Notes under the pieces: generated by a model
Databases searched by the model: none
What the model was told of the DNA's origin: nothing
Seen by the model: the letters and a program-made list of their open reading frames with translations, nothing else
Translations under genes and position numbers: made by a program
NCBI GenBank assembly: GCA_963662795.1
Contig: OY759746.1
Span: forward strand, 2,144,001 to 2,208,000
DNA length: 64,000 nt
Direction of reading: 5' to 3'
Source: Spirochaetia bacterium
Lineage (GTDB): Bacteria; Spirochaetota; Spirochaetia; CADAEX01
Shown here: in pieces, positions 1 to 64,000 of the stretch
Numbering within the stretch: the stretch's first letter is position 1
Layout of the letters: every line of letters starts with the position of its first letter

Positions 1-143
1 GTAGCCCTGGCCCATATTTAGAATTATTTGCAAGAGGTTCAAGGGAAAATTGGACTTGTTGGGGAAATCAAGCAGAAGAGTATTTTCCAGATTGGAATAC
101 ATATAGTAACCATTCACAAAATAAAATGATTGTTTATAAATAA
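1..143 (+). CDS. C-terminus of MT-A70-family SAM-dependent (adenine) methyltransferase, 5' end outside window
   Basis: Frame 3 reads SPGPYLELFARGSRENWTCWGNQAEEY...NKMIVYK*, typical MT-A70 C-terminal motif. Confidence 0.7.
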   Translation, partial: SPGPYLELFARGSRENWTCWGNQAEEYFPDWNTYSNHSQNKMIVYK

Positions 144-241
144 GTATTTTTATAATTACGGTATAGATAGTTTTAAATATTAGAACTGAGTCCATACCTT
201 GCCTCCGGCCTATCGGTCTGGACAAGAAAGGGCGGTACTTC

Positions 242-392
242 GGAGAACAGAGGATAATGCGCTTCGCTCCCTTTGGTCGCTTGGGCTTCGCCATAAAGCT
301 GTACTTTAATCTGGTGTAATCTAAAACAACCAGAAAAACTGTTTATTAAAAATATTATGACAGCTTCATCGCTTATCCTCGGGACGTTATGC
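242..392 (+). repeat. attC, native body type A
   Basis: GGAGAAC-AGAGGATAA...TTATCCTCGGGAC-GTTATGC. Confidence 0.85.
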
Positions 393-862
393 GAAAGGCT
401 GGCCGAAGAGGAATAGGCTGGGGGCGGGGGAGAGGAAGACGCCGCCGCACATCGTGTGCGCCGAAGAAAAATTAATAAACTGTGATTTTTATAATCTGTA
501 AGAGTGTTTGTATAAATTACCATTATAAAAGCAGAAAAAATGAAAATATAATTTTATTTTAGCAGTTCCTTTCGTTTCATTTGATTATGGATTGGTTAAT
601 AAACAAAAAAAAATAAATCGCATAAAATGTAATATATTCTTGTAAATGAAAATTATTTGGGATAAAGGTGAAAATAAAACTCTTAAGCTTGAAAGATGTA
701 TTTCTTTCAAGATATTTGCGGATTTGATTCTGGGGCTAGTTATAAAGTTAATTTGCAAAATATTAACCTTGGAATATAGCTGATTATGATAATTTTCATC
801 GTCTCACACTTCCATGTGTTCGACGAAAACCGCCCCAGCCAAGAAGAGCCGGCCATCCCATC
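387..862 (+). other. ORF-less cassette with long-range terminal stems
   Basis: No credible ORF between two attC sites; GC-rich ends pair (416-427 with 830-840; 400-405 with 850-855). Confidence 0.7.
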
Positions 863-1016
863 GCATAACAGCGAATGACCGGTTCCGGCTGTTTCTAAGG
901 AAACAGCCTCCACCCAAATTGCCGAAATAATACATGTTAAGAATAATGGAATAGAGTATAAACTTTTGGAGTGAAAAACACCATCGGCAACTTCGGTCAT
1001 TCGCGAGACGTTATGC
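863..1016 (+). repeat. attC, native body type B
   Basis: GCATAAC-AGCGAATGACCG...CGGTCATTCGCGAGAC-GTTATGC. Confidence 0.85.
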
Positions 1017-1065
1017 TCAATACCAGCCGCAAGAAGAAATCGCCCGGACCTCCGGCCGACGGGCG

Positions 1066-1137
1066 AAGAAAACTTGATCTGCTGTATAATATGCTTTATA
1101 CATAAAAATATATAGTTTTCTAGATATTTAATATGTT
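1066..1137 (+). other. attI-like internal landing pad, copy 1 (crossover G1135|TT)
   Basis: About 70 bp shared with 6029-6100, 11637-11708 and 26021-26091; similarity ends exactly at GTT; GTTCTACGG complements CCGTAGAAC (2806-2814). Confidence 0.75.
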
Positions 1138-1231
1138 CTACGGACAAAGAGTAGTATTATGCTATATTCTAAAAATATGGAACAGATATCAATCTGGGAG
1201 TATTATGGTCAAGAAAAGGATTTTATAAAGA

Positions 1232-1924
1232 ATGAAATTTGAATTAGAAGAGTATAACAGAAATATTTCTTCTCAAGAAATGATTGATGATCTTCAAAAA
1301 GTTGCAAAAAAGCTTAATAAAAAAAGCGTTACAATCTCTGAATATGAAGAATTCGGAAAATTTCATCCTCATTCAATTCAAAATAGATTTCATTCATGGA
1401 ATAATTCTCTAAAAGAAGCGAATTTAGAAATTAACAGAGAAGTGAATATATCGGATGAAGATCTTTTTAGAAATATTGAAAATGTATGGATTACACTAGG
1501 CCGTCAGCCAAGATATACCGAGATCAAAAAGCCTATTTCACAATTTTCGACGAAACCATATGAAACAAGATTCGGAACATGGAGAAAAGCTCTTGAAGCA
1601 TTTGTTCTATACATAAATTCAGATGAAGAAGCTGAAAATGAAAACCATGATTCTATTTCTAAAGGATCAAAAAATAATTCTGAAACAGTAAAATTCGTTC
1701 ATAAAACTAAACGAGATATCTCAGAAAGATTAAGATTTAAAATATTAATGAGAGATGGTTTTACGTGCAAGAAGTGTGGACGGAGTCCCATGAAAGAAAT
1801 GGGAGTTGAACTTCATGTTGATCATATTATTCCGTGGTCAAAAGGTGGTGAAACCATACCTGAAAATCTAGAAACAAAGTGTAAGGAATGCAATTTGGGA
1901 AAAGGTAATGCATTTAATGTTTAA
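1232..1924 (+). CDS. HNH endonuclease with N-terminal homing-endonuclease-associated repeats
   Basis: Two RF.(S/T)W..(S/A)L.. repeats; C-terminal RDGFTCKKCG...LHVDHIIPWSKGG...NLETKCKECNLGK. Confidence 0.85.
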   Translation: MKFELEEYNRNISSQEMIDDLQKVAKKLNKKSVTISEYEEFGKFHPHSIQNRFHSWNNSLKEANLEINREVNISDEDLFRNIENVWITLGRQPRYTEIKKPISQFSTKPYETRFGTWRKALEAFVLYINSDEEAENENHDSISKGSKNNSETVKFVHKTKRDISERLRFKILMRDGFTCKKCGRSPMKEMGVELHVDHIIPWSKGGETIPENLETKCKECNLGKGNAFNV

Positions 1925-1957
1925 TACAATCTTGATTGATAATATGTCGGAATAAAA

Positions 1958-2800
1958 ATGAAATGTCTATTCAGTAATGAGCAAGCAGACACAGAAGAAC
2001 ATATAATTCCTAAATGGTTGCAGAAGAAATATAACTTATACAATCAACTTCTAACAATACCTAATGGCACAAGAATTCCATATACAAAGGTAAAAATCCC
2101 TGTTCGTTCTGAAGACAACTTAATATTTGGAAATATTGAGAAAAATATTTCTGAAGGTAAATACAATATTGATGAAATCTATCTTTGGGGTTTCAAAATA
2201 CATATTGGATTGCTCATGATGGATTCTAAATTGAAAATTAATAGAAAGGATTCTTATTCAGATACAATATTTAATATTGAAGACTTTTCCACTCAACTAG
2301 ATTTATTTCAAAAACTATATTCACATTGGAAGGATGGTAAAACGACTCTTCCAAAATCTATAGGAAGTGTATTCATTCTCAACTCAACATTAGATGAAAA
2401 TCAGTTTGATTTTGTTCATTGTATCAAAACAAATACAATCTTGATCTCTTTCAATAGAATTTGCATCTTAGTGTTTTTATTTGATAATAATGATGCTTTT
2501 AATCATAAGATTGATCGCTCGTGGAATAACGACTTCATTAATAGACCAAATATCTCAAAAGAAGAAAAGTATATTGCCCAGCGAGTATGGGCTTGTGAAA
2601 ATTCTTATCATGCATATAAGAGAATGAGAGATATTCATTTAAAGGAAGTTGATGATACATTGGTCTTACAGCAAACAGAGCCTCATATTAAAGGAGAATA
2701 TTCAAAAGATGAATTCTCTAAAATATGCAAAATGTTTGGGATAGTACTCGAGGAATATAATAATTTTGCCATAAATAGGTACAATGTCTATGTTGAATGA
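1958..2800 (+). CDS. Hypothetical protein with N-terminal HNH-like motif
   Basis: 280 aa ORF; CLF...TEEHIIPKWL. Confidence 0.6.
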   Translation: MKCLFSNEQADTEEHIIPKWLQKKYNLYNQLLTIPNGTRIPYTKVKIPVRSEDNLIFGNIEKNISEGKYNIDEIYLWGFKIHIGLLMMDSKLKINRKDSYSDTIFNIEDFSTQLDLFQKLYSHWKDGKTTLPKSIGSVFILNSTLDENQFDFVHCIKTNTILISFNRICILVFLFDNNDAFNHKIDRSWNNDFINRPNISKEEKYIAQRVWACENSYHAYKRMRDIHLKEVDDTLVLQQTEPHIKGEYSKDEFSKICKMFGIVLEEYNNFAINRYNVYVE

Positions 2801-2807
2801 TAACGCC

Positions 2808-2924
2808 GTAGAACAAAAAGTTGAACCTGACATTCCCTTTGTCACGCTTTGTGCAGTCGCTACGCTCCTTGGCACAAATCGTGCCAAGCCCTTCGGGCAC
2901 GGGAACGCAGGTCAATTGGGCGTT
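2808..2924 (+). repeat. attC, foreign type (inner cassette A); IS inserted at its GTT
   Basis: GTAGAAC...TTGAACCTG/CAGGTCAA...GGC-GTT; unrelated to native bodies. Confidence 0.75.
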
Positions 2925-4680
2925 GAGGCTGTAGATAAAGTGTAAATTTTCAACAATTGCTTTATATCCAGATATTCCCATGATAAAATTCTATCAGACT
3001 GGGAGATTACAAAATGGGTAAATACAAAGAGTATTCTTATGAACAAAAAGTGCTGCTGCCGATAGATTTTTCCGAGCAGGTTCTTCCCGGAACCTTTGAA
3101 CACACACTCAATTTTCTCATTGACCGGGAAATTGATTTAACCATGTTTTATGAAAAACATAAAAATGATGAAAATGGAGCTCCCGCCTACGATCCGGCGA
3201 TCTTACTGAAGATAATTCTTTTTGCTTATTCACGGGGAATTATTTCCAGCAGAAGAATTGCCCGATTATGTCGGGAAAATGTCGTTTGCATGTCCCTCTC
3301 CGCAGATACCCGGCCGCACTTTAGCACCATAGCTGATTTTATTTCTACGATGGATAAAGAAATCGCTCCCCTGTTTACCCGGATTCTCTCGGTCTGTTAC
3401 GCCAATAACGTCATCGATAAAAACATGTTTGCCATCGACGGCTGCAAGATTTCTTCCAATTGCTCAAAGGAATGGAGCGGAACGAAAAAAGAACTGCTAA
3501 AAAAAGCGGGAAAGATAGAGGAATCTATCAAATACCTGTTGGAAAAACATAAACAGGAAGATAAAAGCCGGTATAGTCAAAGTCAGGAAGAGAAAGAAAA
3601 GGCTTCGATAGAGAAACTGAAAGCTAAATCCCAAAAGATCCATGACTGGCTGAACTCAAATGACGATAGAATGGGAAGCCAGGGGAAACCAATAAAAAGC
3701 AATATTACCGACAATGAAAGCGCGAAGATGTCCACCTCCCATGGAGTTATCCAGGGTTATAACGGAATTGCGGCGGTTGATGAAAAGAACCAATTAATCG
3801 TTTGGGCGGAAGCATTTGGCGACAGCAATGAATCCAAACATTTCCCCGAGATTCTGGATGGAATAAAAAACAATTTTAAATCGATTCAGGCATCGGAAGA
3901 TATCTTGAAAGAAACAGTGATTACCGCCGACAGCGGTTTTCATAATGATAATAATATGAAGCTGATTGTGGAAAATAACCTGACAGCCTTTGTCGCGGAC
4001 AACCAGTTTCGAAAGAGGGATGTGAGATTTGCATCAGCCCAGAAACATAAACAAAAACCTGTCACGAATTGGGAACCTGCCAAAGGGAAAAAATATTACT
4101 CAGTAGATGATTTTATCTATGATGAAAATACAAAGAAATTAATGTGCCCAGCTGGTTTCGAAATGAAACTGAAGTGCAGGAACTTTCAAAGCTCTGGCTA
4201 TAGTGGAACATCCTACATAGGGAGAAAGGAAAACTGCTTAACCTGTCCGCTAAGAAAGAAGTGTATACGTAAAGAGAGCACGGAAGTCAGACAGGTGACC
4301 AGGTTTGATAGTAGTCGGGGAAAAGAAAAGGTCTCATTTACAGAACGAATGAGGAGAGTCTTTGACGCGCCTGAAGGTCGGAGTATCTACAGTAAAAGAA
4401 TGGGTACTGTAGAACCGGTGTTTGGAAATATCCGATCGACACTGGGGTTAAATTATTTTACACTGCGAAGTAAGAATAAGGTAAATGTTCAATGGTTGCT
4501 TTTCTGTATTGTGCATAACATTGGAAAAATACAGAGGTATGCGGAAGCATAGGGGAAAATAGAGGATGAAATGAATCAGGGATTACATTTTGACCTCACA
4601 AGACAATCTTATGGACTTTATGATCTTGTAGAATGGGAGAAGTAAATGAAGATTGAAAATCGGGGTTTTTCTACAGCCTC
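2925..4680 (+). mobile_element. IS1182-family insertion sequence
   Basis: Terminal IRs GAGGCTGTAGA / TCTACAGCCTC; flanked by GTT on both sides; single 512 aa transposase. Confidence 0.88.
3014..4552 (+). CDS. IS1182-family DDE transposase
   Basis: GAPAYDPAILLKIILFAY..GIISSRRI, AIDGCKI, ADSGF, YSKRMGTVEPVFGNI. Confidence 0.9.
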   Translation: MGKYKEYSYEQKVLLPIDFSEQVLPGTFEHTLNFLIDREIDLTMFYEKHKNDENGAPAYDPAILLKIILFAYSRGIISSRRIARLCRENVVCMSLSADTRPHFSTIADFISTMDKEIAPLFTRILSVCYANNVIDKNMFAIDGCKISSNCSKEWSGTKKELLKKAGKIEESIKYLLEKHKQEDKSRYSQSQEEKEKASIEKLKAKSQKIHDWLNSNDDRMGSQGKPIKSNITDNESAKMSTSHGVIQGYNGIAAVDEKNQLIVWAEAFGDSNESKHFPEILDGIKNNFKSIQASEDILKETVITADSGFHNDNNMKLIVENNLTAFVADNQFRKRDVRFASAQKHKQKPVTNWEPAKGKKYYSVDDFIYDENTKKLMCPAGFEMKLKCRNFQSSGYSGTSYIGRKENCLTCPLRKKCIRKESTEVRQVTRFDSSRGKEKVSFTERMRRVFDAPEGRSIYSKRMGTVEPVFGNIRSTLGLNYFTLRSKNKVNVQWLLFCIVHNIGKIQRYAEA

Positions 4681-4772
4681 GTTATATGGAATCGAGAAAT
4701 GCAATAAGAATTTATTACCATAGAACAATAAAATTTGATATAATGATTTAAAATCTAAATTACAGAGGGCTT

Positions 4773-5087
4773 ATGCTGTATTATAATGAGAATGATTTAA
4801 ATTCAATGATAAAAACTGTAAAAAAGGCTGCTGCTAACAAGTGTAATAGAAAAAGTGTAGAGAACTTCTCTGACAACGAATTAGATAAAATTATTAGTAA
4901 TGATTTAACAATCAAAGAGATTACAGAAGACTTTATTGAAAGTTATAAGAAATGGATGGAATTTCATTTAAAGATTGAAAATGAAAAGAAATGGGGAAAT
5001 CTCAATGAAAAGGAAATTATCGAACTCGGGGAACTAATACAATCAAGAGAAATAAAAAGAGAAAAATTTATCAAAGCACTAGAATAA
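4773..5087 (+). CDS. Hypothetical protein (inner cassette B)
   Basis: 104 aa ORF with GAGGG RBS. Confidence 0.6.
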   Translation: MLYYNENDLNSMIKTVKKAAANKCNRKSVENFSDNELDKIISNDLTIKEITEDFIESYKKWMEFHLKIENEKKWGNLNEKEIIELGELIQSREIKREKFIKALE

Positions 5088-5130
5088 AAATATAGATGGA
5101 TAAAATTAAAATAGTAGGTTTATAAAAATA

Positions 5131-5601
5131 ATGGAATATTATCATCTAAATTGGAAAGAATATATTAAAAATGACATCATAGAAAATGGTTCTATGGGTA
5201 ATTTTTTAAAACAATATATTTTAGATAATAATGATTTAACAAATTTAGATAAAACTTGGAGATTGTTTCAAGAACAAACATTTGAACTTATAAGAATAAA
5301 CGAATTTCCCGAAAAGCCAAGTCGATATAGATCTATTTTCTTATTTGAGAGTGAAATAGATGCCTGCGAATTTAAAAAGAAAGATAAAAGAGAAAATGAG
5401 TTTTTATATAAAATAGAAATACTTGATTCAACAAAAATTATACATAGAGCATCTATGGGATTATACGAAAGGGTACCAATGGGTAGACCGGTGTTGCCTG
5501 CTCTTGAAGAGCAAGCTCGTCAATATTGGATGGGAATGAATAATCTTGATCATAAATTCAGATGTGAATTATTAGTCGAATCAAAGATTAAAATATTATA
5601 A
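5131..5601 (+). CDS. DUF2441-like protein (inner cassette B)
   Basis: FELIRINEFPEKPSRYRSIFLF...ARQYW...ELLVE motif pattern. Confidence 0.6.
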   Translation: MEYYHLNWKEYIKNDIIENGSMGNFLKQYILDNNDLTNLDKTWRLFQEQTFELIRINEFPEKPSRYRSIFLFESEIDACEFKKKDKRENEFLYKIEILDSTKIIHRASMGLYERVPMGRPVLPALEEQARQYWMGMNNLDHKFRCELLVESKIKIL

Positions 5602-5618
5602 TAATTTTAATAAAATCC

Positions 5619-5757
5619 ATATAACAAGAGATTTGGAGTAGTCAAAACCTTTGGCGCAGTTCTGGCTAAAGACACTCCGCGCTGATCGCGCTACGTTCCA
5701 GAACTGCGCCAAGCCTCGTAGATTCGATCGGTTTCGCTACTCAAATCGTCGTTATAA
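5619..5757 (+). repeat. attC, foreign type (inner cassette B)
   Basis: TCCATATAAC complements GTTATATGGA at 4681; GATTTGGAGTAG/CTACTCAAATC arms; ends GTTATAA. Confidence 0.85.
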
Positions 5758-5832
5758 GAAAAAATTAAAAAGGGAAGAAAGTCCAGCCTTGGCTCCGCCG
5801 TGCGGCCTGGACAAGAAGCGGCTGGTACTGGA

Positions 5833-5979
5833 GCATAACAGAGGATAAAGCGCTTCGCTCCCTTTGGTCGCTTGGGCTTCGCCACACATCGCAGCTGAAA
5901 ATTAGAATGTTCTTGTATAAACTAGTTTGTTTTATGTATTTAAAAATGCGATGCGTCGCTTATCCTCGGGACGTTATGC
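5833..5979 (+). repeat. attC, native type A
   Basis: GCATAAC-AGAGGATAA...TTATCCTCGGGAC-GTTATGC. Confidence 0.85.
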
Positions 5980-6028
5980 TCAATACCAGCCGCAAGAGGA
6001 AATCGCCCGGACCTCCGGCCGACGGGCG

Positions 6029-6100
6029 AAGAAAATTGAATCTGTTGTATAATGTACTTTATACATAAACATATATAGTTTTCTATTTATTTAATATGTT
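6029..6100 (+). other. attI-like internal landing pad, copy 2 (G6098|TT)
   Basis: Same pad sequence; GTTATGTTT complements AAACATAAC (7564-7572). Confidence 0.75.
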
Positions 6101-6149
6101 ATGTTTATAAAGATTCAAATCAACTCATTTAAGTGTATTATTAATAAAT

Positions 6150-7553
6150 ATGATAAACAAAATGGATCAAAAATTTACATTTCAAGATGAAATTATATTA
6201 AAAGGTAAATGGTGGGTTAGCTCAGATAATAAATTACCTGGAACTTTTCAATTTATTCCAGGTCAAAAAAATGAGTTATTATTATCTGGAACTTTGAATG
6301 AAAATGACACAATAATTAGAAATACAATAGATTATGGAAATGGTAAATATAAAATAATTGAACCACTAAATAAAAAATATACAATTTATGGTTTAACAGA
6401 AACTAATCAAAAGATAACTCTTATAAATTGTATATTGACTAAGCAAGATAACTTTTTTGATGATACTAAACTTAAAACTACATATCGGATTCAATACTGT
6501 ATATTTGATGAATATATAAATGATCTCGAAACTCTCAAAATAAAATCTCTTAGTGTATATATGGAAGGGATTTTGCAATTTATTAATAGATACAATGATA
6601 CATTTATTAATCCTAATGAATTGATGGAAGTATTAATTAAAACATACGAAATAAATGACTTTAAAGTATCATTAAAATCTAAACTTTTTAAAACTAATGA
6701 ATTTGAATTAAATAGCACGACTCAAAATGTATACAAAATGAAACCTTATATCGAAGTTACTAGTGTAGAAAACATAAAAAGTTACGATGACATGATTAAT
6801 ATTTTTGATAAATTTAAAGATCTTATAATATTGGGACTAAATAATTCAGTAGAGATAAATTCGATAAATGTAGAATTTGATAATAAAATAATAAATGTCA
6901 TATTCTTACACGAGTACAGATATAAATTAAGAATAAATTATGAAATATTTAAATTATTTGATATTAATGAAGCAATAATTATAAAATGGTTTGAATTATA
7001 TAGTAAAATTCCTAATATAATACAATTACTGAGATCAACAATTCAAAATGAACATGCAAAGCGATTATTTATTGATAATAAATTCTTTAATCTCGCATCA
7101 ATCTTTGAATCTTTACATCACTTTATTTATACCGATAGATTTATAAGAAAAAATGAAAATGAAGATACTATAAAAAAAATTGAATTAATTTATAAAGAAT
7201 TAATGTCTCATAAGAATATGCTTTTTGAATCCTATTTTAAAGTTATCCCAGCTGAAATAAGACAAGATTTTTACTTTCATCCTTTATCGATTACATTTAA
7301 AGACAGATTACTATATTCAATAGATAATTATGTAGATTATTTTAATGATATATCTCCTCTCGAAATGTGTGAAAAAATTAAGAATAAAAGAAATGGAATA
7401 GCTCATGCATTTAATGACATGAAAATGAATGGATTAGAAATCCATAATTTAAATTTAATTTTAAAAAGGCTCATATACTTAGAAATATGTAATTATTTGG
7501 GTATTGATACTAAAATCAATAATATAATAAAACATACATTTAAAACTATATAA
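6150..7553 (+). CDS. ApeA-like N-terminal domain + HEPN protein (putative anti-phage RNase)
   Basis: GKWW...LPGTFQF and IYGLT..KITLINC at N-terminus; FESLH and RxxxxH (RNGIAH) at C-terminus. Confidence 0.65.
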   Translation: MINKMDQKFTFQDEIILKGKWWVSSDNKLPGTFQFIPGQKNELLLSGTLNENDTIIRNTIDYGNGKYKIIEPLNKKYTIYGLTETNQKITLINCILTKQDNFFDDTKLKTTYRIQYCIFDEYINDLETLKIKSLSVYMEGILQFINRYNDTFINPNELMEVLIKTYEINDFKVSLKSKLFKTNEFELNSTTQNVYKMKPYIEVTSVENIKSYDDMINIFDKFKDLIILGLNNSVEINSINVEFDNKIINVIFLHEYRYKLRINYEIFKLFDINEAIIIKWFELYSKIPNIIQLLRSTIQNEHAKRLFIDNKFFNLASIFESLHHFIYTDRFIRKNENEDTIKKIELIYKELMSHKNMLFESYFKVIPAEIRQDFYFHPLSITFKDRLLYSIDNYVDYFNDISPLEMCEKIKNKRNGIAHAFNDMKMNGLEIHNLNLILKRLIYLEICNYLGIDTKINNIIKHTFKTI

Positions 7554-7565
7554 GGATCATTTAAA

Positions 7566-7682
7566 ACATAACAAACATTTTAACCGGTCCGGATTTTTAT
7601 TATGCATTTTGCCCGCTTCGTTCAAATGCAATATACACGCCAACACTTCGTGACAATCCAGCAGGTTAAATGGATTTTATAA
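7566..7682 (+). repeat. attC, foreign type (inner cassette C), R' mutated to TTTATAA
   Basis: ACATAAC...TTTAACC/GGTTAAA...; expected GTT reads TTT at 7676. Confidence 0.7.
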
Positions 7683-7754
7683 AATAAAAAAAAGAGAAAA
7701 AAGTCCAGCCTTGGCTCCGCCGTGCGGCTTGGACAGAAAGCGGCTGGTACTGGA

Positions 7755-7926
7755 GCATAACAGAGGATAAGGCGCTTCGCTCGGAATACCTCGCTTGGCC
7801 TGCGGCACACATCGTAGGTTTTGAATTACAACTTCTATAAACAACAAGTATTGGAAGAAAAATATTGCAACTTTAAAATAGATATTCTTTGTCTACTCTG
7901 CGTCGCTTATCCTCGGGACGTTATGC
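7755..7926 (+). repeat. attC, native type A
   Basis: GCATAAC...GTTATGC with type A arms. Confidence 0.85.
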
Positions 7927-8099
7927 TCAATACCAGCCGCAAGATGCGATCGCCCGGACCTCCGGCCAACGGGCGAGGATATGCGGTAAATTAATATAAC
8001 TTATGTGAACAATCTATCTGGAAAATTTAATAAATGTTCTTTAAATAATTCGTTTAAGAATTGAGAAAATATATTACAAACTAATGTTGTAAAATTGAT

Positions 8100-8129
8100 T
8101 TGACAATGTGCCATAAAAGTGGTACATTA
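8100..8129 (+). promoter_or_regulatory. sigma70-like promoter with overlapping operator palindrome of TA operon
   Basis: TTGACA at 8100, TACATT -10-like; AATGTGCCA...TGGTACATT inverted repeat. Confidence 0.55.
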
Positions 8130-8133
8130 AAGA

Positions 8134-8499
8134 GTGGATAAACAAGATTGTATTGTTTATATAGGACAATGTTTTACTATTGAATGGTATTATGATTCAA
8201 CAGGTTATAGTCAAGCTTTTGAGTATTTTAAATCGACAAGTCAAGCTCAAAAGCGAAAATTCTTTGTCCTGGTAAAGCGAATAGCTGAATTTGGGAAGAT
8301 AATGGATATAACCAAATTCAGAAATGAGGGAGATGAAATATATGCATTCAAACCACAACCAGATCGATATTTATGCTTTTTCATGAAGGGGAAAAAGATA
8401 ATAATAACAAATGGTTTCAGTAAACGAACTGATAAGCTACCAAAGAAGGAAAAAGAAAAAAGTATAAAAGCAATGGAAGATTATAAACAAGGAAGGTAG
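8134..8499 (+). CDS. RelE/HigB-like (Gp49-type) type II toxin
   Basis: KFRNEGDEIYAFKPQPDRYLCFF...IIITNGFSKRTDKLP; toxin-first order. Confidence 0.8.
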   Translation: MDKQDCIVYIGQCFTIEWYYDSTGYSQAFEYFKSTSQAQKRKFFVLVKRIAEFGKIMDITKFRNEGDEIYAFKPQPDRYLCFFMKGKKIIITNGFSKRTDKLPKKEKEKSIKAMEDYKQGR

Positions 8500-8503
8500 A
8501 AAA

Positions 8504-8773
8504 ATGGAAACAACTTTTGATAAATATATAAATAATGATCCCAAAGAACGTGAAAAGTTTGATAGGGAATATGCGGATTTTCTTCTTTCTGAATTTGTTC
8601 TCGAAAAAATGGATCAAGAGAATCTTTCTGTCAGAGCATTAGCAAAAAAAGCTGGTGTGTCTCCAACAATAATTCAAAAAATCAGAAGTAAAAATGCAGA
8701 AAAAATTAATTATAGAACTTTTTCAAGTGTACTCAATTCTCTTGGATATAAAATAAATATTGAAAAAATTTGA
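8504..8773 (+). CDS. HTH (Xre) antitoxin
   Basis: LSVRALAKKAGVSPTIIQKI helix-turn-helix. Confidence 0.8.
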   Translation: METTFDKYINNDPKEREKFDREYADFLLSEFVLEKMDQENLSVRALAKKAGVSPTIIQKIRSKNAEKINYRTFSSVLNSLGYKINIEKI

Positions 8774-8932
8774 TCATATTTTCTTCCAACAATAGATTTC
8801 TCCGGAAAGCACTGAAAAACATTTTTTCATTTAAACAGAGATCAATACGAAATAAGGAAATCCTAAAAAAAAGAAAAGAAGTCCAGCCTTGGCGTTGCCG
8901 TGCGGCTTGGACAAGAAGCGGCTGGTACTGGA

Positions 8933-9105
8933 GCATAACAGAGGATAAGGCGCTTCGCTCGGAGTACCTCGCTTGACCTTCGGCACACATCGTAGGGTTT
9001 GAACTACAATTTTTAGGAACAATAAGTTTTTAGAAGAAATAAATTACAACATTGTGTTTTCTACTCTTTGTCTACGATGCGTCGCTTATCCTCGAGACGT
9101 TATGC
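8933..9105 (+). repeat. attC, native type A
   Basis: GCATAAC...GAGAC-GTTATGC. Confidence 0.85.
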
Positions 9106-9216
9106 TCAATACCAGCCGCAAGATGCGATCGCCCGGACCTCCGGCCAACGGGCGAGGATTTGCAAACCAATTATATATTTGATAAAGTGTTGCTACATAC
9201 AACAACTAGGAGAATA

Positions 9217-11322
9217 ATGGAAAAATTATTACTTTTTATTCCTCAATGGCAAGACTCTGGATTAACCAATGAGCTTTATCATGGTTCGTATGCTCTTAAA
9301 AATTATTCTGAAGAATATGGAAAATGTAATTTTAAAGCAATAGAAGTTGATAGCAAAAAAGAACTTATCAAAGAAAATAATATATTGGGATATTCAATAT
9401 TATTTGATCAACTAGAAAGAGTAAGAGAAACTATTAATGATAATAAACCTTTGAAAATATTTTCTTTAGGTGGAGGCTGTGGAATTGAAGTTCCAATAGT
9501 TTCATATTTATATTCATTATATCCTGATTTAACTCTATTCTGGTTTGATGCTCACGGAGATTTAAATACACCTGAAAGTTCTCCAAGTAAATATTTTCAT
9601 GGAATGCCATTGAGGTTCCTTACCGAAAAAATTGAGAATAAAATTGGTGACGGAATAGATATAATACCGACCAGCCAGGTACATTTAATAGGAGCTAGAG
9701 ATTTAGATGAGCCAGAAAAAATATTTATTGAATCAGAGAGGATAGATGTTATTCGAATAGAAGAAGATTTTATAAGTAAGATCATAGGTGTCCAAAACAA
9801 TCATAACAGCTCCAGTTGAAGATTGAAACTAGTTTTTTTAGTCTGTTCTGAAGGCGGTTTATTGAGAACAGTCCAGATATCTTTTCTTGATGTCAGTATT
9901 ACAGGAATCAATTTCATCAGTGAAAAATGAGTCCATTTTCTACATGAAAACATTTTAAGGAACTGAAGTAACAGAAAAGCAATTAGGGCAATCCAGATTT
10001 GTGTCATTACAGCATTTCTGGAAGTACCAAAGAATTTCTTGATCTTGAGGTTCTGTTTGATAGTTTTAAAAAATATTTCAATCTGCCATCTGTCTTTGTA
10101 AACAGCAGCAATTGTTGTTGGAGACCAAAGGAAATTATTGGTAAGAATTACAATATATTTACCGGTTTCAGGATCTCTGCTTCTGATTCGTCTTAATTTT
10201 AACGGGCATTTTTTACTGGTGTAAAATCCTTTCATTTCTATGATCTGATCAGATGTAATATTTTTAAAGGAGGAGGTATCTTTTCTCTGGACAATTTTAT
10301 AATCAGCATTCTTTTTTAACCTGGTAACAAAATAAATACCGGTATTACAATAATTTGCGAATAATTTAAAGTCAGTATAACCACGATCAAACGTGATGAC
10401 ATCGCCTTTGTTGAAAGCCATTTTTTTCAAGGAATTGACTTCATGTGTTTTTGCAGTTGTAACTGATACAAAAGCTGGAATATATCCACTATGGTCAAGT
10501 TTTACATTAAGTTTTATTCCGCCTTTATATTTTCTGAAATTTGCCCATGGAAAGAGATTTAAACACAAGTCAATAGTTGATGCATCAACACTGTAAAGAG
10601 GATTTTTAAATTTATGTTTATGCGCTCTCTTCATGGATAATATCTTATCAAGAAGATCAGTGAAAACATTTTCATAAACTTCACAGCTTCTATTATTATT
10701 TGCGTAAGATAATGTAGAGCGTTTTACCTTTTTTACACCCATATGATAAAGGTGGTTACTGATTGATTCAAAAGAGTTTTCAATGCCTCTTAACCCGGTC
10801 TGTCCTGAAAGTTGTGCAAAGAGCATGGAGACAAAATGCTGCCAACAGGTAAAACCTTTGGAAGCAAAGTCCCCTTTATGTTTTTTTACAGATTTTTCAA
10901 ATTCATGTCTCGGAATTATTTGTAGAATTTGTTTTAAAATGGTATTATTGTAACTCATTGCCTGATTTCCTTTTCCTGTAAAGAATTAGCCGTCCAAGCT
11001 TAATTCATTATAGTTGGGATTTCAGGCAATTAATAGTCCTTGTTTTGGACACCTATGAAGTAAGATAATGAATTTAGTAAGAGATAATAAGAATAAAAAG
11101 GCTTATATTCATATAGATTTAGATGTTATAGATCCAAAATATTATAAAAATGTGAAGTGTCCTACTGAAAATGGCTTAAAAATATTTGAATTGACAGAAG
11201 CAATTGAATTGGTCAATAAAGAAATGGAAATAATAGGGTTAAGCATTGTGGAAAATACAGAAACTGAAAAGGCTAAAATCAAGAAATTGGAAAAAATAAT
11301 TAAACTTGGATTAAATATTTAA
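9217..11322 (+). pseudogene. Arginase-family protein interrupted by IS4-family element
   Basis: LGGGCG, WFDAHGDLNTP..S...HGMPL before IS; YIHIDLDVIDP after; 9 bp DR AAGTAAGAT. Confidence 0.88.
9783..11057 (-). mobile_element. IS4-family element copy 1 (1275 bp; transposase 9801..10958)
   Basis: IRs CATAGGTGTCCAAAACAA; 9 bp DR; DUF4372-like N-terminus, VDASTI, FDRGY, YKDRWQIEIFFK. Confidence 0.93.
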
Positions 11323-11417
11323 TAACCTAAATCAAATTGAACATTAACTTTCTAAGAAAGAAGAGAGTCCGGCCTTGGCGTTGCCGTGCGGCCTGGACAA
11401 GAGCGGCTGGTACTGGA

Positions 11418-11587
11418 GCATAACAGAGGATAATGCGCTTCGCTCCCTTTGGTCGCTTGGGCTTCGCCACACATCGTAGATTTTGAACTACAACTTCTAT
11501 AAAAAATAAGTTTTGGAAGAAAAATATTGTAGCTTGAAATAATAATTCTTGGGCTACGATGCGTCGCTTATCCTCGGGACGTTATGC
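11418..11587 (+). repeat. attC, native type A
   Basis: GCATAAC...GTTATGC. Confidence 0.85.
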
Positions 11588-11636
11588 TCAATACCAGCCG
11601 CAAGAGGACGCCGCCCGGACCTCCGGCCGACGGGCG

Positions 11637-11708
11637 AAGAAAATAGAATCTGCTGTATAATATACTTTATACATAAACATATATAGATTTCTAGTTATTT
11701 AATATGTT
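11637..11708 (+). other. attI-like internal landing pad, copy 3 (G11706|TT)
   Basis: Pad sequence; GTTAGATTT complements AAATCTAAC (12784-12792). Confidence 0.75.
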
Positions 11709-11735
11709 AGATTTATTTAGGAGGAAACCAATTAG

Positions 11736-12683
11736 ATGACAATCTCCAACGACGACAAAATATTGATAATTGGTGGTGGGGCAATCGGATTCTCTCTCGC
11801 TGTTCACCTAAAGCATTCGGGAAAAAAAGTTGCCGTAGTCCGTGTTAGTACTAAGCTAGAAGAAGCTACTACTCAGAAAGTATCTGTAGTGGACTTGAAC
11901 AATAAAACATTAGTGCAGGAAATAGACTGCTACTCGCTAGAAAGCATAGAGAAAATTCAAGGAACAGTTGTTGTCGCTACAAAAGCTAATGCAAACATTC
12001 AGATTGCTGATGTTTTAGAGAAGAATGCCCACGAAATAAATCTGGTGATAATGCAAAATGGAATTGGGGTAGAAAACCCTTTCTTAGAAAAAGAATTCCA
12101 TAGCATCTTCCGGTGCGTAGTATATATAACTGCAGAAAAGACAGGGCCAGAATCCTTTTCTGCTCGAATGATCAAACCATCTCCAATTGGAATTATTAGT
12201 GATAAAAAGGAACCTAAAGAAAGGCTTGCAACAATACTTTCTACAAACGGTCTATCTTTTTACGAAGAAGATAACATTGAAAAAGAAGTATGGAAGAAAG
12301 GAATCGTCAATGCTGTCTTCAATTCAATATGCCCATTAATTGAAGTTGATAATGGGATTTTTGCCCGAGATAACAATATCCTCGAACTAGCAAGAAAAAT
12401 AGTTATGGAATGTGTTCCCATTGCAGGCGAGCAAGGAATTTTATTAAACACTGAGGAAATTATTGACCAAATTATTCAAATCAGTAAACGTTCTACAGGA
12501 CAGCTAATCTCAACCCTTCAAGATATTCGTAAAAATCGGGAGACTGAAATAAATTTTCTGAATTTAGAAATATGTAGAATTGCTAAGACACTTACTCCTC
12601 CTATTAGCCTTCCAATAACAGAAGCCCTTGGGGAACTCATACTTAAGAAGTCAGAACAAAGAGTAAATGATGAAATGAAGTGA
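11736..12683 (+). CDS. Ketopantoate reductase (PanE/ApbA family)
   Basis: IIGGGAIG, VATKA, MQNGIG, WKKGIVNAVFN, STLQDIRKNRETEINFLN. Confidence 0.85.
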   Translation: MTISNDDKILIIGGGAIGFSLAVHLKHSGKKVAVVRVSTKLEEATTQKVSVVDLNNKTLVQEIDCYSLESIEKIQGTVVVATKANANIQIADVLEKNAHEINLVIMQNGIGVENPFLEKEFHSIFRCVVYITAEKTGPESFSARMIKPSPIGIISDKKEPKERLATILSTNGLSFYEEDNIEKEVWKKGIVNAVFNSICPLIEVDNGIFARDNNILELARKIVMECVPIAGEQGILLNTEEIIDQIIQISKRSTGQLISTLQDIRKNRETEINFLNLEICRIAKTLTPPISLPITEALGELILKKSEQRVNDEMK

Positions 12684-12785
12684 GTGTGTAACACGACCTT
12701 TAGGTTGCATACATGATCTCGGTAATTAGAATTCACAAAGGAAAAAGTTAAAATAGGTCATTTGAAAGATATGTTGCGATCAAAA

Positions 12786-12823
12786 ATCTAACAATCGCTT
12801 ACAGCTGAAGCGGAATGTTATAA
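12786..12823 (+). repeat. Minimal 38 bp attC-like site (inner cassette D)
   Basis: ATCTAAC-AAT-CGCTT(A)CAGCTGAAGCG-GAAT-GTTATAA. Confidence 0.7.
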
Positions 12824-12901
12824 AAATAAAAAATAGAAAAGGGAAAGAAGTCCAGCCTTGGCTCCGCCGTGCGGCCTGGACAAGAAGCGGCTGGTACTGG
12901 A

Positions 12902-13071
12902 GCATAACAGAGGATAATGCGCTTCGCTCCCTTTGGTCGCTTGGGCTTCGCCACACATCGTAGATTTTGAACAACAACTTCTATAAAAACAAGTTTTTGA
13001 AGAAAAATATTATAACTTTGAAATAATAATTCTTGGGCTACGATGCGTCGCTTATCCTCGGGACGTTATGC
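12902..13071 (+). repeat. attC, native type A (near-identical to 29539-29708)
   Basis: GCATAAC...GTTATGC. Confidence 0.85.
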
Positions 13072-13171
13072 TCAATACCAGCCGCAAGAGGAAACCGCCC
13101 GGACCTCCGGCCCACGGGCGAAGAAGAATTATTTTAAAAAGTGAATTATAATAAACAAAATTACCAAAAAA

Positions 13172-13200
13172 TTGATTGCAAATATATATTATCATACAAT
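13172..13200 (+). promoter_or_regulatory. Putative sigma70 promoter of ncRNA-SLATT-RT operon
   Basis: TTGATT-17 nt-TACAAT ending 9 nt before the structured region. Confidence 0.55.
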
Positions 13201-13209
13201 AAAATATTT

Positions 13210-13337
13210 ATGGCCCTTTGTGTTTTCAACACAACTTCATTATATCTGAGGGATAACTATTTAATACAGAAATATCTGTTACCATAATTGGTAAGTCTTT
13301 TCGAAGGCGCTAAAGTACCGAATCCATGAAGGGCCAT
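13210..13337 (+). ncRNA. Putative RT-associated structured ncRNA (DRT10/UG17-like)
   Basis: Closing stem ATGGCCCTT/AAGGGCCAT enclosing hairpins TGTGTT/AACACA, ACAGA/TCTGT, TTACCA/TGGTAA and GTCTT-TTCG-AAGGC. Confidence 0.7.
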
Positions 13338-13355
13338 TTTTACAGGAGTTAAATA

Positions 13356-13907
13356 ATGAGTGATTATGCAGATCGTATTTGGAAAACTAAAAAAATTAGA
13401 ATTAATACTGAGTCTCGGTTATTAGAAAATTCAATAATTTATGAAATTATAATACCTTTATATTCATTATTTTTTATCTTGTTAGTTATATTACCAGGAG
13501 GAGAAGATAGTAATTGCATAAAAATATTCTCAATTGCTGGATCATTAATTATTTTGATAGCTTCCATAATTGCTTCTAATCAAAATTATCAATTACGGGC
13601 ATATAAAATGAAACAACATTATATTATGTTGGATAAACTATATATAAAAATTGTAAATACTAATGATGAAAATAAAAAAGAAAAAATATTTTATAAATAT
13701 TTAAAAGAATTAGAAAATGTGGAAAACCATATTGATTATGATTATAAAAAAACTATCATTTCTTTAAGAAAAGACAAAAATTGTACTTTTCCAAAACCTA
13801 CTTTTTCTGAAATGATATTGTTTTATATGATTATTATCAAAAGGTGGAGTATTATTGTATTTTTTCTAGGGATACCAGTAATAATAAGTGCAATTATAAT
13901 TTTATGA
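13356..13907 (+). CDS. SLATT-domain membrane effector
   Basis: IWKTKKIRINTESRL N-terminus, two TM helices, RAYKMKQHY, ENH, C-terminal TM. Confidence 0.75.
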   Translation: MSDYADRIWKTKKIRINTESRLLENSIIYEIIIPLYSLFFILLVILPGGEDSNCIKIFSIAGSLIILIASIIASNQNYQLRAYKMKQHYIMLDKLYIKIVNTNDENKKEKIFYKYLKELENVENHIDYDYKKTIISLRKDKNCTFPKPTFSEMILFYMIIIKRWSIIVFFLGIPVIISAIIIL

Positions 13908-15213
13908 ATGCTTCAGAGATTTTTAAAAAAGAATTTACTACTACTAATCTTTTTCAAATTTACATTGATAAAATACAAAAAAATGCTACTGTTGGTACAG
14001 ATGGAGTAAGTTTAAAGAGGTTTGAAAAATATTTAACGCAAGAATTAATTTTAATAGAAAGAAAAGTTAAAAATTGTAAATACAAATACATCCCTTATAA
14101 ATGTATTTTAATTTTGCGTGGAATTAATAAAAAACCAAGAGTTGTTGAAAAACCAGCAATACGAGATAGATTAGTATTACGTGTTATTTTTAATATTCTA
14201 AATGAAGTTTACAAAAAAGATTTAGAAAAAAGAATGCTTCATTCGCAATTAAAACGTTTGATATACTCTGTTAATGAAAAAAAATACAATTATGTATTAC
14301 GCTATGATGTAGAAGATTTTTATCCATCAGTATCTCACTTATTATTAATGAAAATTATAAAGAAAAGAATACGAAATATAGAACTAAATCATTTAATCAT
14401 AAATGCTATTAAAAATGTTAATGATTTACAAAAAGCCAATAATATTGAAAGTAATGAAAAAGGAGTTCCACAAGGTCTTTCGATATCAAATGTATTATCA
14501 AATGTTTATTTAATCAATATTGATAAAAAATATGAAATACAAAATGATTTAGAATATTATAGATTTGTTGATGATATTTTAATACTTTGTCAACAAGACA
14601 AACATGCTAGAATTAATGATAATATAATCAATGATTTTAAAAAGCTTGGGCTGACTTTGCATAAAGATAGTAGTAAGCATTTTTCTAAGAGTATAGACGA
14701 ACCATTTGATTATTTGGGCTATACTTTTACATCTGGTAAAATTGGTGTAAGAAAGAAGAGTATAGAAAAAATAAGAGAAAGCATACTATCTTTGCTTTCA
14801 ACTCATAAATACAAAAAAATAAAAATACTGAATTGTTGATTTTCAAAATAAACATTAGAATTACTGGATGCATAATAAATAGTAATAAATATGGTTGGTT
14901 GTTTTATTTTTCTCAAATAAATGACGAAGCATTATTACATTCCTTGGATAATTTTGTAAGAAAACAATTAAAACGATTTAACATAGAAAATCAAAAAACA
15001 AAAAAATTTGTAAGAACTTGGAAAGAAATAAATAATAACTTTCATACAACAAATTATATACCAAATTATGATTTGATAACAAAAGAAAAGAAAGAAAAAA
15101 TTATCAAAATATATAATCTAAAATACTCCTTTTATGATATAGACGATATTTTTAAAAAAATTATTAATAGAGAAATTAAATATTTAGAAAAAGATATGGC
15201 TGGGTTATCGTAG
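13904..15213 (+). pseudogene. Reverse transcriptase (UG17/DRT10-like), split by 1 nt frameshift near A7 run 14813-14819
   Basis: ATGA overlap with SLATT stop; PAIRDRL, YDVEDFYPS, GVPQGLSISNVLSNVYL, YRFVDD, FDYLGY; second frame continues RITGC...YGWLFYFSQIND. Confidence 0.8.
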
Positions 15214-15286
15214 TGTAAATTGTTTAAAATAAAAGTCCGGCCTTGGCTGTGCCGTGCGGCCTGGACAAGAAGCGGCTGGTACTAGA

Positions 15287-15456
15287 GCATAACAGAGGAT
15301 AAAGCGCTTCGCTCCCTTTGGTCGCTTGGGCTTTGCCACACATCGTAAGTTTTAAATTACAACTTCTATAAACAACAAGTTTTAGAAGAAAATATTACAA
15401 CTTTGAAAAATTCATTCTTGAACTACGATGCGTCGCTTATCCTCGGGACGTTATCC
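15287..15456 (+). repeat. attC, native type A
   Basis: GCATAAC...GTTATCC. Confidence 0.85.
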
Positions 15457-15504
15457 ACAATATCATCGCAAGAGAACGCCGCCCGGACCTCCGGCCAACG
15501 GGCG

Positions 15505-15547
15505 AAGAAAATAGAATCTGCTGTATAATATACTTTATAGTTAAGAT
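15505..15547 (+). other. Truncated landing pad, copy 5 (cut by IS4)
   Basis: AAGAAAATAGAATCTGCTGTATAATATACTTTATA then IS. Confidence 0.6.
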
Positions 15548-16822
15548 CATAGGTGTCCAAAACAAGGACTATTAATTGCCTGAAATCCCAACTATAATGA
15601 ATTAAGCTTGGACGGCTAATTCTTTACAGGAAAAGGAAATCAGGCAATGAGTTACAATAATACCATTTTAAAACAAATTCTACAAATAATTCCGAGACAT
15701 GAATTTGAAAAATCTGTAAAAAAACATAAAGGGGACTTTGCTTCCAAAGGTTTTACCTGTTGGCAGCATTTTGTCTCCATGCTCTTTGCACAACTTTCAG
15801 GACAGACCGGGTTAAGAGGCATTGAAAACTCTTTTGAATCAATCAGTAACCACCTTTATCATATGGGTGTAAAAAAGGTAAAACGCTCTACATTATCTTA
15901 CGCAAATAATAATAGAAGCTGTGAAGTTTATGAAAATGTTTTCACTGATCTTCTTGATAAGATATTATCCATGAAGAGAGCGCATAAACATAAATTTAAA
16001 AATCCTCTTTACAGTGTTGATGCATCAACTATTGACTTGTGTTTAAATCTCTTTCCATGGGCAAATTTCAGAAAATATAAAGGCGGAATAAAACTTAATG
16101 TAAAACTTGACCATAGTGGATATATTCCAGCTTTTGTATCAGTTACAACTGCAAAAACACATGAAGTCAATTCCTTGAAAAAAATGGCTTTCAACAAAGG
16201 CGATGTCATCACGTTTGATCGTGGTTATACTGACTTTAAATTATTCGCAAATTATTGTAATACCGGTATTTATTTTGTTACCAGGTTAAAAAAGAATGCT
16301 GATTATAAAATTGTCCAGAGAAAAGATACCTCCTCCTTTAAAAATATTACATCTGATCAGATCATAGAAATGAAAGGATTTTACACCAGTAAAAAATGCC
16401 CGTTAAAATTAAGACGAATCAGAAGCAGAGATCCTGAAACCGGTAAATATATTGTAATTCTTACCAATAATTTCCTTTGGTCTCCAACAACAATTGCTGC
16501 TGTTTACAAAGACAGATGGCAGATTGAAATATTTTTTAAAACTATCAAACAGAACCTCAAGATCAAGAAATTCTTTGGTACTTCCAGAAATGCTGTAATG
16601 ACACAAATCTGGATTGCCCTAATTGCTTTTCTGTTACTTCAGTTCCTTAAAATGTTTTCATGTAGAAAATGGACTCATTTTTCACTGATGAAATTGATTC
16701 CTGTAATACTGACATCAAGAAAAGATATCTGGACTGTTCTCAATAAACCGCCTTCAGAACAGACTAAAAAAACTAGTTTCAATCTTCAACTGGAGCTGTT
16801 ATGATTGTTTTGGACACCTATG
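15548..16822 (+). mobile_element. IS4-family element copy 2 (transposase 15647..16804), no matching DR
   Basis: Same IRs and protein as copy 1; flanks AGTTAAGAT vs ATTTAATAT. Confidence 0.93.
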
Positions 16823-17248
16823 ATTTAATATAATAAACTGTCTGTTCTTAATAGAATTAGAATAGATGGGAATGAAGCAGAAAAACTTGGAAAAGATGAT
16901 TATCTAAAAGATTATTTAAAAATACTAGAAGCAATTCTTTTTAGAAAACATATAGATTATATGATGGAAGATGAATATCGGTTTATATCTTTTTCAAAAA
17001 AGAAATACGATTTTATAAATATAGAAAACTGTATCAATGGTATAATTGTGTCGTTAAATAATTTAAAAGAATGGCAAGTAAACAAATATGTTGAATTTGC
17101 TGAAGAAAATAATATTGAATTATTGTTTATATCGTGGAGTCAAAAAGGTTTTGATTTAGAAGGATATAAAGAATACATAAGATTTTTAAATATAGTTCAA
17201 GAGATTTTTAATAACAGTACAGCAAATGAAAATATTAATAAGCTATAA
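16823..17248 (+). pseudogene. 3' remnant of a cassette gene, probably 5'-truncated by IS4
   Basis: 95 aa ORF 16961..17248 whose frame appears to extend upstream toward the IS end. Confidence 0.45.
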
Positions 17249-17307
17249 CATGTTTTAGTCCAGCCTTGGCTCCGCCGAGCGGCTTGGACAAGAAGCCTGG
17301 CCACTAC

Positions 17308-17499
17308 GTATAACAGCGATTATTTCGCTGCGCTCCCTGTGGTCGCTTGGGCTCCTGCCAGTTGAGCTGGCAGATCGCCATATTTTGTTTTCATAAAACC
17401 GGAACAACATGTGCTTTGTGCTCTTCAAGTTTGTAAAAACCAAATAAAAGTATTTTAGAGTTTAGTCACAAAACATCGAATAATCGCGAGACGTTCTCC
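17308..17499 (+). repeat. attC, native type C (192 bp)
   Basis: GTATAAC-AGCGATTATTTCG...CGAATAATCGCGAGAC-GTTCTCC. Confidence 0.85.
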
Positions 17500-17741
17500 G
17501 AAATACCGCCCCAAGATGCGATCGCCCGGACCTCCGGCCCACGGGCGAGGGAAGACGGGCAAACAATTGTGTCTAATTTTAAATCAAAAGTATCTTATCA
17601 GCATTAAAGGATTAGGATAATTAATCTAATGTAAAGAATGCTAAATAAATCTCAATAAATTATATTGAAATTAAAAAGATGTATTGTATATTAAGAGTTT
17701 TAAGTGTATACTGTTGAGTGTATACTTAAAGAGGTTGAATT

Positions 17742-17981
17742 ATGGAAATAAGCACAAAAGAGCTCAGAATAAAACCTGGTAGAATTATTGAAAAAGTCTC
17801 ACATGGACAGGAAGTTGTGGTAACTTTTAGAGGAAAAGCATTAGCTAGAATAGTTCCTATGGCTAATCACAACAAAAGTATTGACGAGAAAGAAGAACTT
17901 TTTGGATTATGGAAAAACCATAAAGATATTGAGAATGTTGATAAGTATGTAAGAAAGATGAGAAGAGGAAGAGAATTTTGA
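17742..17981 (+). CDS. Phd/YefM-family antitoxin
   Basis: ISTKELR...IIEKV..GQEVVVTFRGKALARIVP. Confidence 0.85.
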   Translation: MEISTKELRIKPGRIIEKVSHGQEVVVTFRGKALARIVPMANHNKSIDEKEELFGLWKNHKDIENVDKYVRKMRRGREF

Positions 17982-18355
17982 TAATCGATACAGATGTTAT
18001 AATATGGTATCTAAGAGGAAATGAAAAAGCAAAAGAATTAATATATAAAAATATACCATTTAAAATGTCAGTAATAACTTATATGGAAATTGTGCAGGGG
18101 ATGAAAGATAAAAAAGAATTATTGATATTTCAGAAACATATAAGAAAATGGGATGTTGAAATAATACAAATAGATACTGAAATATCTTCAAGAGCAATGT
18201 TTTTTGTAGAAGATTATTTTTTAAGTCATTCAATGGAATTATCAGATGCATTAATTGCAGCGACAGGAATACAGACAAAAGATGTTATATTAACAGCAAA
18301 TGATAAACATTATAAATTTATCCCTAACATACAACTGGAAAAGTTTAAACCTTAG
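17978..18355 (+). CDS. vapC: VapC/PIN toxin
   Basis: IIDTDVII...SDALIAATG...LTANDKHY. Confidence 0.88.
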   Translation: MIIDTDVIIWYLRGNEKAKELIYKNIPFKMSVITYMEIVQGMKDKKELLIFQKHIRKWDVEIIQIDTEISSRAMFFVEDYFLSHSMELSDALIAATGIQTKDVILTANDKHYKFIPNIQLEKFKP

Positions 18356-18408
18356 AACGCCCAAGCCTTGGCGGTGCCGTGCGGCTTGGAAGAGAGGGGC
18401 GGTACTTC

Positions 18409-18579
18409 CGAGAACAGAGGATAAAGCGCTTCGCTCCCTCTGGTCGCTTGGGCTTCGCCACACATCGTAGGTTTTGAACTACAACATTTATAAACAACAA
18501 GTGTTGGAAGAAGAATATTGCAGCTTTGAAATATTCATTCTTAGGCTACGATGCGTCGCTTATCCTCGGGACGTTATAT
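18409..18579 (+). repeat. attC, native type A
   Basis: CGAGAAC...GTTATAT. Confidence 0.85.
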
Positions 18580-19340
18580 GCAATACCGCTTAACTGTTTA
18601 TGGATTGAGATGAATAGTTTTCAATTGTGCAAACATTCCCATGCCCAAGAAAAGCCCGGCGTCCTGCCGGGCTTAAGAAAAAAGGACGGTTTAAAAAATA
18701 GATTATACTATTTTAATAAAATACTATTTAAAAATAGATAATAGAAATAAAAACGCAAAAAAAGTAAACCTGAAAAACCTTTTAAAAAAGGTTGTAGCTG
18801 AATAAAAAGATCAAATATTTTAAAGCAAATATACTTTTACAAATATAACCAATAAATTGTATTTGACAAAAATTGAAATTAATTAAGAACGGGCAAAAAA
18901 GACTGATTTTTAAGTTTAAATTTGTAAATATTGTAACTTATTATGGATTGATTTCAAAAAGGAAAAAATACTCTTAGATATTTATTATTTTAGTTTTGAT
19001 ACTTAATCTTAAAAGAAAAAAGAAGAATTACAGGCCAACAATTAAGAATTGTTTTGTAGTTAAAGTGCTAGCAGCTTTAGACTGAAGGAAAAAATATGCA
19101 AAATCGTGATCGTAAAATGCAAGCAAAGCAATAGATTTTCAGAGAAAAATAGATATGAAGAAATGACAATATTTTTAAAATACAATTAAAAAATATTACT
19201 ATATCCAGAGTACTGTAAATAAAAACTATAAAGAAAACGTCCGAATAGGGGAATTCACCCCGTTTACGCCGTCCTGGCTTCAACGGGAAGAGGGCATGGG
19301 AAAAAAAGGCAAAAAGACTGTAAAAGAATTGCGGTACTGC
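18574..19340 (+). other. ORF-less cassette (about 770 bp) with nested terminal stems
   Basis: Termini pair; inner IR TTCCCATGCCC (18636)/GGGCATGGGAA (19292); AT-rich interior with no credible ORF. Confidence 0.7.
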
Positions 19341-19493
19341 ACATAACAGCGAATGACCGGTTCCGGCTGTTTCTAAGGAAGCAGCCTCCGCCCAAATTGC
19401 CGAAATAATACATGTTAAGAATAATGGAAAAGAGTATAAACTTTTGGAGTGAAAACACCATCGGCAACTTCGGTCATTCGCGGGACGTTATAC
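19341..19493 (+). repeat. attC, native type B
   Basis: ACATAAC-AGCGAATGACC...GTTATAC. Confidence 0.85.
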
Positions 19494-19620
19494 GTAATGG
19501 CCAGGCAAGAGAAAATCGCCCGGACCTCCGGCCGACGGGCGAGGATATGCGGTATAATTATATTATTATCGAATAAAAATTGACAATTTTTGCATAATGT
19601 AATACAATATGTAATACGAG

Positions 19621-19875
19621 GTGCAAATTATGACTACTGTAAGATTAAATGATGATATTGATAACAAATTATCAGTATTAATTGAACTAGAAAGAGCAAC
19701 TAAAACAGAAATAATTAAAAAAGCAATAGCTGAGTATTATGAACAACATTTTTTGGAAAAAACGCCATATGAAGTCGGAAAAGATTTATTTGGGAAATAT
19801 GGAGATAATGAAGATTTATCGCAAACTTATAAGACAAAACTCAAGGAAAAGTTGAATGCAAAACATACTCATTGA
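19621..19875 (+). CDS. Ribbon-helix-helix antitoxin
   Basis: MTTVRLNDDID...TKTEIIKKAIAEY; overlaps PIN gene. Confidence 0.8.
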   Translation: MQIMTTVRLNDDIDNKLSVLIELERATKTEIIKKAIAEYYEQHFLEKTPYEVGKDLFGKYGDNEDLSQTYKTKLKEKLNAKHTH

Positions 19876-20275
19876 TGCGGGACCAATAATAGCTTTATTT
19901 AATAAGAATGACAAATATCATGAAAAAATTAAAATTTTTATGAAGAATTATGAAGGGAAATTGATCAGTACCTGGCCAGTAGTAACAGAAGTATCACATA
20001 TGCTTGATTTTAATATTCAAACTCAAATAGATTTTTTAACTTGGATAAAATTGGGTGGGGTGAGTGTTGAGAACCTAGAAAAAGAAGATCTTAATAGAAT
20101 AATTGAATTATCTAAGAAATATTCTGATATCCCAATGGATTTAGCCGACGCTTCATTAATAGTTCTTTCAGAAAAAATGAAAATAAAACAAATTATAACA
20201 ATAGACTCTGATTATTATGTTTATAGAACAATTAATAAAGAAATGTTGGAAAACGTATTTAAGTATAAAAACTAA
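19856..20275 (+). CDS. PIN-domain (VapC) toxin
   Basis: ILIDAGPIIA...DKYH...VVTEV...MDLADASL...ITIDSDY. Confidence 0.88.
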   Translation: MQNILIDAGPIIALFNKNDKYHEKIKIFMKNYEGKLISTWPVVTEVSHMLDFNIQTQIDFLTWIKLGGVSVENLEKEDLNRIIELSKKYSDIPMDLADASLIVLSEKMKIKQIITIDSDYYVYRTINKEMLENVFKYKN

Positions 20276-20465
20276 AAAAGGTGATGTAATAATAAGTAAT
20301 ATTTTTACAGTAATTAGAATTATGGAACAAAACAAGCATTTGAAATTGACGTTTTCTCACTTTGCTGAGAAAGAGCAATTCAAATGAATGGTATAAATTA
20401 TGTATAGAAAAGAATGTCCAGCCTTGGCTCCGCCGAGCGGCTTGGACAAGAAGCCTGGCCACTAC

Positions 20466-20619
20466 GTATAACAGCGAATGACCGGTTCCGGCTGTTTCTA
20501 AGAAAACAGCCTCAACCCAAATTGCCGGAATAAATAGTGGTACAACTTGATGAATACAAAATAAGCTTGAAGGGTAACAAATAACAGCGGCAACTTCGGT
20601 CATTCGCGGAACGTTATCC
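20466..20619 (+). repeat. attC, native type B variant
   Basis: GTATAAC-AGCGAATGACC...GTTATCC. Confidence 0.85.
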
Positions 20620-20727
20620 ACAATGCCCCCACAAGAGGACATCGCCCGGACCTCCGGCCGACGGGCGAGGATTTGCAGTACAATAATATTTTTTAGTTTA
20701 AGGCCTTCGGCGTAAAAAAATAATAAA

Positions 20728-21234
20728 ATGAACATAAAAATTGAATATATTAATATTACTAGTATTGATTCAGTATTAAATATCCTTAATCGTGTAATTC
20801 AACATATGCTGAACAATAATATTGATCAATGGGATGAAATATATCCAAATAGAACAATAATAGAAAAAGATATTAAATCAAATCATGCATATGGAATATT
20901 TGTTGATAATCAACTTACAGGTTATTTTGCGATAAATGATTGCCAAGAAAATGAATACAATCAGATTAACTGGCAGTATATTACAGGGAAGCACCTAGTT
21001 ATACATAGACTCTTTATTGATCCAGAGTACCAAGGAAAAGGTTTGGCAAAAAAGATATTAAGTTTTACAGAAAAATATGGAAGGAGTAATAAATATTCTT
21101 CAATACGGCTTGATGCATTTGTAAATAATAAATCTGCATTAGCTTTATATGAAAAGAATATGTTTGAACTTAGGGGACAAGTTGTTTTCAGAAAGGGAAC
21201 ATTTAATTGTTATGAAAAAAAGATTCATAGCTGA
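20728..21234 (+). CDS. GNAT N-acetyltransferase
   Basis: QWDEIYP, IHRLFIDPEYQGKGLA, IRLDAF..N.SALALY. Confidence 0.88.
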   Translation: MNIKIEYINITSIDSVLNILNRVIQHMLNNNIDQWDEIYPNRTIIEKDIKSNHAYGIFVDNQLTGYFAINDCQENEYNQINWQYITGKHLVIHRLFIDPEYQGKGLAKKILSFTEKYGRSNKYSSIRLDAFVNNKSALALYEKNMFELRGQVVFRKGTFNCYEKKIHS

Positions 21235-21386
21235 TGTTGATTCTTGAATATATTATAGCAATCAATTTAATTTACAAAATTGCTTTGAAAAGCATAAAAT
21301 TGTACAGATAGAGTATTTACCTGACAATAGAAGAAGTCCAGCCTTGGCTCCGCCGTGCGGCTTGGACAAGAAGTGGGGGCACTGGT

Positions 21387-21558
21387 GGATAACAGAGAAT
21401 AATTCGCTGCGCTCGGAGTACCTCGCTTGGCCTGCGGCACACATCGCAGGTTTTTAGCAACAACTTATATAAATAACAAGTTTTGAAAAAAAAATATTGC
21501 AACTGTGAAATATTGACTCTTTGCCTACGATGCGTCGCTTATCCTCAGGACGTTATAG
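21387..21558 (+). repeat. attC, native type A variant
   Basis: GGATAAC...GTTATAG. Confidence 0.8.
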
Positions 21559-21645
21559 GCAATACCTCCGCGAAGAGAAAATCGCCCGGACCTCCGGCCC
21601 ACGGGCGAGAGAACCGGGGCAAAGAAAAAGTGTGAGGGAAAACTC

Positions 21646-22089
21646 ATGGACGATTTAATTATTCGAAAACTTGAAGAGAAAGATTTAGATGAATTATCAC
21701 TTCTTTATAAACAGTTCTGGAATGAAGAATCAAACATTGAAACGATGAAGAAAAAATATCAGGAGATAAAAAACAACCCAAACTATATAATATTATCAGC
21801 AGTTATTAATGGAACACTTGTAGGTTCAATTTACGGTGTGGTGTGTGAAGAATTATATGGAGCATGCAGACCCTTTCTTGTCATGGAAGATTTGATTGTA
21901 GATAAAAATATGAGAAAAAAGGGAATAGGCAAAGCATTACTTGAAAAACTTGAAAACTTTGGAAAAGAAAAGAAATGCAGCCAGATAATATTTATTACAG
22001 AAACAAATAGAATTGATGCAGTTTCCTTTTACGAGAAAATGGGATTTAAATCAAAAACGCATACTGGCTTTAAAAAACTATTGAATTAA
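21646..22089 (+). CDS. GNAT N-acetyltransferase
   Basis: EDLIVDKNMRKKGIGKALL...AVSFYEKMGF. Confidence 0.88.
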   Translation: MDDLIIRKLEEKDLDELSLLYKQFWNEESNIETMKKKYQEIKNNPNYIILSAVINGTLVGSIYGVVCEELYGACRPFLVMEDLIVDKNMRKKGIGKALLEKLENFGKEKKCSQIIFITETNRIDAVSFYEKMGFKSKTHTGFKKLLN

Positions 22090-22136
22090 ATAATGGACAA
22101 AGAAAAGAAAAAGTATTAGATTATAAAAGTACGCTA

Positions 22137-22397
22137 ATGCGTACGGAGGAAAACATGGGAGCAATAAACATAACAAATGCAAGGAAAGATTTGTATAATA
22201 TAGTAAAAGCAGTAAATGATTCACATGAACCAGTGATAATTACCGGAAAAAACTCATCAGCAGTAATTGTAGGGGAGAGAGACTGGAGAAATATAGAGGA
22301 AACTCTTTATCTTGTATCAATTCCAGGAATGAGACAGTCAATTCTTGATGGAATGAAAGAACCAATTAGCAAATTATCAGATAAGTTAGATTGGTAA
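22137..22397 (+). CDS. Phd/YefM antitoxin
   Basis: INITNARKDLY...HEPVIITGK...EETLYLVSIPGM. Confidence 0.88.
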   Translation: MRTEENMGAINITNARKDLYNIVKAVNDSHEPVIITGKNSSAVIVGERDWRNIEETLYLVSIPGMRQSILDGMKEPISKLSDKLDW

Positions 22398-22399
22398 TT

Positions 22400-22660
22400 A
22401 TGTACAAAATATTATTTACCAAACAGGCACAGAAAGATGCAAAAAAACTATCATCATCGAATTTAAAAAAACAGGCCGAGGAAATTCTTGAGATATTGAA
22501 AGAAGACCCTTTTAAAGATTACCCACCTTATGAAAGGTTGATTGGAGATTTGACAGGAGCTTTTTCAAGAAGAATAAACATCCAGCATAGAATTGTTTAT
22601 CAGGTGTATGAAAAAGAGAAGATAATAAAAGTAATCAGGATGTGGACACACTACGAGTAA
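22400..22660 (+). CDS. Txe/YoeB toxin
   Basis: FTKQAQKDAKKL...PPYERLIGDLTGAFSRRINIQHRIVY...RMWTHYE. Confidence 0.9.
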   Translation: MYKILFTKQAQKDAKKLSSSNLKKQAEEILEILKEDPFKDYPPYERLIGDLTGAFSRRINIQHRIVYQVYEKEKIIKVIRMWTHYE

Positions 22661-22728
22661 TTAATAAGAAAAGAATACGCCCAGCCCTTGGCGGTGCCGT
22701 GCGGGCTGGAAGACGCGGAGGTACATGC

Positions 22729-22920
22729 CTATAACAGCGATTATTTCGCTGCGCTCCCTGTGGTCGCTTGGGCTCCTGCCAGTTGAGCTGGCAGATCGCC
22801 ATATTTTGTATTCATAAAACCGGAACAACATGTGTTTTATGCTCTTCAAGTTTGTAAAAACCAAATAAAAGTATTTTAGAGTTTAGTCACAAAACATCGA
22901 ATAATCGCGAGACGTTATCC
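22729..22920 (+). repeat. attC, native type C
   Basis: CTATAAC...GTTATCC. Confidence 0.85.
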
Positions 22921-23107
22921 ACAATGCCCCCACAAGATGCGATCGCCCGGACCTCCGGCCGACGGGCGAGGAGAAACTATATAAAACAGTAATTATATTA
23001 TCGCAGAAGCTATACAAATAATTCAGGAAATATTGACTATTCAGATGTCTAAGATTATTTTTCAAAAGCAAGGTGTCAGCACCGGTGTTGACAGCAAGGA
23101 GATAAAA

Positions 23108-23365
23108 ATGACTAAAAAACAGATAGAAGTCTCCATAGGATTAGTTCATGAATTACCAATAGATTTGAAAGAAGCTTTAATTTCAGATTCAGAAATTCTG
23201 GAAAAATGGAATAAGCTTACACCAATAGCCCGTAATGAGTGGATATGCTGGACAATATCAGTCAAAAAAGAAGAAACGAGAGTTAATCATATAAAAAGAG
23301 TCTGTTCTGAATTGAAAGAGGGAAAGAAAAGACCTTGTTGCTGGCCAGGCTGTTCACATAGGTAA
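23108..23365 (+). CDS. YdeI/OmpD-associated family protein
   Basis: HELPIDL...WNKLTPIARNEWICW...KKRPCCWPGC.HR; start at ATG after AGGAG. Confidence 0.75.
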   Translation: MTKKQIEVSIGLVHELPIDLKEALISDSEILEKWNKLTPIARNEWICWTISVKKEETRVNHIKRVCSELKEGKKRPCCWPGCSHR

Positions 23366-23413
23366 AATGATAATAGTTATGATTAAAAAATGATCATTAT
23401 CTGAATATAAGAA

Positions 23414-23866
23414 GTGAGGTTAAACATGAAAGAAGTGATAACCGAGATTGAGATAAATGCAAGTATCTCAAAAACATGGGAAGTTTTTTCTGCCTTTTCT
23501 GAATACCATAAATGGAACCCATTTATTAAATCAATCTCAGGAGATGTTAATCCTGGTAATACAATTATTGTAATTTTACAACAACCAGGTATGAAACCAA
23601 TGAAAATGAAGCCAAAAGTAATATCATTTAAAAAAGAAGAAGAATTAGTCTGGATTGGACATTTATTCATTCTAGGAATATTTGATGGAGAACACTCTTT
23701 TCGATTTATCAAAAACAAAGATGGAAGTACAAAGTTTATACAAAAAGAACTTTTTAAAGGACTAATAGTACCAATGCTTAATAGGATGCTGGATAAAAAC
23801 ACCAAGAATGGATTCGAACTTATGAATGAAAAACTAAAGCATGAAGTTGAAATGAAAAGATTATAA
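23414..23866 (+). CDS. SRPBCC (polyketide cyclase/START-like) protein
   Basis: ITEIEINAS...W..F..Y..WNPFI...FDGEHSF...GFELMNEKLK. Confidence 0.8.
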   Translation: MRLNMKEVITEIEINASISKTWEVFSAFSEYHKWNPFIKSISGDVNPGNTIIVILQQPGMKPMKMKPKVISFKKEEELVWIGHLFILGIFDGEHSFRFIKNKDGSTKFIQKELFKGLIVPMLNRMLDKNTKNGFELMNEKLKHEVEMKRL

Positions 23867-23991
23867 AATATTGAAACGAAAAAACGATTTGATAAAAACT
23901 GAATTATTGAATTAAAGAAATTACAAAGGAATTTAAATAAGTCCAGCCTTGGATCCGCCGTGCGGCCTGGACAAGAAGGGGGGGCACTGGT

Positions 23992-24085
23992 GGATAACAG
24001 CGGGGAAGAAGCTGCGCTCGCAGTAGCTCGCTTGGGCTTCGCCATATTTTGCTATCAAATAACTAGAGTAATTCTTGTTATGTTA
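23992..24085 (+). repeat. Left half only of a native type D attC
   Basis: GGATAAC-AGCGGGGAAGAAGCTGCGCTC... with no complementary right arm. Confidence 0.6.
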
Positions 24086-24132
24086 TTTTCGAGCAAAAAA
24101 TTAACAGAAACAAAAAATAAAGGAGAAAAATT

Positions 24133-24753
24133 ATGAGCAAAATAATTTTTGACAGTGGAATATCCCTTGACGGTTTTTTCGCAGGAGACAACAGAAGTCC
24201 TAAAAATCCTATGGGTGGTGTTTCAGGACAAATTCACTTGTGGATGTTTAATCAAAAAGCTTTCTGGGAATACCTGGGGTTTGAAGGAGAAAAAGAAGAC
24301 GGTGCTGACGGAAAATACATTAGAGAGACAATCGCAAGAACAGGTGCATTCATTATGGGAAAACGTATGTTTGAGGAAGGCGAAGCCAGTTGGCCAAATG
24401 ACCTATACAAAGCTGACGTTTATGTATTAACACACAAAAAGCGAGAACCTTGGGTTCAAGAAGGAACGACAACTTTTTACTTCATAAATGATGGAATAGA
24501 AAGTGCCTTGGACAAAGCAAGACAATCAGCAAAAGGAAAGGACATAAGAATACAAGGTGGGGCAAACACTATTCAACAATTTCTAAATGCAAGACTTGTG
24601 GACGAGTTTTTTATTCACATTGCACCCGTGTTTTTAGGAAGCGGCATCCGACTTTTTGACGGTATTGATAAAGACATGTACAACATACAAATCGTAGAAG
24701 TGATACCGTCTGAATTAACGACTCATTTAAGATATAAATTGACTAAGAAATGA
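24133..24753 (+). CDS. Dihydrofolate reductase-like (RibD C-terminal) protein
   Basis: ISLDGFFAG, IMGKRMF, GKDIRIQGGANTIQQFL, PVFLGSGIRLF. Confidence 0.85.
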   Translation: MSKIIFDSGISLDGFFAGDNRSPKNPMGGVSGQIHLWMFNQKAFWEYLGFEGEKEDGADGKYIRETIARTGAFIMGKRMFEEGEASWPNDLYKADVYVLTHKKREPWVQEGTTTFYFINDGIESALDKARQSAKGKDIRIQGGANTIQQFLNARLVDEFFIHIAPVFLGSGIRLFDGIDKDMYNIQIVEVIPSELTTHLRYKLTKK

Positions 24754-24764
24754 AAACAACGACC

Positions 24765-24894
24765 CGCTAACAATGTATATACAAAATGGGCGGAATAGTA
24801 ATAATTTCAACGGTTGTAGCCCGCTTCAAAATTGTCTCGGTTTGATAAGTTTGAAGCCCGCAATCGCCCACTTTGCATATACTAACCGTTATGC
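24765..24894 (+). repeat. attC, foreign type
   Basis: CGCTAAC...GTATATACAAAATGGGCG/CGCCCACTTTGCATATAC...GTTATGC. Confidence 0.8.
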
Positions 24895-25003
24895 TCAATA
24901 CCAGCAGCAAGAGGAAATCGCCCGGACCTCCGGCCAACGGGTGGGGAGAATGAAGTTTAATTATATCAAAACTATTGTATAATGCAAATAAAGGATAAAA
25001 ACG

Positions 25004-25690
25004 ATGAATAAAATAAAATCTGAAATAAAAAAAAGAATCCCGGGTTTTTTATATCTTATTCTTGCAATAACTGGATTTTATACTCCTTTTGTAATGGATA
25101 AATTTAGTTCTATCCTTGATGCAACACAATGGTACGAGGCAATTATTCAGAATCAATTATTCTTCTCCTCTGGGATTTTAAGTTTCTATTTGATGAACAT
25201 TTCATGGTTAATGCTTGCTTATTCATTGTACAGTATTTTTAAAATGACTTATAAAACATATTCAAATATATTATTACTATCTGTAATTTCAGGGACAATT
25301 TTAGTGTTTATTTTAATTGTCGCCAAGTCAATACCTTTATACTTAATGTCTTTAACTCACCAAAATACTATAGCTAATCCAATGATTTGGATAGAGAGAG
25401 CCCATTTTATATTTATTTTAAGCATGAAAAGCAATATTTCAGCCTATTTGTTTTATTCTATTTGGCTCTTACCTCTTGCAATTTTAATTATAAAAGATCC
25501 AAAAATAACAAACATAGAAAAGATAATATTATCAATTTCACTAATTTTTGCAGCTATAGGATATATGGCAGATTTTCTATTATTTCATTGTTATCCGCAG
25601 CATAACAATATAAAAATAACAGATTTCACTTTTTATGGTGAAGTGATCGTATTATTATGGCTATTATTAAGGGGAATCAATAAAAATTAA
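25004..25690 (+). CDS. Multi-pass membrane protein (DUF4386-like)
   Basis: About 6 hydrophobic segments; GFLYL, W.LPLA.LI.K, GE...LLWLL.RG. Confidence 0.6.
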   Translation: MNKIKSEIKKRIPGFLYLILAITGFYTPFVMDKFSSILDATQWYEAIIQNQLFFSSGILSFYLMNISWLMLAYSLYSIFKMTYKTYSNILLLSVISGTILVFILIVAKSIPLYLMSLTHQNTIANPMIWIERAHFIFILSMKSNISAYLFYSIWLLPLAILIIKDPKITNIEKIILSISLIFAAIGYMADFLLFHCYPQHNNIKITDFTFYGEVIVLLWLLLRGINKN

Positions 25691-25798
25691 TAGACAAGAA
25701 GCAACATTTAAAATGTACAGGTAGAGTATTACCTAACAATGAAAGAAGTCCAGCCTTGGCTCCGCCGTACGGCCTGGACAAGAAGTGGGGGCACTGGT

Positions 25799-25971
25799 GG
25801 ATAACAGAGGATAAGGCGCTTCGCTCCCTTTGGTCGCTTGGCCTTTGGCATATTTTGCTATCATTAGAACCAAGTGATTTAAATTTAATACTTTTTGAGA
25901 TTTTAAAATAACAAACAAATATCTGTTAGAGTTTTCAACGCAAAACATCGCTTATCCTCGGGACGTTATGC
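25799..25971 (+). repeat. attC, native type A variant
   Basis: GGATAAC...GTTATGC. Confidence 0.85.
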
Positions 25972-26020
25972 TCAATACCAGCCGCAAGAGGACGCCGCCC
26001 GGACCTCCGGCCGACGGGCG

Positions 26021-26091
26021 AAGAAAATAGAATCTTCTGTATAATATACTTTATTTATAAGATATATAGTTTTCCAGTTATTTAATATGTT
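26021..26091 (+). other. attI-like internal landing pad, copy 4 (G26089|TT)
   Basis: Pad sequence; GTTATCTA complements degenerate TAGATAGC (29415-29422). Confidence 0.72.
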
Positions 26092-26680
26092 ATCTACAAT
26101 TAGGTTTGGTACAGTGCCTTTTTAAAAATATCTAAAAGGATGTATTGGAATATAAAAAAAATAATAGAAAATTAATATACCTTTGATAGAGATGATCTTA
26201 ATGGATCAGCAAAAGAAATTTATCCTTCTTTTGAAAAACTGAACAGTACAGTTTAAGATATCTATGCAAGGATTTTACCGCTTGGGAGTGGGTAGTTATA
26301 TATTTCAATTACATGTATTTCTATTTTGCTGAAAACATATAGACTTCTATCAGCTAGGCACAGGTTTTTAGCAACTTCACATACGTTGTAGCCTCGCTTT
26401 ATTACTTGTTTTACTGCTTCTATTTTAAATTATTCTGCCTAACAGCATTCTTCCCTTGTTTATTCCTTACTTCATAATAGGTTATTATGTATCTTAAAAT
26501 GGAAGTACTCCATAGATTTGAAGACATTCAAAAAAATGAGTAATTGAAAATAATGGTTTTATCTAAAAAACATCAATTTTATGACAGTCTTGAAACCATA
26601 AAAATCTATTTTTTAAAAAAATTGACAAAAAATATTATTTAAGACAATAATTAATTAAAAAAAAAGTAGAGGAATAAAAA

Positions 26681-29305
26681 ATGTTTAAACGTATTTCTGC
26701 TCAAAAAGGTGATAAGCTAACCCAAATCTTTATTTTATTGTTCATACTCCCCATTTTTCTGATGTTTTTTTTATCATGTATGTCTTTAAATCAATCTGGC
26801 AGCGAAAAATCACTTAGTTTTAGAGAATCACATGATAATTTTATCCAATTTTTGAACGAGCATCCTGATTATCAACCTTTAAGCAGCCGTGTCAATTTAA
26901 TTCAGCTGACAGAATATGCTGATATTATTCCTCTCTCTTATGATAAAACTCCGGCGAACAGAACACAAACCTTTAGAATGGACACTCTTTTTGAAAGTGG
27001 GCCGAAAGTTTATTATCTTAATGGATTTTTTTATTATTTTTATGTAATTAAAGGTATGATAAAAGGAGTTAAAATTGATTTAAAAAATAGAACTTATTCA
27101 AATGTTGACGTGTCATCAAATAAACATTTTGCAATTTACCGTGATCCAGCTAATGAAAAGTTGGAATTAATCCCATTCGGCCGGGATTTTACAAAGACGA
27201 AAGTTGTTTCTTCAAAAGGGGGTAGTCTCCCTTTCTACGGGACACATGAAGCTTTATGTCTTGATCCTCCTCTTTATATCTATGAAAGTTCAAGAGAAGG
27301 ATTTCCTCTGGAATCGTTTCTTATAATTCCCCGTGATTTAGATGGCTTGGGTAAAATTATGTATGAAGAAAATTACTATAAAAATGGATATAATCTGGTT
27401 ACTGGTCTTGATAAAAAAGGATTTGATCGTAACGGTTATGATAAAGATGGTTATGCACACCATGGCTATAACAGGAAAGGTTATGACAGGGATGGTAATA
27501 ATTATTCAGGACCAATAGGGGCTAATGGGAAAACTGGTTTTGGAACACTTAAGTGGGCCAACGGTGATGTATATCATGGGTACTTTCAGAATAATGAAAT
27601 TAACGGTATGGGGATCATTAATGGTACAGATGGTGCAATATATGCAGGCTCTTTCCAGGAAGAAATGAAAATAGGTCAGGGGCTCCTTTACTCTCCAGAT
27701 GGAACAAAAAAGTTGGTGTCATGGAAAGATGGAGAAATGTATATAATTTCATCAAATCCTGGACAAGTGATTGAGCCAGATGGGGAGTGGGCATTCCTTG
27801 GTAAAGGTGTTAAAAATGGACTGGCTCAGGGAAGAGGAGATGCTGTAGGAATAAAAAGTGGATGGATAATTACTAACGGTCTATTTGAACAGGGCCGCTT
27901 AATTGAAGGCTCTCTTCTTACTGTTAATGGAACATCATATAGAGGCCGTTTTACTGATGGACTTCTTTCAGATGGCAAAATCCTGTCAGCCAATGGCACT
28001 GCATATACCGGTCATTTAAGGAATGGAATCCCGGATGGTGCAGGGCAGCAAGTGGATAAAGACGGGATATTCTATGAGGGGAATTTTTCAAACGGACGAT
28101 TTGAGGGTAATGGAGAATTAACGCTTCAAAATGGCGATGTTTATAATGGAGCATTTGTTAATGGAGTTCCTCATGGTAGCGGTATATATAAAAACTCTAC
28201 CGAAGGAAGTATAGAGAAGTGCGAGTTTTACGAAGGAAAAAGAATTGATCAACTCTACTTAATGAAAATAGCATTGGCAGAAGAAGAAGACAAAAAACTA
28301 GCAGAGGGTGAGCGGTTAAAACTGGAAGAGGAAGTTAGGTTGCGAGAGGAAAAAGCCAGACAACAGGCGGCTGAAAATGTAGAAAAGAAAGCTTCAAAAA
28401 AGAACTTATTCGGTGCCTTTGTCGCAGGAGCATCAACTGTTGTAGTCGGGAATGCTTATGGTTTGGATTCCAGTGACACTTTATTGCTGGCAACAGCTGC
28501 GGCAAAAGATGTAATAAGTGATACTGATGGAGAAAATATAAGAGCTATGAGTGATACACTAATTGAAAATAAAAAGCAGATGAAAACCTGGGAATCAAAA
28601 TATGGTCAATCCGACTTATCAAATGTATCAGGCAGCAATACTTTCTTGTCCCAAAAACAGCAGCCATTGCAAGACATAAATAATAATCCAGCAGATAAGA
28701 ATCCAGTTCTCACAAATTTGAAATCCAGAGCATCCAGTAATAATGCGGAAATTCCAAAGAAAAATCCTTTAGCTGAACCACCGCAGATGAATAAGGAAAT
28801 TAAATCAGAAAATAACAAATTACTCGATCTACCTAAATCAAATAAAAGCGGGAGGAGTGTTCTTCGCGGGTTAATTGATCGTGATGTGCGTTATTCTCCT
28901 GAATACAGGACCGGTGAGGTTACCTTTAGAAATCCTCAGACTGGGATAGAAAGTATTACAATTAAACTGAATAATGGAGCCATAGGTGAATTAACCTGGA
29001 ATGGGAATTATAAATGGATTGCTGCCAATGGCTATAATCAAAAATCGCCATATCTAGTTGGTTGTGTAGTTGAATTGAGCAGTGAACAAAACAAAATATA
29101 TGTTCTTATGAGCCACAATGATGTTGTTCCAACAGATGCAGGTGATAAATATGGCTATAATTTAGCATGGAGTGCAAACGGGTCAACTTTGAAGAGTGTA
29201 TCTGGCAGTCAATTTACACCATTCTCCAAGGAAGAAACTTCAGCAATTTTTGAAGATTTGCATTATTCCAGTTATCAACCCACTGCTGCTTGGCTAGTTT
29301 GGTAA
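26681..29305 (+). CDS. Large MORN-repeat putative lipoprotein
   Basis: Signal peptide ending FFLSC; G(Y/F)D..G repeats; many YxGxFxxGxxxGxG MORN repeats; coiled-coil segment. Confidence 0.8.
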   Translation: MFKRISAQKGDKLTQIFILLFILPIFLMFFLSCMSLNQSGSEKSLSFRESHDNFIQFLNEHPDYQPLSSRVNLIQLTEYADIIPLSYDKTPANRTQTFRMDTLFESGPKVYYLNGFFYYFYVIKGMIKGVKIDLKNRTYSNVDVSSNKHFAIYRDPANEKLELIPFGRDFTKTKVVSSKGGSLPFYGTHEALCLDPPLYIYESSREGFPLESFLIIPRDLDGLGKIMYEENYYKNGYNLVTGLDKKGFDRNGYDKDGYAHHGYNRKGYDRDGNNYSGPIGANGKTGFGTLKWANGDVYHGYFQNNEINGMGIINGTDGAIYAGSFQEEMKIGQGLLYSPDGTKKLVSWKDGEMYIISSNPGQVIEPDGEWAFLGKGVKNGLAQGRGDAVGIKSGWIITNGLFEQGRLIEGSLLTVNGTSYRGRFTDGLLSDGKILSANGTAYTGHLRNGIPDGAGQQVDKDGIFYEGNFSNGRFEGNGELTLQNGDVYNGAFVNGVPHGSGIYKNSTEGSIEKCEFYEGKRIDQLYLMKIALAEEEDKKLAEGERLKLEEEVRLREEKARQQAAENVEKKASKKNLFGAFVAGASTVVVGNAYGLDSSDTLLLATAAAKDVISDTDGENIRAMSDTLIENKKQMKTWESKYGQSDLSNVSGSNTFLSQKQQPLQDINNNPADKNPVLTNLKSRASSNNAEIPKKNPLAEPPQMNKEIKSENNKLLDLPKSNKSGRSVLRGLIDRDVRYSPEYRTGEVTFRNPQTGIESITIKLNNGAIGELTWNGNYKWIAANGYNQKSPYLVGCVVELSSEQNKIYVLMSHNDVVPTDAGDKYGYNLAWSANGSTLKSVSGSQFTPFSKEETSAIFEDLHYSSYQPTAAWLVW

Positions 29306-29321
29306 AAACTAAAAATATAAT

Positions 29322-29357
29322 AAAGCTTCTATGTATTCATTTACATAGGAGCTTTTT
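29322..29357 (+). terminator. Rho-independent terminator
   Basis: AAAGCTTCTATGTA-loop-TACATAGGAGCTTTTT just after the stop. Confidence 0.65.
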
Positions 29358-29415
29358 AAATTAATTTAAAATCAAAAAAGTATTACATGCTAATTGAAAT
29401 CAATATGAGATGTTT

Positions 29416-29459
29416 AGATAGCAAACGATTCGAGCAGCCCGCTCAATCGGGCGTTATAA
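29416..29459 (+). repeat. Minimal 44 bp attC-like site (inner cassette E), R'' degenerate
   Basis: AGATAGC-AAA-CGATT(C)GAGC-AGCCC-GCTCAATCG-GGC-GTTATAA. Confidence 0.68.
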
Positions 29460-29538
29460 AAATCAAAAGGTAAAAAAGAGAAAGAAGTCCAGCCTTGGCT
29501 CCGCCGTGCGGCCTGGACAAGAAGCGGCTGGTACTGGA

Positions 29539-29708
29539 GCATAACAGAGGATAATGCACTTCGCTCCCTTTGGTCGCTTGGGCTTCGCCACACATCGTAG
29601 ATTTTGAACAACAACTTCTATAAAAACAAGTTTTTGAAGAAAAATATTATAACTTTGAAATAATAATTCTTGGGCTACGATGCATCGCTTATCCTCGGGA
29701 CGTTATTT
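29539..29708 (+). repeat. attC, native type A
   Basis: GCATAAC...GTTATTT. Confidence 0.85.
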
Positions 29709-29926
29709 GCAATACCTTCGCGAAGAGAAAATCGCCCGGGCCCCTGGCCGACGGGCGAGGATTTGCAGTCAAATAATATGTTTTAGGCGGACGCTTTTGA
29801 CGTGCAAGAACAGATATTATCTAAATAAATACATAAAAGTCTTCTGATAGTTTGATGTGTTACTTGTTGAAATAAACCAAAAAATGAACTATATTTGATA
29901 AATAATGGTTCATTTAGGAGTTTTAT

Positions 29927-30181
29927 ATGAAATCTATTACCATACATGGAATTGATAATGATCTCGATAAGAAAATTGCAGAAAAGTCTGTCGAATTTGG
30001 TTTAAGCCAGAACCGAACAGTTAAGTATATCCTGCAAAATTCATTAATTACTGATAAAAAAGCTTCTAAAAAGGACTCCTATGCTGAATTATTTGGTAAA
30101 TGGTCAACAAAAGAGAAAGAAGAGTTTGATAAAAAAATCAGTGATTTTGAAGTAATAAATGAAATGGACTGGAAAAAATGA
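29927..30181 (+). CDS. Antitoxin (RHH/FitA-like)
   Basis: MKSITIHGIDNDL...GLSQN; overlaps VapC. Confidence 0.75.
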   Translation: MKSITIHGIDNDLDKKIAEKSVEFGLSQNRTVKYILQNSLITDKKASKKDSYAELFGKWSTKEKEEFDKKISDFEVINEMDWKK

Positions 30182-30576
30182 CCAAGATACTACTTGATAC
30201 AAATGCCTATAGTGAGTTTATGTCCGGAAATAAGTTGGTATTTGAATATATTATAGAAGCAGAAATAATCTATGTATCAACCATTATGATCGGTGAACTA
30301 TTCGCAGGTTTTCAAGGTGGAAAAAAGTATACACAAAATAAAGAAGATTTTAAGAAATTCATCAGCAAAGATGGAATAAAAATATTGAATGTCACAATTG
30401 AAACATCAGAAATATTTGGAGAAATCAAGGCGGAACTAAGTAAAAAAGGAAAAATGATACCATTAAATGATATTTGGATTGCTGCTCATGCAATAGAAAC
30501 AGGTTCAAAATTAATCACATACGATTCACACTTTAAACAGATAAATGGTTTGAGAATTTGGGAAGAATATAGATAG
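30178..30576 (+). CDS. vapC: VapC toxin
   Basis: LLDTNAYS...GEL..GF...IPLNDIWIAAHA...LITYDSHF. Confidence 0.9.
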   Translation: MTKILLDTNAYSEFMSGNKLVFEYIIEAEIIYVSTIMIGELFAGFQGGKKYTQNKEDFKKFISKDGIKILNVTIETSEIFGEIKAELSKKGKMIPLNDIWIAAHAIETGSKLITYDSHFKQINGLRIWEEYR

Positions 30577-30698
30577 GTAAATTGTCCAATTACTGATTCA
30601 ACTCTTTGCTTTTTACAGGTTAAGTAAGTATTAAAAAGAAAAGGAAGTCCAGCCCTTGGCTCCGCCCTAACGGTCTGGACAAGACGCGAAGGTACTGC

Positions 30699-30890
30699 AA
30701 ATAACAGCGATTATTTCGCTGCGCTCCCTGTGGTCGCTTGGGCTCCTGCCAGTTGAGCTGGCAGATCGCCATATTTTGTTTTCATAAAACCGGAACAACA
30801 TGTGCTTTGTGCTCTTCAAGTTTGTAAAAACCAAATAAAAGTATTTTAGAGTTTAGTCACAAAACATCGAATAATCGCGAGACGTTAGCA
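30699..30890 (+). repeat. attC, native type C
   Basis: AAATAAC...GTTAGCA. Confidence 0.85.
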
Positions 30891-31009
30891 GCAATACGTC
30901 CCCTAGAGAAAATCGCCCGGACCTCCGGCCAACGGGCGAGGATAGGCTATAATAATATTTTATTAAAAAACAGTTGAAATTGAAAATATGAGAAATAATT
31001 GATGAAATT

Positions 31010-31723
31010 ATGAAAATATTAACATGGAATTGTAATATGGCATTTCGAAGAAAGTATGAAATCCTACAAGATTTTCAACCGGATATTGCAGTAATACAAG
31101 AATGTGAAAACAACAGTATTTTAGGTAAAATTAAAAATGTAATAAATTATTCAGATATATTATGGTATGGGGAAAATAAAAATAAAGGATTATGTATTCT
31201 GACTTTTAATAAATACCGCATAAAAAATAATTTTCAAAATGAAGACTTTAAATATATCCTTCCCATTGAAATTGAAAATGGAACATCTTCGATAATTTTA
31301 TTAGCAGTATGGACACAATTTGTAAATAAAAATATTTATGAAAGTTATGTAGTCCAAGCTGTAAGAGCACTTCTATATTATAAAAAATTATTGGAAGAGA
31401 AAAATGTTTTTATAATAGGAGATTTTAACAGTAATTCTATCTGGGATAATGAATCTCCAAAAGAATACACACATTCTCAAATGGTAGATTTGCTAAAACA
31501 ACAAGAGATTGAAAGTGTTTATCATTTTTTAAAAAAAGAAAAACACGGAAAAGAAACAATTCCTACTTTATTTTTTCAAAAGAATATAAAAAAGTCATAT
31601 CATATTGATTATTGTTTTTGTAAAATATCTAAAATGAATAGAATTAAAGAATTCAGAATTGGGGAATACGCCAAATATATTACTAAAAGTGATCATATGC
31701 CTCTGTTCATTGAAATAGAATAG
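31010..31723 (+). CDS. Endonuclease/exonuclease/phosphatase family protein
   Basis: ILTWNC, DIAVIQEC, IGDFNSN, YHIDYCF, SDHMPL. Confidence 0.88.
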   Translation: MKILTWNCNMAFRRKYEILQDFQPDIAVIQECENNSILGKIKNVINYSDILWYGENKNKGLCILTFNKYRIKNNFQNEDFKYILPIEIENGTSSIILLAVWTQFVNKNIYESYVVQAVRALLYYKKLLEEKNVFIIGDFNSNSIWDNESPKEYTHSQMVDLLKQQEIESVYHFLKKEKHGKETIPTLFFQKNIKKSYHIDYCFCKISKMNRIKEFRIGEYAKYITKSDHMPLFIEIE

Positions 31724-31777
31724 AAGTATTGACTATTCTCAAAAAGTACAATATATTGTACAATAAGGAGAGAAATA

Positions 31778-32035
31778 ATGGATGCTGTAACATATTCGGA
31801 TTTAAGACAAAATCTGAAATCTTATTTAGACAAAGTTTACCATGATCATGATCCAATGATTATAACAAGAAAAAATAATGAAAACCTCGTTTTGCTTTCA
31901 ATTGCAGAATATAACAGTCTAATTGAAACAAACTACTTATTAAGCAATGAGGCTAATGCGCTGCACCTTAAAAAATCAATTGAGCAGCTTAATGTCGGAA
32001 AATATGAAGAAAAGGAATTATTGGCAGATGAATAA
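31778..32035 (+). CDS. yefM: YefM antitoxin
   Basis: VTYSDLRQNLKSYLDKV..DHDP.IITRK...ETNYLLS. Confidence 0.88.
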   Translation: MDAVTYSDLRQNLKSYLDKVYHDHDPMIITRKNNENLVLLSIAEYNSLIETNYLLSNEANALHLKKSIEQLNVGKYEEKELLADE

Positions 32036-32288
32036 GCTGTTCACAGATGAGGCATGGAAAGACTATTTATATTGGTTTGAAAATGATAGGAAGCAATTAA
32101 AAAAGATTAATGATCTTATAAAAGAAATTGAAAGATCACCATTTGCTGGAATAGGAAAACCAGAATCTCTAAAATATAATTTGAAAGGATTTTGGTCAAG
32201 AAGGATTGATCATGAACATAGAATAGTGTATCAAGTCGAAGGTTCTCAGCTAAGAATAATATCTTTAAAATATCATTACGAAAAATAA
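32028..32288 (+). CDS. yoeB: YoeB toxin
   Basis: AWKDYLYW...KKINDLIK...GIGKPE.LK..L.G.WSRRID.EHR.VY. Confidence 0.9.
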   Translation: MNKLFTDEAWKDYLYWFENDRKQLKKINDLIKEIERSPFAGIGKPESLKYNLKGFWSRRIDHEHRIVYQVEGSQLRIISLKYHYEK

Positions 32289-32372
32289 TAAAGTAAATAA
32301 TTAAGAGAAAAAAATGGAAGAAGTCCGGCCTTGGCGTTGCCGTGCGGCCTGGACAAGAAGGGGACGTACTGC

Positions 32373-32544
32373 TGCTAACAGCGGGTAAGAAGCTGCGCTC
32401 GGAGTACCTCGCTTGGGCTTCGCCATATTTTGCTTTTATGAAATCAGAACAATTAATATTTCATCATTTCAGATGTGACAAAAGCTGTCAAAATGATTGA
32501 AAAGTATTAATCGCAAAACATCTTTTACCCGCGGGACGTTATGC
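32373..32544 (+). repeat. attC, native type D
   Basis: TGCTAAC-AGCGGGTAAGAAG...CTTTTACCCGCGGGAC-GTTATGC. Confidence 0.85.
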
Positions 32545-32712
32545 TCAATACCAGCCGCAAGAGGAAATCGCCCGGACCTCCGGCCAACGGGCGAGAGAGA
32601 AAGAGAAACAATAAGTATAGATTATACTGTAAAAGATAAGAAATGCTTATAGAAAATGAAGGATCTTGACAATAATATGTAATAACAATATAATTACATT
32701 AGAGGTAGAGAA

Positions 32713-32961
32713 ATGATAGTTTCTGTTGTTTCCATTGGCAATTCAAAAGGAATACGTCTTCCAAAAGCATTATTAAATCAACTAAAAATATCAGATAAAC
32801 TGGATTTAGAAGTAGAAGATCAGAAAATAATACTTAAACCTGTATCTAATAATCCAAGAGCAGGATGGAATTTGGCTTTTAAAGATATGCATAAAAAAAA
32901 TGAAGATCAATTATTGATAAATGAAAGTATTGATTCTAAGGATTTCAAATGGGAATGGTAA
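32713..32961 (+). CDS. mazE: AbrB/MazE antitoxin
   Basis: IGNSKGIRLPK. Confidence 0.85.
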   Translation: MIVSVVSIGNSKGIRLPKALLNQLKISDKLDLEVEDQKIILKPVSNNPRAGWNLAFKDMHKKNEDQLLINESIDSKDFKWEW

Positions 32962-33278
32962 TAAATCAGTATGAAGTTTATCTGGTTGAGCTTGATCCAA
33001 CAAAGGGACATGAAATACAAAAAACAAGACCATGTTTAATTATTTCCCCCGATGAAATGAATCATAATATAAGTACTGTTATTATTGCTCCAATGACAAC
33101 AAAATCACATAATTATCCGACACGTGTAGAATTAAAGTTTTTAGGAAAAAAAGGATGGATAGTTTTAGATCAGATAAGAACAATAGACAAACAGAGATTA
33201 TTAAAAAAAGTTGGTAAGATTGAAATTAAAGAAATTATAAAAGTTAAACAAATCATTAAAGAAATGTTGGTTGATTGA
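32949..33278 (+). CDS. mazF: PemK/MazF toxin
   Basis: LDPTKGHEIQKTRPCLIISP...LDQIRTIDKQRL. Confidence 0.9.
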   Translation: MGMVINQYEVYLVELDPTKGHEIQKTRPCLIISPDEMNHNISTVIIAPMTTKSHNYPTRVELKFLGKKGWIVLDQIRTIDKQRLLKKVGKIEIKEIIKVKQIIKEMLVD

Positions 33279-33364
33279 TAAAAAAAAATAAAATAATAAT
33301 GCATGAGAATAAGTCCGGCCTTGGCGTTGCCGTGCGGCCTGGACAAGAAGCGGCTGGTACTGGA

Positions 33365-33518
33365 GCATAACAGCGAATGACCGGTTCCGGCTGTTTCTAA
33401 GGAAACAGCCTCCACCCAAATTGCCGAAATAATACATGTTAAGAATAATGGAATAGAGTATAAACTTTTGGAGTGAAAAACACCATCGGCAACTTCGGTC
33501 ATTCGCGAGACGTTATAC
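33365..33518 (+). repeat. attC, native type B (body apparently identical to 863-1016)
   Basis: GCATAAC...GTTATAC. Confidence 0.85.
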
Positions 33519-33640
33519 GAAAAACCACCCCAAGAGAAAACCGCCCGGACCTCCGGCCCACGGGCGAGGATCAAGACAAAGTAAAAGTGATTGATTATTC
33601 ATTTCAAAATATTAACAGTAACCAGAAAGAGAGGGGTTTT

Positions 33641-33979
33641 ATGAAGAGTTTTCCTGATTTTATGAAAAGTGAATTAAATAAAATTGATCAAAGTCAGCAA
33701 AACACGAAAGATATTGTAGGATATTATTATACTGGAAAAGACGGTTCTCAAATAGCTTTTTAGGAGTGTTACTCAGACAGAGAATCAATAAAACACAAGC
33801 ACGATCTTGATGAGCATATAGTTTGTGTAAGCGGAGAATACATTGCATATTTTACTGAAGAAAAATATATACTACATGCTGGAGATGAAATACATATACC
33901 AAAAAAAACTGAGCAGTGGGGGAAAAGTATAAAAGGAACTAGAACAATTCATTTTTTTGGTGGGAAAAGGATAAAATAA
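33641..33979 (+). pseudogene. Cupin-domain protein with in-frame TAG (33761)
   Basis: DGSQIAF*EC...HKHDLDEHIVCVSGEY...GDEIHIP...GTRTIHFFGGKR in one frame. Confidence 0.75.
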
Positions 33980-34063
33980 AGAAATAGAACTGGGAAACCA
34001 TAAAGTGATTAAGACTTGACATATACGGCAATAATAAATATACTATACGTATAGAGGTATAGT

Positions 34064-34303
34064 ATGAACAGGAAGTTGACATTAAGCCTTGATCCTAAAA
34101 TAATTGATTTTGCGCATGATTTTTCAAAAAAATCAAATCAGCCTATTTCGAAAATAGTAGAGAATTACTTTTTAGAATTAAAAAATAAAAATACTTCTAA
34201 ATATGCAAAAGATGTAGAAGATTTGTATGGAATTCTTGAAGGAATAGAAATACCCGATAAAAAAGAAATGAGAAAAGCATTTTATGAAAAAAATATTAAT
34301 TGA
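34064..34303 (+). CDS. DUF6364-like antitoxin
   Basis: KLTLSLD...A..FSK....ISKIVENYF. Confidence 0.75.
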   Translation: MNRKLTLSLDPKIIDFAHDFSKKSNQPISKIVENYFLELKNKNTSKYAKDVEDLYGILEGIEIPDKKEMRKAFYEKNIN

Positions 34304-34700
34304 TTTAAATGTAATTCTTGATTTCTTAAATAAAAGAGAAGGACATGAAAAAGCTGCTGATATATTAAATATGTGTTCGTCTGGAAAAGCAGTAGGCTAT
34401 ATCTGTGCTCATGAAATAACAACACTTTCCTATTTTCTTGGAAAAATAATTAAAGAAAAAACGAAAAGAAACAAGATAATAAATGGAATACTGGAGTTAT
34501 TAAATATAATATCAATAGATAAGAAAATATTAAAAGAAGCATTATTGTCAAAAATTGATGATTATGAAGATGCGGTAATTGATGAGTCTGCTAAAAAAGA
34601 AAAAATAGAATATATAATAACAAGAGATTTAAAAGATTTTAAAAATGCAAGCATTAAGGCAATTACACCAGAAGAATATTTAACCAGATCAATATCATAA
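34284..34700 (+). CDS. PIN-domain toxin
   Basis: ILIDLNVILDF...DYEDAV...IITRDLKDF. Confidence 0.88.
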   Translation: MKKILIDLNVILDFLNKREGHEKAADILNMCSSGKAVGYICAHEITTLSYFLGKIIKEKTKRNKIINGILELLNIISIDKKILKEALLSKIDDYEDAVIDESAKKEKIEYIITRDLKDFKNASIKAITPEEYLTRSIS

Positions 34701-34752
34701 AGAACCCAAGCCTTGGCGGTGCCGTGCGGCTTGGAAGAAGGGGTGGTTCATC

Positions 34753-34944
34753 GTATAACAGCGATTATTTCGCTGCGCTCCCTATGGTCGCTTGGGCTCC
34801 TGCCAGTTGAGCTGGCAGATCGCCATATTTTGTTTTCATAAAACCGGAACAACATGTGTTTTATGCTCTTCAAGTTTGTAAAAACCAAATAAAAGTATTT
34901 TAGAGTTTAGTCACAAAACATCGAATAATCGCGAGACGTTCTCC
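34753..34944 (+). repeat. attC, native type C
   Basis: GTATAAC...GTTCTCC. Confidence 0.85.
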
Positions 34945-35099
34945 GAAATACCGCCCCAGGAGAAGGATCGCCCGGACCTCCGGCCCACGGGCGAGGATAA
35001 GTTAAGAAAATAATACAACAAATGAGTGTGAAAATTGTTAAATGATTATTAAATAGTTGACAACTTGACAATTAAAATAATTACAAATATAATTAATAT

Positions 35100-35339
35100 A
35101 TGAAAACAATGCAAATAGGAGATTTTAAAGCTCAATTCTCAAAGGTTCTCGAAGAAGTAAAACACGGAGAGGAAATAATAATATCTTATGGTAAACAGAA
35201 GAAAAATGTTGCAGTAATAATTCCATATGAAGAATACAAAGAAAAAAATAGAATTAAATTGGGCTTGTTGAAAGATAAAGCAAGTTATAAATTTAATAAT
35301 GATTATGAAATGACTGAAGAGGAGCTTGTAAGTCTTTGA
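35100..35339 (+). CDS. Phd/YefM antitoxin
   Basis: IGDFKAQFSKVLEEV..GEEIII. Confidence 0.85.
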   Translation: MKTMQIGDFKAQFSKVLEEVKHGEEIIISYGKQKKNVAVIIPYEEYKEKNRIKLGLLKDKASYKFNNDYEMTEEELVSL

Positions 35340-35733
35340 AATATCTCCTTGATACACATTATTTAATCTGGAGCATAATTGACCCGGATAAAATAGATAA
35401 AAAGAGGAAAAAGATATTATTGGATGTGAATACAGAGAAATATATAAGTCAGATAAGCTTTTGGGAAATATCAATAAAATATTCGCTTGGGAAATTAGAA
35501 TTAAAAGGAATTACTCCTGAAGAATTACTAGAGGCAGCAATAAAATCAGGATTTCAAATATTGGAATTAGAAACAAAAATACTTGCACATCATACAAACT
35601 ACCGAAAAATCCCAACCACAAAGATCCTTTTGACCGTTTAATAATTTGGGAATGTATTTGCAATGATTATATTTTATTAACAGCAGATGAAAAAGTAAAA
35701 GAATATAAAGAAAACGGTTTGAAAATAGTATAG
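35336..35733 (+). pseudogene. VapC/PIN toxin with frameshift near 35586
   Basis: YLLDTH...SFWEISIK..LGKL; HKDPFDRLIIW continues in another frame. Confidence 0.8.
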
Positions 35734-35823
35734 ATAAAATACAATCTACAAATAAATAAATGAAAATAAGAAAGCCCCAAGCCTTGGCGGTGCCGTGCGG
35801 CTTGGGAGAAGGGGCGGTACTTC

Positions 35824-35994
35824 CGAGAACAGCGGTTAAAGCGCTTCGCTCGCAGTAGCTCACTTGGGCTCCTGGCTGTTGAGCAGCCAGTTCGCCAAAC
35901 ATCGCAGTTTAGAATAAAAGTATAAGAATCAAGAAATTTGTAAAATAAGCAAATCATAATTTGCGATGCTTCGCTTAACCGCGGGACGTTATCG
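35824..35994 (+). repeat. attC, native type E
   Basis: CGAGAAC-AGCGGTTAAAGCG...CGCTTAACCGCGGGAC-GTTATCG. Confidence 0.85.
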
Positions 35995-36114
35995 GCAATG
36001 GCTGGGCAAGAGGAAATCGCCCGGACCTCCGGCCCACGGGCGAAGAATAAGAAATATATATAAAAAAAGAGTATAATAAATGTAAATTAATTCTTGGAAG
36101 GAAAAAGAAAGAAA

Positions 36115-36550
36115 ATGACAAACATAATTATTTTTCTCATGGGGGAGGTCCACTTCCAATACTTGGAGAGCCAAGTCATAAAGAAATGATATCATTTATG
36201 AAAAAACTTCCTGAAGAACTTGATAAACCGAAAGCAATAATAGTAATAAGTGCACATTGGGAGGAAGAAGTACCAACAATAATTGGAAATAATAATCCCT
36301 CGCTTTATTATGATTATTATGGATTTCCCAAGGAAGCATATGAAATAAAATATCCGGCCCATGGAAATGTTGAGTTTGCAAAACAAATTAAACAATTATT
36401 CGAGAAAAACAATATACAGGCAGTGATTGATGATAAGCGTGGATTGGATCATGGAGTCTTTATACCATTATTACTGATGTATCCGGAAGCAGATATACCA
36501 GTAATCCAGATATCATTGGTAAAAGGATTAAGGCCGAAGGAGCATTTATC
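36115..36550 (+). pseudogene. Extradiol dioxygenase (DODA/LigB family), frameshifted and 3'-truncated
   Basis: FSHGGGP.P out of frame with ATG; ISAHWE, YDYYGFP, RGLDHGVFIPL..MYPEADIPVIQ then runs into attC. Confidence 0.8.
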
Positions 36551-36712
36551 AGAGGATAAGGCGCATCGCTCCCTATGGTCGCTTGGCCTACGGCATATTT
36601 TGCTATCATTAAAACAGTTCAAATTATGTTTTACTCTATTTAAATATATTCCCAAGACTATTACGTTGAAGAAGATTATAGCAAAACATCGCTTATCCTC
36701 GGGACGTTATGC
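36544..36712 (+). repeat. attC type A body lacking a canonical R''
   Basis: ATTTATC-AGAGGATAAGGCG...TTATCCTCGGGAC-GTTATGC. Confidence 0.7.
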
Positions 36713-36724
36713 TCAATACCAGCC

Positions 36725-38068
36725 TGTGCAATCAGGACATAGGTAACACTTTTTATCACGACATAGGTAACACCACACATGTAAATCTTTTAGTACAATC
36801 CTATTTAGGAGGACTGAGAGATGCCATGGAAGGAGACCAATGTTATGGATCAGAAAAAAGAATTTGTTCTGGAAGCACTCAAGGGAACAATGAATTTTAC
36901 CAGTCTGTGTGCGAAATATTGTATCAGTCCAAAGACTGGCTACAAGTGGAAAGAGAGGTTTCTTGAGCAAGGCTTTGAAGGACTTGAGGAATTATCAAGA
37001 AAACCAAAAACAAGCCCAGAGAGTTTATCAGAAGAAGAGATACTCTCTATAATTAAAATCAAACATCAAAAGAAGAATTGGGGAGCTAAAAAGATCAGAG
37101 AGATTTACGCTAATAAATATCCTGATAAGAGGCTGCCCTCAGTGAGTACATTTAATCGATTTTTTCAGAAGGCTGGATTAGCCAAGAAGCGTCGAAAGAA
37201 GAGAACAGCTGAAGGTATTAGAATTGAAAATCGTGTAGAAGCAACACATCCAAATCATGTATGGACGGTGGATTTTAAAGGATGGTGGTATACCCCTAAC
37301 AGAGAACGAGTAAATCCGCTTATAGTACGAGATGATCATTCCAAGTACATTTTAACAATTAAAACTCTGGATAAGGGTGATACAGCAAGTGTTTACAAGG
37401 AATTCGACCAATTATTCAGGGAATACGGTCTTCCAGAGGTAATTAGATCAGATAATGGCCCTCCTTTTGCGAATATGCGAAGTTTATTCGGTCTGACAAG
37501 ATTATCAGTTTGGTGGCTATCATTAGGGATTAAGTTGGACAGAATAGAACCAGCATCACCTTATCAGAACGGAGCACATGAACGGATGCATTTGGATATG
37601 GCGAATGAATTGGAAGGCCAGATTTATGGAGATATCAGGTATCATCAGAAGATGTTTGAAAAGTGGCGTGTAGAATATAATGAAGAGCGACCGCATGAAT
37701 CACTGAATATGAAAACACCCTCTACAGTATATAAAGTATCAGAGCAGGAATATTATGGGGACTTTGTGGAGTTTGCATATCCGATAAATTACAGAAAACG
37801 TTTTGTAAATAACCGAGGATTTGTCAGCTTTAAAGGTGTTCGCTATTTTGTTGGGAATCCTTTTGGGGGTTATAACATAGGCATACATCCCACTGAAACA
37901 GGGCAGCTGGATGTGTGGTTCGCAGACTCTCTTCTTGGGTATTTTGACCAGGAAAGTTTGTTGCTGGTACCGGAAAAGAAGTATACACTTATGAAAAGAA
38001 AAAGAAGAAAAGTGTTACCGATGTCGTGACACAAATCCTTTACCGATGTCGTGAAACTGGACCCAACA
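36725..38068 (+). mobile_element. IS481-family element (transposase 36821..38029)
   Basis: TGT...ACA ends with repeated subterminal motifs; MPWKE start, WTVDFKG, IRSDNGPPF, QNGAHERMH, YNEERPHESL. Confidence 0.85.
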
Positions 38069-38120
38069 CGCCGCAAGAATATAACCATGGCTTGTAATAC
38101 AATTCAGCAAAAAGTTGTAA

Positions 38121-39067
38121 GACTCTGTACTAAAAACTGTGTAACTGCAAAATTCTAAATAGCCTCAATGCAGAACTGGATAACCACTTAGGTTACGAGA
38201 AGCATTCAAGCCAGGACCGCAATAAACTGAACAGCCGTAATGAGGCAAAAAAGTAATAACCGATGCGGTTCTTGAGGAAGTTGAGCAGCGGCAAAACCGT
38301 CCACTTGAGAGTGTCTATCCGATAATTTACCTTGATTGCATTGTCGTAAAGGTGCATCAGGATAAAAGAGTAATCAACAAGGCTGTTTATCTAGCCCTGG
38401 GTGTTACCACAGAAGGAATTAAGGAACTTTTGGGACTCTGGATATCAGAAAACGAAGGAGTGAAGTTCTGGCTTTCTATACTAACGGAACTTCACTCCCA
38501 GAGGTGTAAAAGATATCTTCATTGCCAGTGAGGATGGACTTACAGGCTTCCCTGAAGAGATAAATACAGTATTTCCCAAAACAAAAATCCGATTATGCAT
38601 TGTACACATTCTTTGAAATACGTTTCCTATAAAGACTGTAAAGAACTGGCTGGGGATTTGAAAAGAATCTACTCTTCAATAACCCTTGATGAAGCAGAAA
38701 GGGAATTAGTGATATTTTCAGATAAGTGGGACAGTCAATATGCATCGATCAGCAGAATGTGGGGAAAAGCTGGGAAAACCTGATAACAATCTTTGATTAT
38801 CCTGATGAAATCCATAAAATAATTTATACGACAAATGCAATTGAATCTTTAAACAGTGTAATTCGAAAAGCCATAAAAAATCGCAGGATATTTCCCAATG
38901 ACAAATCGGCATTTAAAATTATATACCTGGCTGTAAAGCAGGCTTCAAAGAAATGGAGCATGCCTCTCCGTGAGTGGAAACCGGCGATGAACCTATTTTT
39001 ATTGGAATATGGAGATCGGTTTTCTGATGAATAAAAAAGTCAGTTACACAGAAATTTTTACAGGCTC
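38121..39067 (+). mobile_element. IS256-family remnant (internally deleted, frameshifted)
   Basis: IRs GACTCTGTA..AACTGTGTAACT / AGTTACACAG..TTACAGGC; IYTTNAIESLN, YLALGV fragments. Confidence 0.82.
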
Positions 39068-40197
39068 TTTTAATCAGCCCATGATTTCCAGTATGCAGTC
39101 TGTCTGCAGTCAAGCCGTTATGCCCTGCATATCTGTAGGTATCTTATAATATTATAAGTTAGATTTGTCAATCCAATTATTGTATTGGCCCTGATAATCC
39201 CACTTCCTCTTATCATGTTACCTTTCAACGAATTCTTTATGCACCCAAATACATGCTCTATCCTGCAGCGGATTTTTGATTTCTTCCTGTTCCTTACCAT
39301 TTGCTGCCTGCTTAAAGTTTCATACCTATACCCTTTTTCATGTATCCGGTTTTTTATATTATTTTCCTCCAATGTGCTTTTTTTAATTGTTTTTCCTGAA
39401 TAAGCACTGTCTGCATACATTTCATAATGATAATCTTTTTCTGTAATAAGGTTTTCCATAACTTGACTGTCATGCACTGAAGCCGATGTTATACAATATT
39501 TTTTTATCAGTTTTGATTTACAGTCAATATTTATATGATTCTTGTAGCCAGAATGTCTTTGCCCTGTCTTTGTAACCCAGCGGGCATCTACATCTTTTTG
39601 CCGTTTTTGTTTTCATTCCAATCCGATGGTCCTTTTTTCTCTTTTAGTTCTTCGTTTTCTTCTTTTGTGTTTCTCTGCTTGGGGGCTTCTGCAAAGCTGG
39701 CATCTACTATTTTCCCATTTTGCGCTATAATTCCTTTGTCATAGAGGTATAGTCCAAACTTTTCAAAAAGTACTTCTACTTTGCCTGATTTTGTAAGGGT
39801 TTCGCGAAATAGCCATATTGTTTTTTCATCCGGCACCTGATCCTGAAGCTCTAATCCCAAAAACCTCATAAAAGAAAAACGATCCATTATTTGAAACTGA
39901 GTCTGTGCATCTGACAAGTTATAAAGTCTCTGAAGAATCAGTATTTTAAACATCAGCACATAGTCATAGGCAGATCTTCCTCCAGGACCCTTGGCCTGCT
40001 TTGTAAACACACGGTTTAAGGTATGACGAAAACTTTCCCATGGAATTATTTTATTCAAGGTTATCAGCGGGTCTCCCTGCTTTTGTCTTAATTCATCATC
40101 AAAAAATCCGCGTTGCTTTTTCATTTTATCCTCCCCCAGGGAGAGTATTACATTTATTCAAGATTATGAAAATTCCATTGAGTTTTTAGAGGTGCCC
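39068..40197 (-). mobile_element. IS5-family element, frameshifted transposase (39118..40124)
   Basis: MFKILILQRLYNLSD, VPDEKTIWLFRE, IVDAS, ADSAY, RCRIEHVFG; end GGGCACCTCTAAAAA. Confidence 0.8.
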
Positions 40198-40271
40198 TTT
40201 AATTATATGAATGAAAATACTATATATGGCAAAATTGAGATATTAAAAGAGAAGGTTTCTCCCCCAATAAA

Positions 40272-41040
40272 TCATGAAGCAATATTCTCGTCACTTAAAT
40301 TCTTAAAAATATCTTTATATTTTCTGTAATACGTATCAATCAGAACTGGTTTAAAAATCAATACACCCGGGTTAATGTTAACTGCTCTCTCGTGCAATAA
40401 TTCTTTTGGAGTCGCACCTTTTGTACGAATTATTGCGTCCTGCATTAAAGAACTTTTGGTAAACAACTGCTTTTTCGAAGAAATTGTTCTTTGATGAAAA
40501 TGTTTCACAGGCATAAAGCTCATCCTCAATCAGTCGGTGAGATGTTTCAACATCTCTCTACCATGTCTTTGCTCCGGGCGGAATACATACATGACCTTGC
40601 ACCCATTATTAGTTTTACAGCTTTTGTAAAGGGGGAATCTTCGAGACAGTTCCAGGGAGAAGTGAACTCTGTTCCGTTATCGGTCTGTATAGTAACATCT
40701 TTAAGATCAATACCATTTCTTTCCAGATGCTCTTTTAACTCGAGAATAAACATTGTTGTATTGGTTGAGTTCTTTTCTATGGCATATGAGTAAAACAATG
40801 CTTCTGTACTTACGTCTCTGGCTGTTATTTGATATCCGGAAAGCTTATGAACAATATATGAACCATACATTTCAGGAATATCATCAAGATATTTGATATC
40901 AACCTGCACTTTTTCAAAAGGTTTCATTTTAGCCTTTATTTCCCTTAAATCCCGCTTTCTCTGATGTTTTTTTCTTCTTCAAATCTTCGAAGCCATTTTC
41001 TTACAGTTTTTGTATAGCTGGTAATATGTATGCATGGGTT
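40272..41040 (-). pseudogene. rve/integrase-core (IS481-like) transposase remnant
   Basis: QVDIKYLDDIP, QITARDV, IQTDNGTEF in broken frames. Confidence 0.65.
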
Positions 41041-41173
41041 CCTCCTTTTTTGGTTTGTCGTAATTCCATGCTACTCATTTTCTTTGATTATGGGCAGCGG
41101 GGGGGGGACCTTCTCTTTTAACTGTTCATATATATGGCAAAACAATATTGCAAATTTAAGTAATATTTATTAT

Positions 41174-42448
41174 CATAGGTGTCCAAAACAATCATAACAG
41201 CTCCAGTTGAAGATTGAAACTAGTTTTTTTAGTCTGTTCTGAAGGCGGTTTATTGAGAACAGTCCAGATATCTTTTCTTGATGTCAGTATTACAGGAATC
41301 AATTTCATCAGTGAAAAATGAGTCCATTTTCTACATGAAAACATTTTAAGGAACTGAAGTAACAGAAAAGCAATTAGGGCAATCCAGATTTGTGTCATTA
41401 CAGCATTTCTGGAAGTACCAAAGAATTTCTTGATCTTGAGGTTCTGTTTGATAGTTTTAAAAAATATTTCAATCTGCCATCTGTCTTTGTAAACAGCAGC
41501 AATTGTTGTTGGAGACCAAAGGAAATTATTGGTAAGAATTACAATATATTTACCGGTTTCAGGATCTCTGCTTCTGATTCGTCTTAATTTTAACGGGCAT
41601 TTTTTACTGGTGTAAAATCCTTTCATTTCTATGATCTGATCAGATGTAATATTTTTAAAGGAGGAGGTATCTTTTCTCTGGACAATTTTATAATCAGCAT
41701 TCTTTTTTAACCTGGTAACAAAATAAATACCGGTATTACAATAATTTGCGAATAATTTAAAGTCAGTATAACCACGATCAAACGTGATGACATCGCCTTT
41801 GTTGAAAGCCATTTTTTTCAAGGAATTGACTTCATGTGTTTTTGCAGTTGTAACTGATACAAAAGCTGGAATATATCCACTATGGTCAAGTTTTACATTA
41901 AGTTTTATTCCGCCTTTATATTTTCTGAAATTTGCCCATGGAAAGAGATTTAAACACAAGTCAATAGTTGATGCATCAACACTGTAAAGAGGATTTTTAA
42001 ATTTATGTTTATGCGCTCTCTTCATGGATAATATCTTATCAAGAAGATCAGTGAAAACATTTTCATAAACTTCACAGCTTCTATTATTATTTGCGTAAGA
42101 TAATGTAGAGCGTTTTACCTTTTTTACACCCATATGATAAAGGTGGTTACTGATTGATTCAAAAGAGTTTTCAATGCCTCTTAACCCGGTCTGTCCTGAA
42201 AGTTGTGCAAAGAGCATGGAGACAAAATGCTGCCAACAGGTAAAACCTTTGGAAGCAAAGTCCCCTTTATGTTTTTTTACAGATTTTTCAAATTCATGTC
42301 TCGGAATTATTTGTAGAATTTGTTTTAAAATGGTATTATTGTAACTCATTGCCTGATTTCCTTTTCCTGTAAAGAATTAGCCGTCCAAGCTTAATTCATT
42401 ATAGTTGGGATTTCAGGCAATTAATAGTCCTTGTTTTGGACACCTATG
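41174..42448 (-). mobile_element. IS4-family element copy 3 (transposase 41192..42349)
   Basis: Same IRs; 9 bp DR ATTTATTAT. Confidence 0.93.
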
Positions 42449-42539
42449 ATTTATTATATTTTCAAAGTTTTTATTTATCTCAAGAATATCTTTGTCAAGC
42501 AGATAGAGAATAGCAATTTAACATTAAGGATTTTTAATA

Positions 42540-43787
42540 ATGCCTAAAGAAATATCCGTAAATCTTGGTAATATGCTTTTATCGTTGTCTGAAATTATTG
42601 ACATGGCAAATCCATATATATCAAATCATCAACAACGTACAGCATTAATCGCAATGCGATTGGCAAATACAATGGATCTTTCACAGAACTCTCTTGAAAA
42701 AATATTTGCATCTGCTCTTTTACATGATATTGGAGCAATAACGATTGAAGAAAAAACGCTATTACATGAAAATCATGAAAAAGATATATTTATTCATTGT
42801 AATAGAGGTGCTGCCCTTGTATCTGGTTTACCGTGGTTTGACCGATTTTCCTTCATAATTAAAAACCATCATACAAACTGGATCGATATTAATAATTCAA
42901 TCGATAATGATGATGTTCTTTCTGCTCAAATAATTCATGTGGCGGATTTTATTGAAAGATCAGTAAACCGAAAAAAATGTATCCTTCATCAAAATGATGA
43001 TATTATAAAAACAGTAAATAAACTGAAATACATTCAGATCAATGAAAAAGTTATTGATCATTTTAACGATTTAGCCAAAAAAGAAGAATTCTGGTTGGAA
43101 CTTACCTCAAACAGAATTTATTCTAATCTGCTACATAACGGCCCATTTATTACAATAAAAGTTTCAATTGATGAAATATCGCAACTAGCTGATCTTTTTA
43201 CTAGAATAATTGATTTTAAATCATCTTTTACTTCTACGCATACAACCGGTGTTGAGGCTTGTACAGAGAAGATTTCGAAAATATTCGGATTTTCCGATAG
43301 GGAAGTAAAACAATTGAAAATTGCAGGAGCATTCCATGATATAGGTAAATTAGTTATTCCTAGAAATATTTTAAATAAGCCCGCAACTCTAACAAAAAAG
43401 GAAACAGCATTAATGCGATCACATGCTTATTATACCTTTATTGCATTAAATTCCATAAAAGGATTGCAAAAAATTGCTGTTTGGGCTGCATATCATCATG
43501 AAAAAAACGATGGATCTGGATATCCATTCCATTATAAAGAACAAGAACTTGATTCTGGTTCAAGAATTATTGCAGTGGCAGACATTTTTACGGCATTGAC
43601 AGAAGATAGACCTTATAGAAAAGGTTTGAAAAAAAATGAAATATATTCGATTTTTAAAGAACATTTGGATTTAAAACAACAGGATGAAAACATAGTCAGC
43701 ATACTTTTTGATAATTATGATGAGATTAGCTGCCATGTAAAGAAAAAGCAAAAAACAGCGACAAAACTTTATAATCGTATTTTTTAA
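42540..43787 (+). CDS. HD-GYP domain c-di-GMP phosphodiesterase (tandem HD domains)
   Basis: LLHDIG and FHDIGK; HHEKNDGSGYP; VADIFTALTEDRPYR. Confidence 0.88.
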   Translation: MPKEISVNLGNMLLSLSEIIDMANPYISNHQQRTALIAMRLANTMDLSQNSLEKIFASALLHDIGAITIEEKTLLHENHEKDIFIHCNRGAALVSGLPWFDRFSFIIKNHHTNWIDINNSIDNDDVLSAQIIHVADFIERSVNRKKCILHQNDDIIKTVNKLKYIQINEKVIDHFNDLAKKEEFWLELTSNRIYSNLLHNGPFITIKVSIDEISQLADLFTRIIDFKSSFTSTHTTGVEACTEKISKIFGFSDREVKQLKIAGAFHDIGKLVIPRNILNKPATLTKKETALMRSHAYYTFIALNSIKGLQKIAVWAAYHHEKNDGSGYPFHYKEQELDSGSRIIAVADIFTALTEDRPYRKGLKKNEIYSIFKEHLDLKQQDENIVSILFDNYDEISCHVKKKQKTATKLYNRIF

Positions 43788-43830
43788 AAAATAATTAAAA
43801 TATATTTATTACTAAAAGGAAATATAAAAT

Positions 43831-45495
43831 ATGGAACTAAATAAATCTAATATCTATGTTGGCAAAGTATTTTTAATAGTGTTGTTATCAAATTTGGGCT
43901 TATATTTTTTCAAAATGGATACTAGCGAAAAATCATCTTTGCTATTTATGATTCCGATAATTGTTTCTGTAATAGTATCAGTTATTATTGTTCATTTAAA
44001 TAACAAATTAAATAAAAATCTTCTTATTTTCAAATCTCTGTTGGTGGATTTTATAGCAACTATTAATAAAAATGCCAAACCAGCTAATATTATTTCAGAT
44101 TTTACAGATTATTCAATGCAATGTAAAAGCAGTAAAAACAACCTTTTAGATATTTTTAATGCGAATAACGAACATTCTCTTGATATGGCTTTAACAATGA
44201 AGGATTCTGTTTATCATACTTCATATATAATAGGGAAGATCAATAGGATTTCGGAAGAAATTGATTCTTTGAGTTCAAGTATTAATCAATCTTCCGCAGC
44301 AATTAATCAGATAACACAGACTGTTGTTAATTTTGTAAAGCAAATCGAGAATCAGTCAAGTGCCGTAGTTCAAACATCGACGGCTGTTGAAGAAATGAAT
44401 GCTTCAATAAAAAATATTGACAAAATTACACATTCAAAAAAAGATAAATCAGAAGACCTTCTGGAGCTTACTAAAAAGGGCAAATTACAGATGATCTCGA
44501 CAAACAATATAGTTGAAAAAATAAGTAAAAATCTTGAATCGGTCAATTCAATAATTAATGTCATTAATGATATAGCCGCCCAGACCAATCTCCTTTCCAT
44601 GAATGCTGCAATTGAGGCTGCTCATGCAGGGGTTGCTGGTAAAGGTTTTGCTGTTGTAGCAGATGAGATAAGAAAACTAGCAGAATCATCTGCTAGCAAT
44701 TCAAAACATATTGCAAAAGACTTAAAAGTAATTGTTGAAAGCATAAAGGAAGTAACTACTTCAAGCAGTCAAAGTCTTAGTTATTATGATGAAATACAAA
44801 TAGAAGCGTCAGCTTTTGTTGATGCACTTGACGAAATAATAAATGCAACAAAGGAGCTTAGTATAGGAAGCAATGAAATTGTAAATGCAACAACTTCTTT
44901 GGTTGAAGTAACAGAGAATATCAGAACTGGTTCCCATGAAATGGAAACAGGAGCTAATGAAATTAATCTTGCTATACATAGCATTATGGAAGCTGGTAAT
45001 AAAAACAGGAATAACATCAACGAAATTACGGAAATAACTTCTGAAATAAATCTAATATTTCAAAAGCTTACAAATTCAAGTATTGAAAGCAATATGATAA
45101 TAGACGGTGCAATATCGGTAGTTTCCATGACTGAATCATTGTCAGAATATAAAATCAATATCCCAACAGTAATAATGCAGCATATCCTTTGGCTTATTAA
45201 AGTAAGACTTTTTCTTGATGGCAGACTAAATCTTGCTGCTTCTGAAATAACTGATCATACGCGTTGTGATCTTGGAAAATGGTTACTATCAAATGTTCAG
45301 GATGAAATGAAAAATGATAAGTCTATTCAAACACTTGAAGATAAGCATATAAAATTACATTTATATATTAAGAAAATAATTGAAAACAAAGAGCAAAAAA
45401 CAAAAGATGCTCTTGAAAATAATTTTACAGAATTAATTAATATTTCTGAAAAGATCGTAGAAATTCTAATCCAATTAAACAAAAAGTTGAATTGA
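43831..45495 (+). CDS. Methyl-accepting chemotaxis protein with C-terminal CZB domain
   Basis: [36 protein letters not shown]; [17 protein letters not shown]. Confidence 0.9.
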
Positions 45496-45597
45496 ATTTT
45501 CATTCAGATTTATTCTGCAAAGGTGTTAAATATAATCTCTTGATGGTAAAGAAATTAGCTTATCATTAGGAACTCATAGTTTTTTAATAAAAGAAAT

Positions 45598-45760
45598 CAT
45601 AGGTGTCCAAAACAATCACAGTGACTATACCCCTGTAATAATCCAAACCGATGTTAGTGATCGACCGTTTTTACTGTTTCATTTTTACACCAATTTCAGC
45701 CGGTGTAAAGCCGCCTAATGCCTGTGCGGTCTTAAAGTGTTGTATTCCACTTTCCAGTTT
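45598..45760 (-). mobile_element. Solo IS4 end plus short IS3-like transposase tail
   Basis: CATAGGTGTCCAAAACAATCA at 45598; minus strand WKVEYNTLRPH/ALGGFTPAE. Confidence 0.55.
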
Positions 45761-47083
45761 AGGCCTGTAAAAATTTCTGTGTAACTGACTTTTTATTCAT
45801 CAGAAAACCGCTCTCCATATTCCAATAAAAATAGGTTCATCGCCGGTTTCCACTCACGGAGAGGCATGCTCCATTTCTTTGAAGCCTGCTTTACAGCCAG
45901 GTATATAATTTTAAATGCCGATTTGTCATTGGGAAATATCCTGCGATTTTTTATGGCTTTTCGAATTACACTGTTTAGAGATTCAATTGCATTTGTCGTA
46001 TAAATTATTTTACGGATTTCATCAGGATAATCAAAGATTGTTATCAGGTTTTCCCCACATTCTGCTGATCGATGCATATTGACTGTCCCATTTATCTGAA
46101 AATATTACTAATTCCCTTTCTGCTTCATCAAGGGTTATTGAAGAGTATATCCTCTTTAAATCTCCTGCCAGTTCTTTACAGTCTTTATAGGAAACGTATT
46201 TCAAAGAGTTCCTTACCATGTGTACAATGCATAATCGGATTTTTGTTTTGGGAAATACTGTATTTATCTCTTCATGGAAGCCTGTAAGTCCATCCTCACT
46301 TGCAATGAAGATATCTTTTACACCTCTGGGAGTGAAGTTCCGTTAGTATAGAAAGCCAGAACTTCACTCCTTCGTTTTCTGATATCCAGAGCCAGAGTCC
46401 CAAAAGTTCCTTAATTCCTTCTGTAGTAACACCCAGGGCAAGATAAATTGCTTTGTTGATTACTCTTTTATCCTGATGCACCTTTACGACAATGCAATCA
46501 AGGTAAATTATCGGATAGACACTCTCAAGTGGACGGTTTTGCCGCTGCTCAACTTCCTCAAGAACAGCATCGGTTACACCAGATAATGAGGGAATGCAGA
46601 AACATCTACACCGTACATTTCTTTAAGGGTGGCTGCAATATCCCGTGTCCTCTGTCCCTCTGGCATAAAGAGAGAGGATTTGATCGTCAAATCCTAAAAA
46701 CCTGCGCTGCCCCTTTTGAATGATTTGGGATTCAAAATCACAAGTCCGATTTCTGGGGGTTTCTATCTCAAGTTCACCGGAATCGGTTATTACTTTTTTG
46801 CCTGTACGGCCCATTACGGCTGTTCAGTTTATTGCGGCCCTGGCTTGAATGCTTCTCGTAACCTAAGTGGTTATCCAGTTCTGCATTAAGGGCTTTCTCA
46901 ATTGTCAATTTCATCAGCTGCCTAAAGGGCTTGCAAGATCCGATTCACTCTTGACCCCTTTTACCAGTTCTGTTGCCAATTCTTCCAAACGCTCTTTATC
47001 CATCATAATACTGCTCATTCTATATCCTTTGCCTCTGTAGGCTATTTAGAATTTTGCAGTTACACAGTTTTAATTACAGAGTC
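45761..47083 (-). mobile_element. IS256-family remnant copy 2 (multiple frameshifts)
   Basis: Same IRs and fragments as 38121-39067, inverted orientation. Confidence 0.85.
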
Positions 47084-47091
47084 GATTTGTC

Positions 47092-50000
47092 TTATGCTAT
47101 AACCTGATTTCTTCCGTTATTCTTGGCTTCATATAGTTTTTTATCTGCTTTTTCAATCAATCTTTCAATTGTAATATTGCTGTCATCAATTTCTGAAGCA
47201 TCGGAAATGCCGCAGCTGAATGTAAAAATTATTTCTGTTTTATTGTATATAAAATTAGTCTTTCTTGTGATTTCAAGAATACGCTCAATTGTCAATTTGG
47301 CCTGTTCTTTTGTCGTATCAGCTGAAATGACAAGGAATTCTTCTCCTCCATAACGTCCCTGGAGGTCATAGGGCCTCAGGTTGACGCTTATCAGTTTTGT
47401 AAATTCCCTGAGTATAAAATCTCCAGTCTGATGACCGTAGGTATCATTAATATTTTTAAAATGATCCAGATCGATAATCGAAATTGAAAATATGTTCTTT
47501 TTCCTTTTATATTCTGACAGAAGATTTTCAAGTCTTTCCAGGACAAATCTTCTGTTGTAGATCCCGGTAAGCGAATCCCTTATAGCCATCTCCTTGAATC
47601 TGTTTTCAGATTCAACCCGGTCGGTAATGTCCCTTGCCGCGGCATATAAAAGATTCCCGTAAGGATGAACCCTCCATTCGATAAAGCGGTATGACCCGTC
47701 TCTGTGGCGATAGCGGTTAACAAAATTATTGACAGTTTCATTTTCTGACAGATTTATAAGCACCTCAATTGTTCTGCCTAAATCTTCAGGATGGATGAAA
47801 TCAAGGAATCTGCTTTTTTCAAGAATATCAGATGAATATCCCAGGATGTCTGTCCATGCCTTGTTGACTTTTCATAGGTGTCCAAAACAATCATAACAGC
47901 TCCAGTTGAAGATTGAAACTACTTTTTCTAGTCTGTTCTGATGGCGGTTTATTGAGAACAGTCCAGATATCTTTTCTTGATGTCAGTATTACAGGAATCA
48001 ATTTCATCAGTGAAAAATGAGTCCATTTTCTACATGAAAACATTTTAAGGAACTGAAGTAACAGAAAAGCAATTAGGGCAATCCAGATTTGTGTCATTAC
48101 AGCATTTCTGGAAGTACCAAAGAATTTCTTGATCTTGAGGTTCTGTTTGATAGTTTTAAAAAATATTTCAATCTGCCATCTGTCTTTGTAAACAGCAGCA
48201 ATTGTTGTTGGAGACCAAAGGAAATTATTGGTAAGAATTACAATATATTTACCGGTTTCAGGATCTCTGCTTCTGATTCGTCTTAATTTTAACGGGCATT
48301 TTTTACTGGTGTAAAATCCTTTCATTTCTATGATCTGATCAGATGTAATATTTTTAAAGGAGGAGGTATCTTTTCTCTGGACAATTTTATAATCAGCATT
48401 CTTTTTTAACCTGGTAACAAAATAAATACCGGTATTACAATAATTTGCGAATAATTTAAAGTCAGTATAACCACGATCAAACGTGATGACATCGCCTTTG
48501 TTGAAAGCCATTTTTTTCAAGGAATTGACTTCATGTGTTTTTGCAGTTGTAACTGATACAAAAGCTGGAATATATCCACTATGGTCAAGTTTTACATTAA
48601 GTTTTATTCCGCCTTTATATTTTCTGAAATTTGCCCATGGAAAGAGATTTAAACACAAGTCAATAGTTGATGCATCAACACTGTAAAGAGGATTTTTAAA
48701 TTTATGTTTATGCGCTCTCTTCATGGATAATATCTTATCAAGAAGATCAGTGAAAACATTTTCATAAACTTCACAGCTTCTATTATTATTTGCGTAAGAT
48801 AATGTAGAGCGTTTTACCTTTTTTACACCCATATGATAAAGGTGGTTACTGATTGATTCAAAAGAGTTTTCAATGCCTCTTAACCCGGTCTGTCCTGAAA
48901 GTTGTGCAAAGAGCATGGAGACAAAATGCTGCCAACAGGTAAAACCTTTGGAAGCAAAGTCCCCTTTATGTTTTTTTACAGATTTTTCAAATTCATGTCT
49001 CGGAATTATTTGTAGAATTTGTTTTAAAATGGTATTATTGTAACTCATTGCCTGATTTCCTTTTCCTGTAAAGAATTAGCCGTCCAAGCTTAATTCATTA
49101 TAGTTGGGATTTCAGGCAATTAATAGTCCTTGTTTTGGACACCTATGTTGACTTTTATAAAATTACCGTCCTTGTCCGCGATACAGAGCAGATCAAGGTT
49201 TACAGAGAAAAACCGTTCCAGTTCGTTGCTTCTTTCTTTATCAGCTGTAATATCGATGTTTGTTCCAACCCACCTGTAAGGCTTACCGTTTTTATCCCTC
49301 AGCAGTTCCCCTCTTGTCAGAATCCAGCTCCATTGGCCGTTTTTATGACGGAGTCTGTGGGTTATTTCATATTTCCCTGTTTTTCCTTCAAGATAGTCCT
49401 GTATTGCTTTTTCTATTAAAGGTTTGTCATCTGGATGCCAGAGTTTTTTCCAGTCATTAAATGTACCTGTTGCTTCGGTATCTGTATAGCCAAGCATACT
49501 TTTCCAAAGCGGAGAGAAATAAACGTGATCATTGATCATGTCCCAATCCCACAAACCAGCTCCTGTTCCCTTCATTCCAAGATCAAGTCTTTTTTCCGTT
49601 TCCTTCAGGAGAATTTCATCTCTTTTCCTTGAAGAAATATCTGTATGCGTTCCCATCATTATAAGCGGCTCACCGTCTGAATCCCATTCAACTACCTGTC
49701 CCCTGTCGATTACCCAAACCATGGAACCGTTTTTATGCTTCATTCGTGTTTCAAAATCGTAAAATTCGGTAATACCCCGAAAGTGCTCTTTCAACAGCTT
49801 ATTCGATTTTTTGTAGTCATCAGGATGAGCTAATTTTTTCCAGGTCTCAATTGTAACAGGTTTAAGCTCTTCAAGCGTATACCCTGTGATTTCCGCCCAT
49901 CTTTCATTTACTTTAAGGCTACCTGTTTTAATGTTCCATTCCCATGTCCCTATACGGGTACTGGCTATAATTTTTTCATACCTGAGTTTCTGTTTTTTTA

Positions 50001-51219
50001 GTTCTTTTGTCAGTTTTGCCTGGTTAGTGATGTCTGCCATTATAGTCAGAAAGTACTTTTTGCCCTGATTTTCAACCATTTCCCCGAAAAACAGGCCGTT
50101 CAGTTTTTTTCCGTTTTTACATTTAACCTGAAGTTCAATATTTTTAATCCTGCCGGATTTGAGCAATTGTTCCGTAATAGCGGTTTTTTTTTCCGGATCT
50201 GTAAATATTTCAAGCTCATCTGTTCTTTTCCCGATTATCTCATTTTTTTGATAGCCCAGCTTCCGGGCAAAGGCGCTGTTAACTTCCCTGATTATCCCAT
50301 CAGGAAGGCTGCTGATAGCCATGAGGGCCGGATTGTTTTCAAAAATCTTTGTAAATTTCTGCAGCGCCTCCTGCTCTCTGCTTAAGTCCTTTGATATTCC
50401 GAATATACATTCCGCGCCGTCCCATCTGCCGGTCCATATACGCGTTTCCACCGGAATCAGGGATTTATCGGCAGTTTCAAGCTCAAGCGGGCAGTAAGAG
50501 GATTCCCCCGCAAACATTGCCTGCAGGATCCCTGCTGCTTCGTTTTTTTTATTATCAGGGTGCAACTGCAGAATAGTCATCTTTTTAAGTTCTTCCAGGG
50601 AATACCCCAGTTTTCTGATAACAGCGTTATTGGCATGGACAATTTCGCCCTGCATATTGCCAATTATAAAAAGGTCTTCTACCGTATTGAAAAAAGTCTG
50701 CAAATTTGTTTTTGCGGTTTCAAGTTCCATGAGAATAATTTTCCGCTCAAAAGAGGATGACAACAGCCCTGATATTGTTTTTAAAATTTCAATTTCACTG
50801 TTATTCCAATCTGTTTTTTCCCGGCAGCCTGCAAATCCGATGAATCCTTTAATTCTGCTTTTGATGCATACAGGATATATTCCGATCGAACGAACATCCT
50901 CAGCTGTTAATTTTTTTCTGATATTTTCAGGCAATTCACTGCTGATGCAGCCGAATAACTCATCTTTTTCTTTGATCATCTTATGCAGTGAGTTCAAATC
51001 TGACCGGGATAGACAGTGGGTTCTGTTTTCTCCGGTTTCTGAGGAATATTCGTGCATTATAGAGGATTCTTCCTGAAAGAAATTATCGATGAAAAGCCAT
51101 GCCCGTGTTTTATTTAAATACTGAGCTGTATTTCGCAATACTGATCTTATCTGGATTTCAAAGTCTTCCGAGTTAATTAAAGACAACGCTGCTTGTGAAA
51201 TCAGCTCCAGGCTATTCAT
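47092..51219 (-). pseudogene. GAF/multi-PAS diguanylate cyclase split by IS4
   Basis: PAS_3-like repeats (HPDD, WEWNI) in 49120..51219; GGEEF domain in 47092..47763; 9 bp DR TTGACTTTT. Confidence 0.9.
47873..49147 (-). mobile_element. IS4-family element copy 4 (transposase 47891..49048)
   Basis: Same IRs; 2 aa differences near the C-terminus. Confidence 0.93.
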
Positions 51220-51300
51220 TTGAACATTATAATATATTATTATAATTTTAGCTTCAAATAATTATTTGTTTTCAATAAGGTATTTAAGGAGGGACCGGAG

Positions 51301-52017
51301 ATGAGGATTCCAATTGAACTTGCCGACAGGATAAGAGAAGAGCTTCTGCTGAATTCTGATGAAAAAACAAAAGAAAGCGGACAGCGCTTTTTTAAGGAGA
51401 ATGTTAAGCTTTACGGCATAAAGACTGCGGTTGTTAAAAAAATTGACAGGAAATATTTTAAGGAGATAAAAGAAAAAAACCGGCTGGATATATATTCAGT
51501 GTGTGAAGAGTTCATGAAGTCAGGATTTATGGAAGAATCATTTATCGCCGCAAATTGGTCTTATTATATCAGGAGCAGGTACGAACAGGAAGATTTTAAT
51601 ATTTTTGAAAGATGGGTGAAGAGTTTTGTTTCCAACTGGGCATCCTGTGATACCTTATGCAATCATACAATAGGCGCTTTTATTGAAATGTATCCTGAGT
51701 ATCTTGATAAATTGAAAGAATGGGCTAAATCCTCGAACCGGTGGGTCAGGCGCGCATCAGCGGTCTCGCTGATAATACCTGCAAAGAAGGGGCTTTTTGC
51801 AGATGATATTTTTTCTATTGCAGATATCCTTCTTGCAGATAAGGATGACCTTGTTCAGAAGGGATACGGCTGGATGCTGAAGTCGGCCTGCAAAAATCAT
51901 GAAAAAGAGGTTTTTGAATACGTAATGAATAATAAGAAGGAAATGCCCAGGACAGCGTTGCGCTATGCGATTGAAAAGATGCCCCCGGAACTGAAGTCAG
52001 CTGTAATGAAAAAATGA
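51301..52017 (+). CDS. DNA alkylation repair protein (AlkD-like)
   Basis: NWASCD, SSNRWVRRAS, DDLVQKGYGWMLK, MPRTALRYAIEK. Confidence 0.88.
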   Translation: MRIPIELADRIREELLLNSDEKTKESGQRFFKENVKLYGIKTAVVKKIDRKYFKEIKEKNRLDIYSVCEEFMKSGFMEESFIAANWSYYIRSRYEQEDFNIFERWVKSFVSNWASCDTLCNHTIGAFIEMYPEYLDKLKEWAKSSNRWVRRASAVSLIIPAKKGLFADDIFSIADILLADKDDLVQKGYGWMLKSACKNHEKEVFEYVMNNKKEMPRTALRYAIEKMPPELKSAVMKK

Positions 52018-52094
52018 TTCATGCTATTATTTTGTGAATTTTATCCGGAGATTTGTATATGACATCTTCCCGTATCAGGTTTAAGGAGATTTGA

Positions 52095-52580
52095 GTGATT
52101 ATACTATATTCCGTTACTGTCTTGCTGGTCATTCTATCAGGAACAGCAAGCATGAAAAAGACAAAGGCAGCCCTTGTTTCTGCCGCGAAAAAACTGCTTA
52201 ACATATTACCGGCTTTTATCCTGATGCTGATTTTTGTATCTTTGAGTCTGGCTCTGCTGCCGGATGAGACAGTACTGAATCTGCTGGATAATAACAGCAC
52301 TGCGGTTTCCGTGCTGCTGGCATCAGTTGTCGGTTCAATAACATTAATGCCGGGATTTATTGTATTTCCATTGTGCGGGATCCTTCTTGAAAAAGGGGTG
52401 ACATATATGGTTATTTCGGCTTTCACAACTACTCTCATGATGGTGGGAATCCTGACTTATCCGATAGAGAAAGCGTATTTCGGTGCAAGGATTGCCATCA
52501 CCAGGAATGTATTCAGTCTTATTATTGCCCTGGCTGTAGCTCTTGCGACCGGCCTCTTTTTCGGGGAGGTTTTTCAGTGA
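52095..52580 (+). CDS. Permease (ArsP/DUF318-like half)
   Basis: GSITLMPGFIVFPL..ILLEKG; hydrophobic. Confidence 0.7.
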   Translation: MIILYSVTVLLVILSGTASMKKTKAALVSAAKKLLNILPAFILMLIFVSLSLALLPDETVLNLLDNNSTAVSVLLASVVGSITLMPGFIVFPLCGILLEKGVTYMVISAFTTTLMMVGILTYPIEKAYFGARIAITRNVFSLIIALAVALATGLFFGEVFQ

Positions 52581-53092
52581 AAAAGAGATTTCTGACAGCC
52601 TCCGCAGTAACGTATGCAGTTTTTATATCAATCTCATTTGCCGCCGGTTTCGGTCCGGGTATAAAGGCTGCAGAGAATTTTACAGCTTTTCTGGCTGATA
52701 TGGTCAAGGTTGTTCCATGTGCATTTATCCTGATCGGTTTATTTGAAGTCTGGGTTAAAAAAGAGACAGTTGAAAAACATATGGGTGAGAAATCCCTGAT
52801 TATCCGCTATATCTGGGCAGTACTCCTTGCCGGTACCACAGTAGGAGGGATGTATGTCGCGTTTCCTGTCGCATATGTCCTTTATTCGAAAGGGGCGAAA
52901 CTTAGTGTCATATTTACCTATATAGGAGCTGCAGCTATATGCCGGATTCCCATGATGATTTTTGAAGCATCATTTTTGGGCATTAAATTTACCCTGATAA
53001 GACTTTCTGTTTCACTTCCTCTTGTTATAGCCTCCTCGCTTATCCTTGAGGCTTACCTTAAAAACACTGGGTATTCAATCAAAAAAGTGTAA
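52577..53092 (+). CDS. Permease (partner half)
   Basis: LIGLFEVWV, GGMYVAFPVA..L..KGA, FEASFLGIKF. Confidence 0.7.
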   Translation: MKKRFLTASAVTYAVFISISFAAGFGPGIKAAENFTAFLADMVKVVPCAFILIGLFEVWVKKETVEKHMGEKSLIIRYIWAVLLAGTTVGGMYVAFPVAYVLYSKGAKLSVIFTYIGAAAICRIPMMIFEASFLGIKFTLIRLSVSLPLVIASSLILEAYLKNTGYSIKKV

Positions 53093-53219
53093 TGAACTGC
53101 CCGGTTTTGGGAAATGCTTGACAGAATCGGTGCTTTTTAATATTAGTAATTTACTAACACACTAAATTACTAAAACAACTGCATGCCATGACTGTGTCAT
53201 GACCGCAGCAGGAGGGAAA

Positions 53220-53702
53220 ATGAAAATTCCGTCAGATTTAAAACATAAACCGGTTATTGTCTCAGAAGATTATAATCTGGTAGACGGCAGGTATGCCGGT
53301 GATCCAAAGTCGGATGCCAAGGGACTTTCCCTGGGCCTTGCCCAGTGGAACGACAGGGGGAAAGTCGAGATTTCTGCCAAAGTATGGCGGCACACCGGCG
53401 AGAAATGGTCGCGCCAGTCGGAAGAAATGCCCCTGCACAGGGTGCTTGATCTTGCGATTCTGATTGTAAGGAGCAGGCTTTATTTTGCAAACCGCTATCA
53501 TGAGAAAGAGAGCGATAATCCCTCCTTTCCCCTGATTGAAAGGATCGGGCTTCATGGAGGGGCAATGAATGCCTCAGTCTGTCTGGATAACGAAAATATT
53601 GAAGAGGACATGAAACTTTTTGATGACTGTCTTCATCAGGATGATGAAATTATAGGCGAACGCCTTAGAGTGCTTCAGCGCCTTCTGGCAGAGCTTGACT
53701 GA
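53220..53702 (+). CDS. Conserved hypothetical (DUF6530-like)
   Basis: LKHKPVIV...DAKGLSLGLAQWN...AKVWRHTGEKWSRQSEE.PLHR; ATG after GGAGG. Confidence 0.7.
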   Translation: MKIPSDLKHKPVIVSEDYNLVDGRYAGDPKSDAKGLSLGLAQWNDRGKVEISAKVWRHTGEKWSRQSEEMPLHRVLDLAILIVRSRLYFANRYHEKESDNPSFPLIERIGLHGGAMNASVCLDNENIEEDMKLFDDCLHQDDEIIGERLRVLQRLLAELD

Positions 53703-53751
53703 CCTGCAAAAACCGCTTCATCTGATTAAACTTATGTTGAGGTAAATATAA

Positions 53752-54372
53752 ATGGATGAATGGAACAGAACTTTCAGTAAATACGACTTTCGCCCTCTTG
53801 TTTATGATGACTGGCTTGATAAATTCTCACCGCTTCTTGAAAAGTCGCGCTCTGAAGCGATTATCGATTTAGGCTGCGGTACCGGTAATGACACCTTATA
53901 CCTTAAGAAAAGGGGGTTTAAGGTAATTTCCTGTGACTTTTCCGCTGAAGCTCTGAAGAGGCTTGATCATTTCATCGAAAACCCTGAAAAAAAACTTTTT
54001 GACATGAGGGAGAGATTTCCGTTCCCTGATAATTATGCCCGTATAATAATTTCAGACCTGTCGCTTCATTATTTTTCCAGGGTGGAAACCGGAAGGATAA
54101 TCGGGGAATTGTCACGGGTACTTGAAAACAGGGGGATTCTCATCTGCAGAATAAATTCAACGAACGATATCAATCATGGAGCAGGGCAGGGGGAAAAAAT
54201 TGAGGAAAATTTTTATAACTTTAACGGCAGTTTAAAAAGATTTTTTGACAAAGATGAAATTGAATATTTTTTCAGGGACTGGAACATCGGTTACATTAAT
54301 GAGTGCGTGATGCTAAGATATAAATTGAAAAAAATTGTATGGGAATTTACTGCGGAGAACAACAAGCCATGA
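53752..54372 (+). CDS. Class I SAM-dependent methyltransferase
   Basis: IDLGCGTGND, DFS, LSLHYF. Confidence 0.88.
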   Translation: MDEWNRTFSKYDFRPLVYDDWLDKFSPLLEKSRSEAIIDLGCGTGNDTLYLKKRGFKVISCDFSAEALKRLDHFIENPEKKLFDMRERFPFPDNYARIIISDLSLHYFSRVETGRIIGELSRVLENRGILICRINSTNDINHGAGQGEKIEENFYNFNGSLKRFFDKDEIEYFFRDWNIGYINECVMLRYKLKKIVWEFTAENNKP

Positions 54373-55121
54373 AAATAACAATCCTTTGTGAAAACCAGGC
54401 GGGACACGATAACGCAAAAGTTTGCCTCGCGGAATGGGGTTTTTCAGCTTTTATCAGGGTTAACAGTATGAATATTCTTCTGGATGCAGGTCATACTGAT
54501 GTATACAGGCACAATGCTGAAAGGATAGGGATAGATCTCGAAAAAACAGATTTTATTGTTCTTTCGCATCATCACTGGGACCATATCGGCGGACTTTTAA
54601 ATCATTCTTTTCAGGAAAAGAAAAGGCTGATTTTTCACCCCGATATTCCGGAAAAGCTTGACAGGACAGAAGCTGATACGATTAACAGTGATTATTTAAT
54701 TACAGCATCAGCCCATCCTCTTGAATTTTCCAAAGATATTTACTTTCTTGGACAGATCCCCCGGATCAGCAGTTTTGAAAAAGGGACACACAAGGGTGAT
54801 TCAATGAATGATGACACTGCCCTGGCGGTAAAGACAGACAGGGGGGTCATAGTCATAACAGGCTGTTCCCATTCGGGAATCTGCAATATCTGCGAATATG
54901 CAAAAAAGATTACGGGACAGAATCTATATGCTGTAATCGGAGGTTTTCATCTTTTTAAGGATAACCCTGAAGCGGTTGACGGAACAGTCGCTTATTTTAA
55001 AAAAGAGGGTGTTGATAATCTCTATCCGATGCATTGCATGGATATGCCGACGCTCTGCCGTTTTTATTCGGAATTTGCTGTTAATAAGCTCTGCGCAGGA
55101 GACAGCATTGTACTTGACTGA
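54369..55121 (+). CDS. MBL-fold metallo-hydrolase
   Basis: LSHHHWDHIGG, TGCSHSG, GGFHL, PMHC. Confidence 0.88.
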   Translation: MKITILCENQAGHDNAKVCLAEWGFSAFIRVNSMNILLDAGHTDVYRHNAERIGIDLEKTDFIVLSHHHWDHIGGLLNHSFQEKKRLIFHPDIPEKLDRTEADTINSDYLITASAHPLEFSKDIYFLGQIPRISSFEKGTHKGDSMNDDTALAVKTDRGVIVITGCSHSGICNICEYAKKITGQNLYAVIGGFHLFKDNPEAVDGTVAYFKKEGVDNLYPMHCMDMPTLCRFYSEFAVNKLCAGDSIVLD

Positions 55122-55173
55122 TTTTTTAAAAGGGTAAATTAATATAGAGACTGCTTACCGGAAAAGGAGATTT

Positions 55174-55515
55174 ATGATGGATAATGAACTTTTCATCCTG
55201 TGGACAAATGACAACATAATTACAACAGAAAAATTTGTTTTTATGTATGCGCAGAATGCGCTGCTTAAAAAATGGTGGGGTTCTGTTACTCTTATTGTCT
55301 GGGGTGCTCCCGCAAAGCTTGTCTCGGATAATAATGCCATTGGGGAAAAAATAAGGGATCTGATTATCCGGGGTGTCAAAGTGTCAGCGTGCAAAGCATG
55401 TGCTGATCAGCTCGGCGTATCTGAAAAACTTACAGAACTTGGTGTTGAAGTAAAATACTGGGGAGAAGACCTGACAAAGCTGATCAGGGAAAAGAAAAAC
55501 TTGATTTCAGTTTAA
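55174..55515 (+). CDS. DsrE-family protein
   Basis: ILWT, MYAQNA, LIVWG, ACKACAD. Confidence 0.8.
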   Translation: MMDNELFILWTNDNIITTEKFVFMYAQNALLKKWWGSVTLIVWGAPAKLVSDNNAIGEKIRDLIIRGVKVSACKACADQLGVSEKLTELGVEVKYWGEDLTKLIREKKNLISV

Positions 55516-55554
55516 GATATTCAATAAAAATACTTCATCCGGCGGCAGGGCATT

Positions 55555-56523
55555 ATGATTCAATTAAATGAAATAAGTAAAAATTTCGGGAATAACAGGG
55601 CTGTTGACAGGGTTTCTCTTGATATAAAAAAGGGAGAGATATTCGGGTTATTGGGCCCGAACGGCGCGGGAAAATCAACTACAATCAAGATGCTGGTTAC
55701 AATCCTTAAAAGCAACAGCGGAAGCGCCTTCATAAACGGATATGATGTAGTAAAGGATCAGACCCGCGTAAGGGAATCTGTCGGGATAATATTTCAGGAT
55801 CCAAGCCTTGATGAACGCCTTACTGCCGGGGAGAACCTTTACTTTCACTCTCGCCTTTACCATGTGCCGTCATGCGAGATAAAAAAGCGGACTGATGACG
55901 CGCTTGAACTGGTTGGCCTTACAGGGAAGAGAAACGACCAGGTCCTTACTTTCTCAGGCGGTATGAAGAGGCGGCTTGAGATAGCAAGGGGCATTATTCA
56001 TACGCCGGAAGTTCTTTTTCTTGATGAACCGACAATAGGACTTGACCCCCAGACACGAAAGCATATCTGGAAATATCTTGAAGACTTAAAAAAAAGGGAA
56101 GAAATAACAATTCTCCTTACTACCCACTATATGGAAGAAGCTGAAATCTGCGACAGGATTGCAATAATGGACCACGGCAGGATCATCGCTCTTGATACCC
56201 CCTCCAATCTTAAAAAAAGCATCAAGGAAGACATAGTTACAATTACTACGGTAAATAACGAAGAAACCTCTGGTGTTATTCTCAAAAAACTCGGGCTAAG
56301 GGCTGAGCCGGAAGGGGATGCTCTGCGGATTACAGTTCCGGACGGAATAAAATATCTGCCGATGATTTTCGAAGCTGCAGGAAGACGAATAACAGGCGCC
56401 GATATCAAAAAGCCTACACTTGAGGATGTATTTATAAGTCTTACCGGCAGAACGATCCGGGATGAACTTTCAAACAGCAAAGACAGGCTAAAAAGCGCTG
56501 TCAGGAGGAAAAACAGAAAGTGA
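55555..56523 (+). CDS. ABC transporter ATP-binding protein (DrrA-like)
   Basis: GPNGAGKST, FSGGMKRRL, LDEPTIGLDP. Confidence 0.92.
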   Translation: MIQLNEISKNFGNNRAVDRVSLDIKKGEIFGLLGPNGAGKSTTIKMLVTILKSNSGSAFINGYDVVKDQTRVRESVGIIFQDPSLDERLTAGENLYFHSRLYHVPSCEIKKRTDDALELVGLTGKRNDQVLTFSGGMKRRLEIARGIIHTPEVLFLDEPTIGLDPQTRKHIWKYLEDLKKREEITILLTTHYMEEAEICDRIAIMDHGRIIALDTPSNLKKSIKEDIVTITTVNNEETSGVILKKLGLRAEPEGDALRITVPDGIKYLPMIFEAAGRRITGADIKKPTLEDVFISLTGRTIRDELSNSKDRLKSAVRRKNRK

Positions 56524-57275
56524 AGGCATTTTTAATCGACAGCCTTGTAATAGCCTCGCGCGATATTTTAAGAAGCACCAGAGAGAAAAGCAGGCTTTTC
56601 AGCTCTATTGTAAGACCTGTTATATGGCTTTTTCTCCTCGGCAGCGGGCTGAGAGGTTCTTTCTCGCAGATGCCCGGGGGCTACACATATACCCAGTACA
56701 TATTTCCGGGGATGCTTGCAATGAATGTTCTCTTTGCTTCGGTACAGTCCGGCACAACAATTATCTGGGACAGGGAATTCGGATTTTTAAAGGAAATACT
56801 GGTTTCGCCTGTATCAAGGTCATCCATCGTATTCGGCAAGACAATAAGCGGCGCTGTCGTCGCGACGATACAGGGGCTTATCGTGCTTGTGCTTTTCCCT
56901 TTTGTCGGACTGCACCTCTCTTTTTTTCAGATAATTATCTGCGCGGCCGCGCTTTTCATGATAGCGCTTTCCATTACATCGCTTGGAATACTTATAGCTT
57001 CAAGAATGACCTCTTTTGAGGGGTTCGGATCAATAAATAATTTTATTGTTATGCCGCTGTTTTTCCTGAGCGGGGCAATGTATCCGGTTGACAAAGCACC
57101 GTACTGGCTTAAACCGTTTATAATGGTAAATCCCCTTTCATACTCGGTTAATCTTTTAAGGGGAATTATACTTGGGACTGAGGGGAATTTTTTTATTGAT
57201 CTTGCAGTTATAGCAGCTTTTCTTCTGACAGTATTTTCAATAGCAACATATATCTTTTATACTGACAGAAGATAA
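56520..57275 (+). CDS. ABC-2 transporter permease
   Basis: DREFGFLKEILVSP, PLFFLSGAMYP, NPLSY. Confidence 0.9.
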   Translation: MKAFLIDSLVIASRDILRSTREKSRLFSSIVRPVIWLFLLGSGLRGSFSQMPGGYTYTQYIFPGMLAMNVLFASVQSGTTIIWDREFGFLKEILVSPVSRSSIVFGKTISGAVVATIQGLIVLVLFPFVGLHLSFFQIIICAAALFMIALSITSLGILIASRMTSFEGFGSINNFIVMPLFFLSGAMYPVDKAPYWLKPFIMVNPLSYSVNLLRGIILGTEGNFFIDLAVIAAFLLTVFSIATYIFYTDRR

Positions 57276-57305
57276 CTAAACATATAACCGTATCCGCAGG
57301 AGGCT

Positions 57306-58055
57306 GTGATGAAGTACGAAGGTAAGGTTGTAATTGTAACCGGTTCAGGACAGGGAATAGGGCGCGAGATTGCATGCGCTTTCGCATCAGAAGGAGCATC
57401 TGTTGTTATTGCGGAGATAGTACCTGAAAGCGGCATGGAAACAGAAGACATTATAAAAAGCGCAGGCGGAGAGGCTCTTTATATTGAAACAGATGTCAGC
57501 AGCCCTGAAAAAAGTGAAATCCTTATGAGGAAAGCAGCGGAAAAATACGGACGTATCGATATACTTGTAAATAACGCGGGTATTTCAAAAAAAACCCCGA
57601 TCTACTTACTTACGTCAAAAGAGTGGCACAGGATAATTGACACCAACCTTGGAAGCGTGTTTTTTTTCTCACGAGCGGCAGCAGGTTTTATGAAAAATAC
57701 AGGAGGAGGCGTCATCATAAATATCGCATCGACAAGGGCATTCATGTCGGAGAGCGGAAGTGAAGCCTATGCGGCATCGAAAGGGGGGATTATATCAATT
57801 ACCCATGCTCTTGCCGCATCCCTTGCCCCTGAAAAAATCCGGGTAAATTCCATAGCGCCAGGGTGGATTGAGACAGGCGATTACAGTATTCTTACAGGTG
57901 CTGATCATCTCCAGCATTTTTCGGGAAGGGTGGGCCGGCCTGATGATATAGCCAGGGCATGCCTTTTCCTTTCTTCTCCTGAAAATGATTTCATAAATGG
58001 AGCGAACCTTGTAATTGACGGCGGAATGACCAGGAAAATGATTTATGAAGAATGA
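57306..58055 (+). CDS. SDR oxidoreductase
   Basis: TGSGQGIG, NNAG, YAASK. Confidence 0.92.
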   Translation: MMKYEGKVVIVTGSGQGIGREIACAFASEGASVVIAEIVPESGMETEDIIKSAGGEALYIETDVSSPEKSEILMRKAAEKYGRIDILVNNAGISKKTPIYLLTSKEWHRIIDTNLGSVFFFSRAAAGFMKNTGGGVIINIASTRAFMSESGSEAYAASKGGIISITHALAASLAPEKIRVNSIAPGWIETGDYSILTGADHLQHFSGRVGRPDDIARACLFLSSPENDFINGANLVIDGGMTRKMIYEE

Positions 58056-58106
58056 TATAAGTGTAATTGCAGCAGAGTGTAACTGTGACTCTGATTCGGG
58101 GGTGAT

Positions 58107-58469
58107 ATGATAAGAATGATAAAAAACCCGTCTTTGATAAAAGCTTCGGGGATACTTGAAAAAAAAATAGAAGAGTATTTCGGCAATGTCAACTCAAAAA
58201 GCGGCGATGTAAGCATTGCGCTGATGAACAGCCCGTCCGGCTGGGAAGAACCGTTCCAGAAACCTTCCTTTGACGAGTATACTGTTGTTCTTGACGGAGA
58301 ACTGAGGGTAGAGTGCGGCGGCGCGGTTTATGATGTAAAGGCGGGAGAAGCTGTTCTCGTCGGGAAAAATGAAAGGGTAAGATACAGCACCCCGGCAGAC
58401 GGAGGGGCAAGGTATATAGCTGTGTGTCTTCCTGCATTTTCTCCCGATACGGTACACAGGGAAAATTAA
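58107..58469 (+). CDS. Cupin-domain protein
   Basis: GWEEPFQKPSFDEYTVVLDG...YIAVCLPAFSP. Confidence 0.8.
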   Translation: MIRMIKNPSLIKASGILEKKIEEYFGNVNSKSGDVSIALMNSPSGWEEPFQKPSFDEYTVVLDGELRVECGGAVYDVKAGEAVLVGKNERVRYSTPADGGARYIAVCLPAFSPDTVHREN

Positions 58470-58471
58470 TT

Positions 58472-59623
58472 ATGATTCAATACATATATGATCCTCCTCA
58501 AAATACAATGCCATTGATAAAACAGCTGTTTGCTGAATACACAGGCAGTCTGAATCTGGATTTATCATTCCAGGATTTTGAGAAAGAGCTTGAAAATCTT
58601 CCCGGCAAATATGCGCCTCCTGAAGGATCCCTGATTCTTGCAGAGGAAAACGGGATTCCGGCAGGCTGTGTAGCCCTGAGAAAATTCGGAACTGGCGGTG
58701 ATAAATGCGAGATGAAAAGAGTCTATGTCCCTGACGGCTTTAGAAAAAGGGGAATTGGAAAAGAGCTTGTCTGCAGGATAATTGCCCAGGGTTCTGCTAT
58801 GGGATACGGTTCAATGCTTCTGGATACGTTAAGCACAATGGGGAAGGCAAGAGAGCTGTATGAGGCTGCGGGATTTAAAAAAATTGACGCCTATTATCAT
58901 AATCCCCTTGAGGGCGCAATTTTCATGGAACTTGATCTTAAAGAAAAAAAGATTATAAGGGATAATCTGCAAGCCCTTTCTCTCCTGCCGGGGGGGGAGC
59001 GGGAGCCGCTGCCTGAAAATTATATCTTTGATTACGGCGGAGTAATAAGTTTTAATCAGAAAGAAGAAGATCTTATTAAAATGGCAAAAGTATCGGGAGC
59101 TGAGGATTTTAATCTTTTTGAAAAGGCGTACAGGGAAAACAGGCATGATTATGATGCTGGTATTGCTGACGGAAGGCAGTACTGGGATAAGGTATTCTCT
59201 GACTCGGGAGTTTTGTTGCCTGATGAGGAGCTCTGCCGGAAACTTATTGATATGGATATTGCAGGCTGGACTGATATAAACCATGAAACAGTTGATATAA
59301 TCCGCAGCCTTAAAAGCAGGGGCGCTTATCTCGCGCTTCTTTCCAACATGCCCCGTGACATGCTGGTGTTTATCAGGGAGAACAAAAGCGGTGAGTTTTC
59401 ATGGCTTGACTGTTTTGATATTAAACTGTTCTCCTGTGAGGTAAATATCTGTAAACCTGATCCTTCCATATTCGCCCTTTGCCTTGATAAAGGAAGCATA
59501 AATCCCTGCCGGGCAGTTTTTATTGACGACATGAAAGCCAATATCAGCGGGGCAGAAAGATGCGGAATTAAAGGCATCCTGTTTGAAGGTGCCAATTGTC
59601 TTAAAAAGATATTACTCCGGTGA
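58472..59623 (+). CDS. GNAT acetyltransferase fused to HAD-family hydrolase
   Basis: CEMKRVYV...RKRGIG then IFDYGGV, LLSN, KPDP, FIDD. Confidence 0.82.
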   Translation: MIQYIYDPPQNTMPLIKQLFAEYTGSLNLDLSFQDFEKELENLPGKYAPPEGSLILAEENGIPAGCVALRKFGTGGDKCEMKRVYVPDGFRKRGIGKELVCRIIAQGSAMGYGSMLLDTLSTMGKARELYEAAGFKKIDAYYHNPLEGAIFMELDLKEKKIIRDNLQALSLLPGGEREPLPENYIFDYGGVISFNQKEEDLIKMAKVSGAEDFNLFEKAYRENRHDYDAGIADGRQYWDKVFSDSGVLLPDEELCRKLIDMDIAGWTDINHETVDIIRSLKSRGAYLALLSNMPRDMLVFIRENKSGEFSWLDCFDIKLFSCEVNICKPDPSIFALCLDKGSINPCRAVFIDDMKANISGAERCGIKGILFEGANCLKKILLR

Positions 59624-59786
59624 AATTTCAATTGAAAAACTGAAAATGGTCCTCCTTGACATTCATTGTACCGGAGGAGTATTCTGAATCGGTTTTGATC
59701 TGATCACATTAACTTTATATAAGAATTTACTCCCGAACCAGGATGGCTGTTTTACGGCAGACTCTGGACTATCGGTTTACATAGGT

Positions 59787-60479
59787 GTGTATATGAAAAT
59801 ATCTGTAAAAGATGCGGCAGCATTGCTTGAGGTATCAGAATCTGCATTGTATCGCTGGATAGACCATGCTGAAATTCCGTTTTACAAGATAAACGATACT
59901 TATCGTTTTAACAGGTCGGAATTACTGCAGTGGGCCACTTCCCGTGGAATACGTGTTTCACCTGATATGTTCGCAGACATTGATAACGATTCTCCTGTCC
60001 TTCCGAGGCTGACGGATGCTATGCGTGCCGGCGGAGTTTTGTACGATATTGAGGGTGAAACAAACGCGGAGGTTTTAAAGTCAATTGTTGACAGAATGCT
60101 CCTTCCTCCAGAAGAGGACAGGCAGTTTTTATACCAGGTTCTGGTTGCCCGCGAAGCTTTGGGATCAACAGGTATCGGGAACGGCATTGCCATTCCACAT
60201 GTCCGTAATCCTGTGGTTCTTCACATATCTGAACCTGCTGTTACATTATGCTTTTTAAAAAAAGCGATTGATTTTAAGGCTGTTGACGGTAAGCCGGTTT
60301 CTGTTCTTTTTACAATTATAAGCCCCACAGTCAGAACTCATCTGCATTTGCTTTCAAGAATTGCATTTGTCCTTCGTGATTCTGAGGTTCTGGCTTTACT
60401 TAAACGGCAGGCAGCACCTGAAGAAATATTGGATATAATTTCCAAAAATGAAGACAGTATCCCCGAAGTACAAAAATAA
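59787..60479 (+). CDS. Excisionase-type HTH + PTS EIIA domain protein
   Basis: VKDAAALLEVSESALYRW; RE.LGSTGIGNGIAIPH. Confidence 0.88.
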   Translation: MYMKISVKDAAALLEVSESALYRWIDHAEIPFYKINDTYRFNRSELLQWATSRGIRVSPDMFADIDNDSPVLPRLTDAMRAGGVLYDIEGETNAEVLKSIVDRMLLPPEEDRQFLYQVLVAREALGSTGIGNGIAIPHVRNPVVLHISEPAVTLCFLKKAIDFKAVDGKPVSVLFTIISPTVRTHLHLLSRIAFVLRDSEVLALLKRQAAPEEILDIISKNEDSIPEVQK

Positions 60480-60498
60480 TGAGCCAAGGAAGTATTTC

Positions 60499-62520
60499 GT
60501 GTCTGTTGATTTGATTTCTGCTTCGATAATAATTTTTGCCTTTAGCGGAGTTGCCGGTCTTTTTTTACATCCCCTTTCACCCTGGATCGGGCGTATTCAT
60601 TCGTTTTTTATTTTGTCAGGTGTTATTCTGGGTTTTTGCGGAGCTATTACCGGTATTTTCATTCCTGATACTGCATTATATATTTTACCCTGGCCTTCTG
60701 TTCAGGGTGCATTGATTGGTGTTGATGCCCTGAGTGCATTTTTTCTCTTACCTGTATTTCTTGTGGGAGGACTCGGCGCAGTATACGGGCTCGGTTATTG
60801 GCCGCCCAGGGAGTATGTACGGACAGCGGCCTGTCTGAGGTTTTTCTGGGGATTGATTCTTTCCGGCATGACACTTCTGGTGATAAGTAAACATGCCCTG
60901 AGTTTTCTTCTCGGCTGGGAAACCATGGCTCTTTCGGCTTTTTTTCTTGTTTCAACTGAGGATGAAAAACCGGATTGCCGGAAAAGTGCCCTGATCTATC
61001 TGATAGCAACCCATATCGGAACTTTAACTCTTTTCGGCTTTTTCAGCCTCTGGCACAGTACTACCGGTTCATTCAACCTGATTCCTGTACAAACAGGTTT
61101 TATTCCTGCAAAAACAGTAAATATTCTTTTTTTGCTTGCTTTTACAGGATTCGGGCTGAAAGCCGGAATTATGCCGCTGCATTTCTGGCTGCCCGGTGCC
61201 CATGCCAATGCTCCAAGTCATGTATCTGCACTGTTTTCGGGTGTAATGCTTAAAATGGGAATCTACGGAATTCTGCGTGTACTAACTCTGCTGCCGGGTA
61301 TTTCCCCTTTCTGGGGCTGGTTCATTCTCCTTATGGGTTCCGTCAGCGGTCTTCTCGGAGTTATTTTCGCCCTTGCCCAGCACGACCTGAAGCGGCTTCT
61401 GGCATACCATAGTGTTGAAAATATCGGTATTATACTGCTGGGAATGGGAATGGCTCTTTTAGGGCGCAGTTATCACCGGCAGGAATGGGTTATTCTGGGG
61501 ATGGCAGGCTGTCTGCTTCATGTCTGGAACCACAGTCTGTTCAAATCTTTACTGTTTTTCGGTGCAGGTTCGGTGCTTCATGGAACAGGAACACGCCGGA
61601 TTGACAGGCTTGGCGGTCTTTCAAAATTTATGCCATTTACGGCCGCTACTTTTTTGACCGGTGCTGCGGCGATAAGCGGTCTGCCGCCGCTGAATGGTTT
61701 TATCAGTGAGTTTTTTATTTATTTCGGCTTTTTCAGATCTGCCGTATCGGTCGAAAAGCTTGCATCGCTTGCTCTTCTTGCCATACCTGTGCTGGCGATG
61801 ATAGGCGCCCTGGCAGTTTCATGTTTTGTGAAGGTCACAGGAGCTGTTTTTTCCGGATCCCCGCGAACTGATGCTGCTGAAAAGGCAGCTGAATCACCGC
61901 TTTCTATGGTTCTCCCTATGGTTATATTGGCTCTGATTTGTCTGACTATCGGAATTTTTCCTGCCCTTACAGTTCCTTTCCTTGAAAGAGCTATTGCTGT
62001 CTGGCAGGGGTTTGACAAATTGTCTGTCCCGGCTGCTTCAGTTTCTTTAAGCAGACTGGTTCCATTCGGCTGGATCAGCTCAATATTGATAATAACATTA
62101 TTCCTGTTAAGCATCATTTTTATCATTATATCCTTTTATAAACGGAGAATGATTCACAGGGCAGTAACCTGGGATTGCGGCTATGCAGAACCTTCTGTCC
62201 GCATGCAGTATACTGCTGCATCCTTTGCCAGGTCTCTGGTAAGTTTGTTCAGCTGGATTTTGAAACCGCATGAGCATTCACCCCGGTTGAAAGATAATTT
62301 CCCCGGCAGGAGCTGCCTGGAAAGTCATGTAAATGATCCGGTACTTGACCGCATTCTGATTCCTGATTTCAACTTTCTGCGGAACAGTGCCCGCTGGTTT
62401 TATCGTTTTCAGCAGGGACAGACTCAGTCCTATATACTGTATCTGGCGATTTTCATGAGTGTTCTTTTGGCAACATTGATACCTTTTAAGAAATTGTTTT
62501 TTGATCTTTTTACAAAATAG
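60499..62520 (+). CDS. Hydrogenase-4 component B-like proton-conducting membrane subunit
   Basis: WETMALS, KAGIMPLHFWLPGAHANAPSHVSALFSGVMLK, LKRLLAYHSVENIG, TWDCGY. Confidence 0.88.
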   Translation: MSVDLISASIIIFAFSGVAGLFLHPLSPWIGRIHSFFILSGVILGFCGAITGIFIPDTALYILPWPSVQGALIGVDALSAFFLLPVFLVGGLGAVYGLGYWPPREYVRTAACLRFFWGLILSGMTLLVISKHALSFLLGWETMALSAFFLVSTEDEKPDCRKSALIYLIATHIGTLTLFGFFSLWHSTTGSFNLIPVQTGFIPAKTVNILFLLAFTGFGLKAGIMPLHFWLPGAHANAPSHVSALFSGVMLKMGIYGILRVLTLLPGISPFWGWFILLMGSVSGLLGVIFALAQHDLKRLLAYHSVENIGIILLGMGMALLGRSYHRQEWVILGMAGCLLHVWNHSLFKSLLFFGAGSVLHGTGTRRIDRLGGLSKFMPFTAATFLTGAAAISGLPPLNGFISEFFIYFGFFRSAVSVEKLASLALLAIPVLAMIGALAVSCFVKVTGAVFSGSPRTDAAEKAAESPLSMVLPMVILALICLTIGIFPALTVPFLERAIAVWQGFDKLSVPAASVSLSRLVPFGWISSILIITLFLLSIIFIIISFYKRRMIHRAVTWDCGYAEPSVRMQYTAASFARSLVSLFSWILKPHEHSPRLKDNFPGRSCLESHVNDPVLDRILIPDFNFLRNSARWFYRFQQGQTQSYILYLAIFMSVLLATLIPFKKLFFDLFTK

Positions 62521-62619
62521 AAAAGGATTACCGGATTCTGTTACATCATGTGTTAAGGGAATCTGAAAAGATGATCGGGTAATTGTTAAAGTATCTGTTT
62601 TTAATGAGGAATAATTTAG

Positions 62620-64000
62620 ATGACGAGTGTGATTGTTGTTCTCATCAGTGCAGGGATAATAGCTTTAAGCGGTATTCCGGCAGGGCTGGGATCAAGAGGG
62701 TCTGTAACCGGTCAACGATGTACCTTGGCACTTTTTGCAGCCGGCAGTCTGACCGGTATTGCCGGGACAGTATGGGCACTTGCGCAGCCCGGTATTCCTT
62801 CCGTGATCCTTCCCTGGGCCTTGCCCTGGGGGCAGTTTTATGTATCCATAGATAATTTCAGTGCATTTTTTCTCCTGTTGGTTTTTATAATTCCTCTGTT
62901 TGGCGCCATTTATGGTCTTGAATACTGGAAACAAAATGAGCATCAGGAGAACGGCCGCCGCCTGGGTGTTTTTTTCGGACTGCTCACAGCTTCAATGGCA
63001 ATGGTAGTAATTGCCCGGGATTCCCTGCTCTTCATCATGGTGTGGGAAATTATGGCACTTTCGGCATATTTTGCAGCTACAGTAGAGGATGATAAGGCAG
63101 AAGTCCGCCGGGCGGGGTGGATTTATCTTGTGGCTACCCATACAGGAACCATGATTCTCATGGCAATGTTTTTAATATGGTACCGGGTATCAGGAACTTT
63201 TTCCCTTACTGTGACAGATTTAATACCTGCAGAGACCGCCGGACTTATCTTTGTATTATCTGTAGCCGGTTTTGGTTTCAAAGCCGGTCTGATGCCTCTT
63301 CATGTCTGGCTGCCCGGGGCCCACGCAAATGCTCCAAGTCATGTTTCAGCCGTTATGTCCGGTGTAATGCTTAAAATGGGGATATACGGTATTCTCCGGA
63401 TTACATCCCTTTTTACTTTCTGCGAACCATGGTGGGGCACTTTGCTTTTAACTGCAGGGAGCATTACAGCACTCCTGGGGATAACTTTTGCGATCGGTCA
63501 GCGGGATCTGAAACGGATTCTGGCATACAGCAGTATAGAAAATATCGGCATAATCACGATGGGCATCGGCATTGCCATGCTGGGGAAAGCTTTCGGATTA
63601 CCGGCTCTTATACTATTAGGTCTTGGCGGCGCCCTGTTCCATATCTGGAATCACGGAATTTTTAAAACCCTGATGTTTCTTAATTCAGGGGCGATAATCC
63701 ATGCCACAGGAACCAGGGATATTGAGATTCTGGGCGGGCTGGCAAAAAAAATGCCTCACACTGCGCTGCTGTTTGTCATCGGGGCTGCCGCTATCGGAAC
63801 CTTGCTGCCTTTAAACGGTTTTGCCGGGGAATGGCTGATCTACATGGGGATGTTTAACACTCTTTCGTTTACTTCAGTACCCAATTTACCCCTTGCCGGC
63901 ATTTCTGCAGTAATTCTTGCGATGACCGGAGCTCTTGTACTCGCGGTTTTTGTCCGGCTTGCCGGTGTTATCTTTCTGGGTACACCGCGTTCATCAGCAG
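62620..64000 (+). CDS. Second HyfB-like membrane subunit (runs off window)
   Basis: ATG after GAGGA; WEIMALS, KAGLMPLHVWLPGAHANAPSHVSAVMSGVMLK, LKRILAYSSIENIG. Confidence 0.85.
   Translation, partial: MTSVIVVLISAGIIALSGIPAGLGSRGSVTGQRCTLALFAAGSLTGIAGTVWALAQPGIPSVILPWALPWGQFYVSIDNFSAFFLLLVFIIPLFGAIYGLEYWKQNEHQENGRRLGVFFGLLTASMAMVVIARDSLLFIMVWEIMALSAYFAATVEDDKAEVRRAGWIYLVATHTGTMILMAMFLIWYRVSGTFSLTVTDLIPAETAGLIFVLSVAGFGFKAGLMPLHVWLPGAHANAPSHVSAVMSGVMLKMGIYGILRITSLFTFCEPWWGTLLLTAGSITALLGITFAIGQRDLKRILAYSSIENIGIITMGIGIAMLGKAFGLPALILLGLGGALFHIWNHGIFKTLMFLNSGAIIHATGTRDIEILGGLAKKMPHTALLFVIGAAAIGTLLPLNGFAGEWLIYMGMFNTLSFTSVPNLPLAGISAVILAMTGALVLAVFVRLAGVIFLGTPRSSA

Follow-up and report, generated by a model that had tools for sequence, protein, structure and literature searches.

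The window, a stretch of 64,000 nucleotides from a Spirochaetia bacterium, carries the distal end of a very long cassette array (Table 1). An nhmmer search with a profile made from the recombination sites of the window recovered approximately 194 sites over about 330 kb (genome positions 1,848,848 to 2,180,682), all of them on the plus strand. GC-rich hairpins lie on both sides of each gene. On the top strand, a site consists of the end arm of one cassette (20-21 nt ending in AAC), 1 nt, the L'' arm, a variable loop, the L' arm, 5 nt (GRGAC) and finally G|TT with the start arm of the following cassette. Both halves of the outer R arm come from one and the same cassette, hence the full 20-21-bp stem can only form in an excised circle or between neighbours of the same arm type. 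The stem has a sharp end, and the flanks beyond it (AAGA and AGAA) are non-complementary.

Table 1. Cassettes and associated features of the distal array (window positions).
Feature	Position	Strand	Ends or arms	Content and remarks
Cassette	386..869	+	Complementary, middle irregular (score 5)	
Cassette	1010..5839	+	Type B; start arm GTTATGCTCAATACCAGCCGC	HNH gene; DDE transposase inserted at 3014-4552
Cassette	5973..7761	+	Type B	ApeA-like gene
Cassette	7920..8939	+	Type B	Gp49/HigB-like gene
Cassette	9099..11424	+	Type B	IS with 385-aa DDE transposase (9801-10958, minus strand)
Cassette	11581..12908	+	Type B	Ketopantoate-reductase-like gene
Cassette	13065..15293	+	Type B	SLATT_5 gene and reverse transcriptase gene
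Cassette	15450..17314	+	Non-matching (type D start, type G end)	IS at 15647-16804; probably a fusion
Cassette	17493..18415	+	Type F	Antitoxin and PIN toxin
Cassette	18573..19347	+	Complementary, 17 bp	No ORF of at least 90 aa
Cassette	19487..20472	+	Type G; start arm 19487-19506, end arm 20453-20472	Antitoxin and PIN toxin; hairpin A 19516-19540, hairpin B 20416-20447
Example inner module of a site	20473..20612	+	L''/L' arms pair; spacer 1 nt (5' side) and 5 nt (3' side)	Between R'' AAC (20470-20472) and R' GTT (20613-20615)
Cassette	20613..21393	+	Type A	GNAT acetyltransferase
Cassette	21552..22735	+	Type J	GNAT acetyltransferase
Cassette	22914..23998	+	Type A, one extra mismatch (score 6)	
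Rearranged site	23998-24888			Upstream of the next cassette; lacks a proper R' junction
Cassette	24888..25805	+	Non-matching (B-like start, type A end)	
Cassette	25965..29545	+	Type B	874-aa MORN-repeat protein
Cassette	29702..30705	+	Type I	PIN toxin
Cassette	30884..32379	+	Type E	YoeB toxin
Cassette	32538..33371	+	Type B	MazF/PemK toxin
Cassette	33512..34759	+	Own arm type; start arm GTTATACGAAAAACCACCCC	PIN toxin
Cassette	34938..35830	+	Type F	Antitoxin and PIN toxin
Distal array end, last cassette start	35988..36725	+		Truncated LigB-family gene (36186-36746) that continues into a remnant site without R''
Last R' junction	36706		Start arm cut by IS	rve transposase of the IS at 36821-38029

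The complementarity between the two ends of a cassette is real and far above chance. Across the array, 173 of 191 cassettes reach a strict extension score of at least 7 over positions 8-22, compared to 3191 of 36290 non-own end pairs (8.8%), though the cassettes are not independent and reduce to 74 distinct arm pairs. Merging arms with at most two differences leaves 28 arm types. Both ends are visible for 21 cassettes in the window and 16 of these pass the strict score. Three more are complementary with few mismatches but fall below the score (386/869, 18573/19347 and 22914/23998), and two have ends that are not complementary, one holding an IS (15450/17314) and the other lying beside the rearranged site (24888/25805). 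A sequence-only reading of the window had reported complementary ends in 19 of 21 cassettes and ten sequence types, and our recount gives the same figures. The five end pairs quoted there all lie where they were placed, the second coordinate being the C of AAC rather than the start of an arm.

The arms covary. Among 69 distinct pairs, the 44 without gaps show Watson-Crick pairing at positions 4-9 and 12-20 in 38-44 of 44 cases. Varying positions have two to four pair types each, with all four found at positions 6, 7, 14, 15 and 16. The stem has a fixed irregularity at position 11. Of the 64 distinct pairs with at least 15 identities (70 were examined), 62 have an A here in the start arm and a G in the reverse-complemented end arm. 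The recurring mismatch near position 11 proposed from the sequence is hence borne out. The pair corresponds to A opposite C on the top strand and T.G on the bottom one. Less frequent irregularities are an A/T mismatch at position 10 (16/64) and an end arm longer by a single base within positions 7-10 (18/64). Matched ends are present even in the first cassette, which adjoins the attI-like junction immediately after the recombinase gene. The arms hence travel with the cassette.

Units bounded by 20-bp inverted repeats recall transposons or MITE-like elements inserted into a repeated target. Among 21 duplicated cassettes, upstream identity ends at a distance of 3-25 nt from the G, and in 18 of them this distance is 3-8 nt. 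In 13 duplicate pairs identity spans the inner module and ends at the downstream G|TT. The inner module differs in the other 8 of 21, where identity ends 2-9 nt after AAC and the shared part is the repeat-bounded unit, as expected of a transposon. However, every unit is co-oriented and the cargo consists of toxin-antitoxin, acetyltransferase and defence-like genes, with transposases restricted to IS copies that are clearly secondary insertions. Each unit ends in GTT and AAC core sites adjoining L arms, the bases outside them (GRGAC upstream, AG downstream) are not a duplication, and in several phyla such an array begins with a tyrosine recombinase. A transposon origin of the units is thus barely credible.

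Folding predictions support a stem that depends on context. For naked 200-nt DNA at 37 C under DNA parameters (187 distinct site/context combinations), the bottom strand is predicted to fold with -42.7 kcal/mol in the circle and -32.3 kcal/mol in array context, a gain of 10.4 kcal/mol for the circle. The mean pairing probability of the AAC/GTT triplets is 0.95 in the circle versus 0.62 in array context. Predicted circle folds are a single long stem interrupted by a 4-nt bulge. The earlier proposal agrees with these values, in that extra stem is gained when the circle is reconstituted or the neighbour has the same type, and not otherwise. However, approximately a quarter of array sites are already fully matched (50 of 192 neighbour pairs score at least 7, the 192 including the rearranged 890-nt pseudo-site), hence the stem does not act as a clean switch confined to circles. 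The bottom strand is also predicted to be more stable than the top strand by 3.9 kcal/mol, which fits the T.G wobble.

The strand preference bears on whether the ends act in RNA, with pairing between the two termini of a cassette transcript for processing or stability. Cassettes are co-oriented, some have their own promoter-like sites, and the GC-rich hairpins around each gene would be in keeping with such a role. Yet the sense strand is the one with the weaker fold and with the A.C mismatch at the fixed position, pairing would have to span 0.5-5 kb of RNA, and no Rfam family matched within window positions 1-40000. A role at the RNA level is very improbable.

The recombinase next to the array differs from the integrases of classical integrons. 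The protein of 339 aa has its best NCBIfam match to a XerA-type model (214.5 bits). Against TIGR02249 it reaches 200 bits, below the cut-off of 265, in two stretches that leave profile positions 172-230 unmatched. In an alignment, about 40 residues present in true IntI and in the intI pseudogene of this genome are absent, while the catalytic residues (R, K, HxxR, H and Y) can be recognized in the sequence. In a quick tree, IntI proteins form one clade (SH-aLRT 100) with the array recombinases studied here outside of it. Judged by its sequence, this is a Xer-like tyrosine recombinase without the IntI-specific insertion (I2 helix), putatively linked to the sites by synteny alone. The array is not a classical integron and appears to be an integron-like gene-capture system. 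The sequence-only reading as an ordinary integron does not hold, given the lack of the IntI insertion and a long stem that tracks this recombinase family across phyla.

Other Spirochaetia and Bacteroidota have related recombinases, and these too stand at the head of arrays on their own strand. Among 80 related loci, 67 candidate sites share the strand of the recombinase gene, versus 6 that do not, and arrays follow the recombinase gene in the G011, G007, G020, Flavobacterium and Prolixibacteraceae loci. Cassettes of these relatives show a 10-bp perfect match, the A/G at position 11 and then about four more pairs. In eight such arrays, a perfect run of at least 9 is found in 37 of 53 own pairs versus 6 of 362 non-own pairs, and 33 of the 37 have the position-11 A/G. 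Arrays with true IntI behave differently. In Treponema-like genomes, the perfect run between own ends is 7 with a maximum of 8 (27 cassettes), and own and non-own extension scores are equal (1.07 vs 1.11), with the control covering one lineage (two genomes with 27 and 4 distinct cassettes). A simple finder recovered no arrays beside five other IntI genes. Bouvier et al. (2009, PLoS Genet) state that self-pairing reaches 9-11 consecutive nt in most ordinary cassettes. The earlier expectation that only the heptamer should match was thus too strict on this account, and absence of I2 would not be required for some extension.

The sites share with classical attC sites the imperfect palindrome, AAC and GTT boxes, inner L arms, a G|TT crossover that lets the start of a cassette pair, once circular, with the 3' site of the same cassette, a better folding bottom strand and self-pairing beyond 7 nt. 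They differ in the longer stem (20-21 bp) with its sharp end, the fixed wobble, the frequent additional irregularity at positions 7-10, L arms of 11-12 bp that are mostly perfect, and a central spacer of 1 nt on one side versus 5 nt on the other. The layout may also resemble the arm, 6 nt, arm organization of dif-type sites. Treponema chromosomal integrons likewise have a spirochaete host, a long chromosomal array and a recombinase gene that precedes the cassettes and shares their strand; Treponema intI is reportedly oriented the same way as its cassettes. Their integrases have an N-terminal extension with similar W..P....W residues, but they contain the insertion and reach 484-505 bits against TIGR02249. 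Their own-end match is only 7-8 bp, and Wu et al. (2013, BMC Evol Biol) give a short site length of 63-68 bp. Escudero et al. (2020) credit I2 with giving IntI its single-strand activity, and describe CTX phage DNA recombined by Xer, without I2, as a hairpin mimicking a duplex site. Xer acting on CTX phage or other IMEX elements would thus be a close parallel, as a recombinase without I2 uses a hairpin mimicking a two-arm duplex site and only one strand exchange is required. In contrast to a hijack of host XerCD/dif, a dedicated recombinase is found here at an attI-like junction with an array of about 190 cassettes.

Matching arms might also be a neutral by-product of how cassettes are made or copied, either from a palindromic template or by repair templated on the hairpin while the circle is single-stranded, with the extra pairs having no role in recombination. 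The same arm type surrounds many unrelated cargos (39 type-A cassettes in 33 cargo clusters), which suggests a modular origin of the ends rather than slow co-evolution within each cassette. Templated correction would erase the mismatch that is kept in the paired stem across two phyla, however, and both the sharp stem end at position 20-21 and the variation of stem length in step with the recombinase lineage argue against a neutral origin. We consider it unlikely.

Arm types are clustered along the array. Of 187 adjacencies, 49 join cassettes of the same type, compared to 16.4 +/- 3.7 when the order is randomized 5000 times. As the two cassettes have cargo in common in only 1 of these 49 cases, arm type appears to matter in cis. 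Type-A cassettes form runs, for example of six and eight, and also a run at the array head. Such clustering could reflect a compatibility or address code, in which the variable part is mainly selected so that site competence depends on neighbours. An address code had been raised by the sequence-only reading, together with a possible role in setting directionality. Only circles and cassettes flanked by same-type neighbours would have active sites, and arm type would set which cassettes move and where runs build up. The weaker R box pairing in array context and the occurrence of the same types in another genus (G011) are in line with such selection. However, acquisition bursts at the attI-like end or cassette formation in place could explain the runs equally well. 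There is no known mechanism to match an incoming type to its target, and a foreign type inserted into a matched site would break runs. Both flanking sites are matched in only 21 of 188 scored cassettes (one in 55, none in 112), and the variable parts are much shorter in Bacteroidota arrays. We regard such a code as possible but doubtful.

We suggest, with a probability of about 0.6, that each pair of terminal inverted repeats makes up the outer (R) arm of a recombination hairpin, one repeat supplying each half. This hairpin would serve integron-like gene capture by a Xer-like recombinase without I2, and would be complete only in excised circles or where neighbours share a type. The monomer cleaving AA|C on the bottom strand would bind the arm outward from the cleavage point, and the extension would be this arm. 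The insertion in IntI reads extrahelical bases. A recombinase family without it may need a regular duplex arm, which would explain ten perfect pairs followed by the T.G wobble and 4-10 further pairs. The wobble would sit one helical turn from the cleavage point, with the further pairs acting as a clamp. T.G would be confined to the folded bottom strand, as folding of the top strand gives A.C at this position and in duplex DNA the bases pair normally. The wobble could hence mark both fold and strand and partly replace extrahelical bases. The central bulge of 5 versus 1 nt would offer no proper spacer for a second strand exchange. Several observations fit poorly with recombination through the R arm. 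A strict bottom-strand mechanism acting at R' only does not predict the swapped inner modules, and an 11-13-bp binding arm alone does not account for pairs 13-20 in this genome. The fully matched array sites also count against it, and excision from mismatched contexts must still occur. If the R-arm explanation is correct, circles and sites between same-type neighbours would be good substrates for the recombinase, and mismatched array sites would be poor ones.

The window contains the distal end of a large array of integron-like cassettes. Their R arm is extended and carries a characteristic wobble pair, and they are associated with a family of recombinases that lack the IntI domain. Sites were located with an nhmmer profile made from the window sites and run over the genome, because the first finders needed exact pairing of the L arms and missed most sites. 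The array comprises ~194 sites and 191 cassettes at genome positions 1,848,848-2,180,682, with every site on the + strand. It covers ~330 kb, or 8.4% of the 3.93-Mb genome, and the window contains the final 36.7 kb. The array is probably larger than the superintegrons of Vibrio and, at ~190 cassettes, is among the largest known. The layout is integron-like, with co-oriented cassettes of mostly one or two genes and the recombinase gene on the same strand. Window cassettes are parted by sites of 134-179 nt that open with ..AAC and close with GTT.., and carry toxin-antitoxin genes (PIN, YoeB, MazF and Gp49-type), GNAT acetyltransferases, an SLATT and reverse-transcriptase pair and an ApeA-like gene. 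Such toxin-antitoxin, GNAT and defence-like genes are the usual load of sedentary integrons. Transposons or MITEs with terminal inverted repeats are a very unlikely account of the units: transposases occur only in secondary IS insertions, several of which lie among the window cassettes, the bases flanking the units are not duplicated, and outside the array the profile matched the genome at only 4-5 places. Of four 385-aa ORFs, the two scanned have identical Pfam scores (DDE_Tnp_1 and DUF4372), hence one IS family occurs both inside and beyond the array. The array terminates at an IS just past a LigB-family dioxygenase gene; a site remnant without an R'' box cuts this gene short, leaving a match of ~113 residues. 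Comparison of window positions 17000-36999 with environmental metagenomes recovered single cassette bodies at 90-100% identity in contigs of three runs (X1, X2 and X4). These contigs stop at the repeated sites, and the listed joints have sides of only 21-47 nt, which lie in repeats. They gave no usable sign of circles or of other junctions, and all that they show is that related cassettes exist outside the source genome.

Coordinates of features in the window, the genome and a related locus
Feature	Position	Strand	Remark
Complete gene cassettes (n=21)	window 386-35830	+	both ends visible
Hairpin A	window 19516-19540		just inside the start arm; GC-rich, copies at nearly every cassette
Hairpin B	window 20416-20447		just inside the end arm; GC-rich, copies at nearly every cassette
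385-aa ORF	window 9801-10958	-	
385-aa ORF	window 15647-16804	+	
385-aa ORF	window 41192-42349	-	
385-aa ORF	window 47891-49048	-	
Further IS element	window 3014-4552		
Further IS element	window 36821-38029		
LigB-family dioxygenase gene	window 36186-36746		
Recombinase gene, 339 aa	genome 1,846,782-1,847,798 (L004:1294-2313)	+	intact, just upstream of the first site
True intI	L002, genome about 412,035-413,300		frameshifted relic; carries the ..LPYALEKKYPNAGKEW.. region
509-aa YRDD gene	L029:10926-12455		Flavobacterium silvisoli contig

The two ends of nearly every cassette are complementary to each other. The sequence-only reading had reported such ends in 19 of the 21 window cassettes, and this holds (16 by a strict score and three plainly so with few mismatches). 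Of the two cassettes without matched ends, one contains an IS and the other adjoins a rearranged site. The five end pairs quoted (17493/18415, 19487/20472, 29702/30705, 30884/32379 and 33512/34759) were all located, each second coordinate being the C of AAC. The pattern extends to the whole array. The extension score covers positions 8-22, and scores of at least 7 were counted as extended. Own ends reached this score in 173 of 191 cassettes, non-own pairs in 3191 of 36290 (8.8%) and neighbour pairs as placed in the array in 50 of 192, the cassettes being not independent but drawn from 74 distinct arm pairs and 28 arm types. The stem co-varies across types: among 44 ungapped pairs (of 69 distinct pairs), 38-44 have a Watson-Crick match at each of positions 4-9 and 12-20, with up to four pair types at a single position. 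Pairing ends sharply at position 20-21, where AAGA stands opposite AGAA. The recurring mismatch near position 11 was recovered as well. Of 64 distinct pairs, 62 combine a start-arm A with a G in the reverse-complemented end arm, hence A.C when the top strand pairs and T.G when the bottom strand does. Roughly half of these 64 pairs carry a second irregularity beside position 11, either an A/T mismatch at position 10 (16) or an extra end-arm base (18). The expectation that only the heptamer should match was too strict. According to Bouvier et al. 2009, most cassettes pair with themselves over 9-11 consecutive nt and not just over the 7 nt of the boxes, so the first 10 pairs of the array stem agree with what is in print. 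The further 9-10 pairs, the arm typing and the link to an insertion-less recombinase were not found in the full-text literature searched, which lies mostly outside subscription journals, and the same literature yielded no description of these arrays, of 20-bp stems or of a fixed wobble.

On the top strand, a site runs from hairpin B through the end arm (..AAC), 1 nt, the L'' arm, the loop, the L' arm, GRGAC, the start arm from GTT and AAGA(G) to hairpin A. The ~194 sites (134-179 nt from AAC to GTT) form the integron-type imperfect palindrome, with R'' as ..AAC, R' as GTT.. and paired L arms round a variable loop. Spacers of 1 nt and 5 nt are present in 37 of 52 strict site matches. In integrons, extrahelical bases of the L box set strand choice; here, L'' has one extra base in the commonest inner type, the L arms are perfect over 11-13 bp in other types, and the fixed irregularities sit in the R arm. 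Across the array, a strict form of the hairpin-A motif was counted 159 times. No Rfam family matched in window positions 1-40000, hairpins A and B included, and neither hairpin was called by a terminator scan of positions 17000-23500. The first cassette begins at a unique attI-like junction ~150 nt after the recombinase gene and has already matched ends, which indicates that the arms travel with the cassette. Duplicated cassettes locate the crossover point. Upstream identity stops between the G and TT of GTT in all 21 pairs (3-25 nt of flank shared), which is the crossover point of integrons. In thirteen pairs the inner module downstream is the same, and identity continues up to the following G-TT step, as in classical cassettes. 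The other eight break at AAC instead, with a different inner module and a clean breakpoint 2-9 nt after AAC. The swapped modules suggest crossovers at R'' too, which would be top-strand events, or else homologous exchange within the common end arm.

The array-adjacent protein lacks the IntI insertion. Its top NCBIfam match is the XerA-type NF040815 at 214.5 bits, slightly below the cut-off of 220. Against TIGR02249, the integron integrase profile, it scores 200 bits (cut-off 265) in two stretches that leave profile positions 172-230 unmatched, and ~40 residues are absent in alignment with a true IntI from a Treponema-like genome and with the genome's own intI relic. The protein is of Xer type, with a core-binding and a catalytic domain, the residues R-K-H-R-H-Y, and neither an arm-binding domain nor the IntI insertion; its Pfam domains are PF13495 and PF00589. 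Matches in the PDB are about equal for Vibrio IntI4 (132.5 bits, two stretches) and a Pyrococcus XerA-like protein (131.3 bits, one stretch). Dimer resolution by a plain Xer at a single dif-like site is a poor description, because the gene heads a ~194-site array and relatives do likewise. Other Xer-like genes are also present in the source genome. The true intI relic lies 1.4 Mb from the array and has no array adjoining. For the integron-like subgroup of Smyshlyaev et al. 2021, the authors say of the insertion only that it is 'not fully conserved'.

Homologues of the array recombinase head same-strand arrays in other Spirochaetia and in Bacteroidota. Flavobacterium, Prolixibacteraceae and other Bacteroidota loci have recombinases of about 40-44% identity, with arrays on the same strand. 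Candidate sites in 80 related loci fell on the recombinase strand in 67 cases and on the other strand in 6. In G011, a genome from a different genus of the family (recombinase 46% identity), several arm types are letter-for-letter identical to those of the source genome, and in genome G007 (59% identity) the own-end stems reach 16-18 bp. Hairpins A and B are kept in genomes G000 and G011, whereas G007 and the arrays of Bacteroidota lack them. Across eight related arrays, own ends showed a perfect match of at least 9 bases in 37 of 53 cassettes versus 6 of 362 non-own pairs, and positions 12-15 were all matched in 32 of 53 versus 17 of 362. Position 11 was A/G in 33 of those 37 own pairs. Genome G020 (recombinase 38% identical) had a perfect run of at least 9 in only 3 of 7 detected cassettes, with sites probably missed. 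Arrays with true IntI in two Treponema-like genomes, G243 and G278 (TIGR02249 484-505 bits), served as control. Their own-end run is 7, with a maximum of 8, and no extension signal was present (own 1.07 vs non-own 1.11 for 27 distinct cassettes; 0.50 vs 1.33 for 4 cassettes). Simple finders detected no arrays adjoining the IntI genes of five more genomes (G248, G099, G047, G147 and G083), which may be a finder failure, as exact matching of the arms is disrupted by extrahelical bases. The canonical control therefore consists of G243 and G278 plus the literature. A quick tree unites the IntI proteins in a single clade (SH-aLRT 100) with the insertion-less proteins outside and the rest of the backbone poorly supported; 22 rows carry an array-associated label because they are homologous to the query, and arrays were seen for about half of these. 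The Flavobacterium silvisoli recombinase at locus L029 has 580 aa with a long N-terminal extension. It is directly followed, upstream of the first detected site, by a gene whose 509-aa product contains YRDD, a motif typical of reverse transcriptases.

Folding of 187 distinct site/context combinations with DNA parameters predicted bottom-strand energies of -32.3 kcal/mol in array context versus -42.7 in the circle, and top-strand energies of -30.0 and -38.8 kcal/mol, respectively. The AAC/GTT pairing probability of the bottom strand was 0.62 in array context and 0.95 in the circle. Predicted circle folds consist of a 21-bp outer stem, then a 4-nt bulge, then the L stem, and hairpins A and B fold separately at the base. 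Since the two arm halves come from a single cassette, a full duplex can form only in the circle or where neighbours are of the same type. The sequence-only reading had confined the extra stem to these two states and saw in it a possible directionality switch. The predicted gain in the circle supports the first of these points. With about a quarter of array sites (50 of 192) fully matched in place, the stem is not a circle-only switch. Pairing of own ends within the array via an upstream L' and a downstream L'' is not supported, with compatible-L adjacency showing no significant excess (24 of 191 vs 18.4 +/- 3.5, P = 0.087). Arm types are clustered, with 49 same-type adjacencies among 187 vs 16.4 +/- 3.7 in 5000 random orders, and cargo common to only one of the 49. 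Many unrelated cargos are flanked by one arm type, and same-type runs with unrelated cargo include six and eight type-A cassettes and six of type B. The clustering fits the 'address code' of the sequence-only reading and fits bursts of acquisition as well. As a whole, the interpretation given by the sequence-only reading is partly supported.

Judging from the sequences, these sites most likely work as hairpins whose duplex R arm extension serves a recombinase that lacks the IntI insertion. The array recombinase may act on the folded bottom strand, with indirect support from the T.G wobble and the predicted 3.9 kcal/mol advantage of that strand. From the general layout of tyrosine-recombinase sites, a recombinase cutting between AA and C on the bottom strand would bind the arm outward of the cut, which is the stem extension. 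An enzyme without the IntI insertion may require such a regular duplex arm. Because it is present only in the folded bottom strand, we propose that the T.G wobble marks both fold and strand. The 5-versus-1 spacer could prevent a second strand exchange. The proposed logic is the same as that of Xer acting on the CTX phage hairpin, as summarised by Escudero et al. 2020.

Possibly, though with the odds against it, the arrays represent a separate, phylum-spanning class of gene capture with hairpin recombination independent of the I2 helix, the IntI-specific insertion. The cassette proper would be the unit between the two arms, and the inner hairpin module a plug that can be exchanged, given crossovers on both of its sides. 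The T.G wobble, placed one helical turn away from the cut, would replace extrahelical bases as the mark of a folded, correct strand. The variable outer pairs might define compatibility groups deciding which cassettes are movable in the 330-kb array. If true, such arrays would be living relatives of a state that preceded integron integrases or existed alongside their origin. The accepted account, as given by Escudero et al. 2020, is that acquisition of the I2 helix gave integron integrases folded single-strand recombination. Here, a natural recombinase without I2 heads an array of ~190 cassettes, and its hairpin sites appear shaped as mimics of duplex DNA. What I2 is needed for thus becomes directly testable with natural parts. 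Stem length, the position-11 wobble and the 5/1 bulge are three simple, mutable features. IntegronFinder probably reserves its call of a complete integron for loci that have the IntI-specific domain. If so, such arrays would be reported at most as attC clusters without integrase, and many mobile genes for toxin-antitoxin systems and defence could stay hidden in Spirochaetia and Bacteroidota.

What the first reader, a model, noticed from the sequence alone, without database searches (positions are those of the whole stretch)
1010..29708. Matryoshka cassettes: gene-less native cassettes carrying an internal attI-like landing pad that captures foreign cassettes
Seen: four outer units (1010-5973, 5973-7920, 11581-13065, 25965-29702) start with the same leader plus about 70 bp ending TATTTAATAT-GTT; similarity stops exactly at that GTT (1135, 6098, 11706, 26089). 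The bases after each GTT complement the R'' of a downstream non-native attC (GTTCTACGG/CCGTAGAAC, GTTATGTTT/AAACATAAC, GTTAGATTT/AAATCTAAC, GTTATCTA/TAGATAGC). After the last inner attC the sequence resumes as TTATAA(A/G)A plus an A-rich tail, the 3' hairpin and the terminus matching the outer start. Removing the inserts rebuilds one empty cassette with the site ...TTTAATATG|TTATAAAAA. Unit 1 holds two inner cassettes in tandem, i.e. a mini-array. The pad is not attC-like, has upstream GTT repeats (TAGTTTTC, TAGTTATT) and a TATAAT. Inference: a mobile, multi-copy attI (possibly with promoter) packaged as a cassette, giving distributed integration and expression points and an adaptor for heterologous cassettes. 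I do not know a description of this system.
Basis: partly seen in the sequence, partly recalled or inferred. Interest (0 to 1): 0.92.

Follow-up and report, generated by a model that had tools for sequence, protein, structure and literature searches.

The report
Reused docking site inside integron cassettes
A giant chromosomal gene-cassette array holds about 28 copies of a small gene-less cassette whose conserved AT-rich site has repeatedly received ordinary integron cassettes at exactly the same base, an arrangement that does not seem to have been described.

Summary
The window lies in a ~333 kb array of ~166 'native' cassettes (genome 1,847,951-2,180,730). The four units are four of 28 copies of one module, native leader plus a ~65-nt AT-rich 'pad' ending AATATG|TT. 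Similarity among the 28 copies collapses right after GTT, and each copy continues differently. The left flank (leader subtype) and right flank (tail type, native R'' subtype) co-vary across the inserts in 25 of 28 units, so each outer unit is one native cassette. Every classical GC-rich attC I could detect in the genome lies inside a pad unit. Filled pads also occur in three related genomes and two metagenome contigs. No empty pad was found anywhere.

The pad does not fold like an attC, does not score as an attC right arm, and resembles neither attI in these genomes. Promoter activity is unsupported.

Best reading (0.7): a cassette-borne, double-stranded insertion hotspot, working like an attI or attG site, that loads classical cassettes into native cassettes. 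The genomes carry two recombinases: a canonical IntI (frameshifted here, intact in relatives) and an array-adjacent IntI-like enzyme lacking the IntI signature segment. Which one acts at the pad is untested.

The parts
1010..1068 (+). Unit 1: native R' (G|TT at 1010) and leader hairpin CGCCCGGACCTCCGGCCGACGGGCG
1069..1137 (+). Unit 1 pad (start approximate), ending AATATG|TT at 1135-1137
1136..2922 (+). Inner cassette 1a: HNH endonuclease (1232-1924) plus a 280-aa ORF. Classical attC at 2806-2922 with R'' CCGTAGAAC
   Evidence: Bottom-strand fold z -3.7
2925..4680 (+). Insertion sequence (DDE transposase 3014-4552, inverted ends GAGGCTGTAGA / TCTACAGCCTC), inserted between GTT 2922-2924 and GTT 4681-4683
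4682..5751 (+). Inner cassette 1b: 104-aa and 156-aa (DUF2441) ORFs. Classical attC at 5617-5751 with R'' CCATATAAC
   Evidence: Fold z -6.2
5752..5975 (+). Unit 1 A-rich tail (TTATAAGAAAAAA..), 3' hairpin and native attC (R'' GCATAAC 5833-5839, R' GTT 5973-5975)
   Evidence: Fold z -3.8
5973..6100 (+). Unit 2 leader plus pad, G|TT at 6098-6100
6099..7676 (+). Unit 2 inner cassette: ApeA-like HEPN protein (6150-7553). attC at 7564-7676 with R'' AAACATAAC. The right junction reads T|TT, not G|TT
   Evidence: Fold only z -1.6
7677..7922 (+). Unit 2 tail, 3' hairpin and native attC
11581..11708 (+). Unit 3 leader plus pad, G|TT at 11706-11708
11707..12817 (+). Unit 3 inner cassette: ketopantoate-reductase-like ORF (11736-12683). 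Very short attC at 12784-12817
   Evidence: Fold z -2.7
12818..13067 (+). Unit 3 tail TTATAAAAATAAAAAA.., 3' hairpin and native attC
25965..26091 (+). Unit 4 leader plus pad, G|TT at 26089-26091
26090..29453 (+). Unit 4 inner cassette: 874-aa MORN-repeat protein (26681-29305). Short attC about 29415-29453 with imperfect R'' TAGATAGC
   Evidence: Fold z -1.4
29454..29704 (+). Unit 4 tail, 3' hairpin and native attC
15449..15539 (+). A fifth pad in the window, cut after ..CTTTATA by a 385-aa-transposase insertion sequence (ORF 15647-16804)

Best explanation
The pad is a conserved, double-stranded integration hotspot carried inside a family of gene-less 'native' cassettes. Each such cassette comprises the native R' and leader hairpin, a ~65-nt AT-rich pad, an A-rich tail, a 3' hairpin and a ~145-nt native attC.

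Circular classical integron cassettes, each with its own folded attC, have recombined with the pad at the G|TT of ..TTATTTAATATG|TTATA... This is the reaction an integrase performs at attI or at an attG hotspot. It leaves pad|cassette on the left and a hybrid attC-G|TTATA.. junction on the right. Further cassettes can then be added, as in the two-cassette unit 1.

The filled outer unit remains one native cassette, because its leader still matches its own downstream native attC. It can therefore be moved or copied as a whole by the native system.

Shown: the anatomy, the repeated use of one base, the left-right coherence, the exclusivity, and the conservation in other genomes.

Inferred: that a tyrosine recombinase catalyses it, that the site is double-stranded, and which enzyme acts. 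The candidates are the canonical IntI, which is frameshifted here and intact in relatives, and the array-adjacent IntI-like enzyme that lacks the IntI-specific segment.
For: 1. There are 28 pads with a leader in the genome, all on the + strand inside the array. Identity is 80-99% up to GTT and then collapses, and all 28 continuations differ.

2. After the pad, 25 of 28 units reach a conserved tail directly preceded by a GC-rich attC end: 18 with G|TTATAAAA.. and 7 with ..TTATACTGGAATATTTAG...

3. Start/R'' complementarity is >=9/10 in 14 of 28 own units against 60 of 756 cross-unit controls. P = 5e-9.

4. The outer unit is coherent. The leader subtype equals the subtype of its own downstream R'' flank in 25 of 28 units. 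The second tail type occurs only with the ATATGC leader, 7 of 7. Pad-pad adjacency is 5 against 4.8 expected.

5. Exclusivity. BLAST of 25 inner attC ends gives 32 genomic clusters, all 32 inside pad units. A structure scan of the array finds 12 clear classical attCs, all inside pad units, which cover 19.5% of the array.

6. The pad is not an attC. Folds give -3 to -7.6 kcal/mol, z -1.8 to +0.5, with no shared structure. Scored as an attC right arm it averages -5.8. True attCs score +9.5 (leave-one-out) and all 4640 GTT sites in the array average -8.7.

7. The same architecture occurs elsewhere:
- G011: GTTATATGAT / ATCATATAAC, then G|TTATAAAAAAC plus the 3' hairpin.
- G008: a 10/10 R'' match 1.6 kb downstream, followed by a classical attC.
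- Metagenome contigs L043 and L044.
- Contigs from other studies span both junctions of unit 3 (records 10 and 19).

8. An HMM of the inner attC 5' halves hits the attC beside the intact canonical intI of G008 at E = 3.9e-6, with controls at E >= 0.32.

9. Known precedent, from passages and sections read. Integrases insert cassettes at double-stranded GWT sites with hotspots and an 18-nt minimal site (bioRxiv 10.1101/2022.09.11.507474). attI remnants of 11-18 nt inside arrays are recombination-active (PMC12901181).
Against: - No empty pad was seen among 28 own pads, 4 pads in relatives and 2 metagenomic pads. The recipient state is therefore inferred only.
- There is no direct evidence of recombination. 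The laid runs were contigs, and their 'joints' are cross-matches between paralogous units.
- The pad is not significantly similar to any attI examined.
- This genome's canonical intI is frameshifted.
- 14 of 28 units lack a >=9/10 start/R'' match. Five pads read ATT, GGT or TTT instead of GTT.
- Three of the four window attCs are short or fold weakly, z -1.4 to -2.7, so some inner cassettes may be frozen.
- Relatives hold only one or two pads each.
Confidence: 0.7

Rival explanations
1. The pad is first of all an expression module that native cassettes supply to whatever lies downstream: a promoter, a 5' leader, and possibly the ATG at the junction. Its use as an insertion point is secondary. 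This partly overlaps the best explanation rather than excluding it.
For: - The whole 65 nt is conserved, including TGTATAAT and a 7-bp hairpin TGTATAA..TTATACA, not just the crossover region.
- Inner genes run in the same direction and often start close to the pad, for example 11736 after 11708.
- Gene-less cassettes with promoter activity are known in Vibrio arrays (10.1101/2023.11.21.568050, abstract and passages).
- The junction carries an ATG. In unit 3 the short frame starting there ends in a TGA that overlaps the gene's ATG (read directly from the sequence).
Against: - The sigma-70 scan gives no hit in the pad of unit 3. The whole region has 4 hits against 4.7 expected.
- Metagenome contig L043 has a filled pad that lacks the TATAAT half.
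- No RNA run was available.
- Rfam finds nothing in the window.
Confidence: 0.3
2. Reverse polarity: the mobile thing is a ~470-bp module (tail, native attC, leader, pad) that inserts into the G|TT of classical attC sites of a pre-existing classical array.
For: The recombination is symmetrical, so the junctions alone cannot tell recipient from donor. Units 1 and 2 are adjacent.
Against: - The leader matches the R'' flank of the native attC downstream of the insert, not the contiguous upstream one. For pad units, own>next in 17, own<next in 4, ties in 7. The subtype match is 25 of 28.
- Pad units are scattered among about 130 pad-less native cassettes, with adjacency as expected by chance, 5 against 4.8.
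Confidence: 0.08
3. One ancestral chance insertion at a secondary site was followed by duplication of the unit. The pad has no special affinity.
For: Integrases do insert at any GWT at low frequency (passages).
Against: - The 28 units carry 28 different continuations and different genes.
- At least two outer lineages, with tail types 1 and 2, were each filled several times.
- Other GTTs only 12 and 20 nt upstream in the same pad are never used.
- Filled pads occur in another genus.
Confidence: 0.05
4. The pad is the surviving right arm (L' plus R') of a decayed classical attC, so later cassettes entered by ordinary attC x attC recombination.
For: Some inner attCs end ..GGTTAAGCAAATG|TT, which loosely resembles ..AGTTATTTAATATG|TT (listing).
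Against: - The position-weight score of the pad as a right arm is -5.8, in the range of random GTT sites (-8.7 +/- 6.5). True attCs score +9.5.
- There is no conserved left arm or hairpin.
- The candidate AAC upstream varies among copies.
Confidence: 0.07

Closest known systems
attI site of integrons
   Same: Cassettes enter at G|TT of a GTTRRRY-like box. The site does not fold. Direct GTT repeats lie upstream (GTTTTCT, GTTATTT, GTTATAA). Several cassettes can stack behind it.
   Different: It is not beside an integrase gene. It is present in 28 copies and sits inside a mobile cassette. It has no significant similarity to the attI regions examined. That attI1 has four integrase-binding sites is recalled knowledge, not tested here.
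attG / secondary-site hotspots (bioRxiv 10.1101/2022.09.11.507474, passages read)
   Same: A double-stranded GWT site outside attI and attC that receives cassettes. Hotspots depend on about 9 nt on each side.
   Different: attG sites are ordinary genomic sequences with no conservation. The pad is a conserved, repeated element that lives in cassettes and is found in several genera.
Delta-attI-type gene cassettes of mobile integrons (PMC12901181, abstract and section 5 read)
   Same: Short attI-like sites inside the variable region that are recombination-active. The attI2 core AATAAAATGTTRRRY is AT-rich and ends ATGTT, like the pad.
   Different: Those are truncated copies of the platform's own attI that replace the attC at the 3' end of a cassette. 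The pad lies at the 5' side of a gene-less cassette and is not a copy of a local attI.
Gene-less promoter cassettes of Vibrio superintegrons (10.1101/2023.11.21.568050, abstract and passages)
   Same: A cassette with no gene of its own, multi-copy in a large sedentary array, possibly driving downstream genes.
   Different: Those are not reported as recipients of other cassettes in the parts I read. Promoter activity of the pad is untested.

Membership tests
attI site | Lies between intI and the first cassette | tested here: not met
   The pads lie 30-320 kb from the array-adjacent recombinase gene and on another part of the chromosome from the broken intI
attI site | Cassettes are inserted at G|TT of its R box | tested here: met
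   25 of 28 units have pad|cassette on the left and attC-G|TTATA on the right. 23 of 28 pads read GTT
attI site | Bound and recombined by the cognate integrase | not testable with these tools
   Needs a recombination assay
attI site | Sequence related to the platform's own attI, if the pad is a copy | tested here: not met
   Local alignment z <= 2.2 against five regions on both strands. Only ATATG|TTAT is shared with G011
attC site | R''/L''/L'/R' imperfect palindrome that folds as a single strand | tested here: not met
   Pad folds z -1.8 to +0.5 with no common structure. Right-arm score is in the background range
attG / secondary site | GWT at the crossover | tested here: met
   GTT in 23 pads and ATT in 3 pads, of 28
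attG / secondary site | An ordinary genomic sequence, not a conserved repeated element | tested here: not met
   28 copies at 80-99% identity, also present in another genus
Delta-attI-type cassette | A truncated attI replaces the attC at the 3' end of a cassette | tested here: not met
   The pad is in the 5' part of a cassette that keeps its own native attC
Integron gene cassette (inner units) | ORF(s) followed by a foldable attC whose R'' complements the cassette's first bases | tested here: met
   for units 1-3. Unit 4 has one mismatch and a weak fold
Integron gene cassette (outer units) | The 5' end matches the R'' side of the cassette's own attC, so it is a unit of excision | tested here: met
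   25 of 28 subtype matches. Across all native cassettes, own>next in 95 and own<next in 11 of 156
Sedentary chromosomal integron (the whole array) | An adjacent integrase with the IntI-specific additional segment | tested here: not met
   The adjacent 339-aa recombinase aligns to VchIntIA in two stretches and lacks about 40 residues. TIGR02249 scores 200 bits against a 265 cut-off. Gaps against the relative's IntI fall at that segment
Gene-less promoter cassette | Promoter activity | tested here: inconclusive
   TATAAT is present, but there is no sigma-70 match and no RNA data

The most novel reading that the evidence does not exclude
Two recombination systems are stacked. A canonical integron (IntI, its own attI, classical attCs) feeds cassettes into pads. 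The pads sit inside cassettes of a second, much larger array, which is run by an IntI-like recombinase that lacks the IntI signature segment and uses ~145-nt attCs flanked by extra hairpins. The pad cassette would then be an evolved adaptor. It re-packages foreign cassettes into the host's own cassette format, and may be a step in making new native cassettes.
Probability: 0.3. Interest if true: 0.9.

Novelty: new variant of a known kind. Interest (0 to 1): 0.8.

Why it matters
Integron theory has one entry point per array, the attI beside the integrase. Heterologous cassettes are expected there or, rarely, at attC or random GWT sites.

Here a conserved entry point is itself carried on a mobile cassette. 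It is present in about 28 copies and has been used at the same base each time. It holds every classical cassette detected in the genome.

If the pad is a recognised site, three things follow:
- Arrays can have many distributed capture points.
- Cassettes from one recombination system can be wrapped in the format of another.
- Very large arrays (here 333 kb, 8.5% of the genome) can grow in this way.

The idea is directly testable with standard plasmid recombination assays.

Tried and rejected
- Pad as a copy of an attI: rejected for lack of similarity.
- Pad as an attC, or as an attC right arm: rejected.
- Assembly artefact: rejected. The genome is one contig, and contigs from other studies span both junctions of unit 3 (records 10 and 19).
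- Promoter: the sigma-70 scan was negative. No RNA holder was listed, so expression is untested.
- Rfam: 0 matches in the window.
- Reads: all four laid runs were contigs. The many 'joints' (for example 11637 to 12845-12850, 11710 to 12829) have unknown letters between the sides and come from paralogous units. They show neither excision nor an empty pad.
- Empty pad in the own genome: the 12-mer AATATGTTATAA is absent from the array.
- Empty pad in genome contigs: a 21-mer found 2 loci, both without a leader and unrelated.
- Metagenome scan with a 24-nt pad word: only 2 contigs, both filled. These scans need exact matches, so their sensitivity is low.
- My first attC chain finder was too noisy in AT-rich DNA. 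I dropped it in favour.
- Of 36 loose pad matches I kept the 28 with a leader hairpin 60-120 nt upstream. Six of the 8 dropped were inspected and lie in unrelated sequence. One (12416) lies inside the unit 3 gene. One (18991) was not inspected.
- An attI conserved between G000 and G011 beside the array recombinase: not supported.
- IntegronFinder and HattCI were not available, so the classification of 'classical' against 'native' attCs was made by eye.
- Supplements of PMC12901181 and of the attG preprint could not be seen and may list sites closer to the pad.
- Searches for a prior description found none. The phrases 'within another cassette', 'cassette-in-cassette' and 'inserted within a cassette' had 0 occurrences in every one of the 15 papers listed (of 55 found).
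Full report
**Setting**

The window is G000:C1:2144001-2208000. It lies in one very large array of repeats that behave like integron cassettes.

- A 26-nt leader hairpin occurs 166 times between 1.847 and 2.182 Mb, and 160 of these have a recognisable ..GACG|TTA.. start.
- BLAST with one empty-cassette model gives 156 leader hits and 178 tail/attC hits. All but 4 tail hits lie in this region.
- The first cassette starts about 150 bp after a 339-aa tyrosine recombinase gene (1846782-1847801, + strand), at ..CTACTAGGAG|TTATACG.
- The last native R' is at window 36706.
- The array is therefore about 332.8 kb long.

**Native cassettes**

Each native cassette has these parts, in order:
- G|TT followed by about 18 nt that pair with the flank of its own R''.
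- A leader hairpin.
- The cargo.
- A 3' hairpin.
- A ~145-nt attC with R'' GCATAAC, L''/L' GAGGATAAG / CTTATCCTC and R' GTTATGC.

The leader matches the R'' flank of the cassette's own downstream attC better than that of the contiguous upstream one. Own>next holds in 95 of 156 cassettes, own<next in 11 and ties in 50. This is what cassettes shuffled at G|TT should show.

**The observation**

They are four of 28.

- The pad word occurs 26 times at up to 5 mismatches.
- It occurs 28 times with a leader hairpin 60-120 nt upstream.
- All copies are on the + strand inside the array.
- A fifth copy in the window is cut by an insertion sequence at 15539.

In the alignment of the 28 copies, column identity is 80-99% through CTGCTGTATAATATACTTTATACATAAAATATATAGTTTTCTAGTTATTTAATATGTT. 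It falls to about 35-50% immediately after GTT(A), and no two continuations are alike. Twenty-three pads read GTT, three ATT, one GGT and one TTT.

**What follows the pad**

In 25 of 28 units the sequence reaches, before the next 3' hairpin, a conserved tail directly preceded by a GC-rich attC end.
- 18 units have G|TTATAAAA...
- 7 units have ..TTATACTGGAATATTTAGAAAAGAGGAAAA.

The first bases after the pad's GTT complement the R'' of an attC in the same unit.
- The match is >=9 of 10 in 14 of 28 units, against 60 of 756 cross-unit controls.
- It is 10 of 10 in 4 of 28 units, against 0 of 756 controls. P = 5e-9.
- The other 14 units are less clear. They have mutated pads, several cassettes, insertion sequences or decayed attCs.

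The attCs of unit 1 fold strongly (z -3.7 and -6.2). Those of units 2, 3 and 4 are short or weak (z -1.6, -2.7 and -1.4).

Unit 1 holds two cassettes. An insertion sequence at 2925-4680 sits exactly at the GTT between them.

The cargo is typical of integron cassettes: an HNH endonuclease, an ApeA-like HEPN protein, a ketopantoate-reductase-like protein, a MORN-repeat protein and small unknown ORFs.

**The outer unit is one cassette**

- The leader subtype equals the subtype of the R'' flank after the insert in 25 of 28 units.
- The second tail type occurs only with the ATATGC leader subtype, 7 of 7.
- The left and right flanks therefore co-vary across different inserts, and at least two outer lineages were each filled several times.
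- Pad units are scattered. There are 5 adjacent pad-pad pairs against 4.8 expected.
- This argues against the reverse reading, in which a tail-attC-leader-pad module invaded a classical array.

**Exclusivity**

- BLAST of the 25 inner attC ends against the whole genome gives 32 clusters. All 32 lie in pad units and none lies elsewhere.
- This test is partly circular, because the queries come from pad units.
- An independent AAC..GTT stem scan of the array gave 62 hits against 23 in shuffled sequence.
- By eye, 12 of these hits are clear classical attCs, and all 12 lie in pad units.
- Pad units cover only 19.5% of the array.
- The remaining hits are native attC variants, leader hairpins or short AT-rich hairpins.

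**What the pad is not**

- It does not fold. Five strands gave -3.2 to -7.6 kcal/mol and z -1.8 to +0.5, with no shared structure beyond a 7-bp hairpin.
- Scored with a weight matrix of classical attC right arms it averages -5.8. Left-out true attCs score +9.5, and all 4640 GTT sites of the array average -8.7 +/- 6.5.
- It is not a copy of an attI. There is no significant local alignment to the junction beside the array recombinase, to the region upstream of the broken intI, or to the flanks of the canonical intI genes of three relatives.
- Those canonical attI regions read ..TTGAATAT(GTA/TAT)ATG|TTAT.. in cassette orientation. Only the core ATATG|TTAT is shared with the pad, and 9 of 12 positions in AT-rich DNA is not convincing.
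- The sigma-70 scan finds no promoter in the pad of unit 3.
- Rfam finds nothing in the window.

**Two recombinases**

The array-adjacent enzyme:
- Its best match among solved structures is VchIntIA, in two stretches that skip about 40 residues of the integrase.
- It scores 200 bits on TIGR02249 (cut-off 265) and 214.5 bits on XerA_Arch (cut-off 220).
- Against a relative's IntI its gaps fall at ..ALGRKYPNAGKEWGWFWVFPS... From memory, this is the IntI-specific additional segment.

The second gene, at 412 kb:
- It is a canonical intI broken by a frameshift. It is 54% identical to the IntI of G011 over 272 residues, then loses the frame.
- It is flanked by a transposase gene and an rRNA operon, with no cassettes nearby.

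In the relatives:
- G005, G008 and G011 each have an intact canonical IntI (384-400 bits) far from their native-type array.
- Each also has the shorter recombinase near that array. It is co-oriented and intact in G011, and divergent with a stop in G005 and G008.
- An HMM of the 5' halves of 14 G000 inner attCs hits the attC beside the canonical intI of G008 at E = 3.9e-6, with controls at E >= 0.32.
- This is modest support for the idea that the inner cassettes belong to the canonical integron's cassette pool.

**Elsewhere**

Leader-plus-pad BLAST over 41 genomes found pads in G005, G008 and G011, which belong to another genus of the same family. It found none in 35 other genomes, many of them fragmented. 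The 27-mer pad pattern at up to 3 mismatches finds one pad each in G005 and G008.

- G011 shows the full signature: GTTATATGAT.. / ..ATCATATAAC, a classical attC, then G|TTATAAAAAAC and the 3' hairpin.
- G008 has a 10/10 R'' match 1.6 kb downstream, followed by a classical attC.
- Metagenome contig L044 has a filled pad with the matching tail.
- Metagenome contig L043 has a filled pad that keeps only the last ~33 nt and lacks the TATAAT half. This suggests that the crossover-proximal 30 nt is the part that matters for insertion.
- No empty pad was found in any of these sources.

**Mechanism**

The only simple route to these junctions is site-specific recombination between a folded classical attC and the pad at G|TT, repeated many times.

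This is known chemistry. Integrases insert cassettes at double-stranded GWT sites, some of which are hotspots with an 18-nt minimal size (passages of 10.1101/2022.09.11.507474). attI remnants of 11-18 nt inside arrays are functional (PMC12901181, abstract and section 5).

What is new:
- The site is conserved and multi-copy.
- It is carried by a cassette of a second system.
- It is the sole home of classical cassettes in this genome.

Which recombinase acts, whether empty pads exist, and whether the pad also drives expression all remain open.

**Prior description**

Five full-text searches found no description of cassettes nested in a cassette-borne site. The IntegronFinder 2.0 paper notes integrons in Chlorobi and Ignavibacteriae (passages). 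The protein atlas places the nearest clusters of the array recombinase mostly in Bacteroidota. I treat that as a lead on the taxon, no more.

**Verdict**

The nested, reused, adaptor-like architecture holds. The attI identity and the promoter are not shown.
- It is a new variant of a known kind.
- Interest is 0.8.

Noticed in passing
genome 1,847,951-2,180,730 (window 1-36,730 is its last part): The cassette array is about 333 kb, 8.5% of the genome, with about 166 native cassettes. From memory this exceeds the Vibrio superintegrons.
   Followed up: partly
L004:1294-2313 (genome 1846782-1847801, +): The recombinase directly upstream of the array is IntI-like but lacks the IntI-specific segment. 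A similar gene lies near the native-type arrays of G002, G005, G008 and G011. It may be an integron-like system run by a non-canonical integrase.
   Followed up: partly
genome 412089-413302 (L002): A canonical intI is broken by a frameshift. It lies between a transposase gene and an rRNA operon, with no cassettes beside it. Intact orthologues in relatives have their own attI and classical cassettes.
   Followed up: partly
window 5780-6035 and every native attC: Native attCs are flanked by two conserved GC-rich hairpins (GTCCAGCC..GGCCTGGAC upstream, CGCCCGGACCTCCGGCCGACGGGCG downstream). Their R stem extends to about 21 bp. The spacer between the R and L boxes is about 1 nt on one side and about 5 nt on the other. 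This geometry is unusual for an attC.
   Followed up: no
window 2925-4680: An insertion sequence (DDE_Tnp_1_6 transposase) sits exactly at the GTT crossover between two classical cassettes and is flanked by GTT on both sides. It may target attC sites.
   Followed up: no
window 9801-10958 (-), 15647-16804 (+), 41192-42349 (-), 47891-49048 (-): There are four copies of a 385-aa DDE transposase (DUF4372 plus DDE_Tnp_1). One copy cuts a pad at 15539 and seems to have deleted the rest of that unit.
   Followed up: partly
window 11704-11742 and 1133-1235: The pad junction carries an ATG (AATATG|TT). In unit 3 the short frame starting there ends in a TGA that overlaps the gene's ATG. In unit 1 it ends 5 nt before the gene's start. 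This may be translational coupling or chance.
   Followed up: no
L029:1-1100 (G011): The cassettes beside the canonical intI of G011 are ~580-bp units with internal repeats (..tttccatgg..ggccag..) and no long ORF. They may be gene-less cassettes.
   Followed up: no
window 6150-7553: The unit 2 cargo is an ApeA-like HEPN protein, a candidate phage-defence gene.
   Followed up: no

Follow-up and report, generated by a model that had tools for sequence, protein, structure and literature searches.

Classical integron cassettes docked inside the giant cassettes of a Spirochaetia array, with inner attC sites that appear to erode

How can a gene that arrives with one kind of recombination site end up as an apparently native cassette of another system? 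The question is raised by the window analyzed here, 64,000 nucleotides at the distal end of a sedentary array that holds 195 cassettes over 332 kb in a Spirochaetia bacterium genome (G000). A preliminary description of this DNA proposed that foreign genes are captured in "pads" within host cassettes and then lose their own attC, which could explain why attC sites are homogeneous within a species.

To our knowledge, an array of 332 kb exceeds the Vibrio examples. It is adjoined by a Xer-like recombinase without the integron-specific domain: the TIGR02249 model gives 200.1 bits in two stretches, below its cut-off of 265, and the protein is short by about 40 residues of the IntI-specific region when compared with 2A3V and the IntI of the sister genome G011 (residues 235-258 align opposite 2A3V chain residues 173-238, and the KYPNAGKEWGWFW block of G011 IntI is missing). 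The first junction of the array, of attI type (...CTAGGAG|TTATACG), lies 150 nt past the stop of the recombinase gene, and the outer array thus has an attI next to a recombinase and palindromic-site cassettes with a G|TT crossover. The host-type (outer) sites are of giant size (about 270 nt) and flanked by hairpins, for example:

5781-6028, + strand: host-type site with H5 hairpin, 20-nt extension, R'' ATAAC, centre of about 130 nt, R' with its G at 5973, extension and H3 hairpin

This unit is repeated about 22 times in the window between 190 and 36724. The first 20 nt of a cassette pair with its own 3' R'' extension in 186/195 cassettes, against 99/973 random pairs, and the outer R' is GTT in 194/195, including every outer site in the window, so the outer sites are intact as had been claimed; they are presumably active.

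The second kind of site was searched for with a covariance model (CM R1) trained only on canonical arrays of relatives (32 sites; 11 of 18 pairs with compensatory changes). At E<0.01 it matches 30 classical attCs in G000; every one is on the + strand and lies within a host cassette, and 26 of them are in long pads; these inner sites have the R''-L''...L'-R' palindrome with AAC/GTT that defines a classical attC. The five inner sites described earlier in the window all exist and each is scored by the model:

2807-2928, + strand: inner classical attC that belongs to nested cassette 1136-2924 of pad cassette 175, 55.1 bits, E 4.1e-11, with an IS right after R' GTT
2925-4680, + strand: that IS, flanked by GTT on either side, with transposase gene 3014-4552 (DDE_Tnp_1_6/DUF772) and inverted repeats GAGGCTGTAG/CTACAGCCTC
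5618-5757, + strand: intact inner classical attC of 140 nt, 62.7 bits, AAC/GTT intact, bottom-strand fold -34.6 kcal/mol (z -6.35)
7565-7682, + strand: inner classical attC, 67.1 bits, R' turned into TTT because the crossover G at 7676 is a T
12785-12823, + strand: 39-nt mini attC, 25.3 bits, E 0.0039, fold -5.3 kcal/mol (z -2.8)
29415-29459, + strand: 45-nt mini attC with R'' AGC at 29420-29422 (G at 29421), 37.3 bits, E 2.4e-6, fold -6.9 kcal/mol (z -1.8) with the R box unpaired

The T at 7676, the AGC, the IS at one site and the intact site near 5619 were all found as reported; both short sites are truncated, with lengths of 39 and 45 nt by our boundaries rather than 38 and 44. The 39-nt site keeps R and L boxes; its variable terminal structure is missing, as is the extrahelical G, and most of its L stem is lost. 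The sites 2807-2928 and 5618-5757 both lie beyond the range 7566-29459 covered by the preliminary description.

The same attC family forms canonical arrays adjoining IntI in the sister genomes G011, G005 and G008 (intact copies, 384-400 bits) and in G020, with 117 matches in total. The "foreign" inner attCs are not from distant taxa; they belong to the family of those canonical integrons, which in sister genomes are found together with giant arrays. In this the earlier proposal needs correction, while its nested capture holds.

The pads are 27 cassettes with an AT-rich, conserved leader of 70 nt behind the 5' hairpin, ending in AATATG|TT, where the classical-attC cassettes were inserted by G|TT crossovers (AATATG at the end in 23/27; TT next in 26/27, with cargo that differs; more than one inner attC in 5/27). 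Those of the window are:

1011-5973, + strand: pad cassette 175, with ends of host type; its leader runs to 1135 (AATATG|TT) and is followed by the nested classical cassettes 1136-2924 and 4682-5753
5974-7920, + strand: pad cassette 176, with ApeA (6150-7553) in a nested cassette (6099-7676) behind a leader that ends at 6098
11582-13065, + strand: pad cassette 179, with a ketopantoate-reductase-like gene (11736-12683) in a nested cassette (11707-12817) behind a leader that ends at 11706
15451-17493, + strand: pad cassette 181, leader (HMM E 7e-9) cut at about 15540 by an IS with a 385-aa transposase and without target duplication; its ends are non-pairing after the IS rearrangement
25966-29702, + strand: pad cassette 189, with a MORN-repeat protein (26681-29305) in a nested cassette (26090-29453) behind a leader that ends at 26089

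For the five inner sites in the window, the first 8 bases of each cargo are the reverse complement of its inner R'', which means that these are true G|TT insertions. In pad cassette 175, inner R'' CGTAGAAC pairs with cargo 5' end GTTCTACG, and CATATAAC pairs with GTTATATG; the 39-nt site has R'' AATCTAAC matching cargo 5' end GTTAGATT, and the 45-nt site R'' TAGATAGC against GTTATCTA, with 1 mismatch. Over the genome, the cargo 5' end matches its own inner R'' in 18/26 pads versus 143/650 cross pairs (binomial p 3.5e-7 against the cross-pair rate of 0.22), and the pads without such a match include those with two inner cassettes. Pads with G|TT junctions are also found in G011, G005 and G008. 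These junctions establish nested capture at one fixed G|TT site, and the leader end would have acted as a double-stranded recipient, cut at G|TT and reused for cassette entry. Its likeness to attI is confined to the core AATATG|TTA, about 6-10 AT-rich bases: the attI junctions of the sister-genome canonical integrons read ...TATATG|TTAT, ...GTAATG|TTAT and ...AATATG|TTAT, no intI adjoins the pads, and nhmmer with the pad-leader HMM found no match near the canonical intI genes of G020, G011, G005 and G008.

The preliminary description also saw faint pad-like leaders at 19545, 20670 and 30941 and A-rich tails in ordinary cassettes, and suggested a search for graded pad remnants. Leaders and tails are both present (the last 30 nt have an A fraction of 0.57 in pads and 0.49 in non-pads, as compared with 0.41 for cassette interiors; purine-rich tails in most cassettes), but the quoted leaders have no significant long-pad match, with E 11 at 19545 and 6.5 at 20670, and 30941 is absent among the best 30 matches listed. 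The long-pad HMM matches only 4/168 non-pad leaders, all of them truncated or diverged true pads. The three quoted leaders belong to a separate short-leader family, with AGGATATGCAGTATAAT common to 38/138 non-pad cassettes irrespective of cargo, and one may ask whether the resemblance reflects nothing but a shared functional motif beside the H3 hairpin, e.g., a -10-like TATAAT. We consider this possible, although somewhat unlikely, since a promoter scan of the short leader made no call in it, 14/38 short leaders end in ..TG|TT, and classical-attC remnants, which occur in 5/168 non-pad cassettes (none in 163/168), go with the short leader (4/38 with it, 0/96 without; p 0.0057). In addition, at one of the flagged leaders a classical cassette starts exactly where the short leader stops:

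19488-20613, + strand: "ordinary" cassette 184; behind its short leader (19544-19562), the TT at 19563 opens a classical cassette with an RHH/PIN toxin-antitoxin pair (19621-20275)
20311-20405, + strand: eroded inner attC of cassette 184, R'' AAAAC, R' GTT minus one T, many stem changes

The same cargo in another genome with a classical attC, which the earlier proposal called for, is indeed present here: a canonical array of G011 (L115 10682-9940) matches cassette 184 with 89.6% nucleotide identity over 743 nt, and the homology begins exactly at the classical 5' boundary. CM R1 gives the eroded attC 19 bits only (E 0.2), while its local alignment to the G011 attC scores 78 versus 23.2 +/- 3.6 for shuffles (0/500 reach 78). 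As the array recombinases of G000 and G011 share only 44.9% amino acid identity, the identity of the cargo points to a recent import. Cassette 184 is a caught intermediate, at a late stage of naturalization.

Damage to the inner sites significantly exceeds both that of the same attC family in relatives and that of the outer sites. The AAC/GTT core is mutated in 8/30 inner sites versus 3/97 in the canonical arrays of G008, G011 and G020 (Fisher p 4e-4), where the G000 counts were read by eye from site ends and one site (61) was scored intact despite an alignment offset; against all sites of relatives (11/115) the p-value is only 0.028. Sites below 71 nt number 3/30 versus 0/115 native ones (p 0.008), and R' is not GTT in 6/30 inner versus 1/195 outer sites (p 2e-5). 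These could still be normal working variants, the short ones compact and efficient, in which case the nested cassettes would remain mobile. Both mini sites are recognized by the model over its whole length and fold as hairpins, and both triplets are intact in 22/30 inner sites. When 3 nt were put in place of the VCR variable terminal structure (65 bp), recombination shifted by just 1.6- to 2.4-fold (PMC2727003), so that loss of this structure by itself need not inactivate an attC, and by this analogy the "cut" inner sites may still work. Nevertheless, we find it quite unlikely that the inner sites are normal functional variants: another base stands for the crossover G at 7676 and in three more independent sites (five site copies), the losses of the 39-nt site go beyond the variable structure, the site of cassette 184 lacks one GTT base in addition to its many stem changes, and G000 holds no intact canonical IntI.

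The canonical intI of G000 (412371-413302) is a pseudogene in pieces of 175.8 and 195.7 bits (TIGR02249) in different frames, with 2 TGA and 1 TAG, adjoining IS elements and rRNA genes. The decay of inner attCs coincides with this loss, but in G020 the intI is frameshifted and yet the attCs are intact in 14/14, and a pad of G011, whose intI is intact, has an inner attC with R' GCT (one of two inner attCs seen in pads of relatives), so IntI loss is neither necessary nor sufficient for the damage.

The nesting could also have arisen in the reverse direction, if a host-type module made up of trailer, hairpins, giant site and leader was itself mobile and entered classical attCs at their G|TT, so converting parts of a classical array. 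The topology is symmetric, as each pad junction is a G|TT common to the classical site and the module; trailers vary right past the crossover (TTATAC.., TTAAAT.., TTAGCT..); and an unoccupied recipient site was never seen, either among the 27 pads of G000 or among the 4 pads seen in relatives. This direction seems very unlikely to us, because the pads are scattered among 168 non-pad host cassettes with outer ends that pair like those of any host cassette, the leader end is no attC by the covariance model, some pads (5/27) hold two classical cassettes in series as an attI would, and no classical array remains in G000 for conversion. That faulty sequencing or assembly produced the single-base changes and truncations is hardly credible: the array is highly repetitive and unique-cargo depth in the runs is low (2-13), but separately assembled Logan contigs of three runs of one sample (X2-X4) span 6072-7727 and 11647-12872 with 0 differences, so the final assembly did not create the T at 7676 or the 39-nt site, and the duplicated cassettes 4 and 32 share GTA, with the similar GCT in the pad of a relative.

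We therefore favor, with a probability of roughly 65%, a meeting of two cassette systems in which classical cassettes docked in host pads, their inner attCs erode and the cargo is naturalized. What has been observed is the nesting with its junction signatures, the excess of damage, and the homologous classical cassette in a relative. A subset of host cassettes would serve as docking shells through a leader end that resembles the attI core of sister canonical integrons, and classical cassettes would have entered by ordinary G|TT crossovers, presumably with canonical IntI as the enzyme. Since the canonical intI of G000 is now a pseudogene, the inner attCs would be neither maintained nor used; by what is probably neutral drift after IntI loss, they would gain core-triplet mutations, shrink to stubs, be split by an IS or erode almost wholly, as in cassette 184. 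With the outer sites staying intact, the cargo would be a unit only inside the host-type cassette. Erosion of the original sites within giant host cassettes would be one way in which an imported gene becomes a "native" cassette; the present data support this route, while as a general cause of species-wide attC homogeneity it is unproven, with remnants in only 5/168 non-pad cassettes.

In mobile integrons, fused or trapped cassettes follow attC loss, and degenerate arrays are found behind inactivated intI (e.g., in Xanthomonas). A preprint on this subject is 10.1101/2025.06.18.660453. As in those systems, attC loss or mutation immobilizes a cassette and merges it with its neighbor, and decay accompanies integrase loss; here, however, the trapped unit sits in a cassette of a second system with another site type and recombinase, and the cargo is probably mobilizable as a larger unit. 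Insertion at attG, 5'-GWT-3' genomic sites (10.1101/2022.09.11.507474), likewise takes a single G|TT crossover, and its double-stranded target is neither the cassette's own attI nor an attC, but as far as the available text of that preprint goes it is genome-wide. The pads instead offer a single conserved position, within a 70-nt leader present in many copies, which served for insertion at least 26 times and in four genomes, and are nearer to a dedicated attI. Attachment-site-derived sequence within class 1 and 2 arrays also lies inside cassette arrays as part of cassette boundaries; that sequence is a remnant of the platform's own attI, while the pads have no detectable attI homology past the core and are carried on the cassettes of another system. 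With canonical sedentary chromosomal integrons whose attC is species-specific, those of Vibrio (VCR; PMC8352920, PMC4889954) and Treponema (PMC3607928), to the extent that the consulted sections describe them, the outer array shares a large one-orientation array, the G|TT crossover, palindromic sites, R'' pairing with the own 5' end, and toxin-antitoxin and defence cargo; it differs in a recombinase without the IntI-specific domain and in its sites, which are about 270 nt long and carry additional hairpins as well as R extensions of 20 bp.

A third kind of attC, on which CM R1 gave no match, is also present in the window, outside any pad:

24764-24895, + strand: attC ending an RibD_C cassette (24133-24753) and joining the host R' directly

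The IS of 2925-4680 has 5 genome copies, with GTT before all 5 and 2/5 in the R' box of a classical attC. Like the IS1111-attC group and group IIC-attC introns, it sits at a fixed position of classical attCs, but it is of another family (IS1182-like by Pfam), and its targeting may be merely of GTT. In G005, a TGAGTATC-ended element lies at R'' of a classical attC.

Cassettes with classical attCs have been captured inside the cassettes of a much larger array in this Spirochaetia genome (G000), and their inner sites are eroding there. The first 36,724 nt of the window (G000:C1:2144001-2208000, from a single-contig genome of 3.93 Mb with 39.7% GC) have a low GC content (about 0.27-0.38) and are packed with a repeat of ~270 nt, the host-type site, which consists in order of the following parts:

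hairpin H5 (GTCCAGCC...GGAC), then a 20-nt extension
R'' (...ATAAC), a centre of ~130 nt, and R' (GTTAT...)
a complementary extension, then a second hairpin, H3 (CGCCCGG...CGGGCG)

An L'-R' HMM found 197 copies genome-wide, 195 of them in a single block (1,849,020-2,180,706), and the array comprises 195 cassettes of 624-6003 nt (median 1448), counting the junction that adjoins the recombinase gene. As the first 20 nt complement the 3' R'' extension of the same cassette in 186/195 cases, compared with 99/973 random pairings, and the outer R' triplet is GTT in 194/195, the units are real cassettes exchanged at G|TT. The array (G000:C1:1847951-2180706) measures 332 kb, ~8% of the genome, and window positions 1-36724 are its end, with an IS481-like element (36821-38029) cutting the last site at 36725. 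A Rfam scan of the 64-kb window gave no match. The recombinase gene (L001:8782-9801) lies upstream of the cassettes in the same orientation. Its product scores 200 bits with TIGR02249, under the cut-off of 265, and 214.5 bits with a XerA-type model; it lacks the ...KYPNAGKEWGWFW... block and the subsequent blocks found in a relative's true IntI, and its alignment to VchIntIA (2A3V) falls into two blocks, with residues 235-258 opposite chain residues 173-238. The best match among the IntI-like matches is 79% identical and comes from a biofilm MAG. By the model scores and alignments, the array recombinase is Xer-like, a protein without the integron-specific domain and not a canonical integron integrase.

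Three relatives of the same family but another genus (G011, G005 and G008) carry both systems, namely a giant array accompanied by a Xer-like gene and a separate, intact canonical IntI (384-400 bits) with an adjacent array of classical attCs in the usual divergent arrangement, while G020, a member of a different family, combines a classical array with a frameshifted IntI. A covariance model (R1) built from 32 sites of relatives only (18 pairs, 11 with compensatory changes) recovered 117 sites in the relatives' loci, of which 115 form the relatives' set after removal of a locus overlap and of a duplicate on the opposite strand. At E<0.01 it returned 30 + strand sites in the 370,200 bases of G000 covered, besides a single opposite-strand echo. 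Every one of the 30 sits within a host-type cassette, with 26 in long pads (described below) and 4 in cassettes #4, #32, #61 and #71, numbered by their place in the array, and some are ~97% identical to sites of G020. The inner attCs, which the preliminary description had taken for foreign, thus belong to the family of attCs that canonical integrons carry in this bacterial group. The canonical intI of G000 itself (G000:C1:412371-413302) is a pseudogene in two frames with two TGA and one TAG, flanked by IS elements and a rRNA operon and without a cassette array; its intact orthologues, with classical arrays, are those of G011, G005 and G008. The canonical array of G011 opens (L115 10700-13000) with repeated cassettes of ~580 nt that hold few ORFs and have nearly the same attC. 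In the canonical array of G020, too, classical attCs are flanked by H3-like and H5-like hairpins (L107 1615-1640 and 3147-3175), and such hairpins are therefore a cassette feature of the group, not tied to the giant sites.

Insertion took place in a particular kind of cassette, the pad. In 27/195 cassettes a long leader of ~70 nt (consensus AAGAAAATAGGATCTGCTGTATAATATACTTTATACATAAAATATATAGTTTTCTAGTTATTTAATATG) directly follows H3; 23/27 leaders end in AATATG and 26/27 are then followed by TT and unrelated cargo, and the long-pad leader HMM detected cut or diverged leaders in four additional cassettes. Before the 3' hairpin, pad cassettes close with an attC-like R' together with a purine-rich trailer of one of two types. 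When at most one mismatch is allowed and the R'' box is sought 40-150 nt upstream of this attC-like R', the first 8 cargo bases (G+TTnnnnn) are the reverse complement of R'' in 18/26 pads, compared with 143/650 cross pairs (binomial p 3.5e-7); more than one inner attC occurs in 5/27 pads, and the non-matching pads include those with two inner cassettes. These junctions are the mark left by circular cassettes that a G|TT crossover inserted into the leader at a single fixed position. Neither the 27 pads of G000 nor the pads of relatives included an empty one. Contigs of the source sample (runs X1-X4, window 5500-13200) link pad leaders to trailers, e.g., 11710->12829, and may represent either empty pads or other pad copies; these joints are left out of the argument. 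Nhmmer found no match of the pad leader to a canonical attI near the relatives' intI genes, and the attI junctions of relatives (...TATATG|TTAT in G011, ...GTAATG|TTAT in G005 and G008, ...AATATG|TTAT in G020) resemble the pad core only. A canonical promoter in the pad leader is not supported, as the promoter scan, with 54 sites overall and 36.5 +/- 7.1 in shuffles, gave none there.

An intermediate is preserved in cassette #184 (19488-20613), which carries a RHH/PIN pair and is one of three cassettes that the preliminary description had counted as ordinary with faintly pad-like leaders. Over 743 nt this pair matches a cassette of the G011 canonical array at 89.6% identity, although the array recombinases of the two genomes share only 44.9% amino-acid identity. 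The homology starts in G011 at the TT after the classical crossover G, and in #184 directly behind a short leader, AGGATATGCGGTATAATTATA. The 95 nt before H5 align with the 71-nt attC of G011 and the end of the preceding ORF, at a score of 78 compared with 23.2 +/- 3.6 in shuffles (0/500 reach 78); the eroded site has lost one T of R' and shows several stem changes, and an ORF of ~550 nt that G011 has is absent. Cassette #184 is the predicted late stage of erosion.

All five inner sites of the preliminary description are present in the window. Three fall within the range it gave (7566-29459), and the IS-bearing and the intact site lie outside it, in cassette 1011-5973:

2807-2928, inner site carrying an IS at 2925-4680, in pad cassette 1011-5973
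5618-5757, inner site, intact, in pad cassette 1011-5973
7565-7682, inner site with T at 7676
12785-12823, inner site of 39 nt, R and L boxes kept, variable terminal structure gone
29415-29459, inner site of 45 nt with AGC, R and L boxes kept, variable terminal structure gone

Assembly errors had been named as a possible source of these changes. Contigs from three runs of one sample, with X1 parts lacking cover left out, span 6072-7727 and 11647-12872 with 0 differences, so that both 7676 and the 39-nt site are confirmed; 29421 falls outside the stretch covered. Over the whole array, the AAC/GTT core (counted in G000 by eye from printed site ends) is mutated in 8/30 inner sites of G000 compared with 3/97 in G008, G011 and G020 together (2/49, 1/34 and 0/14, respectively; Fisher p 4.2e-4), and in 7/29 when the duplicates #4 and #32 are counted once (p 1.3e-3). 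When G005 is included, the comparison becomes 8/30 with 11/115 (Fisher p 0.028), and in G005 8/18 classical attCs are defective, all 8 with TGAGTATC replacing R''. This replacement (L116, L123 and L124 of G005, and one site in L127 of G008) looks like an element inserted at a fixed place in the attC. Sites shorter than 71 nt number 3/30 in G000 and 0/115 in relatives (Fisher p 0.008), and R' differs from GTT in 6/30 inner compared with 1/195 outer sites (Fisher p 2.2e-5). The terminal site is recognisable in 20/27 long pads (CM E<0.01, at most 60 nt from H5).

Among 150 genomes of the class searched at the DNA level, none held the ketopantoate-reductase cargo with a full-length attC, and 182 pattern matches in a metagenome scan included no relative of it; the reading of the 39-nt site as cut therefore rests on comparison with native sites. 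As an attC that has lost only its variable terminal structure may still be active (PMC2727003), the strongest evidence for loss of function comes from the changed crossover bases and from #184. The decay of inner sites is consistent with loss of the canonical IntI, which is nonetheless not a clean predictor, because G020 keeps 14/14 sites intact with a frameshifted intI and a pad of G011 has R' GCT despite an intact IntI in the genome.

Among ordinary cassettes, the three leaders quoted as pad-like have no significant match to the long pad, whose HMM, run on 168 non-pad leaders, gave only 4 significant hits, each of them a true pad, cut or diverged. The three are instead members of a family of short leaders (matching AGGATATGCAGTATAAT within 4 edits), which 38/138 non-pad cassettes having H3 carry; 14/38 of these leaders end in ..TG|TT. 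Classical remnants accompany the short leader in #4, #32, #61 and #184 (4/38, compared with 0/96 other non-pads after exclusion of pad variants, p 0.0057), and one more stands in #71, a diverged long pad, which brings the total to 5/168 non-pad cassettes; no remnants beyond these came from two alignment scans, which had control segments built in. In the tail scans, whose libraries were the relatives' sites and G000's own, only #184 among non-pad cassettes without a CM match scored above every control segment. An attC remnant in #30 was discarded as a false positive from a misplaced hairpin coordinate, and so was the reading by eye of VapBC-type tails as L'-R' remnants (#55, #147, #160 and #190; score 43, control maximum 54). 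A 9-mer 5'/3' complementarity scan of all cassettes (62/195, with 43-53 in shifted controls) was too noisy. Cargos of other non-pad cassettes (#1, #6, #57, #87, #133 and #178) match relatives' canonical arrays at 65-77% nucleotide identity, with uninformative boundaries. The A-rich tails reported before the terminal hairpin do exist before H5, being only mildly A-rich relative to cassette interiors.

In this locus, then, cassettes of one system have entered a fixed site in cassettes of the other, their own sites decay, and the cargo is left with host-type ends; the nested capture and the inner-site erosion are demonstrated, whereas which enzyme made the insertions, whether the outer sites are active and why the inner ones decay are inferred. 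On a wider hypothesis, the canonical integron would capture cassettes first, and pads would pass them into the much larger store run by the Xer-like recombinase; with the same shells reloaded and duplicated while the inner attC erodes, many cassettes of varied cargo would come to bear identical host sites. The joint reading, in which pads are dedicated mobile attI-like docks on multicopy host cassettes and reloading, duplication and inner-attC erosion amount to general re-badging in a two-tier integron, is put forward tentatively, with a probability of about 0.3. If true, it would be a general mechanism behind lineage-specific attC homogeneity. One genome displays all stages, and the state before capture is matched in a relative; the locus offers a concrete, testable route into two long-standing questions, why cassettes bear lineage-typical attCs and how cassettes are made. 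A full-text literature search returned no account of cassettes from one site family that occupy a fixed docking position in the cassettes of another, and none of such an array whose recombinase lacks the integron-specific domain. An array of this kind and very large size, and cross-talk of a giant array with canonical integrons in the same bacterial family, are thus apparently undescribed; the work returned concerns attC taxonomy, Treponema integrons, attG sites (10.1101/2022.09.11.507474) and delta-attI cassettes, with PMC12901181 among the sources consulted.

Several smaller observations concern the mobile elements and cargo of the window. The RibD_C cassette (24133-24753, within 23941-24895) has a terminal attC of a third kind (24764-24895) fused straight to host R' sequence, and the host site upstream of it (23941-24060) lacks the L'/R' half. 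The IS1182-like element (window 2925-4680; also G000 2074702) has inverted repeats GAGGCTGTAG/CTACAGCCTC; GTT precedes 5/5 genomic copies, and in 2 cases the copy sits in a classical attC, at its R' box. Another IS, whose DDE transposase has 385 aa, is present in four copies (9790-11030, about 15541-16822, 41192-42349 and 47891-49048). One copy interrupts an arginase-like cargo with a 9-bp duplication, and another cuts a pad leader without duplication and lies in a cassette with non-pairing ends, which suggests IS-mediated rearrangement. Defence and toxin-antitoxin genes abound in the cargo (6150-7553, 13356-14839, 1232-1924, 8134-8773 and 19621-20275), including ApeA (HEPN), SLATT plus reverse transcriptase, HNH endonuclease, Gp49/HTH and RHH/PIN, and a run of a different study, described as a groundwater metagenome, contains near-identical pieces of the ApeA cargo.
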